DNA of 64,000 nucleotides from Candidatus Latescibacterota bacterium (GTDB taxonomy: Bacteria; Latescibacterota; UBA2968), in NCBI GenBank assembly GCA_965208125.1, contig OZ242320.1:2048001-2112000 (forward strand). Direction: 5' to 3'. The notes under the pieces are model-generated. The model did no database searches, was not told where the DNA came from, and saw nothing but the letters and a program-made list of their open reading frames with translations. Numbering within the stretch: position 1 is the stretch's first letter; each line of letters starts with the position of its first letter. This document shows, piece by piece, positions 1 to 64,000 of this stretch. The position numbers and the translations under genes were made by a program.

Positions 1-13
1 TTACAATATCATC

Positions 14-40
14 GTAGGGGCGGTGCCCCCGTGCCCGCCC
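14..40 (+). repeat. GTAG-type REP element (copy 1)
   Basis: GTAG foot followed by GC-rich imperfect palindrome GGGCGGTGCCCCCGTGCCCGCCC; related copies at 353, 48575, 48616, 56940, 58437. Confidence 0.7.
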
Positions 41-68
41 GTAGCAGTCACCCCAACCAGCTCCCACC

Positions 69-326
69 TTATGCGCGGCGTTCGAATAGGATAGATACCT
101 CGTGTTCGGAGGGTTCGCCAATTTCTACGAGCGACCAGTCTTCGTCGTAGTTTTCCACGATCCGTTTCAAACATGTGACTCTCTGTTCGTGGGGTTCGGC
201 GTGTTCCTCCCAGGCGAATAGTTCCATGCGGTAATCGTATTTTCTGCTTTTGCCGTTTACCACTACGGTTACTTCCACGGTGTCTTCGGCGTCTAAAGGT
301 GGCAATTTGATCGAGATTTTGGGCAT
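69..326 (-). CDS. Hypothetical small protein (~85 aa)
   Basis: ORF 69..344; likely start MPKISIK at 326 with GGAG upstream; no family recognised. Confidence 0.6.
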   Translation of the reverse strand: MPKISIKLPPLDAEDTVEVTVVVNGKSRKYDYRMELFAWEEHAEPHEQRVTCLKRIVENYDEDWSLVEIGEPSEHEVSILFERRA

Positions 327-352
327 GGTGATTCTCCGGAACAACGGTCAGC

Positions 353-378
353 GGGTGACCACAGGGGGTCGCCCCTAC
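353..378 (-). repeat. GTAG-type REP element (copy 2)
   Basis: Minus strand GTAGGGGCGACCCCCTGTGGTCACCC; its GTAG contains the TAG stop of the permease. Confidence 0.7.
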
Positions 379-2783
379 TCATACCGCAGGGCGTCAACGG
401 GATTGGATCGCGCGGCGCGGATGGCTTGCAGGCTTATGGTACACAGGGCGATGACGACGGCTAACAGGCTACACAGAAGATATATTTTTATGCCGGGTTC
501 AATGCGATACGCAAAGCCGTTGAGCCATTGAGCCATTGCCCAGTAGGCCGCGGGCAAGGCGATGAGATTGGCGATGGTGAGGAGGAGTACAAATTCTCGT
601 GACAACAGTGCAATAATCCCGCTTACCGATGCGCCCAATACTTTGCGGATACCAATTTCTTTGGTGCGCTGCGAAACAGATAGGGATGAGAGGCCGAATA
701 AACCCAGACACGCGATTAAAATTCCAAATCCCGATGCGTACCAGACGATCTGGAGCCAGCGCTGTTCTCTACGGTATTGCTGGTTGACCTGTTGGTCCAG
801 GAATGTAAATGCAAATGGGCGCGCAGGTTCTATTTTTTTCCAGGTTTCTCGCAGCAATTCAATACTGCCGTTCACATCTTCTGGACGAATACGCACGAGT
901 ATCACGCTGGGACCACCATCTGGCGATGTGTGAAATACGATTGGGTCGATTTCGTTGTGGAGCGATTCGAAGTGAAAATTTTTCACCACGCCAACCACCT
1001 GGTGCGGCTCTGTTTTGTTCAGGACGGGAAAGGGTTGTCCAATTGGATCTTCCCATTCAAAGATGTCTGCGAGTGTTTCATTGACAATTACGGCGCGGTT
1101 GGGGTCGCTGGGAAATTCTGGGGAAAAGTTTCGCCCCATTTTCAGATTGATGTCCAGTGTTTTCAGATAGGCTTCGTCAATCCACATGGACCAGATCCTG
1201 AGCAATGTGCCATCGGGCAAGAGGTGGCCTCTCAGTTTTGTGCTGTTGATAAATGAATAGCCACCGCCGGCAATATTTACGATGTGGTCGCGGTCGCGCA
1301 AGGCTTCGCGCAGGCGCTGGAGGTTTTCCCGCGTGGCGTTGCGCAAGACGACGACCTGTTCGCTGGTATATCCCAGATTTTTTGTCTGCAAATAATCCAG
1401 TTGCTGCGCCATGATGCCCGTGCAGATCATCAATACGATTGACAAGGCATATTGCACGATGACGAGGGCGCGTGTGAAGGGTTTGCGCCGTTTTGTCCGG
1501 GTGTTGCCCTTGAATACAGATATGGGTTGTAATTTTGACAGTATTAGTGCTGGATAGCTGCCTGCGGCGAGTCCGACAAATACGAGTACACCTGTTAGCG
1601 CGACGATCAATTCCCAACTGGGGATGAGTGTCACTTCTCCGGCAATCATGTCGTTGAATACCGGTAAGAATAATCTGGCAAGTATCGATCCCAGGATCAG
1701 GGCGAGCAAGCTCATGAGCAGGGTTTCACCCCAGAATTGTTGCATGACGTTGCCGCGATGTGCGCCCAATACTTTGCGCATGCCCACTTCCAGTGACCGC
1801 CGCGCCGAGTATCCGAGGGACAGGGTTGTGAAATTGATGCACGCGATCAGCAGGACTGCTATGCCAATGGCTGATAGGACATAGGCGAACATAGGGCTGA
1901 TGGTTTGTTCGTATCCTCCGGTTACTTCGTTTTGAAAATGAATTTTTACAAGGGGCTGTAATTGGAATTGAAATGCATCGGCGCGATCTTGAATGCGTCC
2001 CCACTTGATCCAGTTACTTCGCTGTCTGGTCAGTCGCTCGGTGGTAAATGTGGCGAGTTTTTCGTTTAATGCTGTCGCCTGATTCGCGTCGTGGATTTGA
2101 ACATAAGTCGATACGCGCGCGCCCCACGCATTCGACATTTGAAAATGCCATTTGTTATCTCGATATGCACTCTCAAAGGGTATGAGTATGTCATTTCCAC
2201 GCATGCTCGAGGTCAGTGGCAATGCTTTCATAATGCCTGTGACGACATACTCCCGCGGTTCTCGAATGCCCTTGATACGCAGGGGCTGGCCGATCACACG
2301 GGCGTAATTTTCTGTTTCATCAAAGTATTTTCTCGCCACGCGCTCGCTGATGACCACGCTGTGCAAATCGTCAGTTACATCTCCGGCTAATAGCGGATAG
2401 GTGAATATTTGCAGATATGCGGGATCTATTAGTGCAATGCGTTCCCCAAATCGCTTATCCCCACGCTCGATAATCACATTTGAATTGGCAAATCGCGTTG
2501 TATGAGCGATTTCTGGGAATGCGTCTTTCAAGGCGGCTGCGAGATCCTCTGGCTGTCTTGCTGTCAATACAATTTCGCCTTCTCTGGTGATTTCCCGCGC
2601 CAATACCCGAAAGATCACCTCTCTGTTTTTGTGAAACCGATCAAAAGACCATTGTTGATGAACTGCCGAAAAAATGAGCACGCAGCATGCCATCCCTATC
2701 GCGAGTCCCAGGATGTTGATTGATGCGTATAATTTGTTCCGCATCAAATTGCGCAGGGCGATTTTGAGATAGTTTGTAAGCAT
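375..2783 (-). CDS. MacB/FtsX-family ABC transporter permease (P1)
   Basis: 802 aa; N-terminal YLKIALRNL..INILGLAIG, two EVG/EIG-x-RKVLGA motifs, C-terminal NPVDALRYE, two large periplasmic domains. Confidence 0.95.
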   Translation of the reverse strand: MLTNYLKIALRNLMRNKLYASINILGLAIGMACCVLIFSAVHQQWSFDRFHKNREVIFRVLAREITREGEIVLTARQPEDLAAALKDAFPEIAHTTRFANSNVIIERGDKRFGERIALIDPAYLQIFTYPLLAGDVTDDLHSVVISERVARKYFDETENYARVIGQPLRIKGIREPREYVVTGIMKALPLTSSMRGNDILIPFESAYRDNKWHFQMSNAWGARVSTYVQIHDANQATALNEKLATFTTERLTRQRSNWIKWGRIQDRADAFQFQLQPLVKIHFQNEVTGGYEQTISPMFAYVLSAIGIAVLLIACINFTTLSLGYSARRSLEVGMRKVLGAHRGNVMQQFWGETLLMSLLALILGSILARLFLPVFNDMIAGEVTLIPSWELIVALTGVLVFVGLAAGSYPALILSKLQPISVFKGNTRTKRRKPFTRALVIVQYALSIVLMICTGIMAQQLDYLQTKNLGYTSEQVVVLRNATRENLQRLREALRDRDHIVNIAGGGYSFINSTKLRGHLLPDGTLLRIWSMWIDEAYLKTLDINLKMGRNFSPEFPSDPNRAVIVNETLADIFEWEDPIGQPFPVLNKTEPHQVVGVVKNFHFESLHNEIDPIVFHTSPDGGPSVILVRIRPEDVNGSIELLRETWKKIEPARPFAFTFLDQQVNQQYRREQRWLQIVWYASGFGILIACLGLFGLSSLSVSQRTKEIGIRKVLGASVSGIIALLSREFVLLLTIANLIALPAAYWAMAQWLNGFAYRIEPGIKIYLLCSLLAVVIALCTISLQAIRAARSNPVDALRYE

Positions 2784-2795
2784 GCGGTTTTTCCG

Positions 2796-3473
2796 CTATC
2801 CCCTGATGTTTTCTGTGACGACATGACCGTCGAACAGGTGGATGATGCGATGCGCGTATCCCGCGTCGTGCGAGTTGTGGGTCACCATGACGATTGTGGT
2901 GCCGTTTTTGTTCAGTTCGGTCAACAGGTCCATGACCTCGTTGCCGTTTGCCGAGTCGAGATTACCCGTTGGCTCGTCTGCGAGGATGATGTTGGGGTTT
3001 GCTATGACGGCTCTGGCTACGGCCACGCGCTGCTGCTGACCGCCGGATAATTGCTGCGGGAAATGCTTTTCGCGGTGTTTGATGCCCATGTATTCGAGGG
3101 ATTCATCCAGGCGCTGTTTGCGCTCGCTGGCTGGTAAGCCCAGATATAGCAGGGGCAGTTCCACGTTTTCGGCGACGGTCAGTTCGTCGATAAGGTTGAA
3201 GCTTTGAAATACAAAGCCGATGTTTGACTTGCGGGTGTTGGCTCTTTGCCGTTCGGAGTGTTTGGAGACTTCTTCTTCGTTCAGAAAGTATTCTCCGCCG
3301 CTCGGGTTGTCCAGCAGACCGAGTACGTTCAAGAGTGTGGATTTGCCGCATCCCGATGGTCCCATTACGGCGACGAATTCGCCTTCGTCAATGTCTATAT
3401 TGACATTGTTCAGGGCAGTTGTTTCCACTTCTTCTGTGGTATAGACTTTCTCAAGGTTGACGGTTTTGATCAT
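2796..3473 (-). CDS. ABC transporter ATP-binding protein (MacB/LolD type)
   Basis: Walker A GPSGCGKS, LSGGQQQR signature, ILADEPTGNLD Walker B, VTH switch. Confidence 0.97.
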   Translation of the reverse strand: MIKTVNLEKVYTTEEVETTALNNVNIDIDEGEFVAVMGPSGCGKSTLLNVLGLLDNPSGGEYFLNEEEVSKHSERQRANTRKSNIGFVFQSFNLIDELTVAENVELPLLYLGLPASERKQRLDESLEYMGIKHREKHFPQQLSGGQQQRVAVARAVIANPNIILADEPTGNLDSANGNEVMDLLTELNKNGTTIVMVTHNSHDAGYAHRIIHLFDGHVVTENIRG

Positions 3474-3504
3474 TGTGAGACTCCTTTTGTAAAAAGCGAT
3501 TGGT

Positions 3505-4863
3505 TTACCGCTTTAATACTAATTTGTCGATTTCTTCGTAATTGTCATAAGACGATGTGACCACGCGCTCGCCGGTAGAGAGGCCGGCGAGGACTTCGAA
3601 GTATTCGGGGCTTTGGCGGCCTATGCGCACTTCGCGGCGTATGGCTTCGTCGCCTTCGACGACAAATACCCAGTTGCCGCCTGTTGTTTGATAAAATCCA
3701 CCGCGGGGAAGCAACAGGGCTTCTTCGGGTGCGTCGAGTTCCAATCGTATCTGTTCTGTTTGACCGCGCCGAATGCTTTGCGGTGTCGCATCCACAAAAT
3801 CCATATCGACTTCAAATTGTCCTTCTAAGACTTCGGGAAAGACCCGACGGATGGTTAGTTCATAAGTTTCATCGTCGATTTCAATGGTGCCTTTGAGTCC
3901 CTTTGTGATTCTGGTGATGTAAAATTCATCGATGCCCACCCGCATTTTATAAGCGTCGAGTACATCGACCTGACCAATGCGCCTTCCCCTGTTCATCAAC
4001 TGACCGATTTCTGCATTTAATTGGGACAATTGGCCGGCAATGGGCGCGCGTACGGTCAGGTTTTCCAATGGGCGGCGCACATGCTCCAATTGCCGTTGCA
4101 GGCTCCTGGCGCTCGTGTCCAGTGCAGCGAGTTGGTTGATGCGATACAGCGAGTCCTGGCGTACTGTTTCCAGTGCAAATGACCTGCGTTTTTGATCGTT
4201 TTGATATCGATCTCGCGCACTTTCAAACAGGTCTTGGGAAGTCAATCCGCGTTCGAACAAAACTTTCTGCTTTTCGTATTGGCGTTCTGTCTCCCGCAAG
4301 TTCAATTCAACGCGCATCAGTTCCTGGCGGTTGCGAATGGCCCGATTTTCCAGATTCAACCGGGTGTTTTCCATGTTGTTGATTTGTTCAAATAAACGGG
4401 CTTCCTGGGTTAAAATATTTTGTTCCAGGGTGGGATTTGACAATTTCAAAATGGGTATGCCTTTTTCGACCATTGTTCCTTCTTCGAGAAAGATTTCCTC
4501 TATTTGTCCGCCTTCCAGTGCGTCGATATAATAGGTTTGTATCGGCAATACAGTGCCGCGCTGGACGGTAAATTCCTGAAAGGGACCGCGCGTGACTTCT
4601 GAGATGGTAATCCGATCGACCTGTACATTGAGCCGGGCGCTGTGGTCGCCAAAGACCGCCATGTAGATCACGGCACACACAAATACGGCGATCCCGCTTA
4701 TGCTGGCGATGCGCTTTGGCGTCCATACTTTTTTTTCGACTCTGCGGTCCATGCCGTCCTGGCTCGTGGCGTCTGTTGACGGTTCGGGCGAGGAAGAACC
4801 CCTGCCTACAAAGCTGGGTACGGCTTTCTTTTTAGGCCCATCATCTCGTTCGGGTGTTGACAC
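3505..4863 (-). CDS. Periplasmic adaptor / membrane fusion protein (HlyD/MacA-like)
   Basis: N-terminal TM anchor, lipoyl half-motifs (EGG..EEG, VRAPIAG), long coiled coil, C-terminal EVLAGL..GERVV. Confidence 0.9.
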   Translation of the reverse strand: MSTPERDDGPKKKAVPSFVGRGSSSPEPSTDATSQDGMDRRVEKKVWTPKRIASISGIAVFVCAVIYMAVFGDHSARLNVQVDRITISEVTRGPFQEFTVQRGTVLPIQTYYIDALEGGQIEEIFLEEGTMVEKGIPILKLSNPTLEQNILTQEARLFEQINNMENTRLNLENRAIRNRQELMRVELNLRETERQYEKQKVLFERGLTSQDLFESARDRYQNDQKRRSFALETVRQDSLYRINQLAALDTSARSLQRQLEHVRRPLENLTVRAPIAGQLSQLNAEIGQLMNRGRRIGQVDVLDAYKMRVGIDEFYITRITKGLKGTIEIDDETYELTIRRVFPEVLEGQFEVDMDFVDATPQSIRRGQTEQIRLELDAPEEALLLPRGGFYQTTGGNWVFVVEGDEAIRREVRIGRQSPEYFEVLAGLSTGERVVTSSYDNYEEIDKLVLKR

Positions 4864-4963
4864 GTTTGTACCCTCTATCCAGAGTTTGGTGTGAATGCTG
4901 AATGGAAAAAATAGTCATACTTTGAACAATATTCAACTTTGTTTTGCGTCAATGTACCTATTT

Positions 4964-7393
4964 TCACTCATATCGCAAGGCGTCAATTGGATTGGATCGT
5001 GCGGCGCGAACAGCCTGCATGCTCACGGTGCCAAAGGCGATGATCAATGCCATTATCGCACTTGCAGCAAATGGTAAGACATTTAAATCTGTCTGATAGG
5101 CAAATCCAGAGAGCCAGTCGCGCATGAGATAGTAGGCAACTGGCCAGGCGATGAGATTGGCAAGCAGTATGAGCACTATAAATTCGCGGGAGAGCAGCAT
5201 GACCAGATGTGGTGTGGATGCGCCCAGTACTTTTCGCACGCCAATTTCTTTGGTGCGAGACTGAACCATGAATGCGGCCAGTCCAAACAGTCCCAAACAC
5301 GCTACAAAAATTGCGAGCAATGAAAACACGCCGAGCATTTTGCCAGTGAGTTGTTCGTTGAAATAGTACCACTGTATGATCTCATCTAAAAAGTGATGTT
5401 CAAAGGGGACCTCTGGCATAAAGTGTTTCCACTGCGTTTCGAGAAAGGACAGGGTTTGCGCGGTGTTTTCTGGTCGGATGCGCAGGGCCAGTGAAACAAA
5501 CAGTCTCCATTTGCCTATAAAACCCATGGGGGCTATTTCTTCTCGTAGCGTCAAGCTGTGGTAGTCTTTTACGACGCCAATTACTGTCAGGGATCGGTTT
5601 TCATATGCTGGCAACAGAATTTGCTTGCCAATCGGGTCATCCTCCCAGCCGAGCAGGCGCACGGCTGTTTCGTTCAAAATAATCGCTTGAGAGGTATCGC
5701 TGGCAACATCGGCTGAAAAGGCACGACCGCGGAGCACGGGAATATCAAATGTTTCAAAAAATGAATCATCGACTTCGTTTATGTTAATTGTCCGTTCTTT
5801 TGTGCGGTCTCTATCGGGCCAGATCCGTCGCGGTCGTCCGCCGTATCCCGATATGTCGTATCGCAGTGCTGATGCGCTGAGGATATTGGGGTGTTCGAGA
5901 AAGACCTGTTTGACCATCTGGTGGCGTGCTGAAAGGCGCATTTGTGGGTCGAATTCATGCTGACGGTCGTGAGCAAAGATGGGTAAACTCACAATGTGGT
6001 CGCGTGCAAAACCCATGTCTTTGGTTTCTATAAATCGCAGTTGTTGATAAACCACGAGGGTGCAGATCACCAGCAAGATAGACATGCCAAATTGAAATAC
6101 TAAGAGTCCTTTTTTCAGCCCTGTGGAACCGGAGGAGGAAGACGTACTGCTTTTTAATGCGTTCACCGGGCGAAAAGAGGAGAGGAAAAACGCCGGATAC
6201 CATCCCGCCAGCAGCCCGACCACCAATGTTAGTGCCAGTACTGCCGGCGCACCTATTATTACTGTAGCCGCGTTGAGGTGTAAATCGCCGCGCACAAATT
6301 GGTTGAATAAGGGCAGGGATAACTCGACCAGTGCAAGGGCAATCAGCAGGGCGGAACAGGTTAAAAGCAGGGATTCGCTCAAGAACTGGACCATTAATTG
6401 CGGGCGATGCGCGCCAACGACTTTTCGCACACCTACTTCGCGTTTGCGGGTGACAGCGCGAGCCGTTGCCAGGTTTGTAAAGTTCACGCAGGCAATGACC
6501 ACTACGATCAGTCCAATAGCTGCCAGCATGTAAATTTGTTGCATGGGGCTGCTGGCAGCCGGGTTAAAGTCGGATTCACCATGCAAGTACACGCGGTGCA
6601 GGGGCTGTAGATGATAGGTGTTTTTTGCCGCAACGTCATCCCCCATATATTGCACGATCAGCGACTGCATTTTTGCCTGGAGGGTTTCTGCGTTTTGTCC
6701 CGCTTTTAATAGCACATAGGTTTTTACTGGACGCCACGATTGCCTGGGTAGCCACATCATCCACGGCTCTTGTGTTTTTCCTACGGAGGGTATTGTGGTT
6801 GTGAGCAAATGAAATTGAAGGTCTGATAAAAGGTGTGGTGCCTTTACGATGCCAGTAACTGTGTACTCGCCTGGAAAATTGCGATTATCGACGGAAACTG
6901 TTTTGCCCATTGGATCGATATCGCCAAATAGGTGTTGCGCCATGTCGTCGGTAATGACCGCAGAGTAGGGCAGGCGAAACGCGGTTTCTGGGTCGCCTTT
7001 TATGAAGGGGAAATCAAATACGTCCAGAAAGTTGTCATCTACCAGTGCCAGGGTATATAGATTCTTGTGGTCGCCATATTGTGCAGATACGCCCCACCGC
7101 CAGATACGCACGGTTGTTTCTACTTCGGGAAATGTTTCTTTTAACACGGGACCGAGTGCGCCTGATGTCCCTTCTGCGTATGTTGTTTGCGTTGTACCGC
7201 GTTCTTCCCGAACTACTTTGTAAATGCGGTCGCCCAGGGTGTGCGAGCGATCTATTGCAAACTCCTGCTGGGTGTACAACAGGATTAAGATGCCACACGC
7301 CAGTCCGATGGCCAGTCCCAATACATTGATGGCTGTGTACAATTTGTGCCGCATCAAATTGCGGATCGCGACGGTTAGATAATTTTTGATCAT
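4964..7393 (-). CDS. MacB/FtsX-family ABC permease (P2, subfamily A)
   Basis: 809 aa; same motifs as P1; close paralog of 24046..26475 and 35233..37737. Confidence 0.95.
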   Translation of the reverse strand: MIKNYLTVAIRNLMRHKLYTAINVLGLAIGLACGILILLYTQQEFAIDRSHTLGDRIYKVVREERGTTQTTYAEGTSGALGPVLKETFPEVETTVRIWRWGVSAQYGDHKNLYTLALVDDNFLDVFDFPFIKGDPETAFRLPYSAVITDDMAQHLFGDIDPMGKTVSVDNRNFPGEYTVTGIVKAPHLLSDLQFHLLTTTIPSVGKTQEPWMMWLPRQSWRPVKTYVLLKAGQNAETLQAKMQSLIVQYMGDDVAAKNTYHLQPLHRVYLHGESDFNPAASSPMQQIYMLAAIGLIVVVIACVNFTNLATARAVTRKREVGVRKVVGAHRPQLMVQFLSESLLLTCSALLIALALVELSLPLFNQFVRGDLHLNAATVIIGAPAVLALTLVVGLLAGWYPAFFLSSFRPVNALKSSTSSSSGSTGLKKGLLVFQFGMSILLVICTLVVYQQLRFIETKDMGFARDHIVSLPIFAHDRQHEFDPQMRLSARHQMVKQVFLEHPNILSASALRYDISGYGGRPRRIWPDRDRTKERTININEVDDSFFETFDIPVLRGRAFSADVASDTSQAIILNETAVRLLGWEDDPIGKQILLPAYENRSLTVIGVVKDYHSLTLREEIAPMGFIGKWRLFVSLALRIRPENTAQTLSFLETQWKHFMPEVPFEHHFLDEIIQWYYFNEQLTGKMLGVFSLLAIFVACLGLFGLAAFMVQSRTKEIGVRKVLGASTPHLVMLLSREFIVLILLANLIAWPVAYYLMRDWLSGFAYQTDLNVLPFAASAIMALIIAFGTVSMQAVRAARSNPIDALRYE

Positions 7394-7478
7394 GGTCTTA
7401 TCCTCTGTTCCGTCCAGTTATTTTACAGTCAGCGGTCAGCCATTTATCATTCAGGTAAGTGAACGTATTAAAATAACA

Positions 7479-7495
7479 AGCAATTACTGTGCCAA
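7479..7495 (-). promoter_or_regulatory. sigma54 -24/-12 promoter (copy 1)
   Basis: Minus strand TTGGCACAGTAATTGCT matches TGGCAC-N5-TTGCW, upstream of P2. Confidence 0.88.
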
Positions 7496-7557
7496 AGGAA
7501 TCTTCTCTATGTTTTACAAGTAGTTATGAAAATTTAGGCCATGAACGCGGTTCAAGA

Positions 7558-7598
7558 AGTGTCCGATTTTGATACAGTAGTGTCCGAAAATGAACACT
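7558..7598. promoter_or_regulatory. Putative sigma54 activator enhancer (copy 1)
   Basis: AGTGTCCGATTTTGATACAGTAGTGTCCGAAAATGAACACT = TGT-N11-ACA + TGT-N10-ACA; conserved in five copies. Confidence 0.8.
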
Positions 7599-7602
7599 TT
7601 AT

Positions 7603-7641
7603 AAAAAAAACAGGCACATTGTTTTTAGTTCAATGTGCCTG
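7603..7641 (-). terminator. Rho-independent terminator
   Basis: CAGGCACATTG..CAATGTGCCTG stem with 8 U on minus strand, downstream of 7720..8031. Confidence 0.75.
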
Positions 7642-7719
7642 CTGTATTATCCGTAGAACCATTATTTATCACAATGAATGCAGCGTTTTATTGTGTGAAA
7701 GGGGTTTATTCTACTTCGG

Positions 7720-8031
7720 TCAGTGTTCCACTGCTGTTTCTTGTACAGGATCGTAAATTTTAATGCCACCCAAGTTTTCAATTCGTTTCCATGACAGTCC
7801 CGTTAGCATTGTAGCGACTTGTTTCCACAGGGGACCGTGCAATACCTCAAAGTCTGATTGCGTATCGTAACCGATAAAAACACTTGGGACAGGGCGTGCA
7901 TTCGGGAACGTTTTCTTAAGTTGGACACGAGAAGATGGGTGTAGTTGGTAGGTGCAACCATCCCGTTGGCGGCCAATTTGAATAATAAGAGATTCCATTT
8001 TGTATCCTTTTTTTATGGATGTGATAGTCAA
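7720..8031 (-). CDS. Hypothetical protein
   Basis: 103-aa ORF with AGGAG upstream (alternative ATG at 7998); followed by terminator. Confidence 0.65.
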   Translation of the reverse strand: MTITSIKKGYKMESLIIQIGRQRDGCTYQLHPSSRVQLKKTFPNARPVPSVFIGYDTQSDFEVLHGPLWKQVATMLTGLSWKRIENLGGIKIYDPVQETAVEH

Positions 8032-8083
8032 TGTGTATATTCTCCTGAAAAAATATAGCTAACCATGAATTGGTATCCAATAT

Positions 8084-8116
8084 TTATTCTACGACGCGGA
8101 GATAGACATATTTCCT
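8084..8116 (-). pseudogene. 3' remnant of a deleted GWxTD-protein paralog
   Basis: Reads RKYVYLRVVE* versus RKYVYFRVVE* at the end of 10633..12942. Confidence 0.75.
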
Positions 8117-8120
8117 ATTT

Positions 8121-10607
8121 TCACTCCGTCCGCAAGGCATCTACTGGATTTGTCCGTGCGGCTTTGAGGGCTTGATAGGTCATGGTTGCAAGTGCAAGTA
8201 AGAGCGCGAGAATACCGCCTATGAGAAAATACATAAGGTGAAGGTCGATGCGATAGGCGAAGTCCTGCAACCATCTGCTCCCAAACAGATAGGCTATTGG
8301 ACTGGCGATTATACAGGCGATGATTACGAGTTTGACAAATTCTCTGGATAACAAACCAAAAATACTGAATACCGATGCGCCCAGGACTTTTCGTATGCCA
8401 ATTTCTTTTGTTTTTTGTTCTGCTCGAAACGATATCAGGCCGAGTAGTCCCAGGCATGCTACGAAGATTGTCAGTCCGGAAAACACGGTTAGTGCATTCC
8501 CCGTGCGGATTTCATTTTCATAACGCACGCGTGTCAGGTCATCATTTAAGAAATGATAGGTGAACGGAATTTGAGGCAAAAACTCATGCCATGTTTTTTC
8601 TATAAAAGCGAGCGTTTCAGGTATGTTCTGTGTGCCCAGTTTGAGGTAGAGAGTTTTGCCCGCTCCCGTACGCGTTTTGAATGTGACGGGTCGAATGGTA
8701 TTGTGCAAGGTCTGAACGTGAAAATCTTTCATCACGCCTACCACATACCCCTCAGGTCCATTTTTTTCCTTAAAACGTCTGCCAATCGGTTCGTCCCATC
8801 CAAGCTGTTGTACGGCTGTTTCATTCAAAATATAAGGCTGGCCTTTTTTTACATATTCGTGCACTTTTTTTTCATATTCTTGCCACTCCGCAAGACTTGT
8901 TACTTTTTCTGGTGGTTTTGGTAGTTCTGGTACCAGACGGCCTGCTGCGAGTTCGATGTTGAAGAAGTCCAGATAATCTTTATCGATATCAAACACGCCC
9001 ATCTGCCAATCGGCATCGCTGCCTTCAGCTCGAAACGTGTCGGTTGTGATGTACCCGCCTTGAGGGAAACGCGTGGCTGTTGCTTTCAGAATATTCGGGT
9101 GTGCCGTGAACGCCTGTTTTACCGTGGGAATGCGCCGTCTCAGATCCTCGGGTCCACCGTGATGTAGTTGTCGAGAATAGATGAAAATCGGTATGCCGAC
9201 CACGAGTTCTTTATCAAATCCGAGGTCTTTGTTTCGGATATACGCCAGTTGCTCTTGTACGACAACAGTGCCTGTGATGAAAGCTATTGAAATTGCAAAT
9301 TGAAAGACCACGAGTGCTTTTCTCAGCCCAACGTGTTTCGATCCGGGTATCCAATCTCCTTTCATTACCTGCGTGGGCAAGAAGGATGAGAGTACAAATG
9401 CGGGATAACTTCCCGCGAGTACACCAACGCTCACGCCAAATCCGATCAATCCGATCAGCCACCACAGATTTTCAGTTCTGTGCAATATCAAATCTCGTTG
9501 AATAAAACTGTTAAACCACGGCAGGATCAGTTCGACTAAGGCGAGTGCTACGATCATTGCAGCGAGTGCTACCAGTACTGATTCGCCCAAAAATTGTCCG
9601 ATCAATTGCTGGCGAGATGCGCCTACCACTTTTCGCAATCCCACCTCACGTGCTCTGGTGGATGAACGCGCCGTTGAGAGATTCATAAAATTGACACAGG
9701 CGAGTACGAGAATAAAACCCGCCACGAGTCCAAAGGCATACACCTGCTTGATATCGCCATATCCCGTAAACTGACGCCCCAAATCCCAATGGCCATAAAG
9801 ATGCACGCGCGTGAGGGGTTGCAAGATGTACCGGGTCGTTTGGCGGACTTCATTTCCCATGTATCGCGTTATCAAATCGGGTAGTTTTTGCTGTAGTGCG
9901 CGGTGGTCGTAGCCTTCGGGCAACAGGAGATATGTGAAAAAGGGACGGTAAGCACCCGTGGGCTGCCATATAGACCACATGTCCGCCAACGCCCCCCTTG
10001 GCGTGGCGGTCAGGCAATCGAAATAAAAGGTCGAGTTGGGTGGAAAGTCGCGCACAATACCCGTCACAAAGTATGTTACAGTGCCGCTCAGTTCCTGGTG
10101 ATCTACTTGTAGTGTTTTTCCCATCGGATTCTGGTTCTGAAAGAATTTGCGGGCCATGGATTCTGTTAGCACTATTGAACCCGGCTGGGTCAACGCCGTG
10201 CCTGCATCACCGGTTACAAATGGGATTGTAAATACATTGAAAATTTCTCGATCTGCGACACATACGTCTTGCTGAAAAAAGCGGTCATCGGTTTTAACCC
10301 ATGAGGTGAGTCGCTGTGTGCGGATGGCTTCCTGTACTTCGGGAAAATCGCGCTTTAGTGCCGGTGCCAGTGCGCCAGATGCACGCGGACTGACCGATGT
10401 GGTGTTTTCCATTGAAACTGTGCGGAAGACGCGATAGATGTGGGTTGCATTAACATGATAGCGGTCGTAGCTAAATTCATATTGAATGTAGAGGGCGATT
10501 AAAATGACACACGTCATCCCGATTGCCAGACCCAGGATATTAATCGCTGTCAAGCCTCTGCTTTTTAGCAAGGTGCGAAGAGTAGCTATGAGATAACTGT
10601 GCAACAT
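8121..10607 (-). CDS. MacB/FtsX-family ABC permease (P3, subfamily B)
   Basis: 828 aa; family motifs; close paralog of 12946..15426. Confidence 0.95.
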   Translation of the reverse strand: MLHSYLIATLRTLLKSRGLTAINILGLAIGMTCVILIALYIQYEFSYDRYHVNATHIYRVFRTVSMENTTSVSPRASGALAPALKRDFPEVQEAIRTQRLTSWVKTDDRFFQQDVCVADREIFNVFTIPFVTGDAGTALTQPGSIVLTESMARKFFQNQNPMGKTLQVDHQELSGTVTYFVTGIVRDFPPNSTFYFDCLTATPRGALADMWSIWQPTGAYRPFFTYLLLPEGYDHRALQQKLPDLITRYMGNEVRQTTRYILQPLTRVHLYGHWDLGRQFTGYGDIKQVYAFGLVAGFILVLACVNFMNLSTARSSTRAREVGLRKVVGASRQQLIGQFLGESVLVALAAMIVALALVELILPWFNSFIQRDLILHRTENLWWLIGLIGFGVSVGVLAGSYPAFVLSSFLPTQVMKGDWIPGSKHVGLRKALVVFQFAISIAFITGTVVVQEQLAYIRNKDLGFDKELVVGIPIFIYSRQLHHGGPEDLRRRIPTVKQAFTAHPNILKATATRFPQGGYITTDTFRAEGSDADWQMGVFDIDKDYLDFFNIELAAGRLVPELPKPPEKVTSLAEWQEYEKKVHEYVKKGQPYILNETAVQQLGWDEPIGRRFKEKNGPEGYVVGVMKDFHVQTLHNTIRPVTFKTRTGAGKTLYLKLGTQNIPETLAFIEKTWHEFLPQIPFTYHFLNDDLTRVRYENEIRTGNALTVFSGLTIFVACLGLLGLISFRAEQKTKEIGIRKVLGASVFSIFGLLSREFVKLVIIACIIASPIAYLFGSRWLQDFAYRIDLHLMYFLIGGILALLLALATMTYQALKAARTNPVDALRTE

Positions 10608-10632
10608 ATTGATCTCCTGATGCCGTTTTCAA

Positions 10633-12942
10633 CTATTCCACAACGCGAAAATAGACATATTTCCTGTCCGTCTGATCTGTTCGCTTGTCCTTCGCCAATA
10701 CGGTTAATTGATAGATCCCTTCGGGCACCTGGTTCACATCGATCTGCAAATACGTGAAGTCATCTTCTCGATTGCCTTCGTAATTGGCTGTCACGGTTCG
10801 CGTCAGATCCCCATCTTTTGAGCGCTCGATCTCCAAGTCCTCAGCAGGGATGTGATGGACTTGTCCACCACTCGTATAAACCTTTGTCTCACCCAACATA
10901 TTGCCATCGGCAAATGCGCTACTACTCACCTCGCTATCCTCTGATTGATCTGTCTGTAACCCCTGAGCTTCTGCTGTTTGTTCACTCCGCAGATCCATTT
11001 CTGTCTTGCCCATTGTCGAAATCAGACTGTGAGATGCGAATAAGGTCGGAGACAGGGTATCTATCTCTGGCTTGCCAATGGTGTAGGAAATCTCATATTG
11101 CGTGCTGCCAAAAGCGTCGCGCTGGAGATCGTACAGTTCCAGATAGATAAACACCGATTCAGAGGGTGAAAATGTGCGGACGGGATTGGGGGTGATGAGC
11201 AAATCATCGCGGCTTTCTGGCAATGCTTTCTTCGCTTGAATATCGCTGCCGACGAGCAGATCACTCAGACGAAAGGTCTCCTGGTTATATACGAGGGGTT
11301 TCTCATCGCGTGCCACACCAATTAAACCGGATGTTTGATCCATAAATTCTATTGAAAAATGATAGCTGCTCTGGCGTAAAGGTACCGTGCGCGAGATCAA
11401 CAGGTGGTCGTTGCGATGTTGTGTTGCGGCGTTTTGTGCTGGCTCCGGCTTCGGAAAAGTAAGGGTTTTGAATTTGCGATAGTTATACATATCGCTCCAC
11501 TGCTCATCAAAGAAGAAGACGCCATCCCAAAAACTCACTTTGTCCGTTTCCGGGTTTTTTGTCAATTGGTCTTTGGGAATCATATAGCTGAGTTCGACGC
11601 GCATCCTGTTTTGTTCTTCAAAGGTGGCGATCTGATAGGGGAGGGTGTATTTTCGCTGTAAATACGGGTCAATAAAACGTTGAGATGTTTTTCGGAAGGT
11701 GTGATGCGAGGCTTCGACGAAGTTCCCCGCGTAATAACGGGCACCACCTTGTCCTACCTCATAACCACCACAGAAGCTCCAACGATCACTGCCATTCCCG
11801 CAGTATTCGATCTTAAATGTTTCGTAATACCAGGTCTCCCGCATCTCATAAAACGCGCGAAACCCTGATCCACCTTTTGGAAGATGAAAGGTTTTTCTAT
11901 GTCTATATCTTCCAAATTTGATATAGGTCTTCCCCATATCCGTCTGCCACCCTTCGACATCAGCCGAAAATCGCCTGAATCGCAAATTTGCATAAGCCAT
12001 GCGACCAAAGTGTGCCATCTTTCTTTCGTTAAAATCAGACAAATAGAGCGGGTCCTGGCGCTTCCAAAACATCTCGCGTTTCAAGAGCGCATCAATCGTC
12101 TGTGTCTTATCGCGGGATGCATGATCTGCTTTGGGTGCAAGCAGGTCGATAGATTCGAGTAACTCGCGTTCTTCAATACTCATCAAGTCAAGGGCGCGTT
12201 GATAGTATTCATGCGATTCGTCGAATTCGCCAAGCTGATAGGCGGCAAGCCCACAGAATAACAGCGCATTTTTGTCATCTGGATATTGCGTGCGCAGGGC
12301 TTGCATCAGGGCATGGAAGGCATCCCAATATTTGTCTTCAAAGTATAGTATGCCCAACAAATAATAGGGTTGCTGATTGGTACCGTCCAATTCGATGCTT
12401 TTTCGCAAGACCTGAATAGCTTCTTGTTTGGCTTCTTGAGTAAATTCCCTGAAATTCCGGGTTTGGGAATTATCTTTTATTCTGAGAAATTCATACACCC
12501 AGAACATACCCTGCCCATTGAGGACATCCGTATTTTCCGGATGCTTTTTGATCACGTTCTTGAATTGGTTCAATGCCCGTGACCGCAAGCCCTGTGCCCA
12601 CCAGATTTTTCCGCGTGTTAGCCGATACTCAGTATTGTCGGGATCAATCACGATTGCCTGCTGTATCCTCCGCATTGCTCGCTGTCGGCCATTTACGCTG
12701 TGGTCCAGCAGGTGCAGTTTGGCCAATTCGTTGTATGCAGGCGCATAATTTCTGTCTTTGGAAATAATCTCTTCGAGAACTTTGATGCTTTCTTTATGGC
12801 TCACCTGACCGACTTGCTCTACTGCCGCCAGAAACAGCGTGTCTATTGTGGTTTCCCCTCTGGACAAGCCAGGACCAAAGATGCCAATCAGGAGTATAAA
12901 ACCTGTATAAGCCACTGATCCCGCTTTCATATCTCTCTCCAT
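10633..12942 (-). CDS. GWxTD-domain protein with N-terminal signal and TPR repeats
   Basis: Hydrophobic N-terminus, TPR-like helices (APAYNELA, QPYYLLG, ALLFCGLAAYQLG), FWKRQDP and EGWQTDMGKTYIKFG motif. Confidence 0.85.
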   Translation of the reverse strand: MERDMKAGSVAYTGFILLIGIFGPGLSRGETTIDTLFLAAVEQVGQVSHKESIKVLEEIISKDRNYAPAYNELAKLHLLDHSVNGRQRAMRRIQQAIVIDPDNTEYRLTRGKIWWAQGLRSRALNQFKNVIKKHPENTDVLNGQGMFWVYEFLRIKDNSQTRNFREFTQEAKQEAIQVLRKSIELDGTNQQPYYLLGILYFEDKYWDAFHALMQALRTQYPDDKNALLFCGLAAYQLGEFDESHEYYQRALDLMSIEERELLESIDLLAPKADHASRDKTQTIDALLKREMFWKRQDPLYLSDFNERKMAHFGRMAYANLRFRRFSADVEGWQTDMGKTYIKFGRYRHRKTFHLPKGGSGFRAFYEMRETWYYETFKIEYCGNGSDRWSFCGGYEVGQGGARYYAGNFVEASHHTFRKTSQRFIDPYLQRKYTLPYQIATFEEQNRMRVELSYMIPKDQLTKNPETDKVSFWDGVFFFDEQWSDMYNYRKFKTLTFPKPEPAQNAATQHRNDHLLISRTVPLRQSSYHFSIEFMDQTSGLIGVARDEKPLVYNQETFRLSDLLVGSDIQAKKALPESRDDLLITPNPVRTFSPSESVFIYLELYDLQRDAFGSTQYEISYTIGKPEIDTLSPTLFASHSLISTMGKTEMDLRSEQTAEAQGLQTDQSEDSEVSSSAFADGNMLGETKVYTSGGQVHHIPAEDLEIERSKDGDLTRTVTANYEGNREDDFTYLQIDVNQVPEGIYQLTVLAKDKRTDQTDRKYVYFRVVE

Positions 12943-12945
12943 TTT

Positions 12946-15426
12946 TCACTCCGTCCGCAAAGCATCCACTGGATTTGTCCGTGCGGCTTTGAAGGCTTGA
13001 TAGGTCATGGTTGCGAGTGCGAGTAAGAGCGCGAGCATACCGCCTATGAGGAAATACATAAGATGCAGGTCGATGCGATAGGCGAAGTCCTGCAACCATC
13101 TGCCCGCAAACAGATAGGCTATTGGGCTGGCGATTATACAGGCGACGATTACGAGTTTGACAAATTCTCTGGATAACAAACCAAAAATACTGAATACCGA
13201 TGCGCCCAGGACTTTTCGTATGCCAATTTCTTTTGTTTTCTGTTCTGCTCGAAACGATATCAGGCCGAGTAGTCCCAGGCATGCTACGAAGATTGCCAGT
13301 CCGGAAAACACGGTTAGTGCATTTCCCGTGCGAATTTCATTTTGATAACGCACATGTGTCAGGTCATCATTCAAAAACCAGAAAGTGAAGGGGATTTGCG
13401 GTAAAAATTCATACCATGTTTTTTCTATAAATGCGAGGGTTGCGGGTATGTTCTGTGTGCCCAATTTGAGATAGAGAAATTTGGCGCCTCCCGTAAAAAC
13501 CCTGAATACAACGGGTCGGATGGTATTGTGCAATGTCTGAACGTGAAAATCTTTTACCACGCCTATCACATATCCCTCTGGCTCTTTTTTTTCTTTAAAA
13601 CGCTTGCCTATTGGATCATCCCATCCGAGATGCTGTGCGGCTGTTTCATTTAAGATAAATGGCCGGCCTTTTTCTCGATATGCTTGCACTATTTTTTTGT
13701 ATTCTTGCAACTCTTCAAGACTTTCTATTTTTTCTGGTAACTTTGGTGGTTCTGGTGCCAGACGGCCTGCTACGAGTTCGATGTTGAAGAAGTCCAGAAA
13801 ATCGCGGTCGATATCAAACAAGCCCATCTGCCAATCGGCATCACTGCCTTCAGCTCTAAACGTATCTGTCGTATGAGATCCGCCTTGGTGAAAACGGGTG
13901 GCTGTTGCTTTTAAAATATTCGAGTGTGCCGTGAACACCTCTTTTACCGTGGGAATGCGCCATCTCAGATCGTCTCGATTCCCTTGATGTAGTTGCCGGG
14001 AATAGATGAAAAGCGGTATGCCGACGACGAGTTCTTTGTCGAATCCGAGGTCTTTGTTTCGGATATACGCCAGTTGCTCTTGTACTACAACAGTGCCTGT
14101 GATAAAAGCAATTGAAATTGCAAATTGGAAGACGACCAGTGCTTTTCTCAGCCCAATGTGTTTCGATCCGGGTATCCAATCTCCTTTCATTACCTGCGTG
14201 GGCAAGAAGGATGAGAGTACAAATGCGGGATAACTTCCCGCGAGTACACCTACGGCAAGTCCAAACCCGATTAACCCGATCAGCCACCACAGATTTTCAG
14301 TGCTGTACAATACCAGATCTCGCTGGATAAAGCTGTTAAACCACGGCAGGACCAGTTCAAATAGCGCGACAGCCACCACCATTGCAGCCAGTGACACGAG
14401 TACGGATTCGCCCAAAAATTGTCCGATCAATTGCCGGCGAGATGCGCCTACCACCTTTCGCAATCCCACCTCACGCGCTCTGGTGGATGAACGCGCTGTT
14501 GAGAGGTTCATAAAATTGACACAGGCTAATAAGAGAATAAAGCCCGCCACCAGCCCAAAAGCATATACCTGCTTGATATCGCCATATTCGGCAGTCGTAA
14601 GTCCCAAATCCGCAGTGCTATAAAGGTGCCTGCGGATGAGGGGTTGCAAGATGTACCGGGTCGTTTGGCGCACCTCATCACCCATGTATCGCGCTATCAA
14701 ATCGGGTAGTTTTTGCTGTAGTGCGCGGTGGTCGTATCCTTCGGGCAACAGGAGATATGTGAAAAAGGGACGAAAAACACCCGTGGGCTGCCAGATAGAC
14801 CACATGTCTGCCGTGTTGCCCTTTGGCGTGGCGGTCAGGCAATCAAAATAAAAGGTCGAATTGGGTGGAAAGTCGCGCACAATACCCGTTACAAAGTAGG
14901 TGCCGCTCAGTTCCTGGTGATCTACTTGCAGGGCTTTTCCTATTGGATTCTGGTTCTGAAAGAATTTGCGCGCCATGGATTCTGTCAGCACCATTGAGCC
15001 AGACTGCGTCAATGCCGTGTTCGGATCGCCGCTTATAAATGGAATGGTGAACACATTGAAAATCTCTGGGTCTGCCACACACATGTCTTGCTGAAAAAAG
15101 CGGGTTTGGGTTTGCACCCAAGCGTCGAGCCGTTGTACGCGGATGGCTTCCTGCACTTCGGGGAAATCGCGCTTTAGTGCTGGTGCCAGTGCGCCAGATG
15201 CACGCGGATTGACCGATGTGGTATTTTCCATTGACATGACGCGAAAAACGCCGTAGATGCGGTTCGCATGGGCATGGTGTCGGTCATAGCTCAGTTCGTA
15301 CTGAATGTAGAGGATGATCAAAATTACAGACGCCATTCCAATTGCCAGGCCCAGGATATTAATCGCTGTCAAGCCTCTGTTTTTCAGCAAGGTGCGAACG
15401 GTAGTTATGAGATAGCTGCGAAACAT
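12946..15426 (-). CDS. MacB/FtsX-family ABC permease (P4, subfamily B)
   Basis: 826 aa; family motifs. Confidence 0.95.
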   Translation of the reverse strand: MFRSYLITTVRTLLKNRGLTAINILGLAIGMASVILIILYIQYELSYDRHHAHANRIYGVFRVMSMENTTSVNPRASGALAPALKRDFPEVQEAIRVQRLDAWVQTQTRFFQQDMCVADPEIFNVFTIPFISGDPNTALTQSGSMVLTESMARKFFQNQNPIGKALQVDHQELSGTYFVTGIVRDFPPNSTFYFDCLTATPKGNTADMWSIWQPTGVFRPFFTYLLLPEGYDHRALQQKLPDLIARYMGDEVRQTTRYILQPLIRRHLYSTADLGLTTAEYGDIKQVYAFGLVAGFILLLACVNFMNLSTARSSTRAREVGLRKVVGASRRQLIGQFLGESVLVSLAAMVVAVALFELVLPWFNSFIQRDLVLYSTENLWWLIGLIGFGLAVGVLAGSYPAFVLSSFLPTQVMKGDWIPGSKHIGLRKALVVFQFAISIAFITGTVVVQEQLAYIRNKDLGFDKELVVGIPLFIYSRQLHQGNRDDLRWRIPTVKEVFTAHSNILKATATRFHQGGSHTTDTFRAEGSDADWQMGLFDIDRDFLDFFNIELVAGRLAPEPPKLPEKIESLEELQEYKKIVQAYREKGRPFILNETAAQHLGWDDPIGKRFKEKKEPEGYVIGVVKDFHVQTLHNTIRPVVFRVFTGGAKFLYLKLGTQNIPATLAFIEKTWYEFLPQIPFTFWFLNDDLTHVRYQNEIRTGNALTVFSGLAIFVACLGLLGLISFRAEQKTKEIGIRKVLGASVFSIFGLLSREFVKLVIVACIIASPIAYLFAGRWLQDFAYRIDLHLMYFLIGGMLALLLALATMTYQAFKAARTNPVDALRTE

Positions 15427-15448
15427 ATCGACCCCCTGTCGTTATTTC

Positions 15449-15754
15449 CTATTCATCTCTCAAAGCATCCGCCGGGTTTGCGCGGGCTACTTTGAGGGTC
15501 TGGGCGGTGATGGTTGTGAGTACGACGAGGAACATGGCTATGCTGCCGAGTAAGAATATACCAATACCCAATTCGGTGCGGTAGGCGAAGGTTTGTAACC
15601 ATTGATTGGTCGCGTAATAGGCGATGGGGAATGCGATGGCGATGGCGAGGCCAATGATGTTGATGGCCGAGTAGATGCGGTGCCTGGCGAGGTTGCGGAT
15701 TGCTGTTTTCAGGTAGCTATAAAATAAAGACATTCCAGCATGTGCTCTGAACAT
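15449..15754 (-). pseudogene. Internally deleted in-frame mini-permease (subfamily C), 101 aa
   Basis: N-terminus (YLKTAIRNLARHRIYSAINIIGLAI) joined directly to C-terminus (IAFPIAYYATNQWLQ..NPADALRDE) of P6/P11; ATG at 15754 with AGGAG. Confidence 0.85.
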
Positions 15755-15821
15755 TTTAGTTTCTCCTGTGCAGGGATAGGACTTGCACCATACAGGTAAC
15801 GTGAATCTATAAAAAATAGCA

Positions 15822-15838
15822 AGCAATTCCCGTGCCAA
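15822..15838 (-). promoter_or_regulatory. sigma54 -24/-12 promoter (copy 2)
   Basis: Minus strand TTGGCACGGGAATTGCT. Confidence 0.88.
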
Positions 15839-15899
15839 AATATTCTTCTCTATGTTTTACAAGTAGTTATGAAATTTGTGCCATGAGTGCCGTTCAATA

Positions 15900-15940
15900 A
15901 GTGTCCGTTTTTGATACAGTAGTGTCCGAAAATGAACACT
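15900..15940. promoter_or_regulatory. Putative sigma54 activator enhancer (copy 2)
   Basis: One mismatch to copy 1. Confidence 0.8.
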
Positions 15941-15948
15941 TAAGATAT

Positions 15949-15977
15949 TTGACAATGTATATCCAGTTGGCTATAAT
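15949..15977 (+). promoter_or_regulatory. sigma70 promoter of TA operon with palindromic operator
   Basis: TTGACA-N17-TATAAT perfect consensus; imperfect palindrome TATATCCAGTTGGCTATA overlapping the spacer and -10. Confidence 0.85.
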
Positions 15978-15982
15978 CTTTT

Positions 15983-16357
15983 ATGAATTACAACAGATTA
16001 AACCTAAAAGAAACCATATGGATCGGGGATTCTAAGACCAAGTTGAAGGAATTTCCGGAGTCCGTTCAAAAGGATATAGGTGACGCTCTATTTATTGCAC
16101 AAGCGGGAAGCATGTCTCCGGCAGCGAAACCATTCAAGGGTGTAGGTTCAGGAGTTTTTGAGATACGGGCGGATTATAGAACGGATACTTACCGCGCCGT
16201 GTATGCGGTAAAGATTGGAGAGAGGGTTTATATACTGCATTGTTTTCAAAAAAAATCAAGGCGTGGAATTAAAACTTCCAAGAGGGATGTAGTCCTTATC
16301 AAGAGACGTTTGAGATTGGCACTGGAATTGGAGGCGATTTATGAGCAAGAAAATTAA
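15983..16357 (+). CDS. RelE/ParE-superfamily (HigB/Gp49-like) toxin
   Basis: W.GDS..L..FP, GVGSGVFEIR, TYRAVY, LHCFQKKS motifs; toxin-first order. Confidence 0.9.
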   Translation: MNYNRLNLKETIWIGDSKTKLKEFPESVQKDIGDALFIAQAGSMSPAAKPFKGVGSGVFEIRADYRTDTYRAVYAVKIGERVYILHCFQKKSRRGIKTSKRDVVLIKRRLRLALELEAIYEQEN

Positions 16358-16664
16358 ATTTGAAAAGAGTTCGGGCAATGTGTTCAGGGATCTGGACTTG
16401 CCAGATGCGGAGGAATTATTTGTCAAGGCAACTCTTGGATTTGAAGTGTTTCAGATTATAGAAGAGCGGAAGCTGACGCAGACGGAGGCAGCGGACATTT
16501 TAGGTGTGAAACAACCTGAAATATCCCGGTTAAAGAATGGGAATTTTAATCATTACAGCGTTGCGCGATTAATGACATTTCTCAATCGGCTAAATCGCGA
16601 TATTGAGATCCGCATTATTCCCTCAAAAGATAGACAGGGACAACAGCGAGTCGTTGCTGTTTAG
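16341..16664 (+). CDS. XRE-HTH antitoxin (HigA-like)
   Basis: SSGNVFRDL, LTQTEAADILGVKQPEISRL HTH; overlaps toxin. Confidence 0.9.
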   Translation: MSKKIKFEKSSGNVFRDLDLPDAEELFVKATLGFEVFQIIEERKLTQTEAADILGVKQPEISRLKNGNFNHYSVARLMTFLNRLNRDIEIRIIPSKDRQGQQRVVAV

Positions 16665-16669
16665 TTCTT

Positions 16670-17383
16670 TCACTTCAGACCCGAGCGATTGATGTGCTCA
16701 AGTAATTCAGGCAGTTCCTCAATTTCAGTAATTGATAACCCCTGCCAGCCAATTATGTCTGGTCTTGCGTCGTCATATACATCTTCTAAATCGACTTGCT
16801 TTAGCACGGGTAAGAAACCTATTTCTTTCGCACCGGTCATTTCCTGGTTGCTACCATCGCCCACATAAACACAGACATTTGACGGAAGTCCCAACTGTTC
16901 ATGCGCCCGTTTATAGATTTTAATAGCGGGCTTTTGTATTTTTTCCGTGCAAGAAAAGAGCGGTAAATCGATATGCTCTGATAAAGGGGAAGTGTGCCAG
17001 AGTAGAGGGACATCTGGACCGCAGTTTGTTATGAGTCCAATTTTATAGCCATCATTTTTCAGGTTTTGAAGCGTAAGCAGGACTTCATCTTTTGGTTTGA
17101 GTGTTCTCATTGTGAAGTCGTATCGATATTGCGCGGCAGTGTTAATTTTGCAATCACCGGGAGATAGACCAATTTGAGCGCAACATAAAGCGATAGTCTC
17201 TTCTATTGATCTAAATTTCCCAATGCATCGGTCAGAATAAGAAGAGCCGAATGCTTGTCTAAACGCTTCATACGGCATCGACAACGTTTCGGCCATCAAT
17301 GCATGTATTTTGTCGTGCTCTTTTTTGCTAAAATTATCAACCAGAGTCCCAAACAAGTCGAAAATTACTGCTTTAAATTTCAT
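16670..17383 (-). CDS. HAD-family hydrolase
   Basis: FDLFGTLVD motif I, ITN, KP, YVGDG. Confidence 0.88.
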   Translation of the reverse strand: MKFKAVIFDLFGTLVDNFSKKEHDKIHALMAETLSMPYEAFRQAFGSSYSDRCIGKFRSIEETIALCCAQIGLSPGDCKINTAAQYRYDFTMRTLKPKDEVLLTLQNLKNDGYKIGLITNCGPDVPLLWHTSPLSEHIDLPLFSCTEKIQKPAIKIYKRAHEQLGLPSNVCVYVGDGSNQEMTGAKEIGFLPVLKQVDLEDVYDDARPDIIGWQGLSITEIEELPELLEHINRSGLK

Positions 17384-17418
17384 CAGTGCCCCTTTGGTCG
17401 TGCGCTGGATCATGCGGA

Positions 17419-18132
17419 TTAAAGACTCATGCGTTCTCGGAATTTTTGTGCCTGACGTCGGGAAATTTCAATTTCGTAGCCCCCTTTCAATAACACTTTT
17501 AGACTGCCTTGAAAATAGGGCTCAATTTTTTCGATATACTGCAAATTGATAATTTGTTGGCGATTGACACGAAAAAATATGCGTTTGTCCAGACGCTCTT
17601 CAAGGTGGTTGAGGGTGCGCGGAATAAGGGGTTTGAATTTTTGAAAATAGACCCGCGTGTAATTGCCAGAGACTTCGAACAATTGAATGTCTGAGAGTGT
17701 GATAAACCAGCACTGATCACCGTCTTTCACAAAGACGCGACTCGAATCTGTCAATGCCGGTGCAACAGCTTCATCGGGAGAAAGGGTTTGGGCTTGTAGT
17801 TTTTCAATCGCGCTTGCAAGGCGTTCAGGTTGAATGGGTTTTAGCAAGTAGTCGAGGGCATTTACTTCAAATGCCCGAATGGCATATTCGTCATAAGCGG
17901 TTGTAAAGATTACCTGTGGTACCTGGTCAAGGGTTTCAAGCAATTCAAAACCGTCTTGTCCGGGCATCTGAATATCGAGGAAGATCACATCGACAGATAG
18001 TCTTTTGAGTTGTTGCCGTGCCGTATCTGCATTTGCGGCTTCACCTGCTACGGTGATGGCCTCAAAGGCTTTGAGTAAGTGTTTTAATTCCTGACGGGCA
18101 AGTCGGGAATCATCGACGATCAATGCATTCAT
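17419..18132 (-). CDS. LytTR-family response regulator
   Basis: Receiver IVDD/FLDIQMP/KP plus LytTR domain (FFRVNRQQIINL, ISRR). Confidence 0.95.
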   Translation of the reverse strand: MNALIVDDSRLARQELKHLLKAFEAITVAGEAANADTARQQLKRLSVDVIFLDIQMPGQDGFELLETLDQVPQVIFTTAYDEYAIRAFEVNALDYLLKPIQPERLASAIEKLQAQTLSPDEAVAPALTDSSRVFVKDGDQCWFITLSDIQLFEVSGNYTRVYFQKFKPLIPRTLNHLEERLDKRIFFRVNRQQIINLQYIEKIEPYFQGSLKVLLKGGYEIEISRRQAQKFRERMSL

Positions 18133-19184
18133 ATCGGTTGTCCAGTGAGCGGTACCTGAAATTTTGCACAGACCTGATTTTGAGACGTATTTTCAACTGT
18201 CAATTGCGCGGCTTCCCCAAATAAAAGGCGCAGACGTTCTCTGGTGTTTTGCAGGCCTATGCCGTCAGGTGTTGCGTTGTTTTTCATTTGACCGGTATTT
18301 ACAATGCAGACCGCCATCACAGTTTGCTGAAGGGTTGTCCGAATAGAGATTTCGCCACCATCTGGATGCTGTGCAATGCCGTGCCGGATGGCATTTTCGA
18401 CCAGAGTCTGTATGGTCATCGGGGGAATTTCGACTTGTCGTGTTTCCGGTGCGATGTCAAATTGATAACGCAACCTGTCTTCCAACTGGGTGGCTTCGAG
18501 TTGGAGATAGTTTTTCACAATTGCCAATTCCTCTTTCAACAGCACACTTCTGGTGCTGCTGACCTGTAGCGCGTATCGAAATAGCTCAGACAGTTTTGAG
18601 ATCATGTCGCGTGCTCGTGCGGGGTTTTCGATGACCAGAGCGCGGATATTGTTGAGGCTGTTAAAAAGAAAATGGGGATTTATCTGGGCTTTTAGTGCCA
18701 TCAATTCGGCTTCTTGAACCGCTGTTTGCAATTCCCATTTTTCGCGTTCTCCGCGTTTGGTTATGTCAAACATGGAGAATACGACATATAACAGCGACCA
18801 TATCCAGAGGATAAAGTTCGTGTTGAGTATTTGGATGCCATACAATTTCCAACGGAATTGTTCAATCGTAAGCGTCTCGTCTATATAAAGATAACCAAAG
18901 ATCTGAATGCTCTGGCTGATAATCGCAATGACAAGGTCGGCTATCAATACTCTGATAAAGAGTTTCCACAAAGACAGTGTGATCCAATGCCGCTTTTTGA
19001 ATATGGTTCTGAGCAGGTGTGTCCACAATAAAAGTTGTACAGATCCAAAAACGGTGATGCCCAAATTTTGTGCCGTAATGGTCTGAAAAGCAGACAAAAA
19101 AAATGTGTTGAGCAGGCCGTATATTCCCCATCCCAAAATCTGACAGGTCCAATACGCTTTGCTGTGGTTTTTGATCTCAGACAT
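18129..19184 (-). CDS. LytS/YehU-type membrane histidine kinase
   Basis: N-terminal TMs, LKAQINPHFLFNSLN, LVENAIRHG, GIGLQN; start MSEIK chosen to avoid overlap. Confidence 0.93.
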   Translation of the reverse strand: MSEIKNHSKAYWTCQILGWGIYGLLNTFFLSAFQTITAQNLGITVFGSVQLLLWTHLLRTIFKKRHWITLSLWKLFIRVLIADLVIAIISQSIQIFGYLYIDETLTIEQFRWKLYGIQILNTNFILWIWSLLYVVFSMFDITKRGEREKWELQTAVQEAELMALKAQINPHFLFNSLNNIRALVIENPARARDMISKLSELFRYALQVSSTRSVLLKEELAIVKNYLQLEATQLEDRLRYQFDIAPETRQVEIPPMTIQTLVENAIRHGIAQHPDGGEISIRTTLQQTVMAVCIVNTGQMKNNATPDGIGLQNTRERLRLLFGEAAQLTVENTSQNQVCAKFQVPLTGQPI

Positions 19185-19191
19185 GTTGTGC

Positions 19192-20109
19192 TCATCTGGG
19201 CGTCTGGGGTGCGGTCGTCTTGCGAGAGAGGAACGCATCAATGGTCGCAAAGTAACCCTCTGGGTCGTCCCACATAATAAAATGTTTGCCGGTGTCCGTC
19301 ATCCATATTTCGCAATTCTCAACATGATTGTACTGTTTTTGATACGCAGATAGTGAGCTTTCTCGCGTTGCGCCCTGAGATTGACCCGAAATCCAGGCTC
19401 CCAATACCAGGACAGGGGTTTGTATTTTTTTTATTTCGGTTCGCAAGTCTGTCAAAAATATTTCGTACATTGCTTGTGCAACTGTGTTTGGGTCCGAAGA
19501 TAGACTCCATACGACAGCCGTATCTATTTTTGCGGGGTCTGTGATCATCATTTTGAGCATAGATGGCGTTGCTTTTTCTCTTTGTTCAGGTGTTTGAGAG
19601 CGTATCCAGGCGCGTGTTTGTTCTGCTGGCACACGCATAAATTCAACTGTTGCTGCCGGGTTTTGTAGTGCGGGTAAAAAGGGTACTGCATCGACTATAA
19701 TAAGCGGTCCTGCGCTTTCGGGTATGCTTGCTGCAACCCACAATGATAGAAAACCACCCAAACTGTGTCCTGCAAGGATTGGTTTTTTAAGTTCGTTTTC
19801 CTGGATATATGCAATAAGCGCGTCTCTCATGGTTTGCAAATAGTGGTCTGTTTGCACGGAGGGCTGTCCGGCAAATCCCGCGAGTGTAAAGACATGGCAT
19901 TCAAAGCTGTTCTGGTATCGGCTGACTGTTTCGCGCCAGACGTCTCCAGAGCTACTTAGACCGGGAATTAAGATCATCGGATGCCCGGATCCCGTTATTT
20001 GTACTTTGAAAGGTTGTACATTATCTGTCTGAGCAGATGTGGGAATCGGTGTTAAGAGTGCAAGGCAGATCGCACTCATTTGCAATATGATGTGTTTCCA
20101 TTTTGACAT
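19192..20109 (-). CDS. Secreted alpha/beta hydrolase
   Basis: Signal peptide, LIPG, GHSLGG nucleophile elbow, HFIMWD. Confidence 0.9.
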   Translation of the reverse strand: MSKWKHIILQMSAICLALLTPIPTSAQTDNVQPFKVQITGSGHPMILIPGLSSSGDVWRETVSRYQNSFECHVFTLAGFAGQPSVQTDHYLQTMRDALIAYIQENELKKPILAGHSLGGFLSLWVAASIPESAGPLIIVDAVPFLPALQNPAATVEFMRVPAEQTRAWIRSQTPEQREKATPSMLKMMITDPAKIDTAVVWSLSSDPNTVAQAMYEIFLTDLRTEIKKIQTPVLVLGAWISGQSQGATRESSLSAYQKQYNHVENCEIWMTDTGKHFIMWDDPEGYFATIDAFLSRKTTAPQTPR

Positions 20110-20192
20110 GACATCCTCCTTTTGATGGTGAGTACTTCTCTTTTGTGATCAGTCAAAAGGTAGGCAGGAATCGCGTTCTGAGAAGCAAAAGA

Positions 20193-20225
20193 TGATAAGC
20201 GGTTAAAACAGGCTGATGAACGGTT
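20193..20225 (-). promoter_or_regulatory. LytTR-type direct-repeat binding site
   Basis: Minus strand ACCGTTCAT-N12-ACCGCTTAT upstream of the hydrolase-HK-LytTR operon. Confidence 0.7.
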
Positions 20226-20296
20226 CAACAGACGGGATGGATACGGGGCTTTTAGAGCGAGGATGGCGATTTCAATATATTGATGGAGATCAAGGA

Positions 20297-20821
20297 ATGA
20301 CTACTTTCTATCTTATTCGACATGGAGAATCCAGGCTGGATTTAGCTGCTGGTGGAAATCTCAAAGGCGCAGAAAGAGGTTGGTCAGCGCATATCATTCC
20401 GTTGACTGAAAAGGGGATCGGTCAGATTGAGAATGCTTCAAAGTCCCTGTCAACGGAAGATCCTCAGCTCATTATCTCGTCCCCAATGTCACGGGCACTC
20501 CAATCGGCTGCTATACTCAGCCGAATACTCGATCTTCCACTTCGAGTCGAGTTTGATCTGCACGAATGGATTTGCGGATGGCGCGATTCAATGGCGCTTG
20601 TGGGAGAAACAGAGGCAGAAATGCATGAGTTGGGAGGTGAGTGGCCTATAGGAGAGGCGAGAGATTGGGAGCCAATGTCCAGTGTGCGTGGTCGTGTTGG
20701 TCGGGTATTGGAACAATACCAGACCTTCCAGCGTGTTGTTGTTGTGTGTCATGAAACGGTTATTCTTTCGCTGACTGGAAAGAAGATGGGGTTTGCTGAA
20801 TTTGTAAAGTTAGAAAAGTAA
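20297..20821 (+). CDS. Histidine phosphatase (PGM) family protein
   Basis: YLIRHGES, SSPMSRALQS, VVVCH. Confidence 0.88.
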   Translation: MTTFYLIRHGESRLDLAAGGNLKGAERGWSAHIIPLTEKGIGQIENASKSLSTEDPQLIISSPMSRALQSAAILSRILDLPLRVEFDLHEWICGWRDSMALVGETEAEMHELGGEWPIGEARDWEPMSSVRGRVGRVLEQYQTFQRVVVVCHETVILSLTGKKMGFAEFVKLEK

Positions 20822-20832
20822 GTGTCCGAGTC

Positions 20833-21495
20833 CTACTGGTGTCTTATATTCCGTCCTTCACATATCACACGATGGAAAGCCTCCCACTCTTCTTCTGTCA
20901 AGTCAATGGCGACGACTTTTTCAGGATCGAAAATCTTCGGATTGGGATCGTTGCGAAATGCGTCGAGGTCAAATGGCTCGGACCATGATCGCGTGCCGGT
21001 TATCTGCTCTACGTAAATAATATCCCATTCGTCATTGTCTTTGAAGCGACCACGGCCTCTGATCTCCACATATTGTGTCGCCAGCCGACGCATGTCGTCG
21101 TTTAGTGCCGGATCGAAACGCAACGGCACGACTCTTTGCGGGATGTAATGCAACTCTGCTGTGCCATAAGCCCAGTTCACCGCCATAAGTCGTCCTTCCA
21201 CCAATGCAGACTCGTCCAGAACTGGCGGCTTTGTTTTGTCGGACTTCTGCTTTTCTTCTGTGGGACGGCCTGTAAACAGAGTCTCAACACTGAGGTTTTC
21301 GTTCAGGTCGGGCCATTGGATGCCTCCCCCGGTACATCGCCAGTTGCGTCTTTCTTTGGCGGTGGCGTGTGCGAGCCTGGGATACCACTTCAGAGGCACA
21401 GAGATGGTTCGCCCATCAGAGAGCGTTGCTGTTAGCGTATCTTCTGTCACTTCCACACGCTCAGCCTGCGGCATATCAATTGTCGGAATATTCAT
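20833..21495 (-). CDS. DUF2442-domain fusion protein, putative antitoxin (copy 1)
   Basis: LSDGRTISVPLKWYPRL..IQWPDLNENLSV DUF2442-like N-half; near-duplicate of 23287..23940. Confidence 0.75.
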   Translation of the reverse strand: MNIPTIDMPQAERVEVTEDTLTATLSDGRTISVPLKWYPRLAHATAKERRNWRCTGGGIQWPDLNENLSVETLFTGRPTEEKQKSDKTKPPVLDESALVEGRLMAVNWAYGTAELHYIPQRVVPLRFDPALNDDMRRLATQYVEIRGRGRFKDNDEWDIIYVEQITGTRSWSEPFDLDAFRNDPNPKIFDPEKVVAIDLTEEEWEAFHRVICEGRNIRHQ

Positions 21496-21720
21496 CTCAG
21501 GCCTCCATTATTGTACAACTTCTCAGAAGTCCATTCGAGATCACTATCTCCGCGTTTTTCTACGTGCGGTAGACAGTGCACTGTGCCTATGTCCTCGCTG
21601 CATTTACAAATATCTGCAATTTACCCGAAAAAACAGGGGCTTGCAATGGCGTTTTTGAATATAAAGTATATTATACTCAAAAATTCCTTTGAAGCTCTCT
21701 CACGATAAGGAGGTATAAAT

Positions 21721-22506
21721 ATGCGAATCGCCATCATCTCTGATATTCACGGAAATGCAGTGGCTTTAGAAGCTGTTTTGAACGATCTCAAAACAGAATC
21801 TGTTGATCACTTTGTGTGTCTGGGGGATACCGTCTCTGATGGTCCCCAACCATGTGAGGTTATTGCTCAGTTGAAATCTCTGAATGGTTCTGTTGTTATG
21901 GGGAATATGGACGTGTGGTGTCTTGATCCACGTCCTGGTAGGGGAAAGGGCGAGAATGCCAGGCGAGGGAATGAAGTTCGATTCTGGGATGTCCGTAAGC
22001 TTTCAACTGACGATCTTGACTACATGCGGACGTTCCAGGCAACGGTCGAAATACCTCTGGATGCGACTACCAATCTTCTTTGCTATCACGGTTCTCCACG
22101 ATCTAATGAAGATGCCATCGCTTCTCACACGCCAGATGAAGAGATGGAGCGCATGCTGTCTGGTTATCACGCGATGGTGTTGGCTGGGGGACATACGCAT
22201 ACACAGATGGTTCGTTATTATGCAGATAGCACGATCATCAATCCCGGGAGTGTTGGTGCGCCTGTTCCCGCACAGGATCGGATACGCCGGGTTCTCCGAG
22301 GTTCATTGGATGAGTCACACGATAGGGGATATCCTCCCTGGGCAGAATATGGCGTTATTGCCTGGGAGAATAAGAGCCTTCGTATTGAGTTACGCCGTGT
22401 GCTGATAGATATCGATTTGCTGGTAAGAAAAATGCGCGCGAGCGGAATGCCACATGCGGATTGGTGGATTCAAAATCGGTATCCCGGTGTGGTTTCCGAG
22501 GTGTAG
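21721..22506 (+). CDS. Metallophosphoesterase (calcineurin-like)
   Basis: SDIHGN, LGD, GN, HGSP, GHTH, NPGSVG; strong AGGAGG. Confidence 0.92.
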   Translation: MRIAIISDIHGNAVALEAVLNDLKTESVDHFVCLGDTVSDGPQPCEVIAQLKSLNGSVVMGNMDVWCLDPRPGRGKGENARRGNEVRFWDVRKLSTDDLDYMRTFQATVEIPLDATTNLLCYHGSPRSNEDAIASHTPDEEMERMLSGYHAMVLAGGHTHTQMVRYYADSTIINPGSVGAPVPAQDRIRRVLRGSLDESHDRGYPPWAEYGVIAWENKSLRIELRRVLIDIDLLVRKMRASGMPHADWWIQNRYPGVVSEV

Positions 22507-22534
22507 CTGATGGGTGGATGCAAAATTGGCTCAC

Positions 22535-22849
22535 TCATCTATCCAATTGGTCCCAATCAGGAGGTGTTTGGGCAGGGATTTGTTTGCTCATAACAGAGTC
22601 AAATGCTTCCAGAATTTCTCGTTTGTTTTTGCCCGCATATTGATTTTGAAAAAAGGCTGTGGTTTCGAGTTTGGCTATTTCACGTGCAAAAGCATAAATC
22701 GCAAACTGATTCATAGATACACCTACTACTTCATTTGATGCATTGTAATCAAGCACCATACCCGGCGAAACCTCTTCTGATTCAACGATAGCAGAGTCGT
22801 CAAGGCGCAGATAGAGTGCGTTGGCTTCCTTATCGACATGTAGTTTCAT
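22535..22849 (-). CDS. Chimeric DUF2283 / HicB-like antitoxin protein
   Basis: First 44 aa nearly identical to 60393..60593, then unrelated GVSMNQFAIYAFAREIA tail. Confidence 0.6.
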   Translation of the reverse strand: MKLHVDKEANALYLRLDDSAIVESEEVSPGMVLDYNASNEVVGVSMNQFAIYAFAREIAKLETTAFFQNQYAGKNKREILEAFDSVMSKQIPAQTPPDWDQLDR

Positions 22850-22855
22850 AATTCG

Positions 22856-23290
22856 TTATTCCTGTAACTGATCTGGTTGTGGTGCCGGTGCCTGGATGAG
22901 TTCCAGGTCGGGAATGTCGGAGAAGTCGTGATCGTGGGATGCAAGGGCGCAGCCCAGCATAATCGCGGTTGCAGCGATCCATGCATCTGATTCCCGCATT
23001 TCTCGCCCTGCAGCCTTTCGCTCGCTACGCAAGCGGGCACATGTGGTCACCAGTTCAGAGCTGGGCCAAATAATTTCGTACTGTTCGAGATAATGGGCGA
23101 GTTCGTTCTTTCGTCTGTCACCCCAACCTTTTGTGTACGCTCCGTACCAAAGCTCTTCCAATGTCTGGAATGAGATAAGCACGCGTTGGCCTTGAATCTG
23201 GTTCTGGTAATACAGTGCCCTGGTATCTTTATTGAAGATGTATGAAACGATATTGGTATCCAGGATTACCAACTTGAAGATTCCTTTCAC
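22856..23290 (-). CDS. PIN-domain (VapC-like) toxin
   Basis: ILDTNIVS, EEL, DAWIAATA, SHDHDF; GTG start overlaps upstream stop. Confidence 0.9.
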   Translation of the reverse strand: MKGIFKLVILDTNIVSYIFNKDTRALYYQNQIQGQRVLISFQTLEELWYGAYTKGWGDRRKNELAHYLEQYEIIWPSSELVTTCARLRSERKAAGREMRESDAWIAATAIMLGCALASHDHDFSDIPDLELIQAPAPQPDQLQE

Positions 23291-23940
23291 TCAACATCTC
23301 GGCCTTCGTGTATGACGCGGATGAACTCATCTACGTCGAAAGGTTCACTGACGGTAACGACCTTTTCGGGATCAAAAATCTTCGGATTGGGATCGTTGCG
23401 AAATGCGTCGAGGTCAAATGGCTCTGACCATGATCGCGTGCTGGTTATCTGCTCTACGTAAATAACATCCCATTCGTCATTGTCTTTGAAGCGACCACGG
23501 CCTCTGATCTCCACATATTGTGTCGCCAGCCGACGCATGTCGTCGTTTAGTGCTGGATCGAAACGCAATGGTACGACTCTTTGTGGAATGAAGTGCAGTT
23601 CCGCTGTCCCGCAAGCCCAGTTCACTTCCATCAGTCGTCCTTCCACCAATGCAGACTCGTCCAGAACTGGCGGCTTTGTTTTGTCGGACTTCTGCTTTTC
23701 TTCTGTGGGACGGCCTGTAAACAGAGTCTCAACACTGAGGTTTTCGTTCAGGTCGGGCCATTGGATGCCTCCCCCGGTACATCGCCAGTTGCGTCTTTCT
23801 TTGGCGGTGGCATGTGCGAGTCTGGGATACCACTTCAGAGGCACAGAGATGGTTCGTCCATCGGAGAGTACCGCCGTCAGCGTATCCTCGCTTACTTCCA
23901 CGCGCTCAGCCTGCGGCATGTCAATTGTCGGAATATTCAT
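23287..23940 (-). CDS. DUF2442-domain fusion protein, putative antitoxin (copy 2)
   Basis: As copy 1; translationally coupled to PIN toxin. Confidence 0.75.
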   Translation of the reverse strand: MNIPTIDMPQAERVEVSEDTLTAVLSDGRTISVPLKWYPRLAHATAKERRNWRCTGGGIQWPDLNENLSVETLFTGRPTEEKQKSDKTKPPVLDESALVEGRLMEVNWACGTAELHFIPQRVVPLRFDPALNDDMRRLATQYVEIRGRGRFKDNDEWDVIYVEQITSTRSWSEPFDLDAFRNDPNPKIFDPEKVVTVSEPFDVDEFIRVIHEGRDVE

Positions 23941-24045
23941 CTCATGCCTCCATATTGTGCAACTTCTCAGATGTCCATTCGAGATCACTGGATCCGCGTT
24001 TACAAATATCCGTAATTTAGACGAAAAAACAAGAGGTTATATGAC

Positions 24046-26475
24046 TTACTCATATCGCAAGGCGTCAATGGGATTGGATCGCGCTGCGCGAATGGCCTGC
24101 ATGCTCACGGTGCCAAAGGCGATGATGAGAGCTATTATCGCGCTTGCAACAAATGGCAATGCATTCAGGTCCGTCTGATAGGCAAATCCGGAGAGCCAGT
24201 TGCGCATGAGATAGTAAGCGATTGGCCAGGCGGTGAGATTGGCGAGCAGTATGAGCACTATAAATTCGCGGGAGAGTAGCAGGACCAGATGCGGTGTGGA
24301 TGCGCCCAGGACTTTCCGCACGCCGATTTCTTTGGTGCGAGATTGAACCATGAATACCGCCAGTCCGAACAGTCCCAAACACGCGACAAAAATTGCCAGT
24401 AGTGAAAACACGCCGAGCATTTTGCCAGTGAGTTGCTCATTGAAATAGATCCAATCTATCATCTCATCCAGGAAGTGATATTCAAAGGGTGCGTCTGACA
24501 CAAAGCGTTTCCACTGTGTTTCGAGAAAGGACAGGGTTTGCGCGGTGTTTTCTGGTCGGATGCGCAGGACCAGTGAAACAAACAGCCTCCAATCGCCTAT
24601 AAATCCCATGGGTGCGATTTCTTCTCGCAGCGTCAAGCTGTGGTAGTCTTTTACGACGCCTATTACTGTCAGGGAGCGGTTTCCATATGCTGGCAACAGA
24701 ATCTGCTTGCCAATCGGATTTTCTTCCCATCCGATCAGGCGCACGGCTGTTTCGTTCAAAATAATCGCTTGAAATGCATCGCTGGCAACATCGGCTGAAA
24801 AGGTGCGACCGCGAAGCACGGGGATTTTAAATGTTTCAAAAAATGAGTCGTCAACTTCGCTTATGCGAAATGTCCGTTCTTTTGTGCGGTCCCCCTCGGG
24901 CCAGACCAGTCGCAGTCGCCCACTGTATCCCGTGATGTCGAAACGCAGAGCCGATGCGCTGAGGATATTGGGGTGTTCGAGAAAGACCTGTTTGACCATC
25001 TGGTGGCGTGCCGAAAGGCGTTTATGGGGGAAGGGTTCGTGATCACGACCGTGAGCAAAGATGGGTAAACTCACAATGTGATCGCGTGCAAAACCCATAT
25101 CTTTGGTTTCTATAAATCGCAGTTGCTGATAGACTACGAGGGTGCAGATCACCAGCAAAATGGACATGCCGAACTGAAAAATCACGAGTCCTTTCTTCAG
25201 CCCTGTAGAACCCGATGAGGAAGACGACTTACTTTTTAGCACTGTGACCGGGCTAACAGAGGAGAGAAATAACGCTGGATACCATCCCGCCAGCAATCCG
25301 ACCAACAATGTGAATGCCAGTGCCGCTGGCGTACCTGCTATCGCTGTAGCCATGTTGAGGTGTAGATCTCCGCGCACAAATTGGTTGAATAAGGGCAAGA
25401 ATATCTCGACCAGTGCAAGGGCAATCAGCAGGGCAGCGCAGGTTAAAATCAGAGATTCAGTCAAGAACTGAACCATTAGTTGTGGGCGATGCGCGCCCAC
25501 GACTTTTCGCACGCCGACTTCGCGTTTGCGGGTGACAGCGCGTGCAGTTGCCAGGTTTGTAAAATTCACGCCTGCAATGACCACCACGATCAGCCCGATA
25601 GCCGTTAGCATGTAAATTTGTTGCATGGGGCTGTCGGCAGTTGGGTTAAAATCGGATTCGCCATACAGGTACACGCGATGCAGGGGCTGTAGATGATAGG
25701 TGTTTTTTGCCGCAACGTCATCCCCCATATACTGCACGATCAGCGACTGCATTTTTGTTTTTAGAGTTTCTGCGTTTTGTCCCGCTTTTAATAGTACGTA
25801 TGTGTTTACCGGCCGCCAGGATTGCCCGGGTAGCCACATTTTCCACAGCTCTGGTGTTCTTCCCGCGGAGGGTATTGTGGCTGTGAGCAAGTGAAAATAA
25901 AGCTCTGATGAGAGTTGTGGTGCCTTTACAATGCCGGTAACTGTGTACTCGCCCGGCATATAGCGATTGTCAACTGAAACTGTTTGGCCCATCGGGTCAG
26001 CATCGCCAAATAGGTGTTGCGCCATGTCGTCGGTAATGACCACAGAGTAGGGCAGGCGAAACGCGGTTTCTGGGTCGCCTTTTATGAGGGGAAAATCGAA
26101 TACGTCCAAAAAGTTGTCATCTACCAGCGCAAGGGTATATTGATTCTTGTGTTCGCCGTATTGTGCAGACACAAGCCACTGCCAGATACGCACGGTTGTT
26201 TCTACTTCGGGAAATGTTTCTTCCAATACAGGACCGAGTGCGCCTGATGTGCCTTCTGCGTATGTTGTTTGTGTACTGCCGCGTTGTTCCCTAATCACTT
26301 TGTAAATGCGGTCGCCCAGGGAGTGGGAGCGATTTACTACAAACTCTTGTTGGATATACAACAGGATCAAGATGCCACACGCCAGGCCGATGGCGAGGCC
26401 CAGTACATTGATGGCTGTGTACAATTTGTGCCGCATCAGATTGCGGATCGCAACGGTTAGATAATTTTTGATCAT
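24046..26475 (-). CDS. MacB/FtsX-family ABC permease (P5, subfamily A)
   Basis: 809 aa; family motifs. Confidence 0.95.
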   Translation of the reverse strand: MIKNYLTVAIRNLMRHKLYTAINVLGLAIGLACGILILLYIQQEFVVNRSHSLGDRIYKVIREQRGSTQTTYAEGTSGALGPVLEETFPEVETTVRIWQWLVSAQYGEHKNQYTLALVDDNFLDVFDFPLIKGDPETAFRLPYSVVITDDMAQHLFGDADPMGQTVSVDNRYMPGEYTVTGIVKAPQLSSELYFHLLTATIPSAGRTPELWKMWLPGQSWRPVNTYVLLKAGQNAETLKTKMQSLIVQYMGDDVAAKNTYHLQPLHRVYLYGESDFNPTADSPMQQIYMLTAIGLIVVVIAGVNFTNLATARAVTRKREVGVRKVVGAHRPQLMVQFLTESLILTCAALLIALALVEIFLPLFNQFVRGDLHLNMATAIAGTPAALAFTLLVGLLAGWYPALFLSSVSPVTVLKSKSSSSSGSTGLKKGLVIFQFGMSILLVICTLVVYQQLRFIETKDMGFARDHIVSLPIFAHGRDHEPFPHKRLSARHQMVKQVFLEHPNILSASALRFDITGYSGRLRLVWPEGDRTKERTFRISEVDDSFFETFKIPVLRGRTFSADVASDAFQAIILNETAVRLIGWEENPIGKQILLPAYGNRSLTVIGVVKDYHSLTLREEIAPMGFIGDWRLFVSLVLRIRPENTAQTLSFLETQWKRFVSDAPFEYHFLDEMIDWIYFNEQLTGKMLGVFSLLAIFVACLGLFGLAVFMVQSRTKEIGVRKVLGASTPHLVLLLSREFIVLILLANLTAWPIAYYLMRNWLSGFAYQTDLNALPFVASAIIALIIAFGTVSMQAIRAARSNPIDALRYE

Positions 26476-26498
26476 GAGAAGCTCCCTATCATTGTTCC

Positions 26499-28862
26499 CT
26501 ATTCATCTCGCAATGCATCCGCCGGGTTTGCGCGTGCGGCTTTGAGGGTCTGGGTGGTGACGGTTGTGAGTACGACGAGGAACATGGCTGCGCTGCCGAG
26601 TATAAAGGTGCCAATACCCAATTCGGTGCGGTAGGCGAAGGTTTGTAACCATTGGTTTGTTGCATAATAGGCGATGGGGAATGCGATGAGGCTTGATAGG
26701 GCGATGTAGAGGACAAATTCTCGTGAGAGCAGGGATAGGATTTGTGCCTGGGATGCGCCCAGGACTTTGCGAATGCCGATTTCTTTGGTGCGTCTGGTTG
26801 TGGCGAGTGCAGCCAGTCCGAATGCGCCGAGAGCTGCGATGAATATGGCGAATCCTGTGGCGTATTGGATCATGAGATTCCAGCGTTCTTCTTTTTTATA
26901 TTGTTTGTCCAGGTCTTCATCAATGAATGAGAAGTTGAATATCTGGTTGGGTGCGACTTCAGCCCATTGTTCTTTGATAAATGCAATAGTGCCGGGTACA
27001 TTTTCGGAGTGAATACGAACCAACAAGCGTCCGGTGTATGTGCTGAGTGGTAGAACAGCGGGTTCAATTTTGTGATGCAGGGAGCGAAAATGGAAATTTT
27101 GAGCAATGCCGATGATGGTTCTTTCTTTTGAGTCGCTGTATGTGATTGTTTTGCCAACGGGGTCTTCTATGCCGAATTTTTGGACGAGTGCCTCGTTGAC
27201 AAGGATTGATTCTTTGGCATCGGTTGGAAAGTCTCTGTTGTATTCTCGACCTGCAACGAGTGTCATGTCGAGCGTTTTGAACAGGTCGTAGTCAATACTA
27301 ATACCTTCAACGGGTTGCTCAGGCTCTCCACGATATGTTACATAGGTTGACACACGCATGTCGTTGTTTAGTGAATGGTTAAGCCATGTCGTGCTGATCA
27401 CTGAGGGATGAGACAGCAGTTCATCCCGAAAAACAGTTGGTAAGGTTTTGTTTTCTTTTCGCAGGTCATGGGTCTGAATGGCGATAACGTGTTCGGTTTG
27501 ATATCCCAGGGATTGGGTTCTCAAAAAGGTGAGTTGTTTGCTCATCATCAAGGTGGTGATGATTAAAAATATGGATAGGGCGAACTGAAAAACGATCAAT
27601 ACGTTGCCAAAACGATTGCCCGTTTTGATTTGCAATCTGCTCGCGATGATTTGGGTTGGTTGCAATCGGGATAGGATCAGGGCGGGATAGCCCCCTGCTG
27701 TGATGCCAACGAGGCTGACCAGCAGAATGAGAAAGGCGAGGGTTGTGGTGTTGAGGCCGTCGGTCAAGGATAGGGATTTCCCGGATAGGTCGTTGAATGT
27801 TGGCAATGCGAGTTCTGCGATGGCAATGCTGGCTGTGAGCGCGATAAGGATGAGTAAGAGGGATTCTCCGATAAATTGGTTTGCGATTTGTGAGCGTTTT
27901 GCGCCAACGACTTTTCGCAAGCCGATTTCTCGCGCTCGCATTGCCTGTCGTCCGAGGGTTAAGGTTGTGAAGTTGACGCAGGCGATAAACAGGACGAGGA
28001 TTGCAATGCCCGATAAGATGTATGAATAAACTGGATTGCTGCGATGGCTTACGTACATGGTCTGATCGAAGTGCATTTTGGTGAGTGGCTGAAGTTTGAT
28101 CTGGTTTTCGCGCTTTTCATCCCACCAGTTTTTGGTCCATTTGGGAAATTGTTGTTCGAGACTGTTTGGAGATATGTTCGGGGGGAGCATCATGAAAGTA
28201 AATATGCTGTAGTAACTCCATCTGTCTTCGACCTTGCTTTGTTCAAAGGGTAGTAGTACGTCAAATTGAATTGTGGAGTTTTTGGGCGCGTTTTTCACAA
28301 TGCCCGCGATGGTGTAATCCTGGATTTCATTTTTGTATTCAATGGGAAGTACTGCTCCGATGGGGTTGGCTTTGTCGAAATATTTTTGCGCGGTTTTTTC
28401 TGTTATGAGTGCGGAGTATTTGTCTTGAAAAGATGGATCGCCTTGAAGGATTGGAAAAGAAAAAATGTCGAGGAAGTTGGGATCGGTAAATCCCAACTGT
28501 GCCCGAAAAGCGCGATTTTCTGTGCCAATTTTCCCTGTGCGAGATGTGAAACGAACCGTTTGCATGTCGGGGAATGCTTCTGCTATTGCGGGTCCGAGGG
28601 GACCGGGTGTTACACCGTGAACGCGCTCGTTTTGTCCTTTTATATGTTTTATATAAACCCGATAGATGCGGTCTGCGTTTTTGTGAAAGGTGTCATAGGT
28701 CCATTCGTTTTGGACAAAGAGGTAGGTGAGGATGCAGAAGGCGAGACCGATGGCAATGCCGATGATGTTGATGGCGGAGTAGATGCGGTGCCTGGCGAGG
28801 TTGCGGATCGCCGTTTTCAGGTAGCTGCTGAATAAAGATATTTCAGCACTGGCTCTGAACAT
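26499..28862 (-). CDS. MacB/FtsX-family ABC permease (P6, subfamily C)
   Basis: Start MFRASAE at 28862 with AGGAG; paralog of 41137..43494. Confidence 0.95.
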   Translation of the reverse strand: MFRASAEISLFSSYLKTAIRNLARHRIYSAINIIGIAIGLAFCILTYLFVQNEWTYDTFHKNADRIYRVYIKHIKGQNERVHGVTPGPLGPAIAEAFPDMQTVRFTSRTGKIGTENRAFRAQLGFTDPNFLDIFSFPILQGDPSFQDKYSALITEKTAQKYFDKANPIGAVLPIEYKNEIQDYTIAGIVKNAPKNSTIQFDVLLPFEQSKVEDRWSYYSIFTFMMLPPNISPNSLEQQFPKWTKNWWDEKRENQIKLQPLTKMHFDQTMYVSHRSNPVYSYILSGIAILVLFIACVNFTTLTLGRQAMRAREIGLRKVVGAKRSQIANQFIGESLLLILIALTASIAIAELALPTFNDLSGKSLSLTDGLNTTTLAFLILLVSLVGITAGGYPALILSRLQPTQIIASRLQIKTGNRFGNVLIVFQFALSIFLIITTLMMSKQLTFLRTQSLGYQTEHVIAIQTHDLRKENKTLPTVFRDELLSHPSVISTTWLNHSLNNDMRVSTYVTYRGEPEQPVEGISIDYDLFKTLDMTLVAGREYNRDFPTDAKESILVNEALVQKFGIEDPVGKTITYSDSKERTIIGIAQNFHFRSLHHKIEPAVLPLSTYTGRLLVRIHSENVPGTIAFIKEQWAEVAPNQIFNFSFIDEDLDKQYKKEERWNLMIQYATGFAIFIAALGAFGLAALATTRRTKEIGIRKVLGASQAQILSLLSREFVLYIALSSLIAFPIAYYATNQWLQTFAYRTELGIGTFILGSAAMFLVVLTTVTTQTLKAARANPADALRDE

Positions 28863-28967
28863 TTTACATCTCCTGTAAATACAGAATTGCAAAACTACTG
28901 GAAATTCACGATATTTAAAATCACGAGAATCAAAAAGAAATTCGCATTGCGTGTTGGAGACTTTTTT

Positions 28968-29261
28968 ATGAAAACCGAGCGTTGGACAATCCCAGGGATT
29001 ATCAAAGACGGTGTGGTTGTGCCCCAGAGCAATACTCCTTTGCCCAATGGTATCTATGTAGATATTCTCATTCGTCCGGTGGATATGACGCCTGAACTCA
29101 AGTCTGAATTAGACCAGTGGGACAAGGCGAGCGATGAGGCATGGACACTGATTGATCAAGGGGCAATCTCGCCCACACAACCCGTTCCAAAATTCGGCAG
29201 CGGAAAGGGGCTTGTTAAAATATCAGATGATTTTGACGAATCTTTTGAAGATTTCGATTGA
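28968..29261 (+). CDS. Small antitoxin-like, probably chimeric protein
   Basis: GIIKDGVVVP..LPNG N-part plus PKFGSGKGLVKISDDFDE tail typical of DUF2281/Phd-type antitoxins; GGAG upstream. Confidence 0.55.
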   Translation: MKTERWTIPGIIKDGVVVPQSNTPLPNGIYVDILIRPVDMTPELKSELDQWDKASDEAWTLIDQGAISPTQPVPKFGSGKGLVKISDDFDESFEDFD

Positions 29262-29395
29262 TCTCCTTCATATTATTCCTGCCCATCTCGAGTTCTCAAA
29301 ACTCTTTCCTTTCACCATCGCGATCCCTTGTTCCGTCCAGTTATTTTACAGTCAGCCATTCATCTATCAGGTAGCGTGAACGTATGAAAATAATA

Positions 29396-29412
29396 AGCAA
29401 TTTTTGTGCCAA
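29396..29412 (-). promoter_or_regulatory. sigma54 -24/-12 promoter (copy 3)
   Basis: Minus strand TTGGCACAAAAATTGCT. Confidence 0.85.
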
Positions 29413-29474
29413 AAACTTCTTTTCTATGTTTTACAAGGGGTTATGAAAATTTGTTTCATGAGCATAGTTTAGTA

Positions 29475-29514
29475 AGTGTCCGATTTTGATACAGTAGTGT
29501 CCGAAAATGAACAC
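29475..29514. promoter_or_regulatory. Putative sigma54 activator enhancer (copy 3)
   Basis: Identical to copy 1 over 40 nt. Confidence 0.8.
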
Positions 29515-29544
29515 AGGCACATGAAAATAAAAACAATGTGCCTG
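29514..29544 (-). terminator. Terminator-like hairpin homologous to 7611..7641
   Basis: CAGGCACAT..ATGTGCCTG; U-tract missing. Confidence 0.5.
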
Positions 29545-29582
29545 TTGTATTAGCCGTAGAACCAATGGTATTTTTAGTATGC

Positions 29583-29987
29583 TCAGGTGAGGGGCAAATT
29601 GTCTGGCGTGAAAATCTGAAGGCCAGCTACTCTTGTATAGTGTCGGGTGTTGCGGGTGAGCAGTGGAAGGTCTTGGGAGAGGCAAATACCTGCAATCATT
29701 GTATCGGGCAGGCCAATCATTTGGCCTGATTGCTGAAGCTGACGACCAAGTGTCGATGCATGGTGCGCAGCGTTGGCGTCGAATGGTAGAATAGAAAAAT
29801 GCGAGAGTGCTTGAGAAAATCGCTGTTTTTGTTGTTCTGATCGGATTGCCCCGATCTGCAATTCAAAGAGCGAGATGGCTGTTATATAGCAGTGATATTG
29901 GCTTGCAACCTGGAGCAAGACTTCTGACTGGCGTCTTAAGAAGTCAATGATGATATCGGTATCAACTATCATGTGGGAAGTTGCCAT
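29583..29987 (-). CDS. PIN-domain (VapC-like) toxin
   Basis: IVDTDIIIDFLR, FEL, DTMIAG, LLTRN.RHY. Confidence 0.9.
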   Translation of the reverse strand: MATSHMIVDTDIIIDFLRRQSEVLLQVASQYHCYITAISLFELQIGAIRSEQQKQRFSQALSHFSILPFDANAAHHASTLGRQLQQSGQMIGLPDTMIAGICLSQDLPLLTRNTRHYTRVAGLQIFTPDNLPLT

Positions 29988-30232
29988 TTTGACCACAGAT
30001 GATTTCTTTGAGTCTCCCAATCGTCCAGATCCGAGGGTTTGAAAGCTTTTCGGAGGTTTTCGAGAGATTCAGTGAGAAGCCTGGATTTTTCGAAGGATTG
30101 TACTTCAGGTTCAAAATCGGCTTTGGGTCTGATTTCAATACGATCTCCTGGGTGGAGTCCCAATTCTTGCTCTGCGGTTTGTTTAGAGATGACAAGATCA
30201 TCACCCAGGTATTCCAGTTCTACTTTTGGCAT
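29969..30232 (-). CDS. Putative antitoxin (AbrB/MazE-like)
   Basis: LVISK...ELGLHPGDRIEI motif; overlaps PIN gene. Confidence 0.7.
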   Translation of the reverse strand: MPKVELEYLGDDLVISKQTAEQELGLHPGDRIEIRPKADFEPEVQSFEKSRLLTESLENLRKAFKPSDLDDWETQRNHLWSKWQLPT

Positions 30233-30363
30233 TGCTTTTTCTCCACTCAGAAAATGTGCAGTCATTGTGGTGAATATAGCCTTTTTTTTTAAAGCTGCAA
30301 GTTATGTTTGGTCTTAGACCATCGGTTTCCCATATCAGTTGATAAAGTCACACCTGACGTAGC

Positions 30364-32739
30364 TTATTCATATCGCAGGGCATCCACGGGATTGGTGCGG
30401 GCAACTTTCCACGCTTGATAACTCACTGTGGTCAATGCGATGAGCAACGCCAGAAGACCACTCAGAACAAACGCCCATATTTCCAGGTCAATGCGATAGG
30501 CGAAATCCTGTAGCCACCTGTTCATCGCGTAATAGGCAATTGGCCAGGCGATGAGGTTGGCAATGCCGACAAGCAGGGCGAACTCTTTTGACAACATGAG
30601 CACGAGGTTGGAAACGGATGCGCCCAATACTTTTCGGATGCCGATTTCTTTGATGCGTTGTTGTGCGGTGAAGGAGGCGAGGCCGAACAGTCCGAGGCTT
30701 GCGACAAAGATGGCGAGGATGGAGAAGAGTCCAAAGAGTGTGCCTATTTGTTCTTCTGTGCGATAGAGTTTGTCGTAGTCGTCGTCGAGAAAGAAATAGT
30801 CGAATGGCCTGTCCGATACGACCTCGTGCCACTGGGTTTTTAGAAAGTCCAGTGTGGCAGCAATATCGTCCGAGCGGATCCGGATGGAAAGATACTCTAT
30901 CCAACTTCCTCCCATCATGAGCACAAGCGGTTCAATTTCATGGTGCAGGGACTGATAGTGAAAGTCCTTCACAACGCCCACCACATCTCCCTGAATCTCC
31001 ACATTCAACTTATTCCCTTTTGGATAGACCCGTTCAAGTCTTCTATTGGCGAGGGAAGTCCATCCAAATTTTCGCACAGCAGCTTCATTGAGGATAAATG
31101 CGCCATTTCGATCACTTCTAATATCCTCTGAAAAGGCGCGGCCCTCTAAAACTCCAATACCATAAGTCTGAATAAACTCGTGATCTACATACATCACGTT
31201 TATCAGTAAAGCATCTTTGTGTGCGGGATCCAGGGAAGGGCGGAAAAGATGGGCGGCAAGCTCTCGGCCTGGTACGGTAGAAGACGCCGACACATTTAAT
31301 ACTGATGTATGCGCTGATACTGTGGGTTTATATCGCTCCGCCAATTGTCTATCAATCGGCATGACCACCACTTGTTCTTTATTGAAACCGAGTTTTTTGT
31401 TTCTGATGTAATCCGATTGATGGTAAACGACAACTGTCCCAATGATGAGAATGATCGAAATGACAAACTGAAATACGACGAGGGTTTTGCGGGAACTGGA
31501 GGTCTTCAATCCTCGCCGTAGCGTGCTTTTTAAGACCTCTACTGGCTGAAAAGCCGAGAGAAAAAAGGCGGGATAGATTCCCGAGAGCATCCCTGCAAAT
31601 AAGGCAACACTGATCAGGGCTAATACGACCTGCCAATTGCCCGCGTAATCCAATACCAATTCGCGCTGGATAAAGGCGTTGAACGTGGGGAGTGAGACTT
31701 CAGATAGAACAACGGCCAGAAATAGTGCCATCAAAGCCAGCAATATGGATTCGCCCATAAACTGACGGATTAGCTGTGATCGGTTTGCGCCAACGACTTT
31801 TCGCATGCCGATTTCTTTTGATCGCGTCGCAGAGCGAGCCGTGGAGAGGTTCATAAAGTTGATACAGGCGAGTATGAGTACGAAAAGAGCAATGCTCAGG
31901 AAGAGATAGACATACCGAATATCGCCGTTGGGACTTATTTCAGATTCCAGGTGGGAACGCAAATGAATATCGGTTAATGGCTGTAGAAAAGGCTTGAGTT
32001 GGATCCCTGATGCGTTGAGTTGTTCCCCTATGTGTCTTTCGATAAAATTGGGTAACTCTGTTTCTAACTCGTCCGCAGCATGGGTGTCTTGTAAGAGCAG
32101 ATAGGTATAATAGCTGTGATCGACCCAATCGCTACGCCTCAGAGATGAGACCAGAAAATTGAACTGTAAATGGGTATTGTGGGTGTGGTTTTCTAAAATG
32201 CCAGTAATTTTACACTCCGCCTCGCCTACCGAAAGGGTCTGCCCCATCGGATCCTGGTCACCGAAATATTTCCGAGCCATTTCTTCTGTCAGGACAATAG
32301 AATGGGGTTCTTGGAGTGCTGTCCTGGGGTCTCCCTTACTGAGTGGAAAATCAAAGACCTGAAAGACACTTGCCTCGGTGAATAAGACGCCTTTCTCAGA
32401 GAATTGATTCTGCTGGTTTGCAACAGGCGTTTTTTCATCATTTTTGTAAAATCGGACGGCATCTACGACGGTGGGATAATCTTGAACGAGAGCCGGTCCC
32501 ATTGGGAATGAAGTAATTGCAATTCGATACATTTGTCCTGCTATATGTGCTTCTTCAGCGAGCCGATAGATTCGGTGCGCGTTTTCGTGGTGCTGGTCAT
32601 AGCTCAGTTCATCTTGCACATAGAGCAGGATGAGGATGCAACAGGCCATGCCAATGGCGAGACCGAGGATGTTGATGGCAGAGAATGTTTTGTTTCTGGC
32701 GATGTTGCGAATGGCAACGGTCAGATAATTTTTGATCAT
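30364..32739 (-). CDS. MacB/FtsX-family ABC permease (P7)
   Basis: 791 aa; family motifs. Confidence 0.95.
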   Translation of the reverse strand: MIKNYLTVAIRNIARNKTFSAINILGLAIGMACCILILLYVQDELSYDQHHENAHRIYRLAEEAHIAGQMYRIAITSFPMGPALVQDYPTVVDAVRFYKNDEKTPVANQQNQFSEKGVLFTEASVFQVFDFPLSKGDPRTALQEPHSIVLTEEMARKYFGDQDPMGQTLSVGEAECKITGILENHTHNTHLQFNFLVSSLRRSDWVDHSYYTYLLLQDTHAADELETELPNFIERHIGEQLNASGIQLKPFLQPLTDIHLRSHLESEISPNGDIRYVYLFLSIALFVLILACINFMNLSTARSATRSKEIGMRKVVGANRSQLIRQFMGESILLALMALFLAVVLSEVSLPTFNAFIQRELVLDYAGNWQVVLALISVALFAGMLSGIYPAFFLSAFQPVEVLKSTLRRGLKTSSSRKTLVVFQFVISIILIIGTVVVYHQSDYIRNKKLGFNKEQVVVMPIDRQLAERYKPTVSAHTSVLNVSASSTVPGRELAAHLFRPSLDPAHKDALLINVMYVDHEFIQTYGIGVLEGRAFSEDIRSDRNGAFILNEAAVRKFGWTSLANRRLERVYPKGNKLNVEIQGDVVGVVKDFHYQSLHHEIEPLVLMMGGSWIEYLSIRIRSDDIAATLDFLKTQWHEVVSDRPFDYFFLDDDYDKLYRTEEQIGTLFGLFSILAIFVASLGLFGLASFTAQQRIKEIGIRKVLGASVSNLVLMLSKEFALLVGIANLIAWPIAYYAMNRWLQDFAYRIDLEIWAFVLSGLLALLIALTTVSYQAWKVARTNPVDALRYE

Positions 32740-32757
32740 GATTTTAAACCCCCAGTT

Positions 32758-35172
32758 TCACTCATCTCGCAATTCTTTCACGGGGTCTGTTCGCACAATG
32801 CGTGTGGTGTGATATGAAATTGCCACAAGTGCCAGGACGATACAGCCTATCGCTGGTCCCGCAAAGTGCATTGGCTCCAGTGGTGTTTGAAATGGAAAGC
32901 GTTGCAAGTACGCACGCATCGCAAAAAAGGACATGGAGGTTCCAATGATACACCCAATGACAGCAAGACGGACTATGGGCAAGGATAGCAAGACAAAGAG
33001 GGCGTGTGCGGAAGCTCCCAGAACTTTGCGAACGCCAACTTCTTTTGTGCGGCGGGACAGCATGTGCATGGCAAGCCCGATCAATCCCACACAGGCGACA
33101 ATAATCGCCATGAGCGAAGCCGTATAGCCGATGGATTGATACATTTTTCGGGGATCTCGAATGGAATTTACAAGGTCATCCTGCAAAAGGCCGAACTGGG
33201 GTGTAATACCTGGCGCGACTTCGGACCAGATTTGCTTCAATATTGTTTCGGTTTCCGTTGCCATGTCCGGTTGGAGGCGCACCAGAATAGCCCGAATCGC
33301 GGTTTCGGGATCTTTGTGAATGACCATTGGTCCCATAGGGGGCAAAATATTTTGAAAATAAAAGTCGGGGATGACGCCTACTACCTGGGGATGCTCAACC
33401 TGTCCCACTTGAAATGGAAATGTCTGACCAGATGCGTGCGTCCATTCAAATCGCTTTGCGAGGTGTTCGTTGACCAAAACCTCGTTGGTCGGGCCGTTTG
33501 GGTCCAGATTCTTTCCTGAGATCAGGTCTATGCCGAGTGTTTTTAGAAAGTCGCCACGCACTTTGTAATGCCATATTATAGTCTCTGAATTGGTCAGCTT
33601 TTGCATGCCTGCCGACCACAATACCGGGATGTTATTCACAGCGGCCAATCCGACAACTCCTGGGAGTTGCTCTGCCTTTTGGCGAAATCGCTCGTAATAG
33701 ACTTCTGCTTCGTCCCCTGGAACTTTGGGCTGTATGACCATTAAGTGGCGCATATCGAATCCTCTGTCCATAGACGTGAGGTAATCAATGTTATGTACCA
33801 TAACCGCGGAAGATGCCACCAGAAATACAGCGACAGCAAATTGAATAATCAACAGAAATCGGCTCAGGCGTGCTCTCTGTCCCGGAGATGTGTCACCTTT
33901 GAGGGCATTTACGGGCTGAAGCCGTGACAATAGCCACGACGGGTAGAAGCCCGCCAGAATTGCCAATAGGACGGGCAACATGAGGATGAAGAGGAATCCC
34001 GTTATGTTCCCCTGAAGCTGAGGCTTATAGTGAGGAAAGAAGGGAAAGAGAGACGCAAAATGGGGAAGCAATAGTTCGTTTGCGCTTAGTGCCAGTCCCA
34101 TTGCGATAAAACAGAGAATTAACGATTCGAGGATGGTCTGTCCAATAATATGGCGGCGTGTGGCGCCGAGGGTTTTGCGAATGCCGACTTCAGTGCCGCG
34201 CGTCATGAGTCGGCCAATGGTTACGATGCCAAAGTTGATGGCTCCTACAATGAGTACGAGAAGCCCCACCAGAGATAGCAAGACCAAAAAATGTTGCGGC
34301 AGGTACCTTACTTGAAGTCCAGACATCTCGAATTTGGGCAATGCGGACAGGGGTTGAAGATGGACATGAAAGGGAGACGCTTCCTTTGTCCATTGTCCTT
34401 CGGCGCGATAGTTGTCAATCTGTTTGGCAAAATAAGTGTCTGAAAAGTAGGGCAATCGGTGCTTTATGCGATCGGGTGTAACATTTTCTTTGAGTTGCAA
34501 AAAGAGCATGGCTTCAAATTCACCTCGCGGATCAGACGCTGCGCGCGGAATCAAGTGCTGGTATGGGATGAGCATATCGAACTGCAAGCTCGAATGGTCC
34601 GAAAGCGTTTCGACTATACCGCTTATGGTAAAGTGTTCGCGCACATTGTTTCTCACCAGGATCAACGAGGTTCCAACGATGTCGGCGATTGCCTTGTCAC
34701 GCGATAGTTTTTCAGCGAGTGTTCGAGAGATGAGTATGTTTTGTGGATGTGACAGGGTTTCGGGATTTCCGTAAAGCACGGGAAATGAAAAGAGCGACAA
34801 AAACGAGGGATCGACATAGGCTGCCTGGTCTCTTCGGAAATGTTCATCTTCGTAGAGATATGTAAGATGGCTTAACCGATACCTGCAAACCGTTGCCAAT
34901 TCGCGCAACTCATCGGCGAGCAATGACCCGGCATGGGCGCGAAAAGATGCGTGTTGCCGCTCCCTTTCGGTCTGTGCCATTTCACTGGTGCGATAGATCC
35001 AGTAGATTCGGTCTGCGTTGTCGTGGAATTCATCTCGTGCGCGATAGCGGTCTTCGACAATGACAAATACCATCAACGCACACGTAATGCCCACTGTCAG
35101 ACTCAACACACTCATCACACTGGCAATCCGGTCGCGTTTAAGCCGCCGCCATGCGATTTTGAGGTTTTTCAT
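32758..35172 (-). CDS. MacB/FtsX-family ABC permease (P8, divergent)
   Basis: 804 aa; EVGIRKTLGA and EVGVRKVLGA, DPVKELRDE. Confidence 0.93.
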   Translation of the reverse strand: MKNLKIAWRRLKRDRIASVMSVLSLTVGITCALMVFVIVEDRYRARDEFHDNADRIYWIYRTSEMAQTERERQHASFRAHAGSLLADELRELATVCRYRLSHLTYLYEDEHFRRDQAAYVDPSFLSLFSFPVLYGNPETLSHPQNILISRTLAEKLSRDKAIADIVGTSLILVRNNVREHFTISGIVETLSDHSSLQFDMLIPYQHLIPRAASDPRGEFEAMLFLQLKENVTPDRIKHRLPYFSDTYFAKQIDNYRAEGQWTKEASPFHVHLQPLSALPKFEMSGLQVRYLPQHFLVLLSLVGLLVLIVGAINFGIVTIGRLMTRGTEVGIRKTLGATRRHIIGQTILESLILCFIAMGLALSANELLLPHFASLFPFFPHYKPQLQGNITGFLFILMLPVLLAILAGFYPSWLLSRLQPVNALKGDTSPGQRARLSRFLLIIQFAVAVFLVASSAVMVHNIDYLTSMDRGFDMRHLMVIQPKVPGDEAEVYYERFRQKAEQLPGVVGLAAVNNIPVLWSAGMQKLTNSETIIWHYKVRGDFLKTLGIDLISGKNLDPNGPTNEVLVNEHLAKRFEWTHASGQTFPFQVGQVEHPQVVGVIPDFYFQNILPPMGPMVIHKDPETAIRAILVRLQPDMATETETILKQIWSEVAPGITPQFGLLQDDLVNSIRDPRKMYQSIGYTASLMAIIVACVGLIGLAMHMLSRRTKEVGVRKVLGASAHALFVLLSLPIVRLAVIGCIIGTSMSFFAMRAYLQRFPFQTPLEPMHFAGPAIGCIVLALVAISYHTTRIVRTDPVKELRDE

Positions 35173-35232
35173 TTTGTACCTCCATTTAGCCAGTGTGAGT
35201 GGTCAGTCCACCCAATCGCTCAGCCCCTATTT

Positions 35233-37737
35233 TTACTCATATCGCAGTGCATCAATTGGATTGGAACGCGCTGCGCGAATGGCCTGCATGCTCACGGTGC
35301 CAAAGGCGATGATCAGTGCCATTATCGCGCTTGCGATAAATGGCAAGACGTTCAGGTCTGTCTGATAGGCAAATCCGGAGAGCCAGTCGCGCATGAGATA
35401 GTAGGCGATTGGCCAGGCAATGATATTGGCGAGAAGAACGAGCACTATAAATTCGCGGGAGAGTAGCATGACCAGATGCGGTGTGGATGCGCCCAGTACT
35501 TTTCGCACGCCAATTTCTTTGGTGCGAGATTGGACCATGAATGCGGCCAGTCCGAACAGTCCCAAACAGGCTACGAAAATTGCCAGTAATGAAAATATTC
35601 CAAGCATTTTGCCGGTGAGTTGCTCATTGAAATAGATCCAATCTATCATCTCGTCCAGAAAGTGATATTCAAAGGGTGCGTCTGGCACAAAGCGTTTCCA
35701 CTGCGTTTCGAGAAAGGACAGGGTCTGCGCGGTGTTTTCTGGTCGGATGCGTAAAGCCAGGGAATAAAACATCTTCCAGCGGGCCAAAAATCCCATGGGT
35801 GCGATTTCTTCTCGGAGCGTCAAATTGTGGTAATCTTTTACGACGCCTATTACTGTCAGGGATAGGTTGTCATATGCTGGTAATACAATTTGTTTGCCTA
35901 TTGGGTCGTCCTCCCAGCCGAGCAGGCGCACGGCTGTTTCGTTTAAGATAATTGCCTGAGAGGTGTCGCTGGCAACATCGGCTGAAAAGGCGCGACCGCG
36001 AAGCACGGGGATTTCAAATGTTTCAAAAAATGAATCATCGACTTCGTTTATGCGAAATGTCCGTTCTTTTGTGCGGTCCCCATCGGGCCAGGCGAGTCGC
36101 AGCCGTCCGCTGTATCCTATAATGCGGTATCGCAGTGCTGATGCGCTGAGGATGTTGGGGTGTTCGAGAAAGACCTGTTTGACCATCTGGTGGCGTGCTG
36201 ATAGGCGTTTTTGGGGGTTTGGCTCTCCGGCAAAGTCAGGGACAAAAATGGGTAAGTTCACAATGTGATCGCGTGCAAAACCCATGTCTTTGGTGTCTAT
36301 AAATCGCAGTTGTTGATAAACCACGAGGGTGCAGATCACCAGCAAGATAGACATGCCAAACTGAAAAACCACGAGTCCTTTCTTCAGCCCTGTGGAACCA
36401 GAGGAGGAAGACGCGCTACTTTTTAATGCTGTTACCGGACGAAAAGAGGAGAGGAAAAACGCCGGATACCATCCCGCCAGCAGCCCGACCACCAATGTTA
36501 GTGCCAGTACTGCCGGCGCACCTACCATCACTGTAGCCGTGTTGAGGTGTAGATCGCCGCGCACAAATTGGTTGAATAAGGGCAGGGATAACTCGACCAG
36601 TGCAAGGGCAATCAGCAGGGCGGAACAGGTTAAAAGCAGGGATTCGCTTAAGAACTGAACCATCAATTGTGGGCGATGTGCGCCGACGACTTTTCGCACA
36701 CCTACTTCGCGTTTGCGGGTGACAGCGCGTGCAGTTGCCAGGTTTGTAAAGTTCACGCAGGCAATGACGACGAGGATCAGTCCAATAGCCGCCAGTATGT
36801 AAATGTGTTGCATGGGGCTGTCGGCAGTTGGGTTAAAGTCGGATTCGCCATGCAAGTACACGCGGTGCAGGGGCTGTAGATGATAGGCGTTTTTTGCTGC
36901 AACTTCATCTCCCATATACTGCTTGATCAATGGCTGAAGGGGATAATGAGGCCAACGAGACTTATTTTCAGCCGCGACTTCATCCCCCATATACTGTTTG
37001 ATCAACGACTGCATTTTTGTTTGCAGGCTTTCTGCGTTTTGTCCTGCTTTTAATAGCACATAGGTGTTTACCGGACGCCAGGATTGCGTAGGTCGCCACA
37101 TTGTCCACACCTCTTGCGTTTCTTCTACGGGGGGTATTGTGGTTGAGAGTATTTGAAAATAAAAGCCAGATGAGAGATGTGGTGCTTTTAAGATGCCGGT
37201 AACTGTGTACTCGCCAGGGAAACTGCGACTGTCGATTGAAAATGTTTGGCCCATTGGATCCATATCACCAAATAAGTGTTGCGCCATGTCGTCGGTAATG
37301 ATCACAGAGTAGGGTGTGCGAAACGCGGTTTCTAAGTCGCCTTTTATGAGGGGAAAATCAAATACGTCCAAAAAGTTGTCATCTATGAGTGCCAGGGAAT
37401 ATTGACCCTGGCGTTCGCTGTATTGTGCAGATACAGTCCACCGCCAGATACGCACCGTTGTTTCTACTTCGGGGAATGTTTCTTTCAGCACAGGTCCGAG
37501 TGCGCCTGATGTGCCACTGCTATAAGTTGTTTGTGTGCTGCTGCGTTGCTCTCGAATTACTTTGTAAATGCGGTCGCCCAGGGCATGAGTGCGATTTACT
37601 GCAAATTCCTGCTGGATATACAACAGGATCAAGATGCCACACGCTAATCCGATGGCGAGTCCCAGTACATTGATGGAGGTGTACAATTTGTGCCGCATCA
37701 AATTGCGGATCGCAACGGTTAGATAATTTTTGATCAT
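35233..37737 (-). CDS. MacB/FtsX-family ABC permease (P9, subfamily A, 25-aa insertion)
   Basis: 834 aa; LIKQYMGDEVAA occurs twice. Confidence 0.95.
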   Translation of the reverse strand: MIKNYLTVAIRNLMRHKLYTSINVLGLAIGLACGILILLYIQQEFAVNRTHALGDRIYKVIREQRSSTQTTYSSGTSGALGPVLKETFPEVETTVRIWRWTVSAQYSERQGQYSLALIDDNFLDVFDFPLIKGDLETAFRTPYSVIITDDMAQHLFGDMDPMGQTFSIDSRSFPGEYTVTGILKAPHLSSGFYFQILSTTIPPVEETQEVWTMWRPTQSWRPVNTYVLLKAGQNAESLQTKMQSLIKQYMGDEVAAENKSRWPHYPLQPLIKQYMGDEVAAKNAYHLQPLHRVYLHGESDFNPTADSPMQHIYILAAIGLILVVIACVNFTNLATARAVTRKREVGVRKVVGAHRPQLMVQFLSESLLLTCSALLIALALVELSLPLFNQFVRGDLHLNTATVMVGAPAVLALTLVVGLLAGWYPAFFLSSFRPVTALKSSASSSSGSTGLKKGLVVFQFGMSILLVICTLVVYQQLRFIDTKDMGFARDHIVNLPIFVPDFAGEPNPQKRLSARHQMVKQVFLEHPNILSASALRYRIIGYSGRLRLAWPDGDRTKERTFRINEVDDSFFETFEIPVLRGRAFSADVASDTSQAIILNETAVRLLGWEDDPIGKQIVLPAYDNLSLTVIGVVKDYHNLTLREEIAPMGFLARWKMFYSLALRIRPENTAQTLSFLETQWKRFVPDAPFEYHFLDEMIDWIYFNEQLTGKMLGIFSLLAIFVACLGLFGLAAFMVQSRTKEIGVRKVLGASTPHLVMLLSREFIVLVLLANIIAWPIAYYLMRDWLSGFAYQTDLNVLPFIASAIMALIIAFGTVSMQAIRAARSNPIDALRYE

Positions 37738-37823
37738 GGTCTTATCTCCTGTTCCGCCCAGTTATTTCGCAGCAAGAAGTCAGCCATTCATCATTCAGGT
37801 AGCTTGAACGCATTAACATAACA

Positions 37824-37840
37824 AGCAATTTTTGTGCCAG
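37824..37840 (-). promoter_or_regulatory. sigma54 -24/-12 promoter (copy 4)
   Basis: Minus strand CTGGCACAAAAATTGCT. Confidence 0.88.
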
Positions 37841-37902
37841 AATATTCTTTTCTATGTTTTACAAGGGGTTATGAAAATTTGAGTCATGAACGCCGTTTAA
37901 GA

Positions 37903-37943
37903 AGTGTCCGATTTTGATACAGTGGTGTCCGAAAATGAACACT
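37903..37943. promoter_or_regulatory. Putative sigma54 activator enhancer (copy 4)
   Basis: One mismatch to copy 1. Confidence 0.8.
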
Positions 37944-37980
37944 CTCTATATGCCAAAAAACCTTGAAATCGTCATATAAA

Positions 37981-37998
37981 TATGGTAAGTTTACCATA
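37981..37998. promoter_or_regulatory. Palindromic TA operator
   Basis: TATGGTAA-GT-TTACCATA directly upstream of toxin gene. Confidence 0.6.
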
Positions 37999-38000
37999 AA

Positions 38001-38375
38001 TTGAGGGAAGGTACAATTTTGAATGAACAAATAAAAAGTGTAATATGGGTCGGGGATTCTCGTGAGCAAGTTCGAAGCTTTCCCAAAGCTGCGAGAGGAA
38101 CAGTGGGTGAAGCGTTGCGTTTCGCGCAATGGGGCGGTAAACACCCAAAGTCAAAACCGCTACGATCAGTGGGTTCTGGCGTATTGGAGATTGTCGTTCC
38201 TTACGATACAAATACCTATCGCGCTGTTTATACCGTCAAGATCGGCGAGAAAATCTATGTGCTTCATGCGTTCCAGAAGAAATCCACCCGTGGCATTAAA
38301 ACACCTAAGCAGGCAATTGACCTGATTAAATTGCGGCTGAAAATAGCGAAAAATATGGAGGTCCAAAATGAATGA
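38001..38375 (+). CDS. RelE/ParE-superfamily (HigB/Gp49-like) toxin
   Basis: WVGDS, GSGVLEI, TYRAVY, LHAFQKKS; paralog of 15983..16357; start uncertain. Confidence 0.88.
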   Translation: MREGTILNEQIKSVIWVGDSREQVRSFPKAARGTVGEALRFAQWGGKHPKSKPLRSVGSGVLEIVVPYDTNTYRAVYTVKIGEKIYVLHAFQKKSTRGIKTPKQAIDLIKLRLKIAKNMEVQNE

Positions 38376-38697
38376 AAAGGTCAAATTTGAGCAAAGCTCT
38401 GGAAATGTATTTCGAGACATCGGTTTCTCAGAATCAGAGGCTGAACGTGAGTTGCTGAAGGCAGATCTGGCATTTGAAATCTATAGTATTCTTGAAGAGC
38501 GAAAACTGACGCAGACAAAAGCGGGAGAAATTCTTGGGATCAATCAGTCCGATGTGTCCCGGCTAAAGAACGGCGATTTTAGCCGTTTTAGTGTAGAGAG
38601 ACTATTTGGGTTTCTGAATCGGCTGAACCGCAATATTGAGATTCGCATTACGCATTCGGAAGATAGAGGCGGTCATCAGCGAGTCGTTGCGGTTTAG
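38368..38697 (+). CDS. XRE-HTH antitoxin (HigA-like)
   Basis: SSGNVFRD, LTQTKAGEILGINQSDVSRL; paralog of 16341..16664. Confidence 0.9.
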   Translation: MNEKVKFEQSSGNVFRDIGFSESEAERELLKADLAFEIYSILEERKLTQTKAGEILGINQSDVSRLKNGDFSRFSVERLFGFLNRLNRNIEIRITHSEDRGGHQRVVAV

Positions 38698-38707
38698 CGA
38701 TATCACC

Positions 38708-41086
38708 TCACTCATCTTTCAACGCATCCACAGGATTGCGGCGCGCAGCTTTCAGTGTTTGAAAATTCACCGTCAACAGCGCGACTATAAGGGTCAGTAT
38801 CCCGGCGATGCCAAAAACGCCTATGCCCAGTTCAATGCGATATGCGAAATTGGTCAGCCATTGAGTCATCATCCAGTAGGCAACAGGATAGGCGATGATA
38901 TTGGCGACCAGTAGCAACTTGATAAAATCTCTGGAAAACAACCACATCACATGATGGACAGAAGCCCCCAGTACCTTCCGTATCCCAATCTCCTTTGTCC
39001 GCCGCGCAACTGCGAGTGACGCCAGCCCGAACAATCCCAAACACGAGAGCAGGACAGCCCCCAGTGCCGAGTGGCTCAATAAGCGAAACCAATAGACTTC
39101 ATTGGCATACTGTTGATTCAGATTTTCATCCAAAAACGAGAGTTCAAAGGGTCTATCAGGCGCGACCTTTTCCCATGTGCTTTTGAGCATGTCAATCGTT
39201 TCAAAAATTGGGCCTGAACGCATGCGAATTAGCAGAAATGGGCCATAGTTGTATTTTTCCATCATCAATGCCAATGGCTCGATCCGGTTGTGCAAAGATT
39301 TTATGTGAAAATCGCGCACCAAACCAATAACAATGGGATCTCTAAAGCCGCCATCCCTTCTAAAGCCCGTCAGTGTTTCTCCCACCGGGTTCTCAACGCC
39401 CAATTTCTTCGCCAGTGTTTCGTTGATCAATACAGCTTTAGTTAGATCTGTGGGATGGTCTTCCGAAAAATTGCGACCAGCAAGAAGTGGTATCTCTAAA
39501 GTGGATAGATAATCGACATCTACGCCAATCACCTTTACCGTAACCATCGAGCCGTCAGGAAACTTGAAACGTGTCGAAGAATAACCATCGATAAGTGTGC
39601 GGTCCGTAATTGTAACACCCGCAATGCGTTGGTCGTTTACAATGGCCTGCTTATAGGATTTGGCTGTCCGCCAATTTGCTTGAATAATGGCGACTTGCTC
39701 TTTGTTAAAGCCCAGGTTTTTGTTCCGCACATAATTCTGCTGTTGAAGCATCACTCCTGTGCCAATGATGAGGGCTATAGACGCCGCGTATTGCAAAATG
39801 ATTAGCGTGCGCGTCAAAAGGTTGCGCCCACCAAGGCGTGTTTCGCCTTTTATGGCTAAAACAGGTTGAAATCGCGATAAGACCAGAGCGGGATAACTGC
39901 CAGCGATTAGTCCGACAATGCTGAGCATGAGCAGCAAGACCCACCAATCGTCAAAATACGCGAGGGTCAATTTTTGATGTACAAATCCATTGAATACGGG
40001 CAACAGGATTTCGGCAAGTGCAGTACCCACGAGCAAGCCCAAAAAGCACAACACCAGTGCTTCGCTCCAAAACTGTTGAATAATCTGACTGCGATTGGCG
40101 CCTACTACTTTGCGCAATCCCACTTCTTTTGCTCGTCCGGAAGACTCTGCGATGGATAGGGTAATAAAGTTGCTGCACGCAATGAGAAAGACCAGCCATG
40201 CAAGCCCCCACAAGATATAAACCCCTGTTGGATTGCCTTGCGGTCCGTAGTGATTGGGAATGTCTGTATTCCAGTACACATCCGTCAGGGGCTGGAGAAT
40301 AAAGTTAAATGGTTTGTTGTCGAATATCTCCTCCCTCAACTTTTCTTTTTTTGTCCAGTGGTTGAGATCGTCAAGTACGCGAGAAGCATTTGTTTCACCT
40401 ATTTGTATAAAGATCCACGCACTTGCATCGTTGTAACGTCTTGCAAGTCCAAAGCCCTTTTCGGCTTTTATCGAAACCAACACGTCGAATTGAAGACTTG
40501 ATGTTGTAGGCATATCTGCCATAACACCTGTCACGATAAATAGCTTATTTTTTACGCTCAATGCTTGCCCTATCAGTGTGTTATAATCCTGTATATCTCC
40601 AAAAAACTTGCGTGCTGTTGTTTCGGTAATCACTATCCCATCTGGTTGAGCGAGTGCTGTTGTAGGATCACCTGACAAAAAAGGAAATGTGAACATTGCA
40701 AAGAAATCACCACTCACAAACCCCATGGCTGACCGAAAAGATTTTTCTCCCCTTGCGATTTTACTTCTCGTGTGCCGCATAAATGCACAGGTTTGCTCAA
40801 CACCTATAATTTCATCTTGCAACTCATCGACAACCAAAAGCGGATATACCGTATCCCAGATATTAAATGGGATTGCCTTGCCGTCTGGTTGAAGTCTTTG
40901 CGCTACCAACCGAAATGTCTGGTCGTGGTTTTCGTGAAACCGATCGCGTGACCATTCGTGTTTGACAAACAAAGCCATCAAGATACAGCAGGCAAGCCCC
41001 AGGCCGAGGCCGAACACATTGATGAATGTGTAGAGCTTCTTTCGCATCAAATTGCGGATCGCAACGGTTAGATAATTTTTGATCAT
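38708..41086 (-). CDS. MacB/FtsX-family ABC permease (P10)
   Basis: 792 aa; family motifs; first 15 codons shared with subfamily A. Confidence 0.95.
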   Translation of the reverse strand: MIKNYLTVAIRNLMRKKLYTFINVFGLGLGLACCILMALFVKHEWSRDRFHENHDQTFRLVAQRLQPDGKAIPFNIWDTVYPLLVVDELQDEIIGVEQTCAFMRHTRSKIARGEKSFRSAMGFVSGDFFAMFTFPFLSGDPTTALAQPDGIVITETTARKFFGDIQDYNTLIGQALSVKNKLFIVTGVMADMPTTSSLQFDVLVSIKAEKGFGLARRYNDASAWIFIQIGETNASRVLDDLNHWTKKEKLREEIFDNKPFNFILQPLTDVYWNTDIPNHYGPQGNPTGVYILWGLAWLVFLIACSNFITLSIAESSGRAKEVGLRKVVGANRSQIIQQFWSEALVLCFLGLLVGTALAEILLPVFNGFVHQKLTLAYFDDWWVLLLMLSIVGLIAGSYPALVLSRFQPVLAIKGETRLGGRNLLTRTLIILQYAASIALIIGTGVMLQQQNYVRNKNLGFNKEQVAIIQANWRTAKSYKQAIVNDQRIAGVTITDRTLIDGYSSTRFKFPDGSMVTVKVIGVDVDYLSTLEIPLLAGRNFSEDHPTDLTKAVLINETLAKKLGVENPVGETLTGFRRDGGFRDPIVIGLVRDFHIKSLHNRIEPLALMMEKYNYGPFLLIRMRSGPIFETIDMLKSTWEKVAPDRPFELSFLDENLNQQYANEVYWFRLLSHSALGAVLLSCLGLFGLASLAVARRTKEIGIRKVLGASVHHVMWLFSRDFIKLLLVANIIAYPVAYWMMTQWLTNFAYRIELGIGVFGIAGILTLIVALLTVNFQTLKAARRNPVDALKDE

Positions 41087-41136
41087 GGTCTTATCTCCTG
41101 TTCCGTCCAGTTATTTCGCAGCCAGCAGTCCCTGTT

Positions 41137-43494
41137 TTACTCATCTCTCAATGCGTCCGCCGGGTTTGCGCGTGCGGCTTTAAGGGTTTGGGTGGTGACG
41201 GTTGTGAGTACGACCAGGAACATGAACACGCTGCCGAGTAAGAATGCGCCAATACCTAACTCGGTGCGGTAGGCGAAGGTTTGCAACCATTGATTGGTGG
41301 CGTAATAGGCGATTGGGAATGCGATGAGGCTTGATAGGGCGATGTAGAGGACAAATTCTCGTGATAGCAGGGATAGGATTTGCGTCTGGGATGCGCCCAG
41401 GACTTTGCGGATGCCGATTTCTTTGGTGCGTCGTGCGCCAGCTAATGCAGCGAGTCCGAATGCGCCGAGTGCGGCGATGAAGATGGCGAATCCTGTGGCG
41501 TATTGGATCATGAGATTCCAGCGTTCTTCTTTTTTGTATTGTTTGTCTAAGTTTTCATTGATGAATGAGAATCTGAATGCATGATTGGGTGCGACTTTTT
41601 CCCATTGTTCTTTGATAAAAGTGATGGTGCCGGGCACATTTTCGGGGCGAATGCGAACCCACAAGGACCATTGACCCGTAGAGAGGGGCATAATGGCAGG
41701 TGCAATTTTACGATGCAGGGAGCTAAAATGGAAATCGCGGACAACGCCAATGATGGTCTGGGACCATGATGTTCCACGGTTGATGGTTTTGCCGACGGGG
41801 TCTTCTATACCGAATTGTTGGATGAGTGCTTCATTGACAAGGATTGATTCTTTGGCATCGGTTGAAAAGTCTCTATTGTATTCTCGACCTGCAACGAGTG
41901 TCATGTCGAGCGTTTTGAACAAATCGTAATCAATGTAGATGTTTTCAACAAGGTGCTCCGGACTTCCGTCATAACTTATATAAGTTCGGGATCCCATGCT
42001 GCTGTTTAAACTGTGACCAAGCCAGGTCGTGCTGATTATTGAGGGATGAGACAGCAGCAAATCCCGAAAAACGGTTGGCAGAGTTTTGTTTTCTCTTTGC
42101 AGTGCCTGGGTCTGAATGGCGATGATGTTTTCGGTTTGATACCCCAGAGGTTTGGTTCGTAAAAAAGTGAGTTGTTGGGCCATCATCAGGGTGGTGATGA
42201 TGAAGAATATGGATAGGGCAAACTGAAAGATGACCAGTATCTTGCCGAAACGATTGCCCGTTTTGATTTGCAATCGGCTGGTTATGATTTGGGTCGGCTG
42301 CAGTCGAGATAGGACAAAGGCGGGATAGCCCCCTGCTGTGATGCCGACGAGGCTGACCAGAAGGATGAGAAATGCAATAGTTGTAGCATTGAGGCCATCG
42401 CTTATGGACAAGGACTTTTCGGTCAGATTATTGAATGTTGGCAATGCGAGTTCTGCGATGGCAATGCCAACGATGAGTGCGATAAGGATGAGTAAGAGCG
42501 ATTCGCCGATAAATTGGTTTGCGATCTGCAGGCGTTTTGCGCCAACGACTTTTCGCAAGCCGACTTCTCGCGCCCGCGTTGCCTGCCTGCCGAGAGTTAG
42601 GGTGATGAAGTTGACGCAGGCGATAAATAATACGAGGATTGCGATGCCCGATAAGATGTATGAGTAAATTGGATTACTGCTATTGTGTACCCCCATGTAT
42701 GGCCCGAAATGCACCTGGGTGATAGGCAGGAGTTTGAGTTGGTCCTCGCTCTTTTCACCCCACCAGATTTTGGTCCATTTGGAGAATTGTTGTTCGACAC
42801 TATTTGGGGATACATTCGGGGGAAGCATTATATACGTAGTCAGGTAGTATATATTCCATCGGCTTGGGGCATGCATCCTGGGGTTTGGTTCAAATGGCAG
42901 TAGTATGTCAAATTGAAGCGTAGAATTTTTGGGCGCGTTTTGCACAATGCCCGTGATGGTGTAGTTTTGAATTTTCTCTCCGCGTTGAATTGGAAGCAGT
43001 TCTCCGACGGGGTTGGCTTTGTTGAAATATTTCTGTGCTGTTTTTTCTGTTATGAGTGCGGAGTATTTGTCTTTAAGGGCATTCGTAGCGTCGCCGTGGA
43101 GGACTGGAAAGGAAAAAATGTCGAGGAAGTGAGGATCAACATAACCCAACTGTGCCCGAAAAGCGTGATCTTCTGTTCCAATTTTTCCTCTGTCAATGCT
43201 GAAGCGAATCGTCTGGATGTCTGGAAATGCTTCTGCTATTGCGGGTCCGAGGGGGTCTGGTGTTATACCAGAAATAAGGCCGTCATTTTGTCTATAAATC
43301 AGATAGGTGTAGTTGGCGTTTTCGTGAAAGGTGTCGTAGGTCCATTCATGGTAGGTAAAGAGGTAGGTGATAATGCAGAAGGCGAGGCCGATGGCGAGGC
43401 CGATGATGTTGATGGCCGAGTAGATGCGGTGTCTGGCGAGGTTGCGGATCGCTGTTTTCAGATAGCTACTGAATAAAGATATTTCAGAGAACAT
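41137..43494 (-). CDS. MacB/FtsX-family ABC permease (P11, subfamily C)
   Basis: 785 aa; family motifs. Confidence 0.95.
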   Translation of the reverse strand: MFSEISLFSSYLKTAIRNLARHRIYSAINIIGLAIGLAFCIITYLFTYHEWTYDTFHENANYTYLIYRQNDGLISGITPDPLGPAIAEAFPDIQTIRFSIDRGKIGTEDHAFRAQLGYVDPHFLDIFSFPVLHGDATNALKDKYSALITEKTAQKYFNKANPVGELLPIQRGEKIQNYTITGIVQNAPKNSTLQFDILLPFEPNPRMHAPSRWNIYYLTTYIMLPPNVSPNSVEQQFSKWTKIWWGEKSEDQLKLLPITQVHFGPYMGVHNSSNPIYSYILSGIAILVLFIACVNFITLTLGRQATRAREVGLRKVVGAKRLQIANQFIGESLLLILIALIVGIAIAELALPTFNNLTEKSLSISDGLNATTIAFLILLVSLVGITAGGYPAFVLSRLQPTQIITSRLQIKTGNRFGKILVIFQFALSIFFIITTLMMAQQLTFLRTKPLGYQTENIIAIQTQALQRENKTLPTVFRDLLLSHPSIISTTWLGHSLNSSMGSRTYISYDGSPEHLVENIYIDYDLFKTLDMTLVAGREYNRDFSTDAKESILVNEALIQQFGIEDPVGKTINRGTSWSQTIIGVVRDFHFSSLHRKIAPAIMPLSTGQWSLWVRIRPENVPGTITFIKEQWEKVAPNHAFRFSFINENLDKQYKKEERWNLMIQYATGFAIFIAALGAFGLAALAGARRTKEIGIRKVLGASQTQILSLLSREFVLYIALSSLIAFPIAYYATNQWLQTFAYRTELGIGAFLLGSVFMFLVVLTTVTTQTLKAARANPADALRDE

Positions 43495-43546
43495 TGGTTT
43501 CTCCTGTTTATGGTGTGAAATAAACTTTGTATTTCAGCAGGTGCAG

Positions 43547-44128
43547 TCAGCTCGCCCAGCCTCCGACCTCTTGTTTTTCCAGCGCGCGTTTTAGTTGGTG
43601 ACGCCCGCGGTGGAGCCAGATTTTCACGGATCCGAGGGGTGCTTGCATTTCCCATACGATTTCGCGGTAGGACAGTTCTTTTATGTAGCGAAGCCACATT
43701 GCGCGTTGTTGTACTTTAGGCAGTGTGCGCAAGCCCTGTGTTAAGAGTTGATGGCGTTCTTTTTGTATGACGCTGTCTTCTGGCGTTGTCAGAGTGATTG
43801 GTTCGGGCATGTGTCGCGCTGCTGTTTCCATGCCGTTTTTTCGGGATAGCCGGGACCGAAGGTGTGACCGCCCGACGTTGATGGCAATGCGCGTCAGATA
43901 GGTTGTGAATGCCGATTCACCGCGAAAATGGCGCAGGCTCTGGAAGACTTTCATGAATACCACCTGCATCAGGTCTTCGGTTTCCTCGCGGTCCTGCACA
44001 TATCGCCCGACAATGGCGCGCACGCGATTCTGGTGCAGATGGTAGAGTTTGCCAAACGCGCTTTTGTCACCGGCTTTGATCATGTGGATCAATTGCACAT
44101 CGTTTTCTATGTCCGATCGTTTATTCAT
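43547..44128 (-). CDS. ECF sigma-70 family factor
   Basis: GDKSAFGKLY, EDLMQVVF, FRGESAFTTYLTRIAIN (region 2), LSYREI..GSVKIWLHRGR (region 4). Confidence 0.9.
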   Translation of the reverse strand: MNKRSDIENDVQLIHMIKAGDKSAFGKLYHLHQNRVRAIVGRYVQDREETEDLMQVVFMKVFQSLRHFRGESAFTTYLTRIAINVGRSHLRSRLSRKNGMETAARHMPEPITLTTPEDSVIQKERHQLLTQGLRTLPKVQQRAMWLRYIKELSYREIVWEMQAPLGSVKIWLHRGRHQLKRALEKQEVGGWAS

Positions 44129-46484
44129 ATCGCAATGCCTCCACGGGATTCATTTTTGCCGCTTTCACGGCTTGCAGGCTCACTGTTCCGATTACGACCA
44201 GGAGTGTCAGTACACCGCCCAGCGCGAATGCCCCGATGCCCAGTTCAATTCGATACGCGAAGTCCGATAGCCATTTGCTCATTGTCCAATAGGCGACTGG
44301 CCAGGCAAGTACGTTTGCTATGCCTACCAGCAGTACGAATTCGCGCGATAGTAAACGCACTACGTTTGTGACGCTGGCACCCAATATTTTGCGAATGCCG
44401 ATTTCTTTGGTGCGCCGGGTCACGGCGAGTGCTGTCAATCCAAATGCGCCCAGGCACGCGATAAAAATGGCAAACAGGGTTCCGTATCCGATCATGCGAT
44501 GCCAGCGCTCTTCGGTTCGGTATTGGCGGTCGATGCCTTCATCGAGAAATGAATAGCGGAATTCCGGGGATTGTGTTACGGCTTCCCATTGCGCTTTCAT
44601 GAATGTCAGTGTGCCGGGGATGTCTTCGGCACGCACCCGGACCAGCAGGTGGCTAAATTTATTTTTCGGGTTGCATTTCAGGAGTGCGGGACCAATTTTG
44701 TGGTGGAGAGAGCGAAAATGGAAATCGTTTACTACGCCGATTACTGTCATATCATCGAAGAATTTCAGTGTTTTTCCGAGGGATGGTCCCGGTCCCAGTT
44801 GTTTGGCCAGGGTTTGGTTGATGATTACAGACGCGGTGGGGTCTGTCACGAGTTCTCGTGCATAATTTCGGCCTTCGATCAATTTGATGTCGAGGGTTGG
44901 TACAAAGTCGTAATCGACAAAGAAGATCTCCACGCCTTTTAAGGTTGTTCCTTCATGTACCACAGCCCCGCGCGACTGGTATCCATTGCGCATCATGTGA
45001 TATATGGGGGTCACACCGAGAATTGCGTGATGGGATAACAGGGCGTCCCGATAGGTTTCAATGCCTTTTGGGCTCAGGTCTCGCAGCTTGCTGAGGCGGC
45101 TTACGGCAATCAGGTGTTCGCTGTCAAATCCCAGGGGTTTGGTTCGCAAATAGTCGAGTTGAGAGGTCATAATGAGGGCACTGATGACCAGGACCGCAGA
45201 CATCGCGATCTGGAAGACCACGAGAAACTGGCTGAAAAGTCCCGCGCTGACAATTTTCAATCTGCCTTTGAGTACGTGGATTGGCATAAAGCCGGATAGG
45301 ACAAAGGCTGGATAGGTACCTGCGAGCAGGCCGACAATTAGAGTTAGACCCATTAGCGAGGCAAATGCCAGGCTATCCAGATGTGCAATCAGGGATAGTT
45401 TTTGCGCCATGAGGTTGTTGAACAATGGCATTAAAAGTTCTGATAGTGCGAGTCCGATTACAAATGCTATGAGGCTTAAGAGTACGGATTCTGTGAGGAA
45501 TTGCACGATGACCTGGGGCTTGTGTGCGCCAACGACTTTGCGGATGCCGATTTCCCGCGCTCGAGAGGCTGACCGTCCCTGTGCGAGGGTCATAAAGTTC
45601 ACGCAGGCGACAAAGAGGACCAGGGCTGTGATGCACAACAGGATGTAGCTGTATGCCGGGTCAGTGGCGGGTTCAGGCGCGCGGATATTTGGATTGAAAT
45701 GCACATCGGCAAGGGGCTGCAATTTCAGTTCCTGGTTTTCCCCCGTGATGGGCCACGACCAGTTTATAAAACGCGGAAGTAATTTTTCTATGTCTTCGGA
45801 GCGAGCCTGATTGTGGAGCAAGACGTAAGTACTGGTGTTGCCTGTGTAATTCCACGAGTTGAGCGCGTCTTCGACATTCTCATAGGACTGGATGCAGCCG
45901 AACTGAATGCTGGATGTTTCGGGGGTGTCTTTCGCTATGCCGGTAATCAGAGCTTGATGGATTTTTGAGTTTCGGGTGAAAGAGAACGATTTCCCCATTG
46001 GGTCGGTGTTGCCGAAAAATTTTTGGGCGACGGTTTCCGATATGATCATGGCATCTTTGCTATTCAGTGCTGTTGCGGGGTCGCCTTTTATCAGGGGAAA
46101 TGAAAAGACGTCCCAGAAACCTGGATCGACGTAAATAACGCGCTCTTGAGATGAATGGTCGCCATATTGGAATGTGCGAGAAGTGGCATAGATTCTGACG
46201 ACGTGTTGCATTTTTGTGGGGAATGCTTCTGTCAATGCCGGACCGAGGGGTCCCGGCATAGCAGCCGAGGCATCGCTGCCTTCTCCCACTTCTCCTCTAT
46301 TGTAAACGCGATAAATCCGATCTGCTTTTTCGTGGAATGCGTCAAAGGACCATTCGTGTCGCACATACAGGAATGTCAAGATGCAAAACGCAATGCCGAT
46401 TGCCAGGCCGGTGATGTTGATCGCGGAATACACTTTGTAACGCACGAGGTTGCGATACGCTACGATCAGATAGTTGCGGAGCAT
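44121..46484 (-). CDS. MacB/FtsX-family ABC permease (P12)
   Basis: 787 aa; family motifs. Confidence 0.95.
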   Translation of the reverse strand: MLRNYLIVAYRNLVRYKVYSAINITGLAIGIAFCILTFLYVRHEWSFDAFHEKADRIYRVYNRGEVGEGSDASAAMPGPLGPALTEAFPTKMQHVVRIYATSRTFQYGDHSSQERVIYVDPGFWDVFSFPLIKGDPATALNSKDAMIISETVAQKFFGNTDPMGKSFSFTRNSKIHQALITGIAKDTPETSSIQFGCIQSYENVEDALNSWNYTGNTSTYVLLHNQARSEDIEKLLPRFINWSWPITGENQELKLQPLADVHFNPNIRAPEPATDPAYSYILLCITALVLFVACVNFMTLAQGRSASRAREIGIRKVVGAHKPQVIVQFLTESVLLSLIAFVIGLALSELLMPLFNNLMAQKLSLIAHLDSLAFASLMGLTLIVGLLAGTYPAFVLSGFMPIHVLKGRLKIVSAGLFSQFLVVFQIAMSAVLVISALIMTSQLDYLRTKPLGFDSEHLIAVSRLSKLRDLSPKGIETYRDALLSHHAILGVTPIYHMMRNGYQSRGAVVHEGTTLKGVEIFFVDYDFVPTLDIKLIEGRNYARELVTDPTASVIINQTLAKQLGPGPSLGKTLKFFDDMTVIGVVNDFHFRSLHHKIGPALLKCNPKNKFSHLLVRVRAEDIPGTLTFMKAQWEAVTQSPEFRYSFLDEGIDRQYRTEERWHRMIGYGTLFAIFIACLGAFGLTALAVTRRTKEIGIRKILGASVTNVVRLLSREFVLLVGIANVLAWPVAYWTMSKWLSDFAYRIELGIGAFALGGVLTLLVVIGTVSLQAVKAAKMNPVEALRYE

Positions 46485-46531
46485 TTTATTCTCCTTAGAT
46501 GTCGTCGCGTGTTCTTTGTGCCCATTTTATA

Positions 46532-46548
46532 TGCAATAATCGTGCCAA
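46532..46548 (-). promoter_or_regulatory. sigma54 -24/-12 promoter (copy 5)
   Basis: Minus strand TTGGCACGATTATTGCA. Confidence 0.9.
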
Positions 46549-46609
46549 AAGATACAAGTTTTGAAATAACAGTAATTTATGAAAATTGCTTGAAATTAGC
46601 AGTTTAGAA

Positions 46610-46650
46610 AGTGTCCGATTTTGATACAGTAGTGTCCGAAAATGAACACT
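46610..46650. promoter_or_regulatory. Putative sigma54 activator enhancer (copy 5)
   Basis: Identical to copy 1 although the spacer sequence has diverged. Confidence 0.82.
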
Positions 46651-46696
46651 TGTAAGGGATGGGAGGAGGGATGGGAGAGGGAATTTGCCGCGTAAA

Positions 46697-47860
46697 TTAT
46701 GAACTTCTACCCGGTATCCGAAATACCAGCACAACGCCGAGCAACATCAAGATCGCGCTGATTTCAAAAGCCCGGCGCAGGCTATAAGCGTCTGCCATGA
46801 TGCCGAGGAGCAACATTGCGACACCTCGAAGCGCGAATCCTGCGCCCATGTAAAGGCCATTGGCAAATGCTCGGTTTTCTGGGCAGCTTTCCTGTACCAT
46901 TGCCATGACCACGGGACCGGTGGAGAGGGCGACAAAGCCCAGGATGATTAAGATGGGAAATAAGGCCCAGCCCTGGGTTCCGAGAAAGACAAATAGGAGG
47001 AGGGGAGTTGCGATCATGGAGAATCCGAGTATTTGTTTGCGTCCCCATCGGTCGCTTACCCATCCGCCGATTAGCGCGCCGCCAATGCCCGCGCCTTCCA
47101 GTACGGAAAGAGATGCGCCCGATAGCCACAAGCTGGCGCCTTCTTCGGTCAAAAAGGTGGGCAGGAATGCGGTCAGGGAGGCCATCATGAATGCGCGGAC
47201 AAAGACAATGCCCGATAGGGGTACCATGACCGGTGCCATACGTTTTAAGGCGGCTTGCCAGGTCAGTGCCTTATAGGCTGAGATGACGCGGCTGGCAACG
47301 CTTCTCATTCGCAATAAGAGTATCAGCGAGGCCAAAACTCCGGCGGGTATCAGATAGGTTGTTCCGGCGATTCCCCACAGGCCGATGACGCTTACGATTA
47401 ATATAGGTCCCAGGGTGCGACCGAGTTCACCGCATAACATCCAGATGCCCATTCCGCGACCGAGGTTGGAGCCTGAGAGCGTTCCGGCCATTGCGGGTCC
47501 AACGGCGTGAAACGCCGCGGAGCTAAATCCCGTGATTAATAGTAGCACGACGAGGGCGAGATAACCGTGCGCTATGCCGAGCAGGCTCATGGCGATGCCC
47601 GTTATTGCGGGTCCCAGGATTACGAGAGATCGCAAGTTCAGGCGGTCTGCCTGATGTCCGATGATGGGTTGAAATACCGAGGGGGCCTGTCTGAAGACCA
47701 TTAACAGACTGGCTTCGGTTTTGGATAGGGATAGGGTTTGAATGAAAATGGGGAGTAAGGGGGGTAAGAATCCGCTATATGTGTCGTGTACTGCATGCCC
47801 ACCGGAGAGGGTGATTACGTCGCGGGTCTGAAAACGGCTGTTATTACTATTTGAGGACAA
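46697..47860 (-). CDS. MFS transporter (Fsr-like)
   Basis: About 12 hydrophobic segments, HAVHD..FLPPLLP, QPIIG..ADR, GWVSDRWGRK. Confidence 0.88.
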   Translation of the reverse strand: MSSNSNNSRFQTRDVITLSGGHAVHDTYSGFLPPLLPIFIQTLSLSKTEASLLMVFRQAPSVFQPIIGHQADRLNLRSLVILGPAITGIAMSLLGIAHGYLALVVLLLITGFSSAAFHAVGPAMAGTLSGSNLGRGMGIWMLCGELGRTLGPILIVSVIGLWGIAGTTYLIPAGVLASLILLLRMRSVASRVISAYKALTWQAALKRMAPVMVPLSGIVFVRAFMMASLTAFLPTFLTEEGASLWLSGASLSVLEGAGIGGALIGGWVSDRWGRKQILGFSMIATPLLLFVFLGTQGWALFPILIILGFVALSTGPVVMAMVQESCPENRAFANGLYMGAGFALRGVAMLLLGIMADAYSLRRAFEISAILMLLGVVLVFRIPGRSS

Positions 47861-47869
47861 GGATAGGGC

Positions 47870-48406
47870 TTACAGTTTGATGACGGCGATGAGAATGCCC
47901 GTTATTGCGACCATGGTCGTGATGAGATAGGTGAAACGGGAATCAATGCGCTTATTTGTCTCGATTATCTGCAGGCGCAACTCTTTACTGTCTTCACGCA
48001 TCTGCAGGCGCAGTGACTGGTTGACCTCTTCAATGCGCTGTCCGAGTGACTGGTTGACCTCTTCAATGCGCTGTCCGAGTGACTGGTTGACCTCTTCAAT
48101 GCGTTGTCCGAGTGACTGGTTGACCTCTTCAATACGCTGTCCCAGAGACAGGTTGCCGTTATCAATACGCTGTCCGAGTGACTGACTGAACTGGTCAATG
48201 CGGTTATTCGTCTCGTCAATGCGCTGTCCCAGGGATTGGTTAACCTCATCAATGCGCTTATTTGTCTCAGCAATCTGCTCACGCAATTCTTTGCTGTCTT
48301 CGCGCATCTGCAGGCGTATGTCTTGCAGGTCTTCGCGTAGATACGCAATGCCCCAATGGGTATTATCGTCAGATGTGGTCGCTTGAGATTCGGATGTTTC
48401 GGCCAT
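47870..48406 (-). CDS. Coiled-coil repeat protein with C-terminal TM anchor
   Basis: 11-aa repeats QRIEEVNQSLG; hydrophobic C-terminus. Confidence 0.8.
   Translation of the reverse strand: MAETSESQATTSDDNTHWGIAYLREDLQDIRLQMREDSKELREQIAETNKRIDEVNQSLGQRIDETNNRIDQFSQSLGQRIDNGNLSLGQRIEEVNQSLGQRIEEVNQSLGQRIEEVNQSLGQRIEEVNQSLRLQMREDSKELRLQIIETNKRIDSRFTYLITTMVAITGILIAVIKL
48012..48143. repeat. 33-nt coding tandem repeat (4 near-perfect copies plus degenerate ones)
   Basis: Unit AGTGACTGGTTGACCTCTTCAATGCGCTGTCCG at 48012, 48045, 48078, 48111. Confidence 0.9.
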
Positions 48407-48574
48407 GATAGATCTCCTGTTTCTCTTTGGAGAGAGGGAGCGGAGTCATATAAACAAGATATGCTATCACAGCAAAAAGTCAATGGCCTATCGACTACTG
48501 CACCATAGGATAAGTTCAGCACTGCTTCTTAGGGTTGCGGGAATGTATTTGGGGTCATAATTTAATTAGAAGCT

Positions 48575-48641
48575 GGGACGGCACAGGGGCCGTCCCCTAC
48601 GATGACGGTTTGTTTGTAGGGGCGACTCCCTGTGGTCGCCC
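48575..48641. repeat. Inverted doublet of GTAG-type REP elements
   Basis: 48575..48600 (-) GTAGGGGACGGCCCCTGTGCCGTCCC and 48616..48641 (+) GTAGGGGCGACTCCCTGTGGTCGCCC. Confidence 0.75.
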
Positions 48642-48673
48642 GTGGGCTGCCCATAATTACAAAGGATTATTAC

Positions 48674-49843
48674 ATGTCTGATTATCCCCCCATTCGCGCG
48701 ATTACTCGGGGACCTGAGTTCCACTGGTTTGGTTATTACGACAAGTGGCAAATAGATCCTTCAGGCCGATACGCGCTCGGCATGGCGGTCGATTTTGAAC
48801 ACCGGTCGCCTGAGGCGGATGATACGGTGGCGCTGGGTGTTATTGATATGAAGGATGGGGATACGTGGTCTGAATTCGGGCGCACGCGGGCCTGGTGCTG
48901 GCAACAGGGGTGTATGTTGCAGTGGATTCCCAATTCGGATACGGATGTTATTTTTAATGACCGCGAGGGAGATGCGTTTGTCTCGCGGATTTACAATGTG
49001 AAAACGGGGGCTGTTCGCACGCTTCCGCACGCGATTTATACGGTTTCACCCGATGGCAAGACCGCTATTGGCGCGGATTTTCGCCGGATTAATCATATGC
49101 GGCCCGGGTATGGGTATGCGGGGATTCCCGATCCCAATCGCGATGTGTGTGCGCCGGATGATGTGGGTGTTTATACTGTGGATCTGGAGACGGGTGAATC
49201 AAGGCTTGTTGTTGCGATTGCCGAGGTTGCTGCGATTCCGTATCCGCATGGCGATATTTCCGGGGCGCGGCATTATTTTAATCATTTGCTGTTTAATACG
49301 GATGGGTCGCGGTTCATTTTTTTGCATCGCTGGCGATTTGGCGAGGGCGGGTTTGATACGCGGATGATGACGGCAAGTGCCAATGGGTCAAATTTGCATG
49401 TGGTTGATGATTACGGCAAGATGTCGCATTTTATCTGGCGCGATGCAGAGACGATTCTCGGGTGGGCGTATCACCCGTCGCACGGGAATAAGTTTTATCA
49501 CTATCGGGATCTGACCGATGCGGAGCCAGAGGTGATTGGCGATGGGGTTATGACGGTTAATGGGCACTGTACGTATTTGCCGGGCAATGAGTGGATTCTC
49601 AACGATACGTATCCGTCACAGGGTGATCGCAATCAGATTCCGTATCTTTATAATGTTGCGACCGGCAGGCGCGTTGATCTGGGTGTTTTTCCGTCGCCGG
49701 AGCCTTATACGGGCGAATGGCGCTGTGATTTGCATCCGCGCTTTAGTCCCGATGGGCAGTTTGTGGTGATTGATTCGCCACATCTGGGCAATGGACGGCA
49801 GATGTATCGGATTGAGGTTGGTGATATAATAAAGGAGATATGA
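48674..49843 (+). CDS. Beta-propeller protein (oligogalacturonate lyase/TolB-like)
   Basis: FGYYD, WCWQQG, SPDG repeats, RCDLHPRFSPDG. Confidence 0.7.
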   Translation: MSDYPPIRAITRGPEFHWFGYYDKWQIDPSGRYALGMAVDFEHRSPEADDTVALGVIDMKDGDTWSEFGRTRAWCWQQGCMLQWIPNSDTDVIFNDREGDAFVSRIYNVKTGAVRTLPHAIYTVSPDGKTAIGADFRRINHMRPGYGYAGIPDPNRDVCAPDDVGVYTVDLETGESRLVVAIAEVAAIPYPHGDISGARHYFNHLLFNTDGSRFIFLHRWRFGEGGFDTRMMTASANGSNLHVVDDYGKMSHFIWRDAETILGWAYHPSHGNKFYHYRDLTDAEPEVIGDGVMTVNGHCTYLPGNEWILNDTYPSQGDRNQIPYLYNVATGRRVDLGVFPSPEPYTGEWRCDLHPRFSPDGQFVVIDSPHLGNGRQMYRIEVGDIIKEI

Positions 49844-49844
49844 G

Positions 49845-50588
49845 ATGGCTATAGCTGAAGCACCTGCGGTACTGACGGAAGAGGAGATGCTGCATTTTCG
49901 CACGCGAGGCTTTCTCGGTCCGTATCCGCTGTGTTCTGAGGCGGAGATGGCGGAGCTTCGCCCGGCGATTGAAGAGGTGCTGGAGACAGATCCGCCGAAT
50001 GGTAAGAATCGCATTCACAACCGGCATCTGGATAGTCGCGCGGTGTACGATTTGTCAACGCATCCCGAGATTCTCAATCGTATGGTGGCTCTGTACGGGG
50101 CGGATTTGTTGTTGTGGCGCACGAATTTTTTTATCAAATACAAGGGTACGAAGACGATTCCCTGGCATCAGGATTTCAATTATTGGCCGCTCGAGCCGCC
50201 GATTATTGTTTCGGCGTGGATTGCGGTGGATGCTTCGACTAAGGAGAATGGGAATTTGCAGCTTATTCCCGGGTCACATCGCAAAATTATTCCCCATGTC
50301 AAAGCTACGCCCGATGTGCAATTTCAGGAGATGGCCGATGCGGGGTATTACGATCCGGATGAACTGGTCGATCTGGAGATGCAGCCGGGCGAGTTTATCC
50401 TTTTTAATGAGCGCACGTTGCATCATTCGAAAGCCAATTTCTCGGATTTGCGGCGCATTGGTCTGGCGGTGCGCGCGATTCCTCCGATTGTCCATGTTCT
50501 CAGATACGATTCCGAAGATCATGCGCTTCCGGTTATTCATGGCGAGGATACGATGGGGTTTAATCGCGTTACACAGCCGCCGTTATAA
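49845..50588 (+). CDS. PhyH-family Fe(II)/2-oxoglutarate dioxygenase
   Basis: PWHQD, ENGNL..IPGSH, LHHS..N..R. Confidence 0.9.
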   Translation: MAIAEAPAVLTEEEMLHFRTRGFLGPYPLCSEAEMAELRPAIEEVLETDPPNGKNRIHNRHLDSRAVYDLSTHPEILNRMVALYGADLLLWRTNFFIKYKGTKTIPWHQDFNYWPLEPPIIVSAWIAVDASTKENGNLQLIPGSHRKIIPHVKATPDVQFQEMADAGYYDPDELVDLEMQPGEFILFNERTLHHSKANFSDLRRIGLAVRAIPPIVHVLRYDSEDHALPVIHGEDTMGFNRVTQPPL

Positions 50589-50603
50589 TGAGGAACTTAT
50601 TGT

Positions 50604-51791
50604 ATGAAGATTACCAATATTGAGACGTTTATTGTGGATGCGGGTTGGCGCCCGTGGATATTTGTTCGGGTGGATACAGATGAGGGTATTAGTGGCTGGG
50701 GGGAGTGTAGCGATGGGCGCAGTCCCTATGGGGTTACGGGTACGGTGCGCGATTTGACGCCTTTGCTCGTCGGTAAGGATCCGCGCGCTTATGAGATGCG
50801 TTTTTGGGATATGTTGCGGGGGACGCGGCAGAGTCCAGGGGGTATTGCGGCGAAGGCTATTGCGGGTGTTGAACTCGCGCTTATTGATATTAAGGCGCGT
50901 GCGCTCGGTATTTCTGTTGTGGAGCTTTTTGGAGGTCCAACGCGCGAGCAGGTTCGGGTTTACTGGTCGCATTGCGGTACTTCGCGTGCACGTCATTACG
51001 ATTTGCTCAATACGCCACCGCTTCGCACGATGGATGATATTGCCGCGCTGGGGCGGGAGGTTGTGGAGAGGGGATATACGGCGTTGAAGACGAATATTGT
51101 GGTACCGGGGGATCCTGCCAGTGTGTATTTTGGGGGTTTTGGCGGCGAACCGGGGACGACGGATGGCGTGGTTTCGCGGCAGATTCTCCGGCATATTGAG
51201 ACGCTTATTGGTACGTTTCGAGATGCTGTGGGTCCGGATGTCGATATTAATCTGGATTTGAATTTTAATTTTAAGCCCGAGTCGTGTATGCGTATTGCTC
51301 AGGTGCTGGAACAATTTGATTTGCTGTGGCTGGAGATCGATATGTATGAGCCAGATGCGATTCGGCAGATTAAGGATGCGACGCGTACTAAAATTTGTAC
51401 GGGTGAGAATTTGTTTTATATGCGCGAGTTTATTCCTTATTTCCAGGCGCGGTCTGCGGATGTGTTTATGATCGATGTGCCGTGGAATGGGTTTGCGCAG
51501 TCGAAGAAGGTGGGGGATTTGGCCGAGGCGTATCAACTCAATGTTGCGCCGCACAATTATTATAGCCATCTTGCGACGTGTATCAGTGCGAGTCTGTGCG
51601 CGGTTTTGCCGAATGTGCGTATTATGGAGATCGATGTTGACGATGTGCCCTGGCGCGAGGATATGGTGACCAGTGTGCCACATATTGAGGATGGATATTT
51701 GACGATTCCCTCAGGTCCGGGCTGGGGTATTGAGATGGTTGAAGAGGTGCTCAAAGCACATCCCTGGGATAAGGGGAATGCGAATTGGTAG
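50604..51791 (+). CDS. Mandelate racemase/muconate lactonizing enzyme family (sugar-acid dehydratase-like)
   Basis: TDEGISGWGE, ALIDIKARALG, WLE, TGENL, APHN, PGWGIE. Confidence 0.9.
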   Translation: MKITNIETFIVDAGWRPWIFVRVDTDEGISGWGECSDGRSPYGVTGTVRDLTPLLVGKDPRAYEMRFWDMLRGTRQSPGGIAAKAIAGVELALIDIKARALGISVVELFGGPTREQVRVYWSHCGTSRARHYDLLNTPPLRTMDDIAALGREVVERGYTALKTNIVVPGDPASVYFGGFGGEPGTTDGVVSRQILRHIETLIGTFRDAVGPDVDINLDLNFNFKPESCMRIAQVLEQFDLLWLEIDMYEPDAIRQIKDATRTKICTGENLFYMREFIPYFQARSADVFMIDVPWNGFAQSKKVGDLAEAYQLNVAPHNYYSHLATCISASLCAVLPNVRIMEIDVDDVPWREDMVTSVPHIEDGYLTIPSGPGWGIEMVEEVLKAHPWDKGNANW

Positions 51792-51793
51792 GA

Positions 51794-51828
51794 GAAGTAG
51801 GAAGTGTGAAGTGAGAAGTGTGAAGTAG
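51794..51828. repeat. Intergenic heptamer tandem repeat (GAAGTNN x5)
   Basis: gaagtag gaagtgt gaagtga gaagtgt gaagtag. Confidence 0.75.
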
Positions 51829-51908
51829 GAAGGGAGACCGTCATCGCGGCAGGCTTAAAGCCGCGATCCAGAAGGTTTTTGGCTGATCGCTTTTTTTGTG
51901 AGGACAAT

Positions 51909-52649
51909 ATGGAGAATAATCAACAACACTTTTTTGAACTCGATATCTATGGCTTTACGGTTGTTGAAGATGTTTTGACGACTGAGGAAGCAGGCGAGAT
52001 GCGCGAGGCGCTTATGCGCTGTGAGAAGGAAGTTGGCACGGAGGCCAGAAATCGGGGTACTGCTCGGCATGTCGCCAATTTGCCGGTTCTGGATCGCGTT
52101 TTTCACAAGACGATTGACCATCCGCGGATTCTGCCGTTGCTCGAGCACTATCTCGAGAAGTCGCTTATTCTGGGTAGTCTCAATGCCCGCATTGTGCGTC
52201 CGGGCGATCCAGACCAGGGTTTGCACAGCGATATTCCGCTGGAGATGCTGAATTTTAGTTCGCCAGTTATGATGAATACGATTTGGATGCTGGATGATTT
52301 TTCGCCGATAAATGGCGGTACGCGGGTGGTGCCGGGTTCGCATAAGAGCGGGTTGGTCATCCCGCCAGAGGATGTGTCTGTCAAGCATATTGCACAACCC
52401 GAGGGATCTGCGGGTAGTGTTATTGTTATTAACGGTCAAATATGGCATGGCGGCGGCGCGAATACAGGGACGACGAATCGCCATGCGTTGTTCGGTCATT
52501 ATCGCAAACGGATGTGTATGTTTCAGGTGGATCCCCACGATGGGTTTCCGCCCGAGTGGTTTGACTGGCTCACGGAGAGACAAAAGCAATTGATGCGGAT
52601 GAGCAAGGGGCTTAAATCAGCCCACGCAGCGGATGCGCATTTCAGGTAA
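51909..52649 (+). CDS. PhyH-family dioxygenase
   Basis: [23 protein letters not shown]. Confidence 0.9.
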
Positions 52650-52668
52650 TTGGAAACAGGAGTTCAAT

Positions 52669-53100
52669 ATGCTCGTTGGTATATCCCCACTGTTCAGTCC
52701 CGAGTTGCTGGCTGCGATTTATCGCATGGGACACGGAGATGAGATTGTTCTGGCAGATGCACATTTTCCCGGGCATTCGGTGAATGCCAATACGTTGCGG
52801 GCAGATGGTCTGGGGGTTGCAGAGTTGCTCGAGGCAATTTTGCCGCTGTTTGTGCTGGATACGTATGTGGATAGTCCGGTTTTTATGATGGATGCGGTGC
52901 CGGGCGATACGCTCGATCCCGCGGTGGAGGCGTCTTATCGGGCTGTTATTGACAGGGTATGGCCCGATACGCCCCCTATCGCGCGCGTTGAACGCTTTGC
53001 TTTTTACGAACAGGCGAGAGATGCTTTTGCTGTTGTTATGACCGGGGAGACGGCAAAATACGGCAATGTTATTTTGAAGAAGGGTGTGACAGAAGTATGA
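52669..53100 (+). CDS. fucU: L-fucose mutarotase (RbsD/FucU family)
   Basis: [48 protein letters not shown]. Confidence 0.88.
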
Positions 53101-53262
53101 AGTGTCGTGAACCAGTGTGGATCATTTAAAACTAACTTATGAGGCAGCACTCAATGAGAGCTATTTGTGGCACGCGTTTGGCGATCTGCATTTGATTTTG
53201 CCCTGAACAGGAGGTATATTGACAAAAGAAGCGCGCAAAATTTCTCAAAGGCGTACAAAATT

Positions 53263-54423
53263 ATGCCAATGCAGACCGACCAACTCAAACAACGCAATCG
53301 CGAACTCTCTATCCTCAACGCGATCGCCCATGCACTCAACCAGTCTGTGGATCTCGATCAAGCCCTGGAGACAGCGCTTAAAAAAGTAGCTGCACTGCTC
53401 GATTTGAACACCAGCTGGATATGGCTCATGCACGAAGAGACGGGCGAACCCTATCTGGCTGCAGCACAAAACTTACCCCCTGTATTGCGCGATAACCCAG
53501 ACAGAATGGGTGGCTGGTGCTATTGTCTGGATACCTATCAGAAAGGCGATTTGAAGGGGGCTGCAAATGTGAATGTCGTGACGTGTAGCCGATTGAAAGG
53601 ACTCGTAGAAGGAACAGATGGGTTGCAGTACCATGCGAGCATTCCACTGTATGCCCAGAAAAAAAAGGTGGGGGTGTTGAATGTGGGCAGTGTCGAATGG
53701 CGCGAGCTTTCGGATGAGGATTTGCGTTTGCTCAATACGGTGGGTGATTTGATGAGTATTGCTATTGAACGGGCGCGTTTGTACGAAAAAAGCGTTGAAA
53801 TTGGCGCTGCAGATGAGCGTCTCCGCCTCGCGCGAGAAATACACGACACACTGGGTCAGAATTTGGCGGCAATTTTAATGCGGTTGGAAACTCTGGATGC
53901 ACTGCTCGAAGACAATACAGATCGCAAAAAATTGTCTGAAACCGTGCGCGATGCCATGGCTTTGGCGCGCGATAATCTGGAAGATGCGCGGCGCACTGTG
54001 CTGGATTTGCGCGCTGCACCGCTCGAAAATCGCACGCTGGCCAAAGCATTGCAAGATCTGGGACGCGAAATAGGAGACGAGGCAAAACTGACGATACGCG
54101 TAAAGCGTATTGGCGGACACCCTTTGTCCATGCGGGTGGAAGCGGGTTTGTATCGCATGGCTCAGGAGGCATTGAATAATGTTGTGCAGCACGCAAAAGC
54201 CAGAGAGGTCCTGGTTGAACTGACCTCAACGCCCGAATACGTAGAACTTGTGGTTAAAGACGATGGATGCGGATTTGATCCCAAAAACGTATCAGAAGGC
54301 CGATATGGTCTGGTTGGGCTGAATGAGCGGGCGCATTTGCTCGGGGGGACATTTGCAATTGAAAGCGCGCCTGAGCGCGGTACGCGTTTGGATATCCGCA
54401 TTCCTTTGGAGCGCAAAATATGA
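53263..54423 (+). CDS. Cytoplasmic GAF-domain sensor histidine kinase (HisKA_3)
   Basis: GAF with CYC and C residues, ERLRLAREIHD, QEALNN..HA, DDGCGF, YGLVG; start uncertain. Confidence 0.9.
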   Translation: MPMQTDQLKQRNRELSILNAIAHALNQSVDLDQALETALKKVAALLDLNTSWIWLMHEETGEPYLAAAQNLPPVLRDNPDRMGGWCYCLDTYQKGDLKGAANVNVVTCSRLKGLVEGTDGLQYHASIPLYAQKKKVGVLNVGSVEWRELSDEDLRLLNTVGDLMSIAIERARLYEKSVEIGAADERLRLAREIHDTLGQNLAAILMRLETLDALLEDNTDRKKLSETVRDAMALARDNLEDARRTVLDLRAAPLENRTLAKALQDLGREIGDEAKLTIRVKRIGGHPLSMRVEAGLYRMAQEALNNVVQHAKAREVLVELTSTPEYVELVVKDDGCGFDPKNVSEGRYGLVGLNERAHLLGGTFAIESAPERGTRLDIRIPLERKI

Positions 54424-55034
54424 AGATTCACATTGTGGTTGTAGATGATCATCCGGTTGTGCGCGATGGCCTTATTGCAATGCTGAATACACAGTCCGAT
54501 TTTGAGGTGGTGGGAGAAGCAGGTGATGGCGAAGAAGCATTGCAGAAGGTTGCAAAACACAATCCCGATGTGCTATTGCTCGATCTGGAGATGCCGGGTG
54601 TAGATGGCGTTGAAACGCTTCGGCGATTGCAAGAGGAAAAGGCGCAGGTGCGGGTTATTGTGTTTACGGTTTTTGATACGGATGAGCGCATTGTCTCGGC
54701 TATGCAGGCCGGGGCAAAGGGTTATTTGCTCAAGGGCGCGCCCAGAGACGAGGTGTTTCGCGCCGTGCGCGTGGTCAATGAGGGTGGGTCATTGCTCGAG
54801 CCTCTCGTTGCTTCCAAGTTGCTGGACAGTGTAAACAATCCGGATGCGTTGACCGTGCGGCAAAAGGAAGTGATCAAACTGCTGGCAACGGGTTTGTTGA
54901 ACAAAGAAATTGCCGATCAACTCGATATTGCTGAACGCACGGTGAAATTTCACGTGAGTGAAATACTGGCCAAACTCGGCGCGGGCAATCGCACAGAGGC
55001 AGTAGCTGTTGCGACGCAGAAGGGGTTGATATAA
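54420..55034 (+). CDS. NarL/LuxR-family response regulator
   Basis: VVDDHPVVR, LLDLEMP, GYLLK, NKEIA..TVKFHV. Confidence 0.95.
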   Translation: MKIHIVVVDDHPVVRDGLIAMLNTQSDFEVVGEAGDGEEALQKVAKHNPDVLLLDLEMPGVDGVETLRRLQEEKAQVRVIVFTVFDTDERIVSAMQAGAKGYLLKGAPRDEVFRAVRVVNEGGSLLEPLVASKLLDSVNNPDALTVRQKEVIKLLATGLLNKEIADQLDIAERTVKFHVSEILAKLGAGNRTEAVAVATQKGLI

Positions 55035-55062
55035 CAATCAGCATAATGCTGTATGCAACGCG

Positions 55063-55102
55063 ACCTGTCCGAAAGGACAGGTTGTTTTTGTCCTTGGGGA
55101 CG
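55063..55102. promoter_or_regulatory. Paired TGTCC-N4-GGAC palindromes (NarL-type operator or terminator)
   Basis: ACCTGTCCGAAAGGACAGGT and TGTCCTTGGGGACG between the response regulator and Rieske gene. Confidence 0.5.
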
Positions 55103-55171
55103 GTGTTTTGGGATTTCGGAGGGTGTATTTTTGGGGTGTAAACAATCATTCCAATTAATAGGAGGCATACC

Positions 55172-56938
55172 ATGGCTGTGGCGACACTTGATTATGTGCC
55201 CTGTGCGCGTGTGGAAGATATTCCCGAGGGTGGGATTATGGCGGTGAATGTGGAGGGCCATGCGATTGCACTGGCAAAGTCGGACGGCGAGATCCGGGCG
55301 GTGGATAACCGATGTCCGCATATGGGATATCCGCTGAGTGAGGGGTCGATTCACAATGGGTTGATTATTTGCCACTGGCATCACGCGCGGTTTGATCTGA
55401 TCAGCGGGTGTACGTTTGATCCGTTTGCGGATGATGTGCGGAGTTATCCGGTGGATGTGCAGGATGGTGAGATTTATGTGAATGTGCATGCGACGCATCC
55501 CGATCCGGTGGGGCATTGGAAGCGGCGGTTGAGCGAGAGTTTGGAGCAGAATATCAATCTGGTGATTGCCAAGTCGGTGATCGCGCTTCGGGGTCAGCGG
55601 GTCGATGGCGATGAGATTGCAGAGATTGGCGCGCGGTATGGTGCGTTGAGGCGGCGTCAGGGGTGGGGTCCGGGGTTGACGATTTTGACGTGTATGGCCA
55701 ATGTGGTGCCGAAGCTGGTGCCCGAGGATCAGGTTCTGGCACTGTATCAGGGGTTGTTGCATGTGGCGAGCGAGACGAGTAATGCAGCGCCGAGGATTGT
55801 TTTTACGCCTCTGGAGACAGAGGAGTTGACGCTGGCGCGGATTAAGGCGTGGTTCCGCTATTTGATTGAGGTGCGGAATGCCGATGGTGCAGAACGCGCT
55901 TTGTTGACGGCGATCCAGATGGGGGCAACGCCTTCGGAGATGTGCGATATGCTGGTGACTGCAGCGACGGATCACTTTTATCGCGATGGCGGGCATGTGC
56001 TGGATTTTATCAATAAGGGTTTTGAGGTGCTCGAGCGCATTGGATGGGACAAGGCCGATGAGATTTTGCCTTCTCTGGTGGGGGTGCTTTCGGGTTCTCA
56101 GCGGAGTGAAGAGCTGAACCGATGGCGCAGTCCCGTAGATCTGGTGGCGTTGTTACACGATGCGTTTGATGAGCTTGAGGATCTGGTTCAAGAGGGCAAG
56201 GGCAAGACGTGGGACGATGCGGATGCTTTGACGGAGGTTTTGTCAGGTGATGATCCGCATGCGATTGTGGATGGGTTGAAGGCGGCATTTGCCGGGGGGG
56301 CGGCGCTGACGCAGTTGACGCAGACGCTGACTTATGCAGCGGCTTTGCGGATTGCGCGGTTTCACGTTAAGAATGAGTTTGCCGATTGGATCGCTGTGTT
56401 GCATACGCATTCGGCGGCTAATGCGCTGCATCAATGTGCAAAGCGCGGGCCGTCCCTGGATCTGGCGCGGGGGATTTTTCACGGTGCGATGGCACTGTAT
56501 TTTGACCGGTGGTTTAATAAGCCAGCTGCCCGTTTGCCGCAGGATCAGCGCGCGACCTATCAGTTGCCGGAAGATGCGGATGAGTTGCTGGATTCTTTTG
56601 TGGCGTTGCTGGATACTCAGGCGCAGGTGGATGAGGCAGGGCGGATTGCGTATCGGTATTTGTCGTTGGGGCATCCGCGGGATGCTTTGTGCGAGCGGTT
56701 GGGCCATGTGTTGCTGCGAGAAGATGCGGAGTTTCATTCGTTTCAGATGCTGGAGTCCGCGTTTAGTCAGGCAGAGGAGTTGGATGAGGAACGCGCACGG
56801 ATTACGCTGGTGGGCGCGGCGCGCTATCTGGCAGCGCATGCGCCAACGGCGCGCGCGTTGGGACAGACGGCGAATTTGGCACTGCGACTCCACCGGGGAG
56901 AGGATCTTTCGGCTGAGGATCCGGATGAGGAGGTGTGA
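55172..56938 (+). CDS. Rieske [2Fe-2S] protein with large helical C-terminal domain
   Basis: CPHMG..CHWHHARFDL ligands; AGGAGG upstream. Confidence 0.88.
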   Translation: MAVATLDYVPCARVEDIPEGGIMAVNVEGHAIALAKSDGEIRAVDNRCPHMGYPLSEGSIHNGLIICHWHHARFDLISGCTFDPFADDVRSYPVDVQDGEIYVNVHATHPDPVGHWKRRLSESLEQNINLVIAKSVIALRGQRVDGDEIAEIGARYGALRRRQGWGPGLTILTCMANVVPKLVPEDQVLALYQGLLHVASETSNAAPRIVFTPLETEELTLARIKAWFRYLIEVRNADGAERALLTAIQMGATPSEMCDMLVTAATDHFYRDGGHVLDFINKGFEVLERIGWDKADEILPSLVGVLSGSQRSEELNRWRSPVDLVALLHDAFDELEDLVQEGKGKTWDDADALTEVLSGDDPHAIVDGLKAAFAGGAALTQLTQTLTYAAALRIARFHVKNEFADWIAVLHTHSAANALHQCAKRGPSLDLARGIFHGAMALYFDRWFNKPAARLPQDQRATYQLPEDADELLDSFVALLDTQAQVDEAGRIAYRYLSLGHPRDALCERLGHVLLREDAEFHSFQMLESAFSQAEELDEERARITLVGAARYLAAHAPTARALGQTANLALRLHRGEDLSAEDPDEEV

Positions 56939-56939
56939 T

Positions 56940-56965
56940 GTAAGGGACGGCCCCTGTGCCGTCCC
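56940..56965 (+). repeat. REP element (GTAA variant)
   Basis: GTAAGGGACGGCCCCTGTGCCGTCCC, one mismatch to the 48575..48600 copy. Confidence 0.7.
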
Positions 56966-57007
56966 GTGGCGGGACGGTTGATTCCAGATCACACAGATGG
57001 GTATTAC

Positions 57008-57042
57008 AAAAGCCTGTACCAGCCAATGGTGCAGGCTTTTTT
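57008..57042. terminator. Bidirectional Rho-independent terminator
   Basis: AAAAGCCTGTACCA..TGGTGCAGGCTTTTTT between convergent genes. Confidence 0.8.
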
Positions 57043-57433
57043 ATGTATTCGATTCCCATTTTCCCTGTACGCGATAGGCTTCATCAGGACCCGGCCACGG
57101 GGGCATGGTGATGGCGACGGCGCAGAGTGGTTCGCTGCTTTGGGCGCGAAATTGGAAGTGGGTGCCCTGTGGTATGGTGAGGGTTACGCCGGGGACGAGG
57201 GAGGCGATTTCTTCGCGGTTGCCCTGTTTGCGCCACATTTCGCCCTGTCCGCTGATGATGTACCAGATTTCTTCGACGGTGCGGTGGGCAACGGCGATGG
57301 ATGTTTTTCCCGGGGGGAGTTCAAAGTGGGCCATGCCGCCGTTTTTGAGTTTGAGGAGTATGCGGACGTCGGATCCGTCGGGTGCAGTGACGTCGGGTTT
57401 TTGGGGTAGGTGTTTTGTGCTGAATTCGGTCAT
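57041..57433 (-). CDS. Cupin domain protein
   Basis: APDGSDVR, HRTVEEIWYIISGQG, IPQGTHFQFR. Confidence 0.85.
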   Translation of the reverse strand: MTEFSTKHLPQKPDVTAPDGSDVRILLKLKNGGMAHFELPPGKTSIAVAHRTVEEIWYIISGQGEMWRKQGNREEIASLVPGVTLTIPQGTHFQFRAQSSEPLCAVAITMPPWPGPDEAYRVQGKWESNT

Positions 57434-57446
57434 GGGGGTCTCCGAT

Positions 57447-58013
57447 TTACATTTCCCTTTCTCCAATGGTTTCCCGAAGCAGTATTTTTCCGCGGTACAG
57501 CCAGGTTTTTACGGTGCCTATGGGTACTTGCATTGCTTTTTCGATTTCGGCATACGAGTAGTCCTCGATATAGCGCAGGCGCATGGCTTCGCGATATTGT
57601 TGTGGCAGTGTTTGTATGCTTTTGCGTACGAGGTGTTGGCTTTCTCGTGCGTGCAGGGTGGTTTCCGGGTCCTGGGCGCAGGATGGGGCAATTTTTTCTA
57701 TGCCTTCTGGGGTGTGAAAATAGGTTGTCCATTTGCGCCGCACAGATTGTGATTCGCAGTGCGAGAGGCATACGTTCATGGCTATGCGGGTCAGCCAGGT
57801 TGAGAATGCCGCGTCACCGCGAAAGCGGTTGAGTCCCTGGTATGCTTTTATAAATGCGATTTGAACCAGGTCGTCAATGTCGTCCTTGTTTTTTGTGTGG
57901 CTGGCTACAATTGCATAAATTCGGGCTACGTTTGCTTTGTACAGTTTGCCAAATGCAATCCCATCACCCATCCGCGCTTTGAGTACCATTGTCTGCTCTT
58001 CGTTCGGTGCCAT
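57447..58013 (-). CDS. ECF sigma-70 family factor
   Basis: AFGKLY, DDLVQ, FRGDAAFSTWLTRIAMN, YSYAEI..GTVKTWLYRG; ATG at 58013 with GAGGAG. Confidence 0.9.
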   Translation of the reverse strand: MAPNEEQTMVLKARMGDGIAFGKLYKANVARIYAIVASHTKNKDDIDDLVQIAFIKAYQGLNRFRGDAAFSTWLTRIAMNVCLSHCESQSVRRKWTTYFHTPEGIEKIAPSCAQDPETTLHARESQHLVRKSIQTLPQQYREAMRLRYIEDYSYAEIEKAMQVPIGTVKTWLYRGKILLRETIGEREM

Positions 58014-58107
58014 TATACTCCTCTTGTGTCGTGAGGTCATGTTGTTTTTTGGATCATCTGCTGTGTTCTGCACCGATGGGTGTTTGGGGTGGTCCCCGAA
58101 GGGCAAC

Positions 58108-58142
58108 AAAAAACCCGACATCGAATTTAGCTCGATGTCGGG
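58108..58142 (-). terminator. Leader (attenuator-type) terminator upstream of ECF sigma
   Basis: CCCGACATCGA-7-TCGATGTCGGG perfect 11-bp stem plus U6 on minus strand, ~95 nt before the start codon. Confidence 0.75.
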
Positions 58143-58436
58143 CACGTAGGGCGTAGGCACCAAAAACCCCACTCAGGGGTTGGCAAAATTTTAGCCTCCA
58201 GGGCATGATCGCCGCCTCCTGGAGGGATAATGGCAGTGTGAATAGACCATCTATTTTTACCTAAATATATGTAATTTCAGGTATTTATCTCCTAATATCA
58301 GAGGGCTTTTGTTTTTGGGATTGGACAATATAGCCCGTTCTGTATTTTCGTGCAAGAAAAAATCTATATCATACAAAAAAATTATTTTTTGGAAAATGAG
58401 GCGGGGCGGCGGTCAGCGGACGATTACAATGTCATC

Positions 58437-58462
58437 GTAGGGGCCGTCCCTTGTGCCGTCCC
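58437..58462 (+). repeat. GTAG-type REP element
   Basis: GTAGGGGCCGTCCCTTGTGCCGTCCC; flank TTACAATGTCATC matches window positions 1..13. Confidence 0.7.
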
Positions 58463-58469
58463 AGCCTGT

Positions 58470-58508
58470 ATATTAGACCGGACAGGCGAAAATTGTACGT
58501 CACGGTGT
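58470..58508. repeat. 39-nt direct repeat, copy 1
   Basis: 33/39 identical to 63400..63438. Confidence 0.7.
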
Positions 58509-58526
58509 ACGGCAAAAAGTGCGTAA

Positions 58527-59471
58527 TCAAAACTGGACGACAAAATCAATATACGGAATGCCGGGAAAAATTGCGCCTTCTCCTATTGTATTGATCAGTC
58601 CCAGATCTACGCTTAATCGTTTGCCAAAAAATCGTATTCCATAAGAGACCAGAGGGTCTTCTACACCGGGAAAGATCCAGTTTTCTGTAACAAATGCCGT
58701 CCGTCGCGTCAAGCGCTTCTCTCCCCCGATCATTACCATGGGACGATCTGCGAGATCTCCCTCCACAAAACCATAACCAAGTCCCGCAGTCAGGCTGGCA
58801 TCGGGTTGCCCAAATGTTGTTACACCATACAATATGCCCGCAACTTCAGGGTCATCTTCTTGAAAGTCCTCATCCTCATACCTGGGAATACGCACGAGAA
58901 GTGCGCCCATGGCAAAAGAGAAGGTCTTTTGCTGTACTAATCCGAATTTTGGTGTAATAAAAAATAATTGATCATTTATATCCACGGTGGGAAAGATGGA
59001 AAGTCCTCCTCCCAGAGTAAAGCGGTCTGTGATTCCATAAGCAAAGCCCGGAAAAAAGAGATAATAATCAGCAAAATAACCTTCGCCCTGTTTCAGCATA
59101 CGCGCCGTAGGTGCAAAGAATAGGCGTGTTATATTGGGATTTGGGAACCAGTATTCTCCCTTTCGTATTAAGTCAGCAGATACTGTTTCAATGTGTTTGA
59201 TCTTTGAAATGGGAATGTGGATGATGCCCAGGTCTGTCTTAAATGCAATCTCTTCAGCACCAATCTCCACAATGCGTCCGATATTTGTCGATCCATCGGT
59301 TGTTTCAAGCACCTGAATTTGAGTGGAGTCGGGAATTGCCCACCGGGAGGTTAGGGAGGATGGTGCGTTCTTCGCGTGCTCTTCTGCAAAGATACTGTTT
59401 AGAGAGATTGCAGTGTAGATCAAGAGTAACCATTGCACTCGTATCATGACGAACCCCTTCGTTCCAATCAT
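58527..59471 (-). CDS. Hypothetical exported protein, possible outer-membrane beta-barrel
   Basis: Signal-like N-terminus, Gly/aromatic beta-strand pattern, terminal Phe. Confidence 0.7.
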   Translation of the reverse strand: MIGTKGFVMIRVQWLLLIYTAISLNSIFAEEHAKNAPSSLTSRWAIPDSTQIQVLETTDGSTNIGRIVEIGAEEIAFKTDLGIIHIPISKIKHIETVSADLIRKGEYWFPNPNITRLFFAPTARMLKQGEGYFADYYLFFPGFAYGITDRFTLGGGLSIFPTVDINDQLFFITPKFGLVQQKTFSFAMGALLVRIPRYEDEDFQEDDPEVAGILYGVTTFGQPDASLTAGLGYGFVEGDLADRPMVMIGGEKRLTRRTAFVTENWIFPGVEDPLVSYGIRFFGKRLSVDLGLINTIGEGAIFPGIPYIDFVVQF

Positions 59472-59815
59472 AACTCAGAGACCGAAAGCACTGTGGTATA
59501 ATACGCAAGCATGGCGTTGTCGGCGTCCGATTCAGCAATTTCATAAGGGATAGATTCAAATGGTTTGTGCTCTTGTGCATCGAGTTCTTCTGAAAGGTAA
59601 AATTCATGAAGAATATCGTTTCTGCCAAAAGAAAAATTTCTGTCACCCTTATCGGCTATGCGCACATCCGCTAAGAATACGACAGCGGAAAATATGACTT
59701 TAACCTTTTTAGCGTGGTGGTTCTGTAGTGAGCCTCTGACAGTAACAATATTGTCTATCTTGCTTATCGATATACCACTTTTATCAATCTCTACTGCTGA
59801 TGTATTCAGCATCAT
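59468..59815 (-). CDS. Hypothetical protein
   Basis: 115-aa ORF with GAGG upstream, coupled to downstream gene. Confidence 0.5.
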   Translation of the reverse strand: MMLNTSAVEIDKSGISISKIDNIVTVRGSLQNHHAKKVKVIFSAVVFLADVRIADKGDRNFSFGRNDILHEFYLSEELDAQEHKPFESIPYEIAESDADNAMLAYYTTVLSVSEL

Positions 59816-59986
59816 AGTTTAATCCTCGTTTTTCCCATTCAGGATAGCTTAATGGCGATGAGATGCGACTAACGAGGTATCAGCCGAATGTCCAGACGGC
59901 AGCCGACAGCCTCTGCATATTTTTTTAGAGTGGCAAGAGAAGGAGAATGCTTTTTGTGGCGTCCCGATGCTTCAAGACGTGCAACT

Positions 59987-60316
59987 TCATAATTTTCCTT
60001 TCATATTGCGGTCGAAGAATACGCTCACCACCCGCCAGGGCGTAACGGTGGTGTTCACAGCTACGCGTAGCACACGGCCATCCTGTTCTGGAATAATGCA
60101 AAAAAAACGCTCTACCTCGGTATCATTCGGATCGGATATACGCAACATCGGTTCGGCTACCACCCGTTCTACCCACTCCTGAGGGATCATGCGTTCTGTC
60201 ATTGCAAAAACCGCATGTTTGCTATATTCCAGCTTTATTGATCCAGTTGCCATATCGCGCTCGGGCTTTAGGGTGCGCGGAAAGGAAGCGACACTCTCCT
60301 CGGAGTATCGTGTCAC
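59987..60316 (-). CDS. DUF4258-family protein
   Basis: YSKHA..M.ER.I..WVERVVAEP, GRVLRVAVN, SVFFDR; start uncertain. Confidence 0.75.
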   Translation of the reverse strand: MTRYSEESVASFPRTLKPERDMATGSIKLEYSKHAVFAMTERMIPQEWVERVVAEPMLRISDPNDTEVERFFCIIPEQDGRVLRVAVNTTVTPWRVVSVFFDRNMKGKL

Positions 60317-60392
60317 AGAAAAGATAAAATTTTTGAAAGTGGATTTCTAACGCAAATAAGCGCGGAAAGGAGAAAGGTCTTGTAAGGAACAG

Positions 60393-60593
60393 TCAGGCTG
60401 TCTCAAATTCCAGAGCAGAGAGATTCAGATTGGAGGAGCGTTTCGAGAGATAGAGCAGTTCCACACCCACCACTTCGTTTGATGCATTGTAATCGAGTAC
60501 CACTCCTGGTGAGACCTCTTCTGATTCGACGATAGCAGAGTCGTCAAGGCGTAGATAGAGCGCGTCGGCTTTCTTATCGACATGTAGTTTCAT
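60393..60593 (-). CDS. DUF2283-family protein
   Basis: DALYLRL..SEEVSPGVVLDY..VVGVE. Confidence 0.85.
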   Translation of the reverse strand: MKLHVDKKADALYLRLDDSAIVESEEVSPGVVLDYNASNEVVGVELLYLSKRSSNLNLSALEFETA

Positions 60594-60617
60594 AATTCTT
60601 TATTCCTGTGACTGTGG

Positions 60618-60840
60618 TTATGAGAACGGGTTTTGCGGACAGAGATGGTGCTGACCACATGATTGAAGACGATCCAAAACGGGCTGAACCGCGTCGAGAA
60701 TGCCGCGCTTTTTAGTTCGCAAGACGACGGGCACTGTCTAAGTCCTGTTGGAGGTCGTCTTCAGTCAGTTGGAAGGTATCGACACCGTATTCGGCGAGTT
60801 TCGTTAAAAATAAGGGCTTGGGAATGCCAGCCAGCTTTGC
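60618..60840 (-). pseudogene. Fused remnants of a UPF0175 / DUF3368-like TA pair
   Basis: 60840..60712 reads AKLAGIPKPLFLTKLAEYGVDTFQLTEDDLQQDLDSARRLAN* with no start; overlapping frame from 60719 reads RTKKRGILDAVQPVLDRLQSCG. Confidence 0.6.
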
Positions 60841-61123
60841 GTATAATGATAAATGCCTATTTGCAATTTACTTGAAAAAATAGGGGTTTGCAATGGCATT
60901 TTGGCGTATAACGATAATTATATGCAAAATTTAATCCCTTCAAAATGTCTCAATGCGGAAAGCCAAAAGCGTGATCCTACCCCGAGCCTATTCACAAATT
61001 CCTCGTCCGAAAACGCATTTGCACACTTTCGCGTAGTGCCTGTATATTGATGGTATAACTGAACTGGTGCGTGAATAACGTAGTTAGCGGACAGCCACAC
61101 AATACTGGCAAAGGATTCTCCTG

Positions 61124-61942
61124 ATGCTCGATATAGTCAATCTCCCTGAGCACAGACGCGTTTTTGACAGTCTATTGCGACACTTCCGGGACATAGACGA
61201 AGTCATCGGCATCTTCGTCAGCGGAAGTCAAGCTACCGGAGAGATGGACGAGCAATCCGACCTTGATTTAGGGGTTGTTTTTGATTCCCAAAAAATCCGA
61301 GATGCTGTCTGGTCTAAAAGGTGGAATTGGGCGACCGAACCGTGGTTCCACCGATTTGATGCAGATCACATCAAGGAGTATTTCGTTATCTATCTTTTCG
61401 AGCCGTGCGTCAAGGCAGACATCAATCTTTACATAGAGGAGGACTTGCCAGGTTGGAAGGGGGCCCCCTTTCATCTTATCTGGACGAAGTCAGACAGGCT
61501 TGAAGAATGGTGTCAAGTTTCGAATGATAAGGTACGCCGCGAGAACAGGCCGACTCCCAGTGAAGAACTGTTGATCCATGAAGACGAACGTCTCTGGGCC
61601 TGGCTTGTGTATGTTGTTTTGCACACGAAGCGTGGTGAGTACTATTCCGCAGCCTGGTCGTTTGCCGATCTACGCAACATCGTGGAGAAATGGCATGCGT
61701 ATCTACAGGGAGAACACAAATTCACGCCCAGGCAGTTCGAGCAGCGGATGCCATCGCACCTGGCTGGCCGATTTGCGACCCTATTCCCACAGCCAACACG
61801 AAATTCACTCAAGAAGGCTTACTATAACCTGGCGGAACTACATGAGGAGCAGCGCAGGGAAATCGGTTCACGACTTAGATTGACCTGGAAGATAAGCGAG
61901 TATGGTATATGTAGGGTCAAGGATATGATTGGCGAAATATAG
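61124..61942 (+). CDS. Pol-beta-superfamily nucleotidyltransferase
   Basis: GSQATGEMDEQSDLDL motif plus helical C-domain. Confidence 0.8.
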   Translation: MLDIVNLPEHRRVFDSLLRHFRDIDEVIGIFVSGSQATGEMDEQSDLDLGVVFDSQKIRDAVWSKRWNWATEPWFHRFDADHIKEYFVIYLFEPCVKADINLYIEEDLPGWKGAPFHLIWTKSDRLEEWCQVSNDKVRRENRPTPSEELLIHEDERLWAWLVYVVLHTKRGEYYSAAWSFADLRNIVEKWHAYLQGEHKFTPRQFEQRMPSHLAGRFATLFPQPTRNSLKKAYYNLAELHEEQRREIGSRLRLTWKISEYGICRVKDMIGEI

Positions 61943-61963
61943 TGTGGCCATCCGCTTGCTTTT

Positions 61964-62404
61964 TTGAAAAGTTTGGGGTTACTGATGCCAGATTGCGACT
62001 ACAGTCTTACGTGGTACCATGGCTCTCAGCAAAAGCTGACGAAACTTCGTATCGGTAGTTCGATCACACAATACAGAACTGTGGCGAAGGCGTTCTCTCA
62101 CCGCCCTTCTCTTGTCTCTTTGTCTGACGAAGGTGAGTCTCTATCTGACAAGCTCAGGCTGAAGCATAACGGCGTCACTTCAGGTTATCTCTATGTTGTT
62201 TCAGATGAGATTGATCCTGATGATGTGTATCCGCATCCCCATCCGGCAAATGTCGGTCGCTGGGAGTGGCTGACTAACCGGGAATTGAAACTGGAACTCA
62301 TCGAACAGACTATCGTAACAGACAGTGAACGGCTGACAGACGAAGATATTGCAGAGATAAGGCGGAAACAGAAGGAAAGGGGCGAGGAGTCATTCGCGGA
62401 GTGA
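61964..62404 (+). CDS. Hypothetical protein (YHGS motif, weak Arr/ADP-ribosyltransferase resemblance)
   Basis: WYHGS..L, GYLYVV, EWL; function uncertain. Confidence 0.55.
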   Translation: MKSLGLLMPDCDYSLTWYHGSQQKLTKLRIGSSITQYRTVAKAFSHRPSLVSLSDEGESLSDKLRLKHNGVTSGYLYVVSDEIDPDDVYPHPHPANVGRWEWLTNRELKLELIEQTIVTDSERLTDEDIAEIRRKQKERGEESFAE

Positions 62405-62471
62405 TCTGTTTGAAAAAGCGCGCAACAAAAAGTAGGTGCAATGTCCTGCATATTCAGCAGGAGTTATAAAT

Positions 62472-62506
62472 AAAAAAAGCCACTTCCCAGTTTAAGAAGC
62501 GGCTTT
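62472..62506. terminator. Rho-independent terminator between convergent genes
   Basis: AAAAAAAGCCACTTC..GAAGCGGCTTT. Confidence 0.65.
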
Positions 62507-62527
62507 AATTTATCTATCACATTTAGT

Positions 62528-63391
62528 TCAAGGCGCAGGTCGTCTCACTGTCTCTTCAAAGTAAGTTGTCTCCGGATTGTCAATCCAATCGCCAACCCAA
62601 CCCAGTTCCTTTAGTCCGCTTTGAACAATTGGCAATGTCGCCCGCAATTCTTTCACGGGTATCCAGTCGCGCCAGTTGCGGTCGGCCGGTGGGGCGAGAA
62701 ATTCTCTCATGCCGCCTACTGCCCGTTGAATCGATGGATATACCATCGCGCCCAGTTGTGTCTGTTTGGCCGCTTCAACCAGCCATTTGTCGTAGGGAAA
62801 CGGCTGTCTGTCAGCGACGCAGCACATTTTGCAGAGGTGCTCAATGACGTTTCCAACCGCAACAAACGCTGTTTCCACCTTATTTCGAGCTGCCATAGCC
62901 AGTGGACCGCGCTGCGAGTAATGATACTTGCCGAATATCCACTTCAACTTGCTCTCTGCGACCGCTGGCGGATACAGGGAATAGCGATGTTTCAGCTCTT
63001 CAGCGATATTTGAACTACCGTAGAGGGTTCGCGAGGTGGCAATAACCCACATCATCTCATCCGGGTATGTTTCCAACCACGCCCGCAGGTCATCTTCATC
63101 GTAAAACGACCAGTGGGCTTCGTAGTCGCCTCTATCGACGAAGAGTTGCCCGCTTCGTTCATAAGTCCTCCGATCTTCACCGGAAAGGGGCCGCTTATCG
63201 CCAATGATACAAAGGTCGAGGTCTGACCATTCATCGGCAAAGTTAGCGGCGCGACTCCCAATCAACATGAGGACAGCGCGTTTACCCATTCGTTGGCAAG
63301 AATCTATGGCTCGATTGATGAACTGTTGATCTTCTGGACTGAAACGAATCTTTTCTCTCATTGCAGACATCTCCCGGACGGTTGTTGTCAA
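62528..63391 (-). CDS. Nucleotidyltransferase with DUF4037-like C-terminal domain
   Basis: GSRAANFADEWSDLDL, YP, PYDKWL; start uncertain. Confidence 0.78.
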   Translation of the reverse strand: MTTTVREMSAMREKIRFSPEDQQFINRAIDSCQRMGKRAVLMLIGSRAANFADEWSDLDLCIIGDKRPLSGEDRRTYERSGQLFVDRGDYEAHWSFYDEDDLRAWLETYPDEMMWVIATSRTLYGSSNIAEELKHRYSLYPPAVAESKLKWIFGKYHYSQRGPLAMAARNKVETAFVAVGNVIEHLCKMCCVADRQPFPYDKWLVEAAKQTQLGAMVYPSIQRAVGGMREFLAPPADRNWRDWIPVKELRATLPIVQSGLKELGWVGDWIDNPETTYFEETVRRPAP

Positions 63392-63399
63392 GGTTATTC

Positions 63400-63438
63400 A
63401 TATTAGACTGCACGGATGAAAATTGTACGTCGCGGTGT
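63400..63438. repeat. 39-nt direct repeat, copy 2
   Basis: 33/39 identical to 58470..58508. Confidence 0.7.
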
Positions 63439-63460
63439 CTTGCATATTGAAGTTTTCTTT

Positions 63461-63488
63461 TTGATATTATACGGCAATGCCGTATATT
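63461..63488 (+). promoter_or_regulatory. sigma70-like promoter with palindromic operator
   Basis: TTGATA-N16-TATATT with TATACGGCA-A-TGCCGTATA (63468..63486). Confidence 0.65.
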
Positions 63489-63511
63489 TTATTTTCGTGA
63501 GGAGATTGAAA

Positions 63512-63784
63512 ATGAATGAAAAGAATAGAAATATCGGTCAAGAGATTCTATCTGGCCTACAGGAAATCAAGCGCGGCGAACACGGTCGTATTATCACGGT
63601 ACCTGATATTGCTCAAACGAGAGCGAAAGTGGGTCTTTCTCAAACGCAGTTTGCCCAATTGATGGGTGTCTCTGTTCGCACACTGCAAGATTGGGAGCAA
63701 GGCCGCCGCCGTCCATCAGGTGCTGCCCGGACACTACTGATGATCGCAGACAAAAACCCGCAAGCGATATTGGATGTGATGTGA
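63512..63784 (+). CDS. XRE-HTH protein (YiaG/HigA2-like orphan antitoxin)
   Basis: GLSQTQFAQLMGVSVRTLQDWEQGRRRPSGAARTLL; GAGGAG upstream. Confidence 0.9.
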   Translation: MNEKNRNIGQEILSGLQEIKRGEHGRIITVPDIAQTRAKVGLSQTQFAQLMGVSVRTLQDWEQGRRRPSGAARTLLMIADKNPQAILDVM

Positions 63785-63923
63785 GAATATGTAATCTGAA
63801 ATCTGGCATAGAATCAAAAAATAAAACCCTGCTTGCTTGAGTAGGGCTTTGGCGTAATTAGAACAGAATTGATCGCGTTATCCCGTGATGGTTCTACACG
63901 GAATCAGACCAGTTCAACATCAG

Positions 63924-63998
63924 TTATTCCCCAAGGTCGTCAATGACGTCAAAAATATAATCTCGCAGCCACGATTCTGGCTCAGAATGCGATTTCAG
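63924..63998 (-). CDS. Possible 3' end of a gene entering from outside the window
   Basis: Open frame ..LKSHSEPESWLRDYIFDVIDDLGE*; too short to classify. Confidence 0.3.
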   Translation of the reverse strand: MKSHSEPESWLRDYIFDVIDDLGE

Positions 63999-64000
63999 AA

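Follow-up and report, generated by a model that had tools for sequence, protein, structure and literature searches.

A sigma54-associated array of MacB-type permeases and its turnover between species of Candidatus Latescibacterota

The permease array and its accompanying genes

The window analysed here is a stretch of 64,000 nucleotides from a Candidatus Latescibacterota genome (called G000 below), and window coordinates refer to the minus strand unless stated otherwise. Twelve open reading frames of 785-834 aa matched both MacB_PCD and FtsX above the Pfam cut-offs (12/12), each with a double FtsX domain in a single chain of about 800 aa. They are arranged in five units, with an MFS transporter gene (46697..47860) as synteny anchor upstream of the array. 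Unit 5 contains P12 (44121..46484, type F), an ECF sigma factor (43547..44128), P11 (41137..43494, type A, 80% to P6) and P10 (38708..41086, type I with a type-B-like 5' leader). Unit 4 consists of P9 (35233..37737, type B with a 25-aa insertion), P8 (32758..35172, type H, the most divergent with 26-30% to the others) and P7 (30364..32739, type D), and unit 3 of P6 (26499..28892, type A) and P5 (24046..26475, type B). Unit 2 holds a mini-permease (15449..15838), P4 (12946..15426, type C, 87% to P3), a GWxTD/TPR protein gene (10633..12942, TIGR04514 above cut-off) and P3 (8121..10607, type C), and unit 1 holds P2 (4964..7393, type B), a periplasmic adaptor (3505..4863), ATPase 1 (2796..3473) and the double-FtsX permease P1 (375..2783, type E). 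The permeases, ATPase, adaptor, ECF gene, GWxTD gene and mini-permease were all found where the initial annotation had placed them, and its composition of the five units was matched by our gene calls. The mini-permease derives from a type A gene by an in-frame internal deletion that joins TM1 to TM7-8; counted from the matching ATG it is about 101 aa long, and both coupling helices are missing.

The locus extends past the left edge of the window with a second ATPase and then two more permeases, giving 14 permeases in the array. ATPase 1 is of the MacB/LolD type with intact Walker A/B, signature and H-loop motifs. The second ATPase of the family (G000 2047259-2047960) is 52% identical, and a third (G000 440526-441200, 50% identical) has a cassette of its own. 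The single shared ATPase proposed from the window alone therefore holds inside the window, but not genome-wide, where three family ATPases are present and the second adjoins the window. The more general claim of many permeases per ATPase and adaptor is borne out by the genome totals of 37 permeases, three ATPases of the array's family, one close adaptor and 13 enhancers, one of which heads a lone ATPase. For each of the 23 permeases outside the array, the nearest MacB-type ATPase is 18 kb or more away. Directly upstream of the second ATPase is a conserved 85-aa ORF (69..326) that is present in 17 of 20 other congeneric genomes and has a homolog behind an ATPase in a Bacteroidales locus; a Pfam match at E <0.003 was obtained for 0/73 aligned members, and no family was found in NCBIfam or Atlas.

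The adaptor belongs to the HlyD family, is MacA/DarC-like with an RND_mfp match above cut-off, and is the sole close copy in the genome. Six OEP genes were found in G000, none of them inside the array. A TolC-type gene was present in all four Bacteroidota loci with a tested candidate ORF, and the best G000 matches to these ducts were weak (E 4e-12). A 465-495-aa gene in the first unit of some relatives was considered as a TolC candidate and rejected, since the single tested copy was thioredoxin-like. In relatives with short arrays the ECF gene belongs to a core unit of cassette, ECF, adaptor and ATPase.

Among NCBIfam models, the ATPase and the adaptor match best DarD and DarC of the darobactin exporter DarBCD (NF038007, NF038008, NF038010), with which the array shares a duplicated permease, and GWxTD genes occur not only in unit 2 but also behind another enhancer. 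These observations would suit an export machinery for peptides, lipoproteins or surface proteins that the cell makes itself, in which GWxTD proteins act as partners. We regard this as very improbable: the Dar scores all stay below the cut-offs (278 of 375, 194 of 450 and 65-167 of 700), the window shows no recognisable biosynthetic, precursor or maturation genes, and the GWxTD gene is absent from the arrays of many relatives.

The AlphaFold model of P2 (pLDDT 83.8) has eight TM helices, as does the hydropathy profile, and two periplasmic domains. Its best folds are YbbAP (E 3.8e-19) and MacB, with BceAB also among the fold matches. The coupling-helix motif is present in 36/36 aligned permeases. 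Across 36 of the 37 permeases the two coupling helices show 63% and 59% mean identity versus 31% for the periplasmic domains, which supports a conserved ATPase-docking surface next to variable periplasmic domains. The periplasmic loops occur as discrete variants in reassorted combinations.

Sigma54 cassettes and a candidate activator and kinase

The window contains five copies of a 39-bp dyad (at 7559, 15901, 29476, 37904 and 46611) versus none in 100 shuffles, and five matches to TGGCAC-N5-TTGCW, for which the shuffle mean was 0.10 and the largest count 2. Each of these sigma54 elements lies 63-64 nt downstream of a dyad. The common sigma54/enhancer cassette of the initial annotation is upheld. 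Cassette 1 (7479..7597) has its enhancer at 7559-7597 and its -24/-12 element at 7479-7494; the corresponding positions are 15901-15939 and 15822-15837 in cassette 2 (15822..15939), 29476-29514 and 29396-29411 in cassette 3 (29396..29514), 37904-37942 and 37824-37839 in cassette 4 (37824..37942), and 46611-46649 and 46532-46547 in cassette 5 (46532..46649). The first gene behind cassette 3 has given way to 0.5 kb of sequence containing an antitoxin-like ORF in antisense orientation. The 13 enhancers of G000 score 46-70 bits, compared with a maximum of 17 in the reversed genome, and 11 of them have the sigma54 element 63-64 nt downstream. The enhancer is present in 20/20 congeners, and G000 encodes rpoN and an enhancer-binding protein, so that with the -24/-12 element and the upstream dyad the features of a sigma54-dependent promoter are present. 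Scans of positions 1-20000 for sigma-70 promoters and terminators (30 vs 28.7 and 25 vs 22.4, respectively) did not exceed shuffles.

A candidate NtrC-type activator is encoded at G000 1858623-1860155 with a kinase gene adjacent. Among 19 more distant loci, 13 carry orthologs of both genes in divergent orientation to the adaptor gene, and in all four sister-genus arrays with an activator the enhancer is found 215-302 nt away from where the match starts. Loci with this module occur, for example, in Arenibacter, Mariniphaga and Fodinibius. From this gene linkage we infer that the adjacent kinase phosphorylates the activator and that the enhancer is the activator's binding site. The activator motif reads GAFTDA, not GAFTGA, which counts against an activator role; GAFTDA is listed among the variants that keep activity (PMC4641369). 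The kinase orthologs are two-TM, short-loop proteins devoid of an extracytoplasmic sensor domain, with hydrophobicity limited to the first 60 residues (13/13), and such a kinase, lacking a periplasmic sensor domain, probably reads envelope stress or transporter activity.

This architecture resembles the Bce modules BceAB-RS, described in the relevant part of PMC10314905 as an ABC transporter with a two-component system that has no sensing domain and is subject to positive feedback; the type VII-like transporter, the two-TM kinase and possibly the feedback are common to both. The permeases might accordingly form a sensory library, acting mainly as co-sensors or in target protection, with the sensorless kinase reading their conformational cycling and sigma54 feeding back on the entire set, a reading to which the kinase topology in 13/13 orthologs and the BceAB fold match both lend weight. 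On balance we consider it unlikely, since a MacA-like adaptor kept in 35 of 40 relatives and TolC genes in the Bacteroidota loci point to efflux, and since P2 with its eight TM helices and two periplasmic domains is unlike BceB, for which 10 TM helices and one extracellular domain are given in the parts of PMC10314905 and PMC5985334 that concern it. The present system further differs from Bce modules in its diderm host, its NtrC/sigma54 output, its adaptor and its dozens of permeases.

Recombination, selection and turnover between relatives

The recombination scars of the initial annotation were recovered: the deletion in the mini-permease, the 5' leader of P10 that is common to P9 and P2, and the mosaic structure of P2, P5 and P9 (runs test p ~1e-4). 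PHI z values were 3.6-24.7 in the permeases versus 0.2-4.7 in six controls, a comparison that is not strictly like for like since 12 random sequences were used for the larger families and the controls are shorter. Cross-type chimeras were found in 0/185 cases, and the nearest copy came from the same genome for only 5/65 copies, so concerted evolution is rejected. Within genomes, identical tracts in types A and B do not exceed the length of those between genomes, and segment-wise distance correlations (0.27-0.63 in permeases, 0.38-0.87 in controls) gave no clean separation. These sequences show recombination that is real and confined within permease types, and do not support the array-wide gene conversion suggested before.

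Domain-wise dN/dS ranged from 0.03 to 0.34, with 0.10-0.34 in the periplasmic domains versus 0.05-0.24 in the TM domains. Diversification by positive selection is not supported by these values of at most 0.34 in every domain, and at dN/dS below 1 a relaxed constraint on the loops fits as well as a change of specificity. Some eight-codon windows of types A, C and I have a pN close to the local pS or slightly higher, an observation that is not a test of positive selection.

Array order and number differ in 11/11 compared arrays, which supports, between close species, the accordion-like array of the initial annotation. The relatives are Ca. Latescibacterota, and congeneric arrays hold 0-14 permeases each. 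Collinearity breaks number 3.2-5.6 per 10 kb in nine arrays versus 0.24-1.3 in four background stretches, although best-hit mapping among paralogs may inflate this count, and the species between which the turnover is seen share about 91-94% nucleotide identity. The congener G018 keeps the core with zero permeases at the locus, showing that the array is dispensable there. Because profile scoring in relatives covered at most 18 candidates per genome, it gives no repertoire count.

TA-like genes and cargo lie between the units. A HigBA-like pair (Gp49/RelE-like + HTH_37) is found at 15983..16664 on the plus strand, followed by cargo (16670..22506, listed without a strand) comprising a HAD hydrolase, a LytTR/LytS pair, an alpha/beta hydrolase, a histidine phosphatase, a DUF2442 gene and a metallophosphoesterase, whose gene order varies among relatives. 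TA-like DUF2283, PIN and DUF2442 genes (22535..23988), a VapBC-like pair of PIN and a 98-aa ORF of no assigned family (29583..30265) and a second HigBA-like pair (Gp49 + HTH_37, 38001..38697, plus strand) complete the set. TA-like pairs thus occupy three of four internal boundaries, in line with the initial annotation; between units 2 and 1 there is just a 103-aa ORF with no assigned family. Eight of 34 TA hits of the genome fall within 0.8% of its length. Yet which TA genes are present, and where, differs from genome to genome, and G009 has TA genes alongside just four permeases, which speaks against TA modules holding the array in place. The TA genes are enriched and turn over like cargo, and we propose that both gather here because the region is a recombination hotspot.

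The variation in order and number, the strong PHI signal, the P2/P5/P9 mosaics, the reassorted loop variants and the TA enrichment are what a model of fast tandem amplification, gene conversion, positive selection and TA addiction would lead one to expect. That model is nonetheless distinctly improbable: permease pairs in the array have at most 88% aa identity with no near-identical copies, the longest exact tract within their genes is 96 nt, and TA content is not fixed. The absence of cross-type chimeras and of concerted evolution, together with the low dN/dS, leaves conversion-driven, positively selected amplification unsupported. The pattern fits birth-and-death evolution with within-type exchange.

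Broken and internally deleted copies are common, with 30 short permease ORFs, some of them cut by region ends. These, a genome contamination estimate of 5.03% and the failure to find the exact strain in any sequencing run (best share 0.31) could suggest mostly neutral churn by repeat-driven duplication and deletion, or an assembly artefact of collapsed strains. We find this scarcely credible, since the array lies on a single contig with no N, none of the 12 window permeases is truncated and all are under purifying selection, and the same types and the cassette, with the enhancer in every congener, recur in independently assembled relatives. Contigs of four runs aligned to positions 1-20000 at 88% likeness and come from relatives, covering 30, 30, 25 and 28 of 30 bins. 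Their joints fit other gene orders (for example 4959 to 12944 in X15 and 7394 to 15449 in X17), with sides of only 20-61 nt at which paralogs can create such joints. Contigs from RNA libraries were discounted as a sign of expression or co-induction, as their presence does not prove transcription.

Relation to known transporters and probable role

Judged by the periplasmic core, the FtsX domain, the coupling helix and the intact ATPase, the array has the features of type VII (MacB-family) ABC transporters. With MacAB-TolC, as outlined in part of PMC5985334, it has in common the MacB periplasmic core, FtsX domain, coupling helix and MacA-like adaptor, and the permeases are expected to work by mechanotransmission. 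In contrast to the ATPase-fused 4-TM homodimeric permease of MacAB-TolC, the permease halves are fused into an 8-TM chain, the ATPase is separate and shared, TolC is unlinked and paralogs are many. YbbAP-TesA of E. coli (9GE6/9GE7; the portion of PMC12646458 on its structure) is likewise built on one pseudo-symmetric chain with two coupling helices, and YbbP binds two ATPases; YbbP differs from P2 in having 10 TM helices instead of 8 and a hydrolase instead of an adaptor as partner, and no TesA is encoded in the array. A separate YbbAP-TesA-like locus, recognised by gene sizes and N-termini, lies near 3.744-3.747 Mb of G000.

The passage of PMC3914696 on Psychroflexus torquis describes a 42-kb cluster of ten ADOP paralogs with an addiction module and gives its function as unknown. 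Tandem ~800-aa FtsX/MacB permeases are shared with the present array; other transporter genes and pseudogenes are present there, and that passage reports no repeated sigma54 cassette, activator or between-species turnover. The array permeases score 261-335 bits against ADOP (TIGR03434), below the 622.3 cut-off (9/9 tested), and the cut-off was reached in 0/41 genomes among at most 18 candidates per genome. ADOP permeases are orphans by family name, whereas ATPases and an adaptor lie inside the array here. Sigma54 promoters before COG0577 permease/ATPase genes have been predicted in Bacteroidia, Opitutia and Gammaproteobacteria (PMC12316311), in passages that name no enhancer, activator or kinase and a main text that does not contain 'latescibacter'. 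With the ten-paralog cluster and the sigma54 link both set out in these published passages, the system cannot be called undescribed, as it was at the outset. Our literature search, which covered few subscription journals, turned up no paper that treats this system in Latescibacterota or recombination within arrays of this kind. The new element is a candidate NtrC-type activator with a sensorless kinase, as in Bce modules.

Collectively, we think that the array is probably, with appreciable doubt, the principal locus of a regulon in which sigma54 controls type VII transporters, and that it provides an inducible envelope defence against changing amphipathic peptides or lipid-like compounds. By what is known of the family, a single permease chain would bind a dimer of the ATPase via both coupling helices and work by mechanotransmission, it would be joined by the common adaptor and by a TolC-type duct encoded outside the array, and the complex would clear or hand over periplasmic or membrane-bound substrates. 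Specificity would be set by the variable periplasmic loops, and the phosphorylated activator on the enhancer, as the gene linkage suggests, would drive the sigma54 permease units. Points against this defence role are the lack of a TolC gene in these arrays, the 12 of 37 G000 permeases that have no cassette and the absence of permeases from the G018 locus. A more speculative and unlikely extension is a diderm sigma54 counterpart of Bce, in which one sensorless kinase reads dozens of interchangeable permeases served by two or three ATPases and one adaptor, so that the repertoire is both sensor and effector, close species keep adjusting it by exchanging loop variants and entire permeases, and the 85-aa protein serves the second ATPase as a previously undescribed accessory subunit.

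Large paralog families of duplicated MacB-type permeases are present in Acidobacteriota, Bacteroidota and relatives; no function was assigned to them in the papers found, few subscription journals being covered. The basic architecture is already known, and the present array shows the between-species turnover of such loci. The locus offers handles for testing, namely an exact operator and a candidate activator and kinase that are conserved in culturable Bacteroidota relatives; the sensorless kinase suggests Bce-like sensing, and the natural loop variants point to specificity-determining residues. To a known type of array this locus would add a candidate switch and a view of how such arrays evolve.

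Gene content and cassettes of the permease array

The window contains 12 ORFs of 785-834 aa on the minus strand, all with MacB_PCD and FtsX domains. A single ATPase gene and a single adaptor gene accompany them, as do genes for an ECF sigma factor and a GWxTD/TPR protein and a permease remnant of 129 codons. A 39-bp dyad is present in five copies (none in 100 shuffles), and five sigma54-type -24/-12 elements were found against a shuffle mean of 0.10; each dyad is followed by its element 63-64 nt downstream. The five units have the composition given in the initial annotation. Between dyad and promoter an AT-rich element that resembles an IHF site occupies a constant position. Immediately upstream of cassettes 1 and 3 (window 7479-7597 and 29396-29514) lie hairpins with T runs in opposite orientations (7604-7641 and 29514-29551), possibly terminators insulating the units. 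What looks like a dispersed palindromic element, a 40-nt inverted repeat, occurs at window 48567-48606 and 58431-58470, with a similar sequence just upstream of the activator gene (see below), and a 178-aa ORF at 47870-48406 (-) carries a 33-bp tandem repeat in seven copies, its homologs in relatives being 50-88% identical.

Collapse of similar strains during assembly could mimic such an array, but this is made less likely by full-length reading frames, by exact identity between genes of at most 96 nt, and by the recurrence of the building blocks in assemblies made independently. The source genome (G000) is a single 5.75-Mb contig with zero N, and its closest relatives carry the title Ca. Latescibacterota. 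Toxin-antitoxin genes are indeed enriched, since the array makes up 0.8% of the genome and holds 2 of the 13 PIN, 2 of the 7 Gp49, 2 of the 4 DUF2442 and 2 of the 10 HTH_37 matches; the proposal that they hold the array in place is not supported, as their kind and place vary between relatives and reduced arrays retain them.

Permeases, ATPases and adaptor in the source genome

G000 encodes 37 full-length permeases of the MacB/FtsX double kind, 14 in the main array (two beyond the window's left edge) and eight in a second cluster (2.51-2.55 Mb), with the other 15 dispersed over the genome. The second cluster (regions L003 and L004, G000 2511411-2545860) consists of duplicated permeases with three enhancer cassettes, without ATPase or adaptor. 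P0, a permease past the left edge, has a 96% identical copy about 1.9 Mb away (L015:5522-7900 (+)), which is the most recent duplication in this genome. There are 13 enhancer copies, of which 11 precede permeases, one precedes a lone ATPase and one heads a pair of GWxTD/TPR genes (L007:1637-7032, with a more distant sigma54 element); a cassette is lacking for 12 of the 37 permeases. Many additional TPR or GWxTD-like paralogs are present in the genome.

The single ATPase envisaged for the array turned out to be one of three family members, all with intact catalytic motifs: besides that of the window, a second at G000 2047259-2047960 and a third at 440526-441200, with 52% and 50% identity to it, respectively. 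The third stands alone behind its own enhancer and sigma54 element and is followed by an ankyrin-repeat gene (L005:4526-5378). Six further MacB/LolD-type ATPases show 38-47% identity and at least three of them adjoin their own permeases, so that at most nine ATPases could serve the 37 permeases. As annotated, G000 has only a single close adaptor (next match 22%). Of the 35 relatives having it, 34 carry one copy each, and the remaining genome shows a further, partial match where a contig ends.

The modelled structure of permease P2 (pLDDT 83.8, pTM 0.74, from an alignment of 36 sequences) has eight TM helices and two periplasmic domains, and matches YbbAP best, MacB next and also a Porphyromonas gingivalis permease domain. 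In the available part of PMC12646458, the pseudo-symmetric YbbAP permease chain holds two ATPase molecules via two coupling helices, and the corresponding part of PMC5985334 describes the ATPase gene of fused double permeases as always separate and MacB as operating by mechanotransmission. Among 36 of the 37 G000 permeases the coupling regions show 63% and 59% mean identity, compared to 31% for both periplasmic domains, as would be expected if a shared ATPase docks onto variable heads.

Immediately upstream of the second ATPase an 85-aa ORF (window 69-326 (-)) matched no known family. It is present in 17 of the 20 other congeneric genomes, whereas a search of 15 genomes of the sister genus did not find it, and no second ATPase turned up in that genus either. 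Its 98 matches among 50%-identity clusters and a homolog placed behind an ATPase in a Bacteroidales locus are noted here, and its product is a possible accessory subunit. Between the second ATPase and P0 lies a PhnZ-like HD-domain oxygenase gene (L001:16610-17206 (-)), conserved in most congeners.

Array turnover between species

All 20 congeners carry the enhancer, in 1-12 copies each. Copy number and order vary between close species, as had been anticipated, the compared genomes being species representatives: between the anchors there are 14 full-length permeases in G000 and G014, 13 in G006 and G008, 11 in G004 and G020, 10 in G002, 9 in G013, 7 in G017, 6 in G019 and 4 in G009, and no two of these 11 arrays have the same type order. 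Within the 20 kb examined, G001 has two permeases, G016 and G010 one each and G018 none, while the array of G015 is divided over two loci. Array ends are fairly stable and it is the middle that changes. Nine arrays show 3.2-5.6 collinearity breaks per 10 kb relative to G000, against a background of 0.24-1.3 (four 100-kb stretches in two genomes at 91-94% identity). Judging by the short arrays of relatives, the core would consist of cassette, ECF, adaptor and ATPase, with permeases and cargo as insertions into it. The first array gene of G008 (L076:3716-5140 (+)) codes for 474 aa with a thioredoxin-like domain at the C-terminus; G006, G015 and G020 have similar N-termini at this position, and G000 has none there. 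The permeases of G006, G008 and G014 (L072-L084) are interspersed with transposase-like ORFs and with fused ABC exporters, which are 609-619 aa long and come in pairs.

The 14 main-array permeases fall into ten types, with 26-47% identity between and 80-88% within types. Recombination inside types is clear: informative sites of P2/P5/P9 form 220 runs where 279 are expected (p about 1e-4), ten permease families reach PHI z values of 3.6-24.7 versus 0.2-4.7 in six, albeit shorter, controls, and the type B periplasmic loops occur as discrete variants in many combinations. Internal deletions recur with differing breakpoints, and in-frame mini-permeases are present in G000, G008 and G014. Gene conversion across the whole array, as initially proposed, is not supported: 0 of 185 full-length genes join two types, and for just 5 of 65 multi-copy genes is the closest copy one from the same genome. 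Pooled dN/dS, calculated leaving out three divergent sequences (G001_1763, G016_8089, G001_8902) and members outside the genus, is 0.10-0.34 for periplasmic domains, 0.05-0.24 for TM domains and 0.06-0.22 for controls, which speaks against the postulated positive selection in any domain. On these three grounds we reject fast amplification under demonstrable positive selection. The pattern in these sequences is one of old types undergoing birth-and-death while like copies exchange sequence, probably across lineages as well.

Candidate activator, kinase and known systems

An NtrC-type protein (G000 1858623-1860155) paired with a kinase gene is the candidate activator. The pair lies about 190 kb from the array, adjoining another permease; RpoN is encoded in G000, and the activator motif reads GAFTDA, listed as a variant compatible with activity in the part of PMC4641369 available. 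Among 19 more distant loci, 13 have orthologs of both genes in divergent orientation to the adaptor: two in Latescibacterota, four in Cloacimonadota and seven on the Bacteroidota side, including Salinibacter and Fodinibius. Related dyads lie in several, not all, activator-adaptor intergenic regions. In the sister genus the enhancer and sigma54 element directly follow the activator in 4 of 4 examined arrays including it. All 13 kinase orthologs have two hydrophobic helices separated by just a few residues, and none shows a hydrophobic window beyond residue 60. This architecture of two helices and a short linker is common to the G000 candidate and the two-helix, sensorless kinases of Bce modules, as far as the available part of PMC10314905 describes them. 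A Bce-like library, where such a kinase reads dozens of interchangeable permeases that share two or three ATPases and one adaptor, close species swap loops or whole permeases, and the 85-aa protein is an accessory subunit of the second ATPase, is as one whole an unlikely reading in our judgment.

The array is real, and the window shows only part of its wealth of genes. Its kind is already known, though uncharacterised: the available parts of the sources report a 42-kb cluster of ten ADOP paralogs, which is highly translated and contains an addiction module (PMC3914696), and sigma54 control of COG0577 permeases (PMC12316311). The permeases tested score below the ADOP cut-off and are therefore ADOP-like rather than ADOP members. 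In our literature search, neither the operator nor the activator-kinase pair, the system in this lineage or array turnover was the subject of any paper. What is new here is a 13-site regulon with a candidate activator, a sensorless kinase and a measured turnover.
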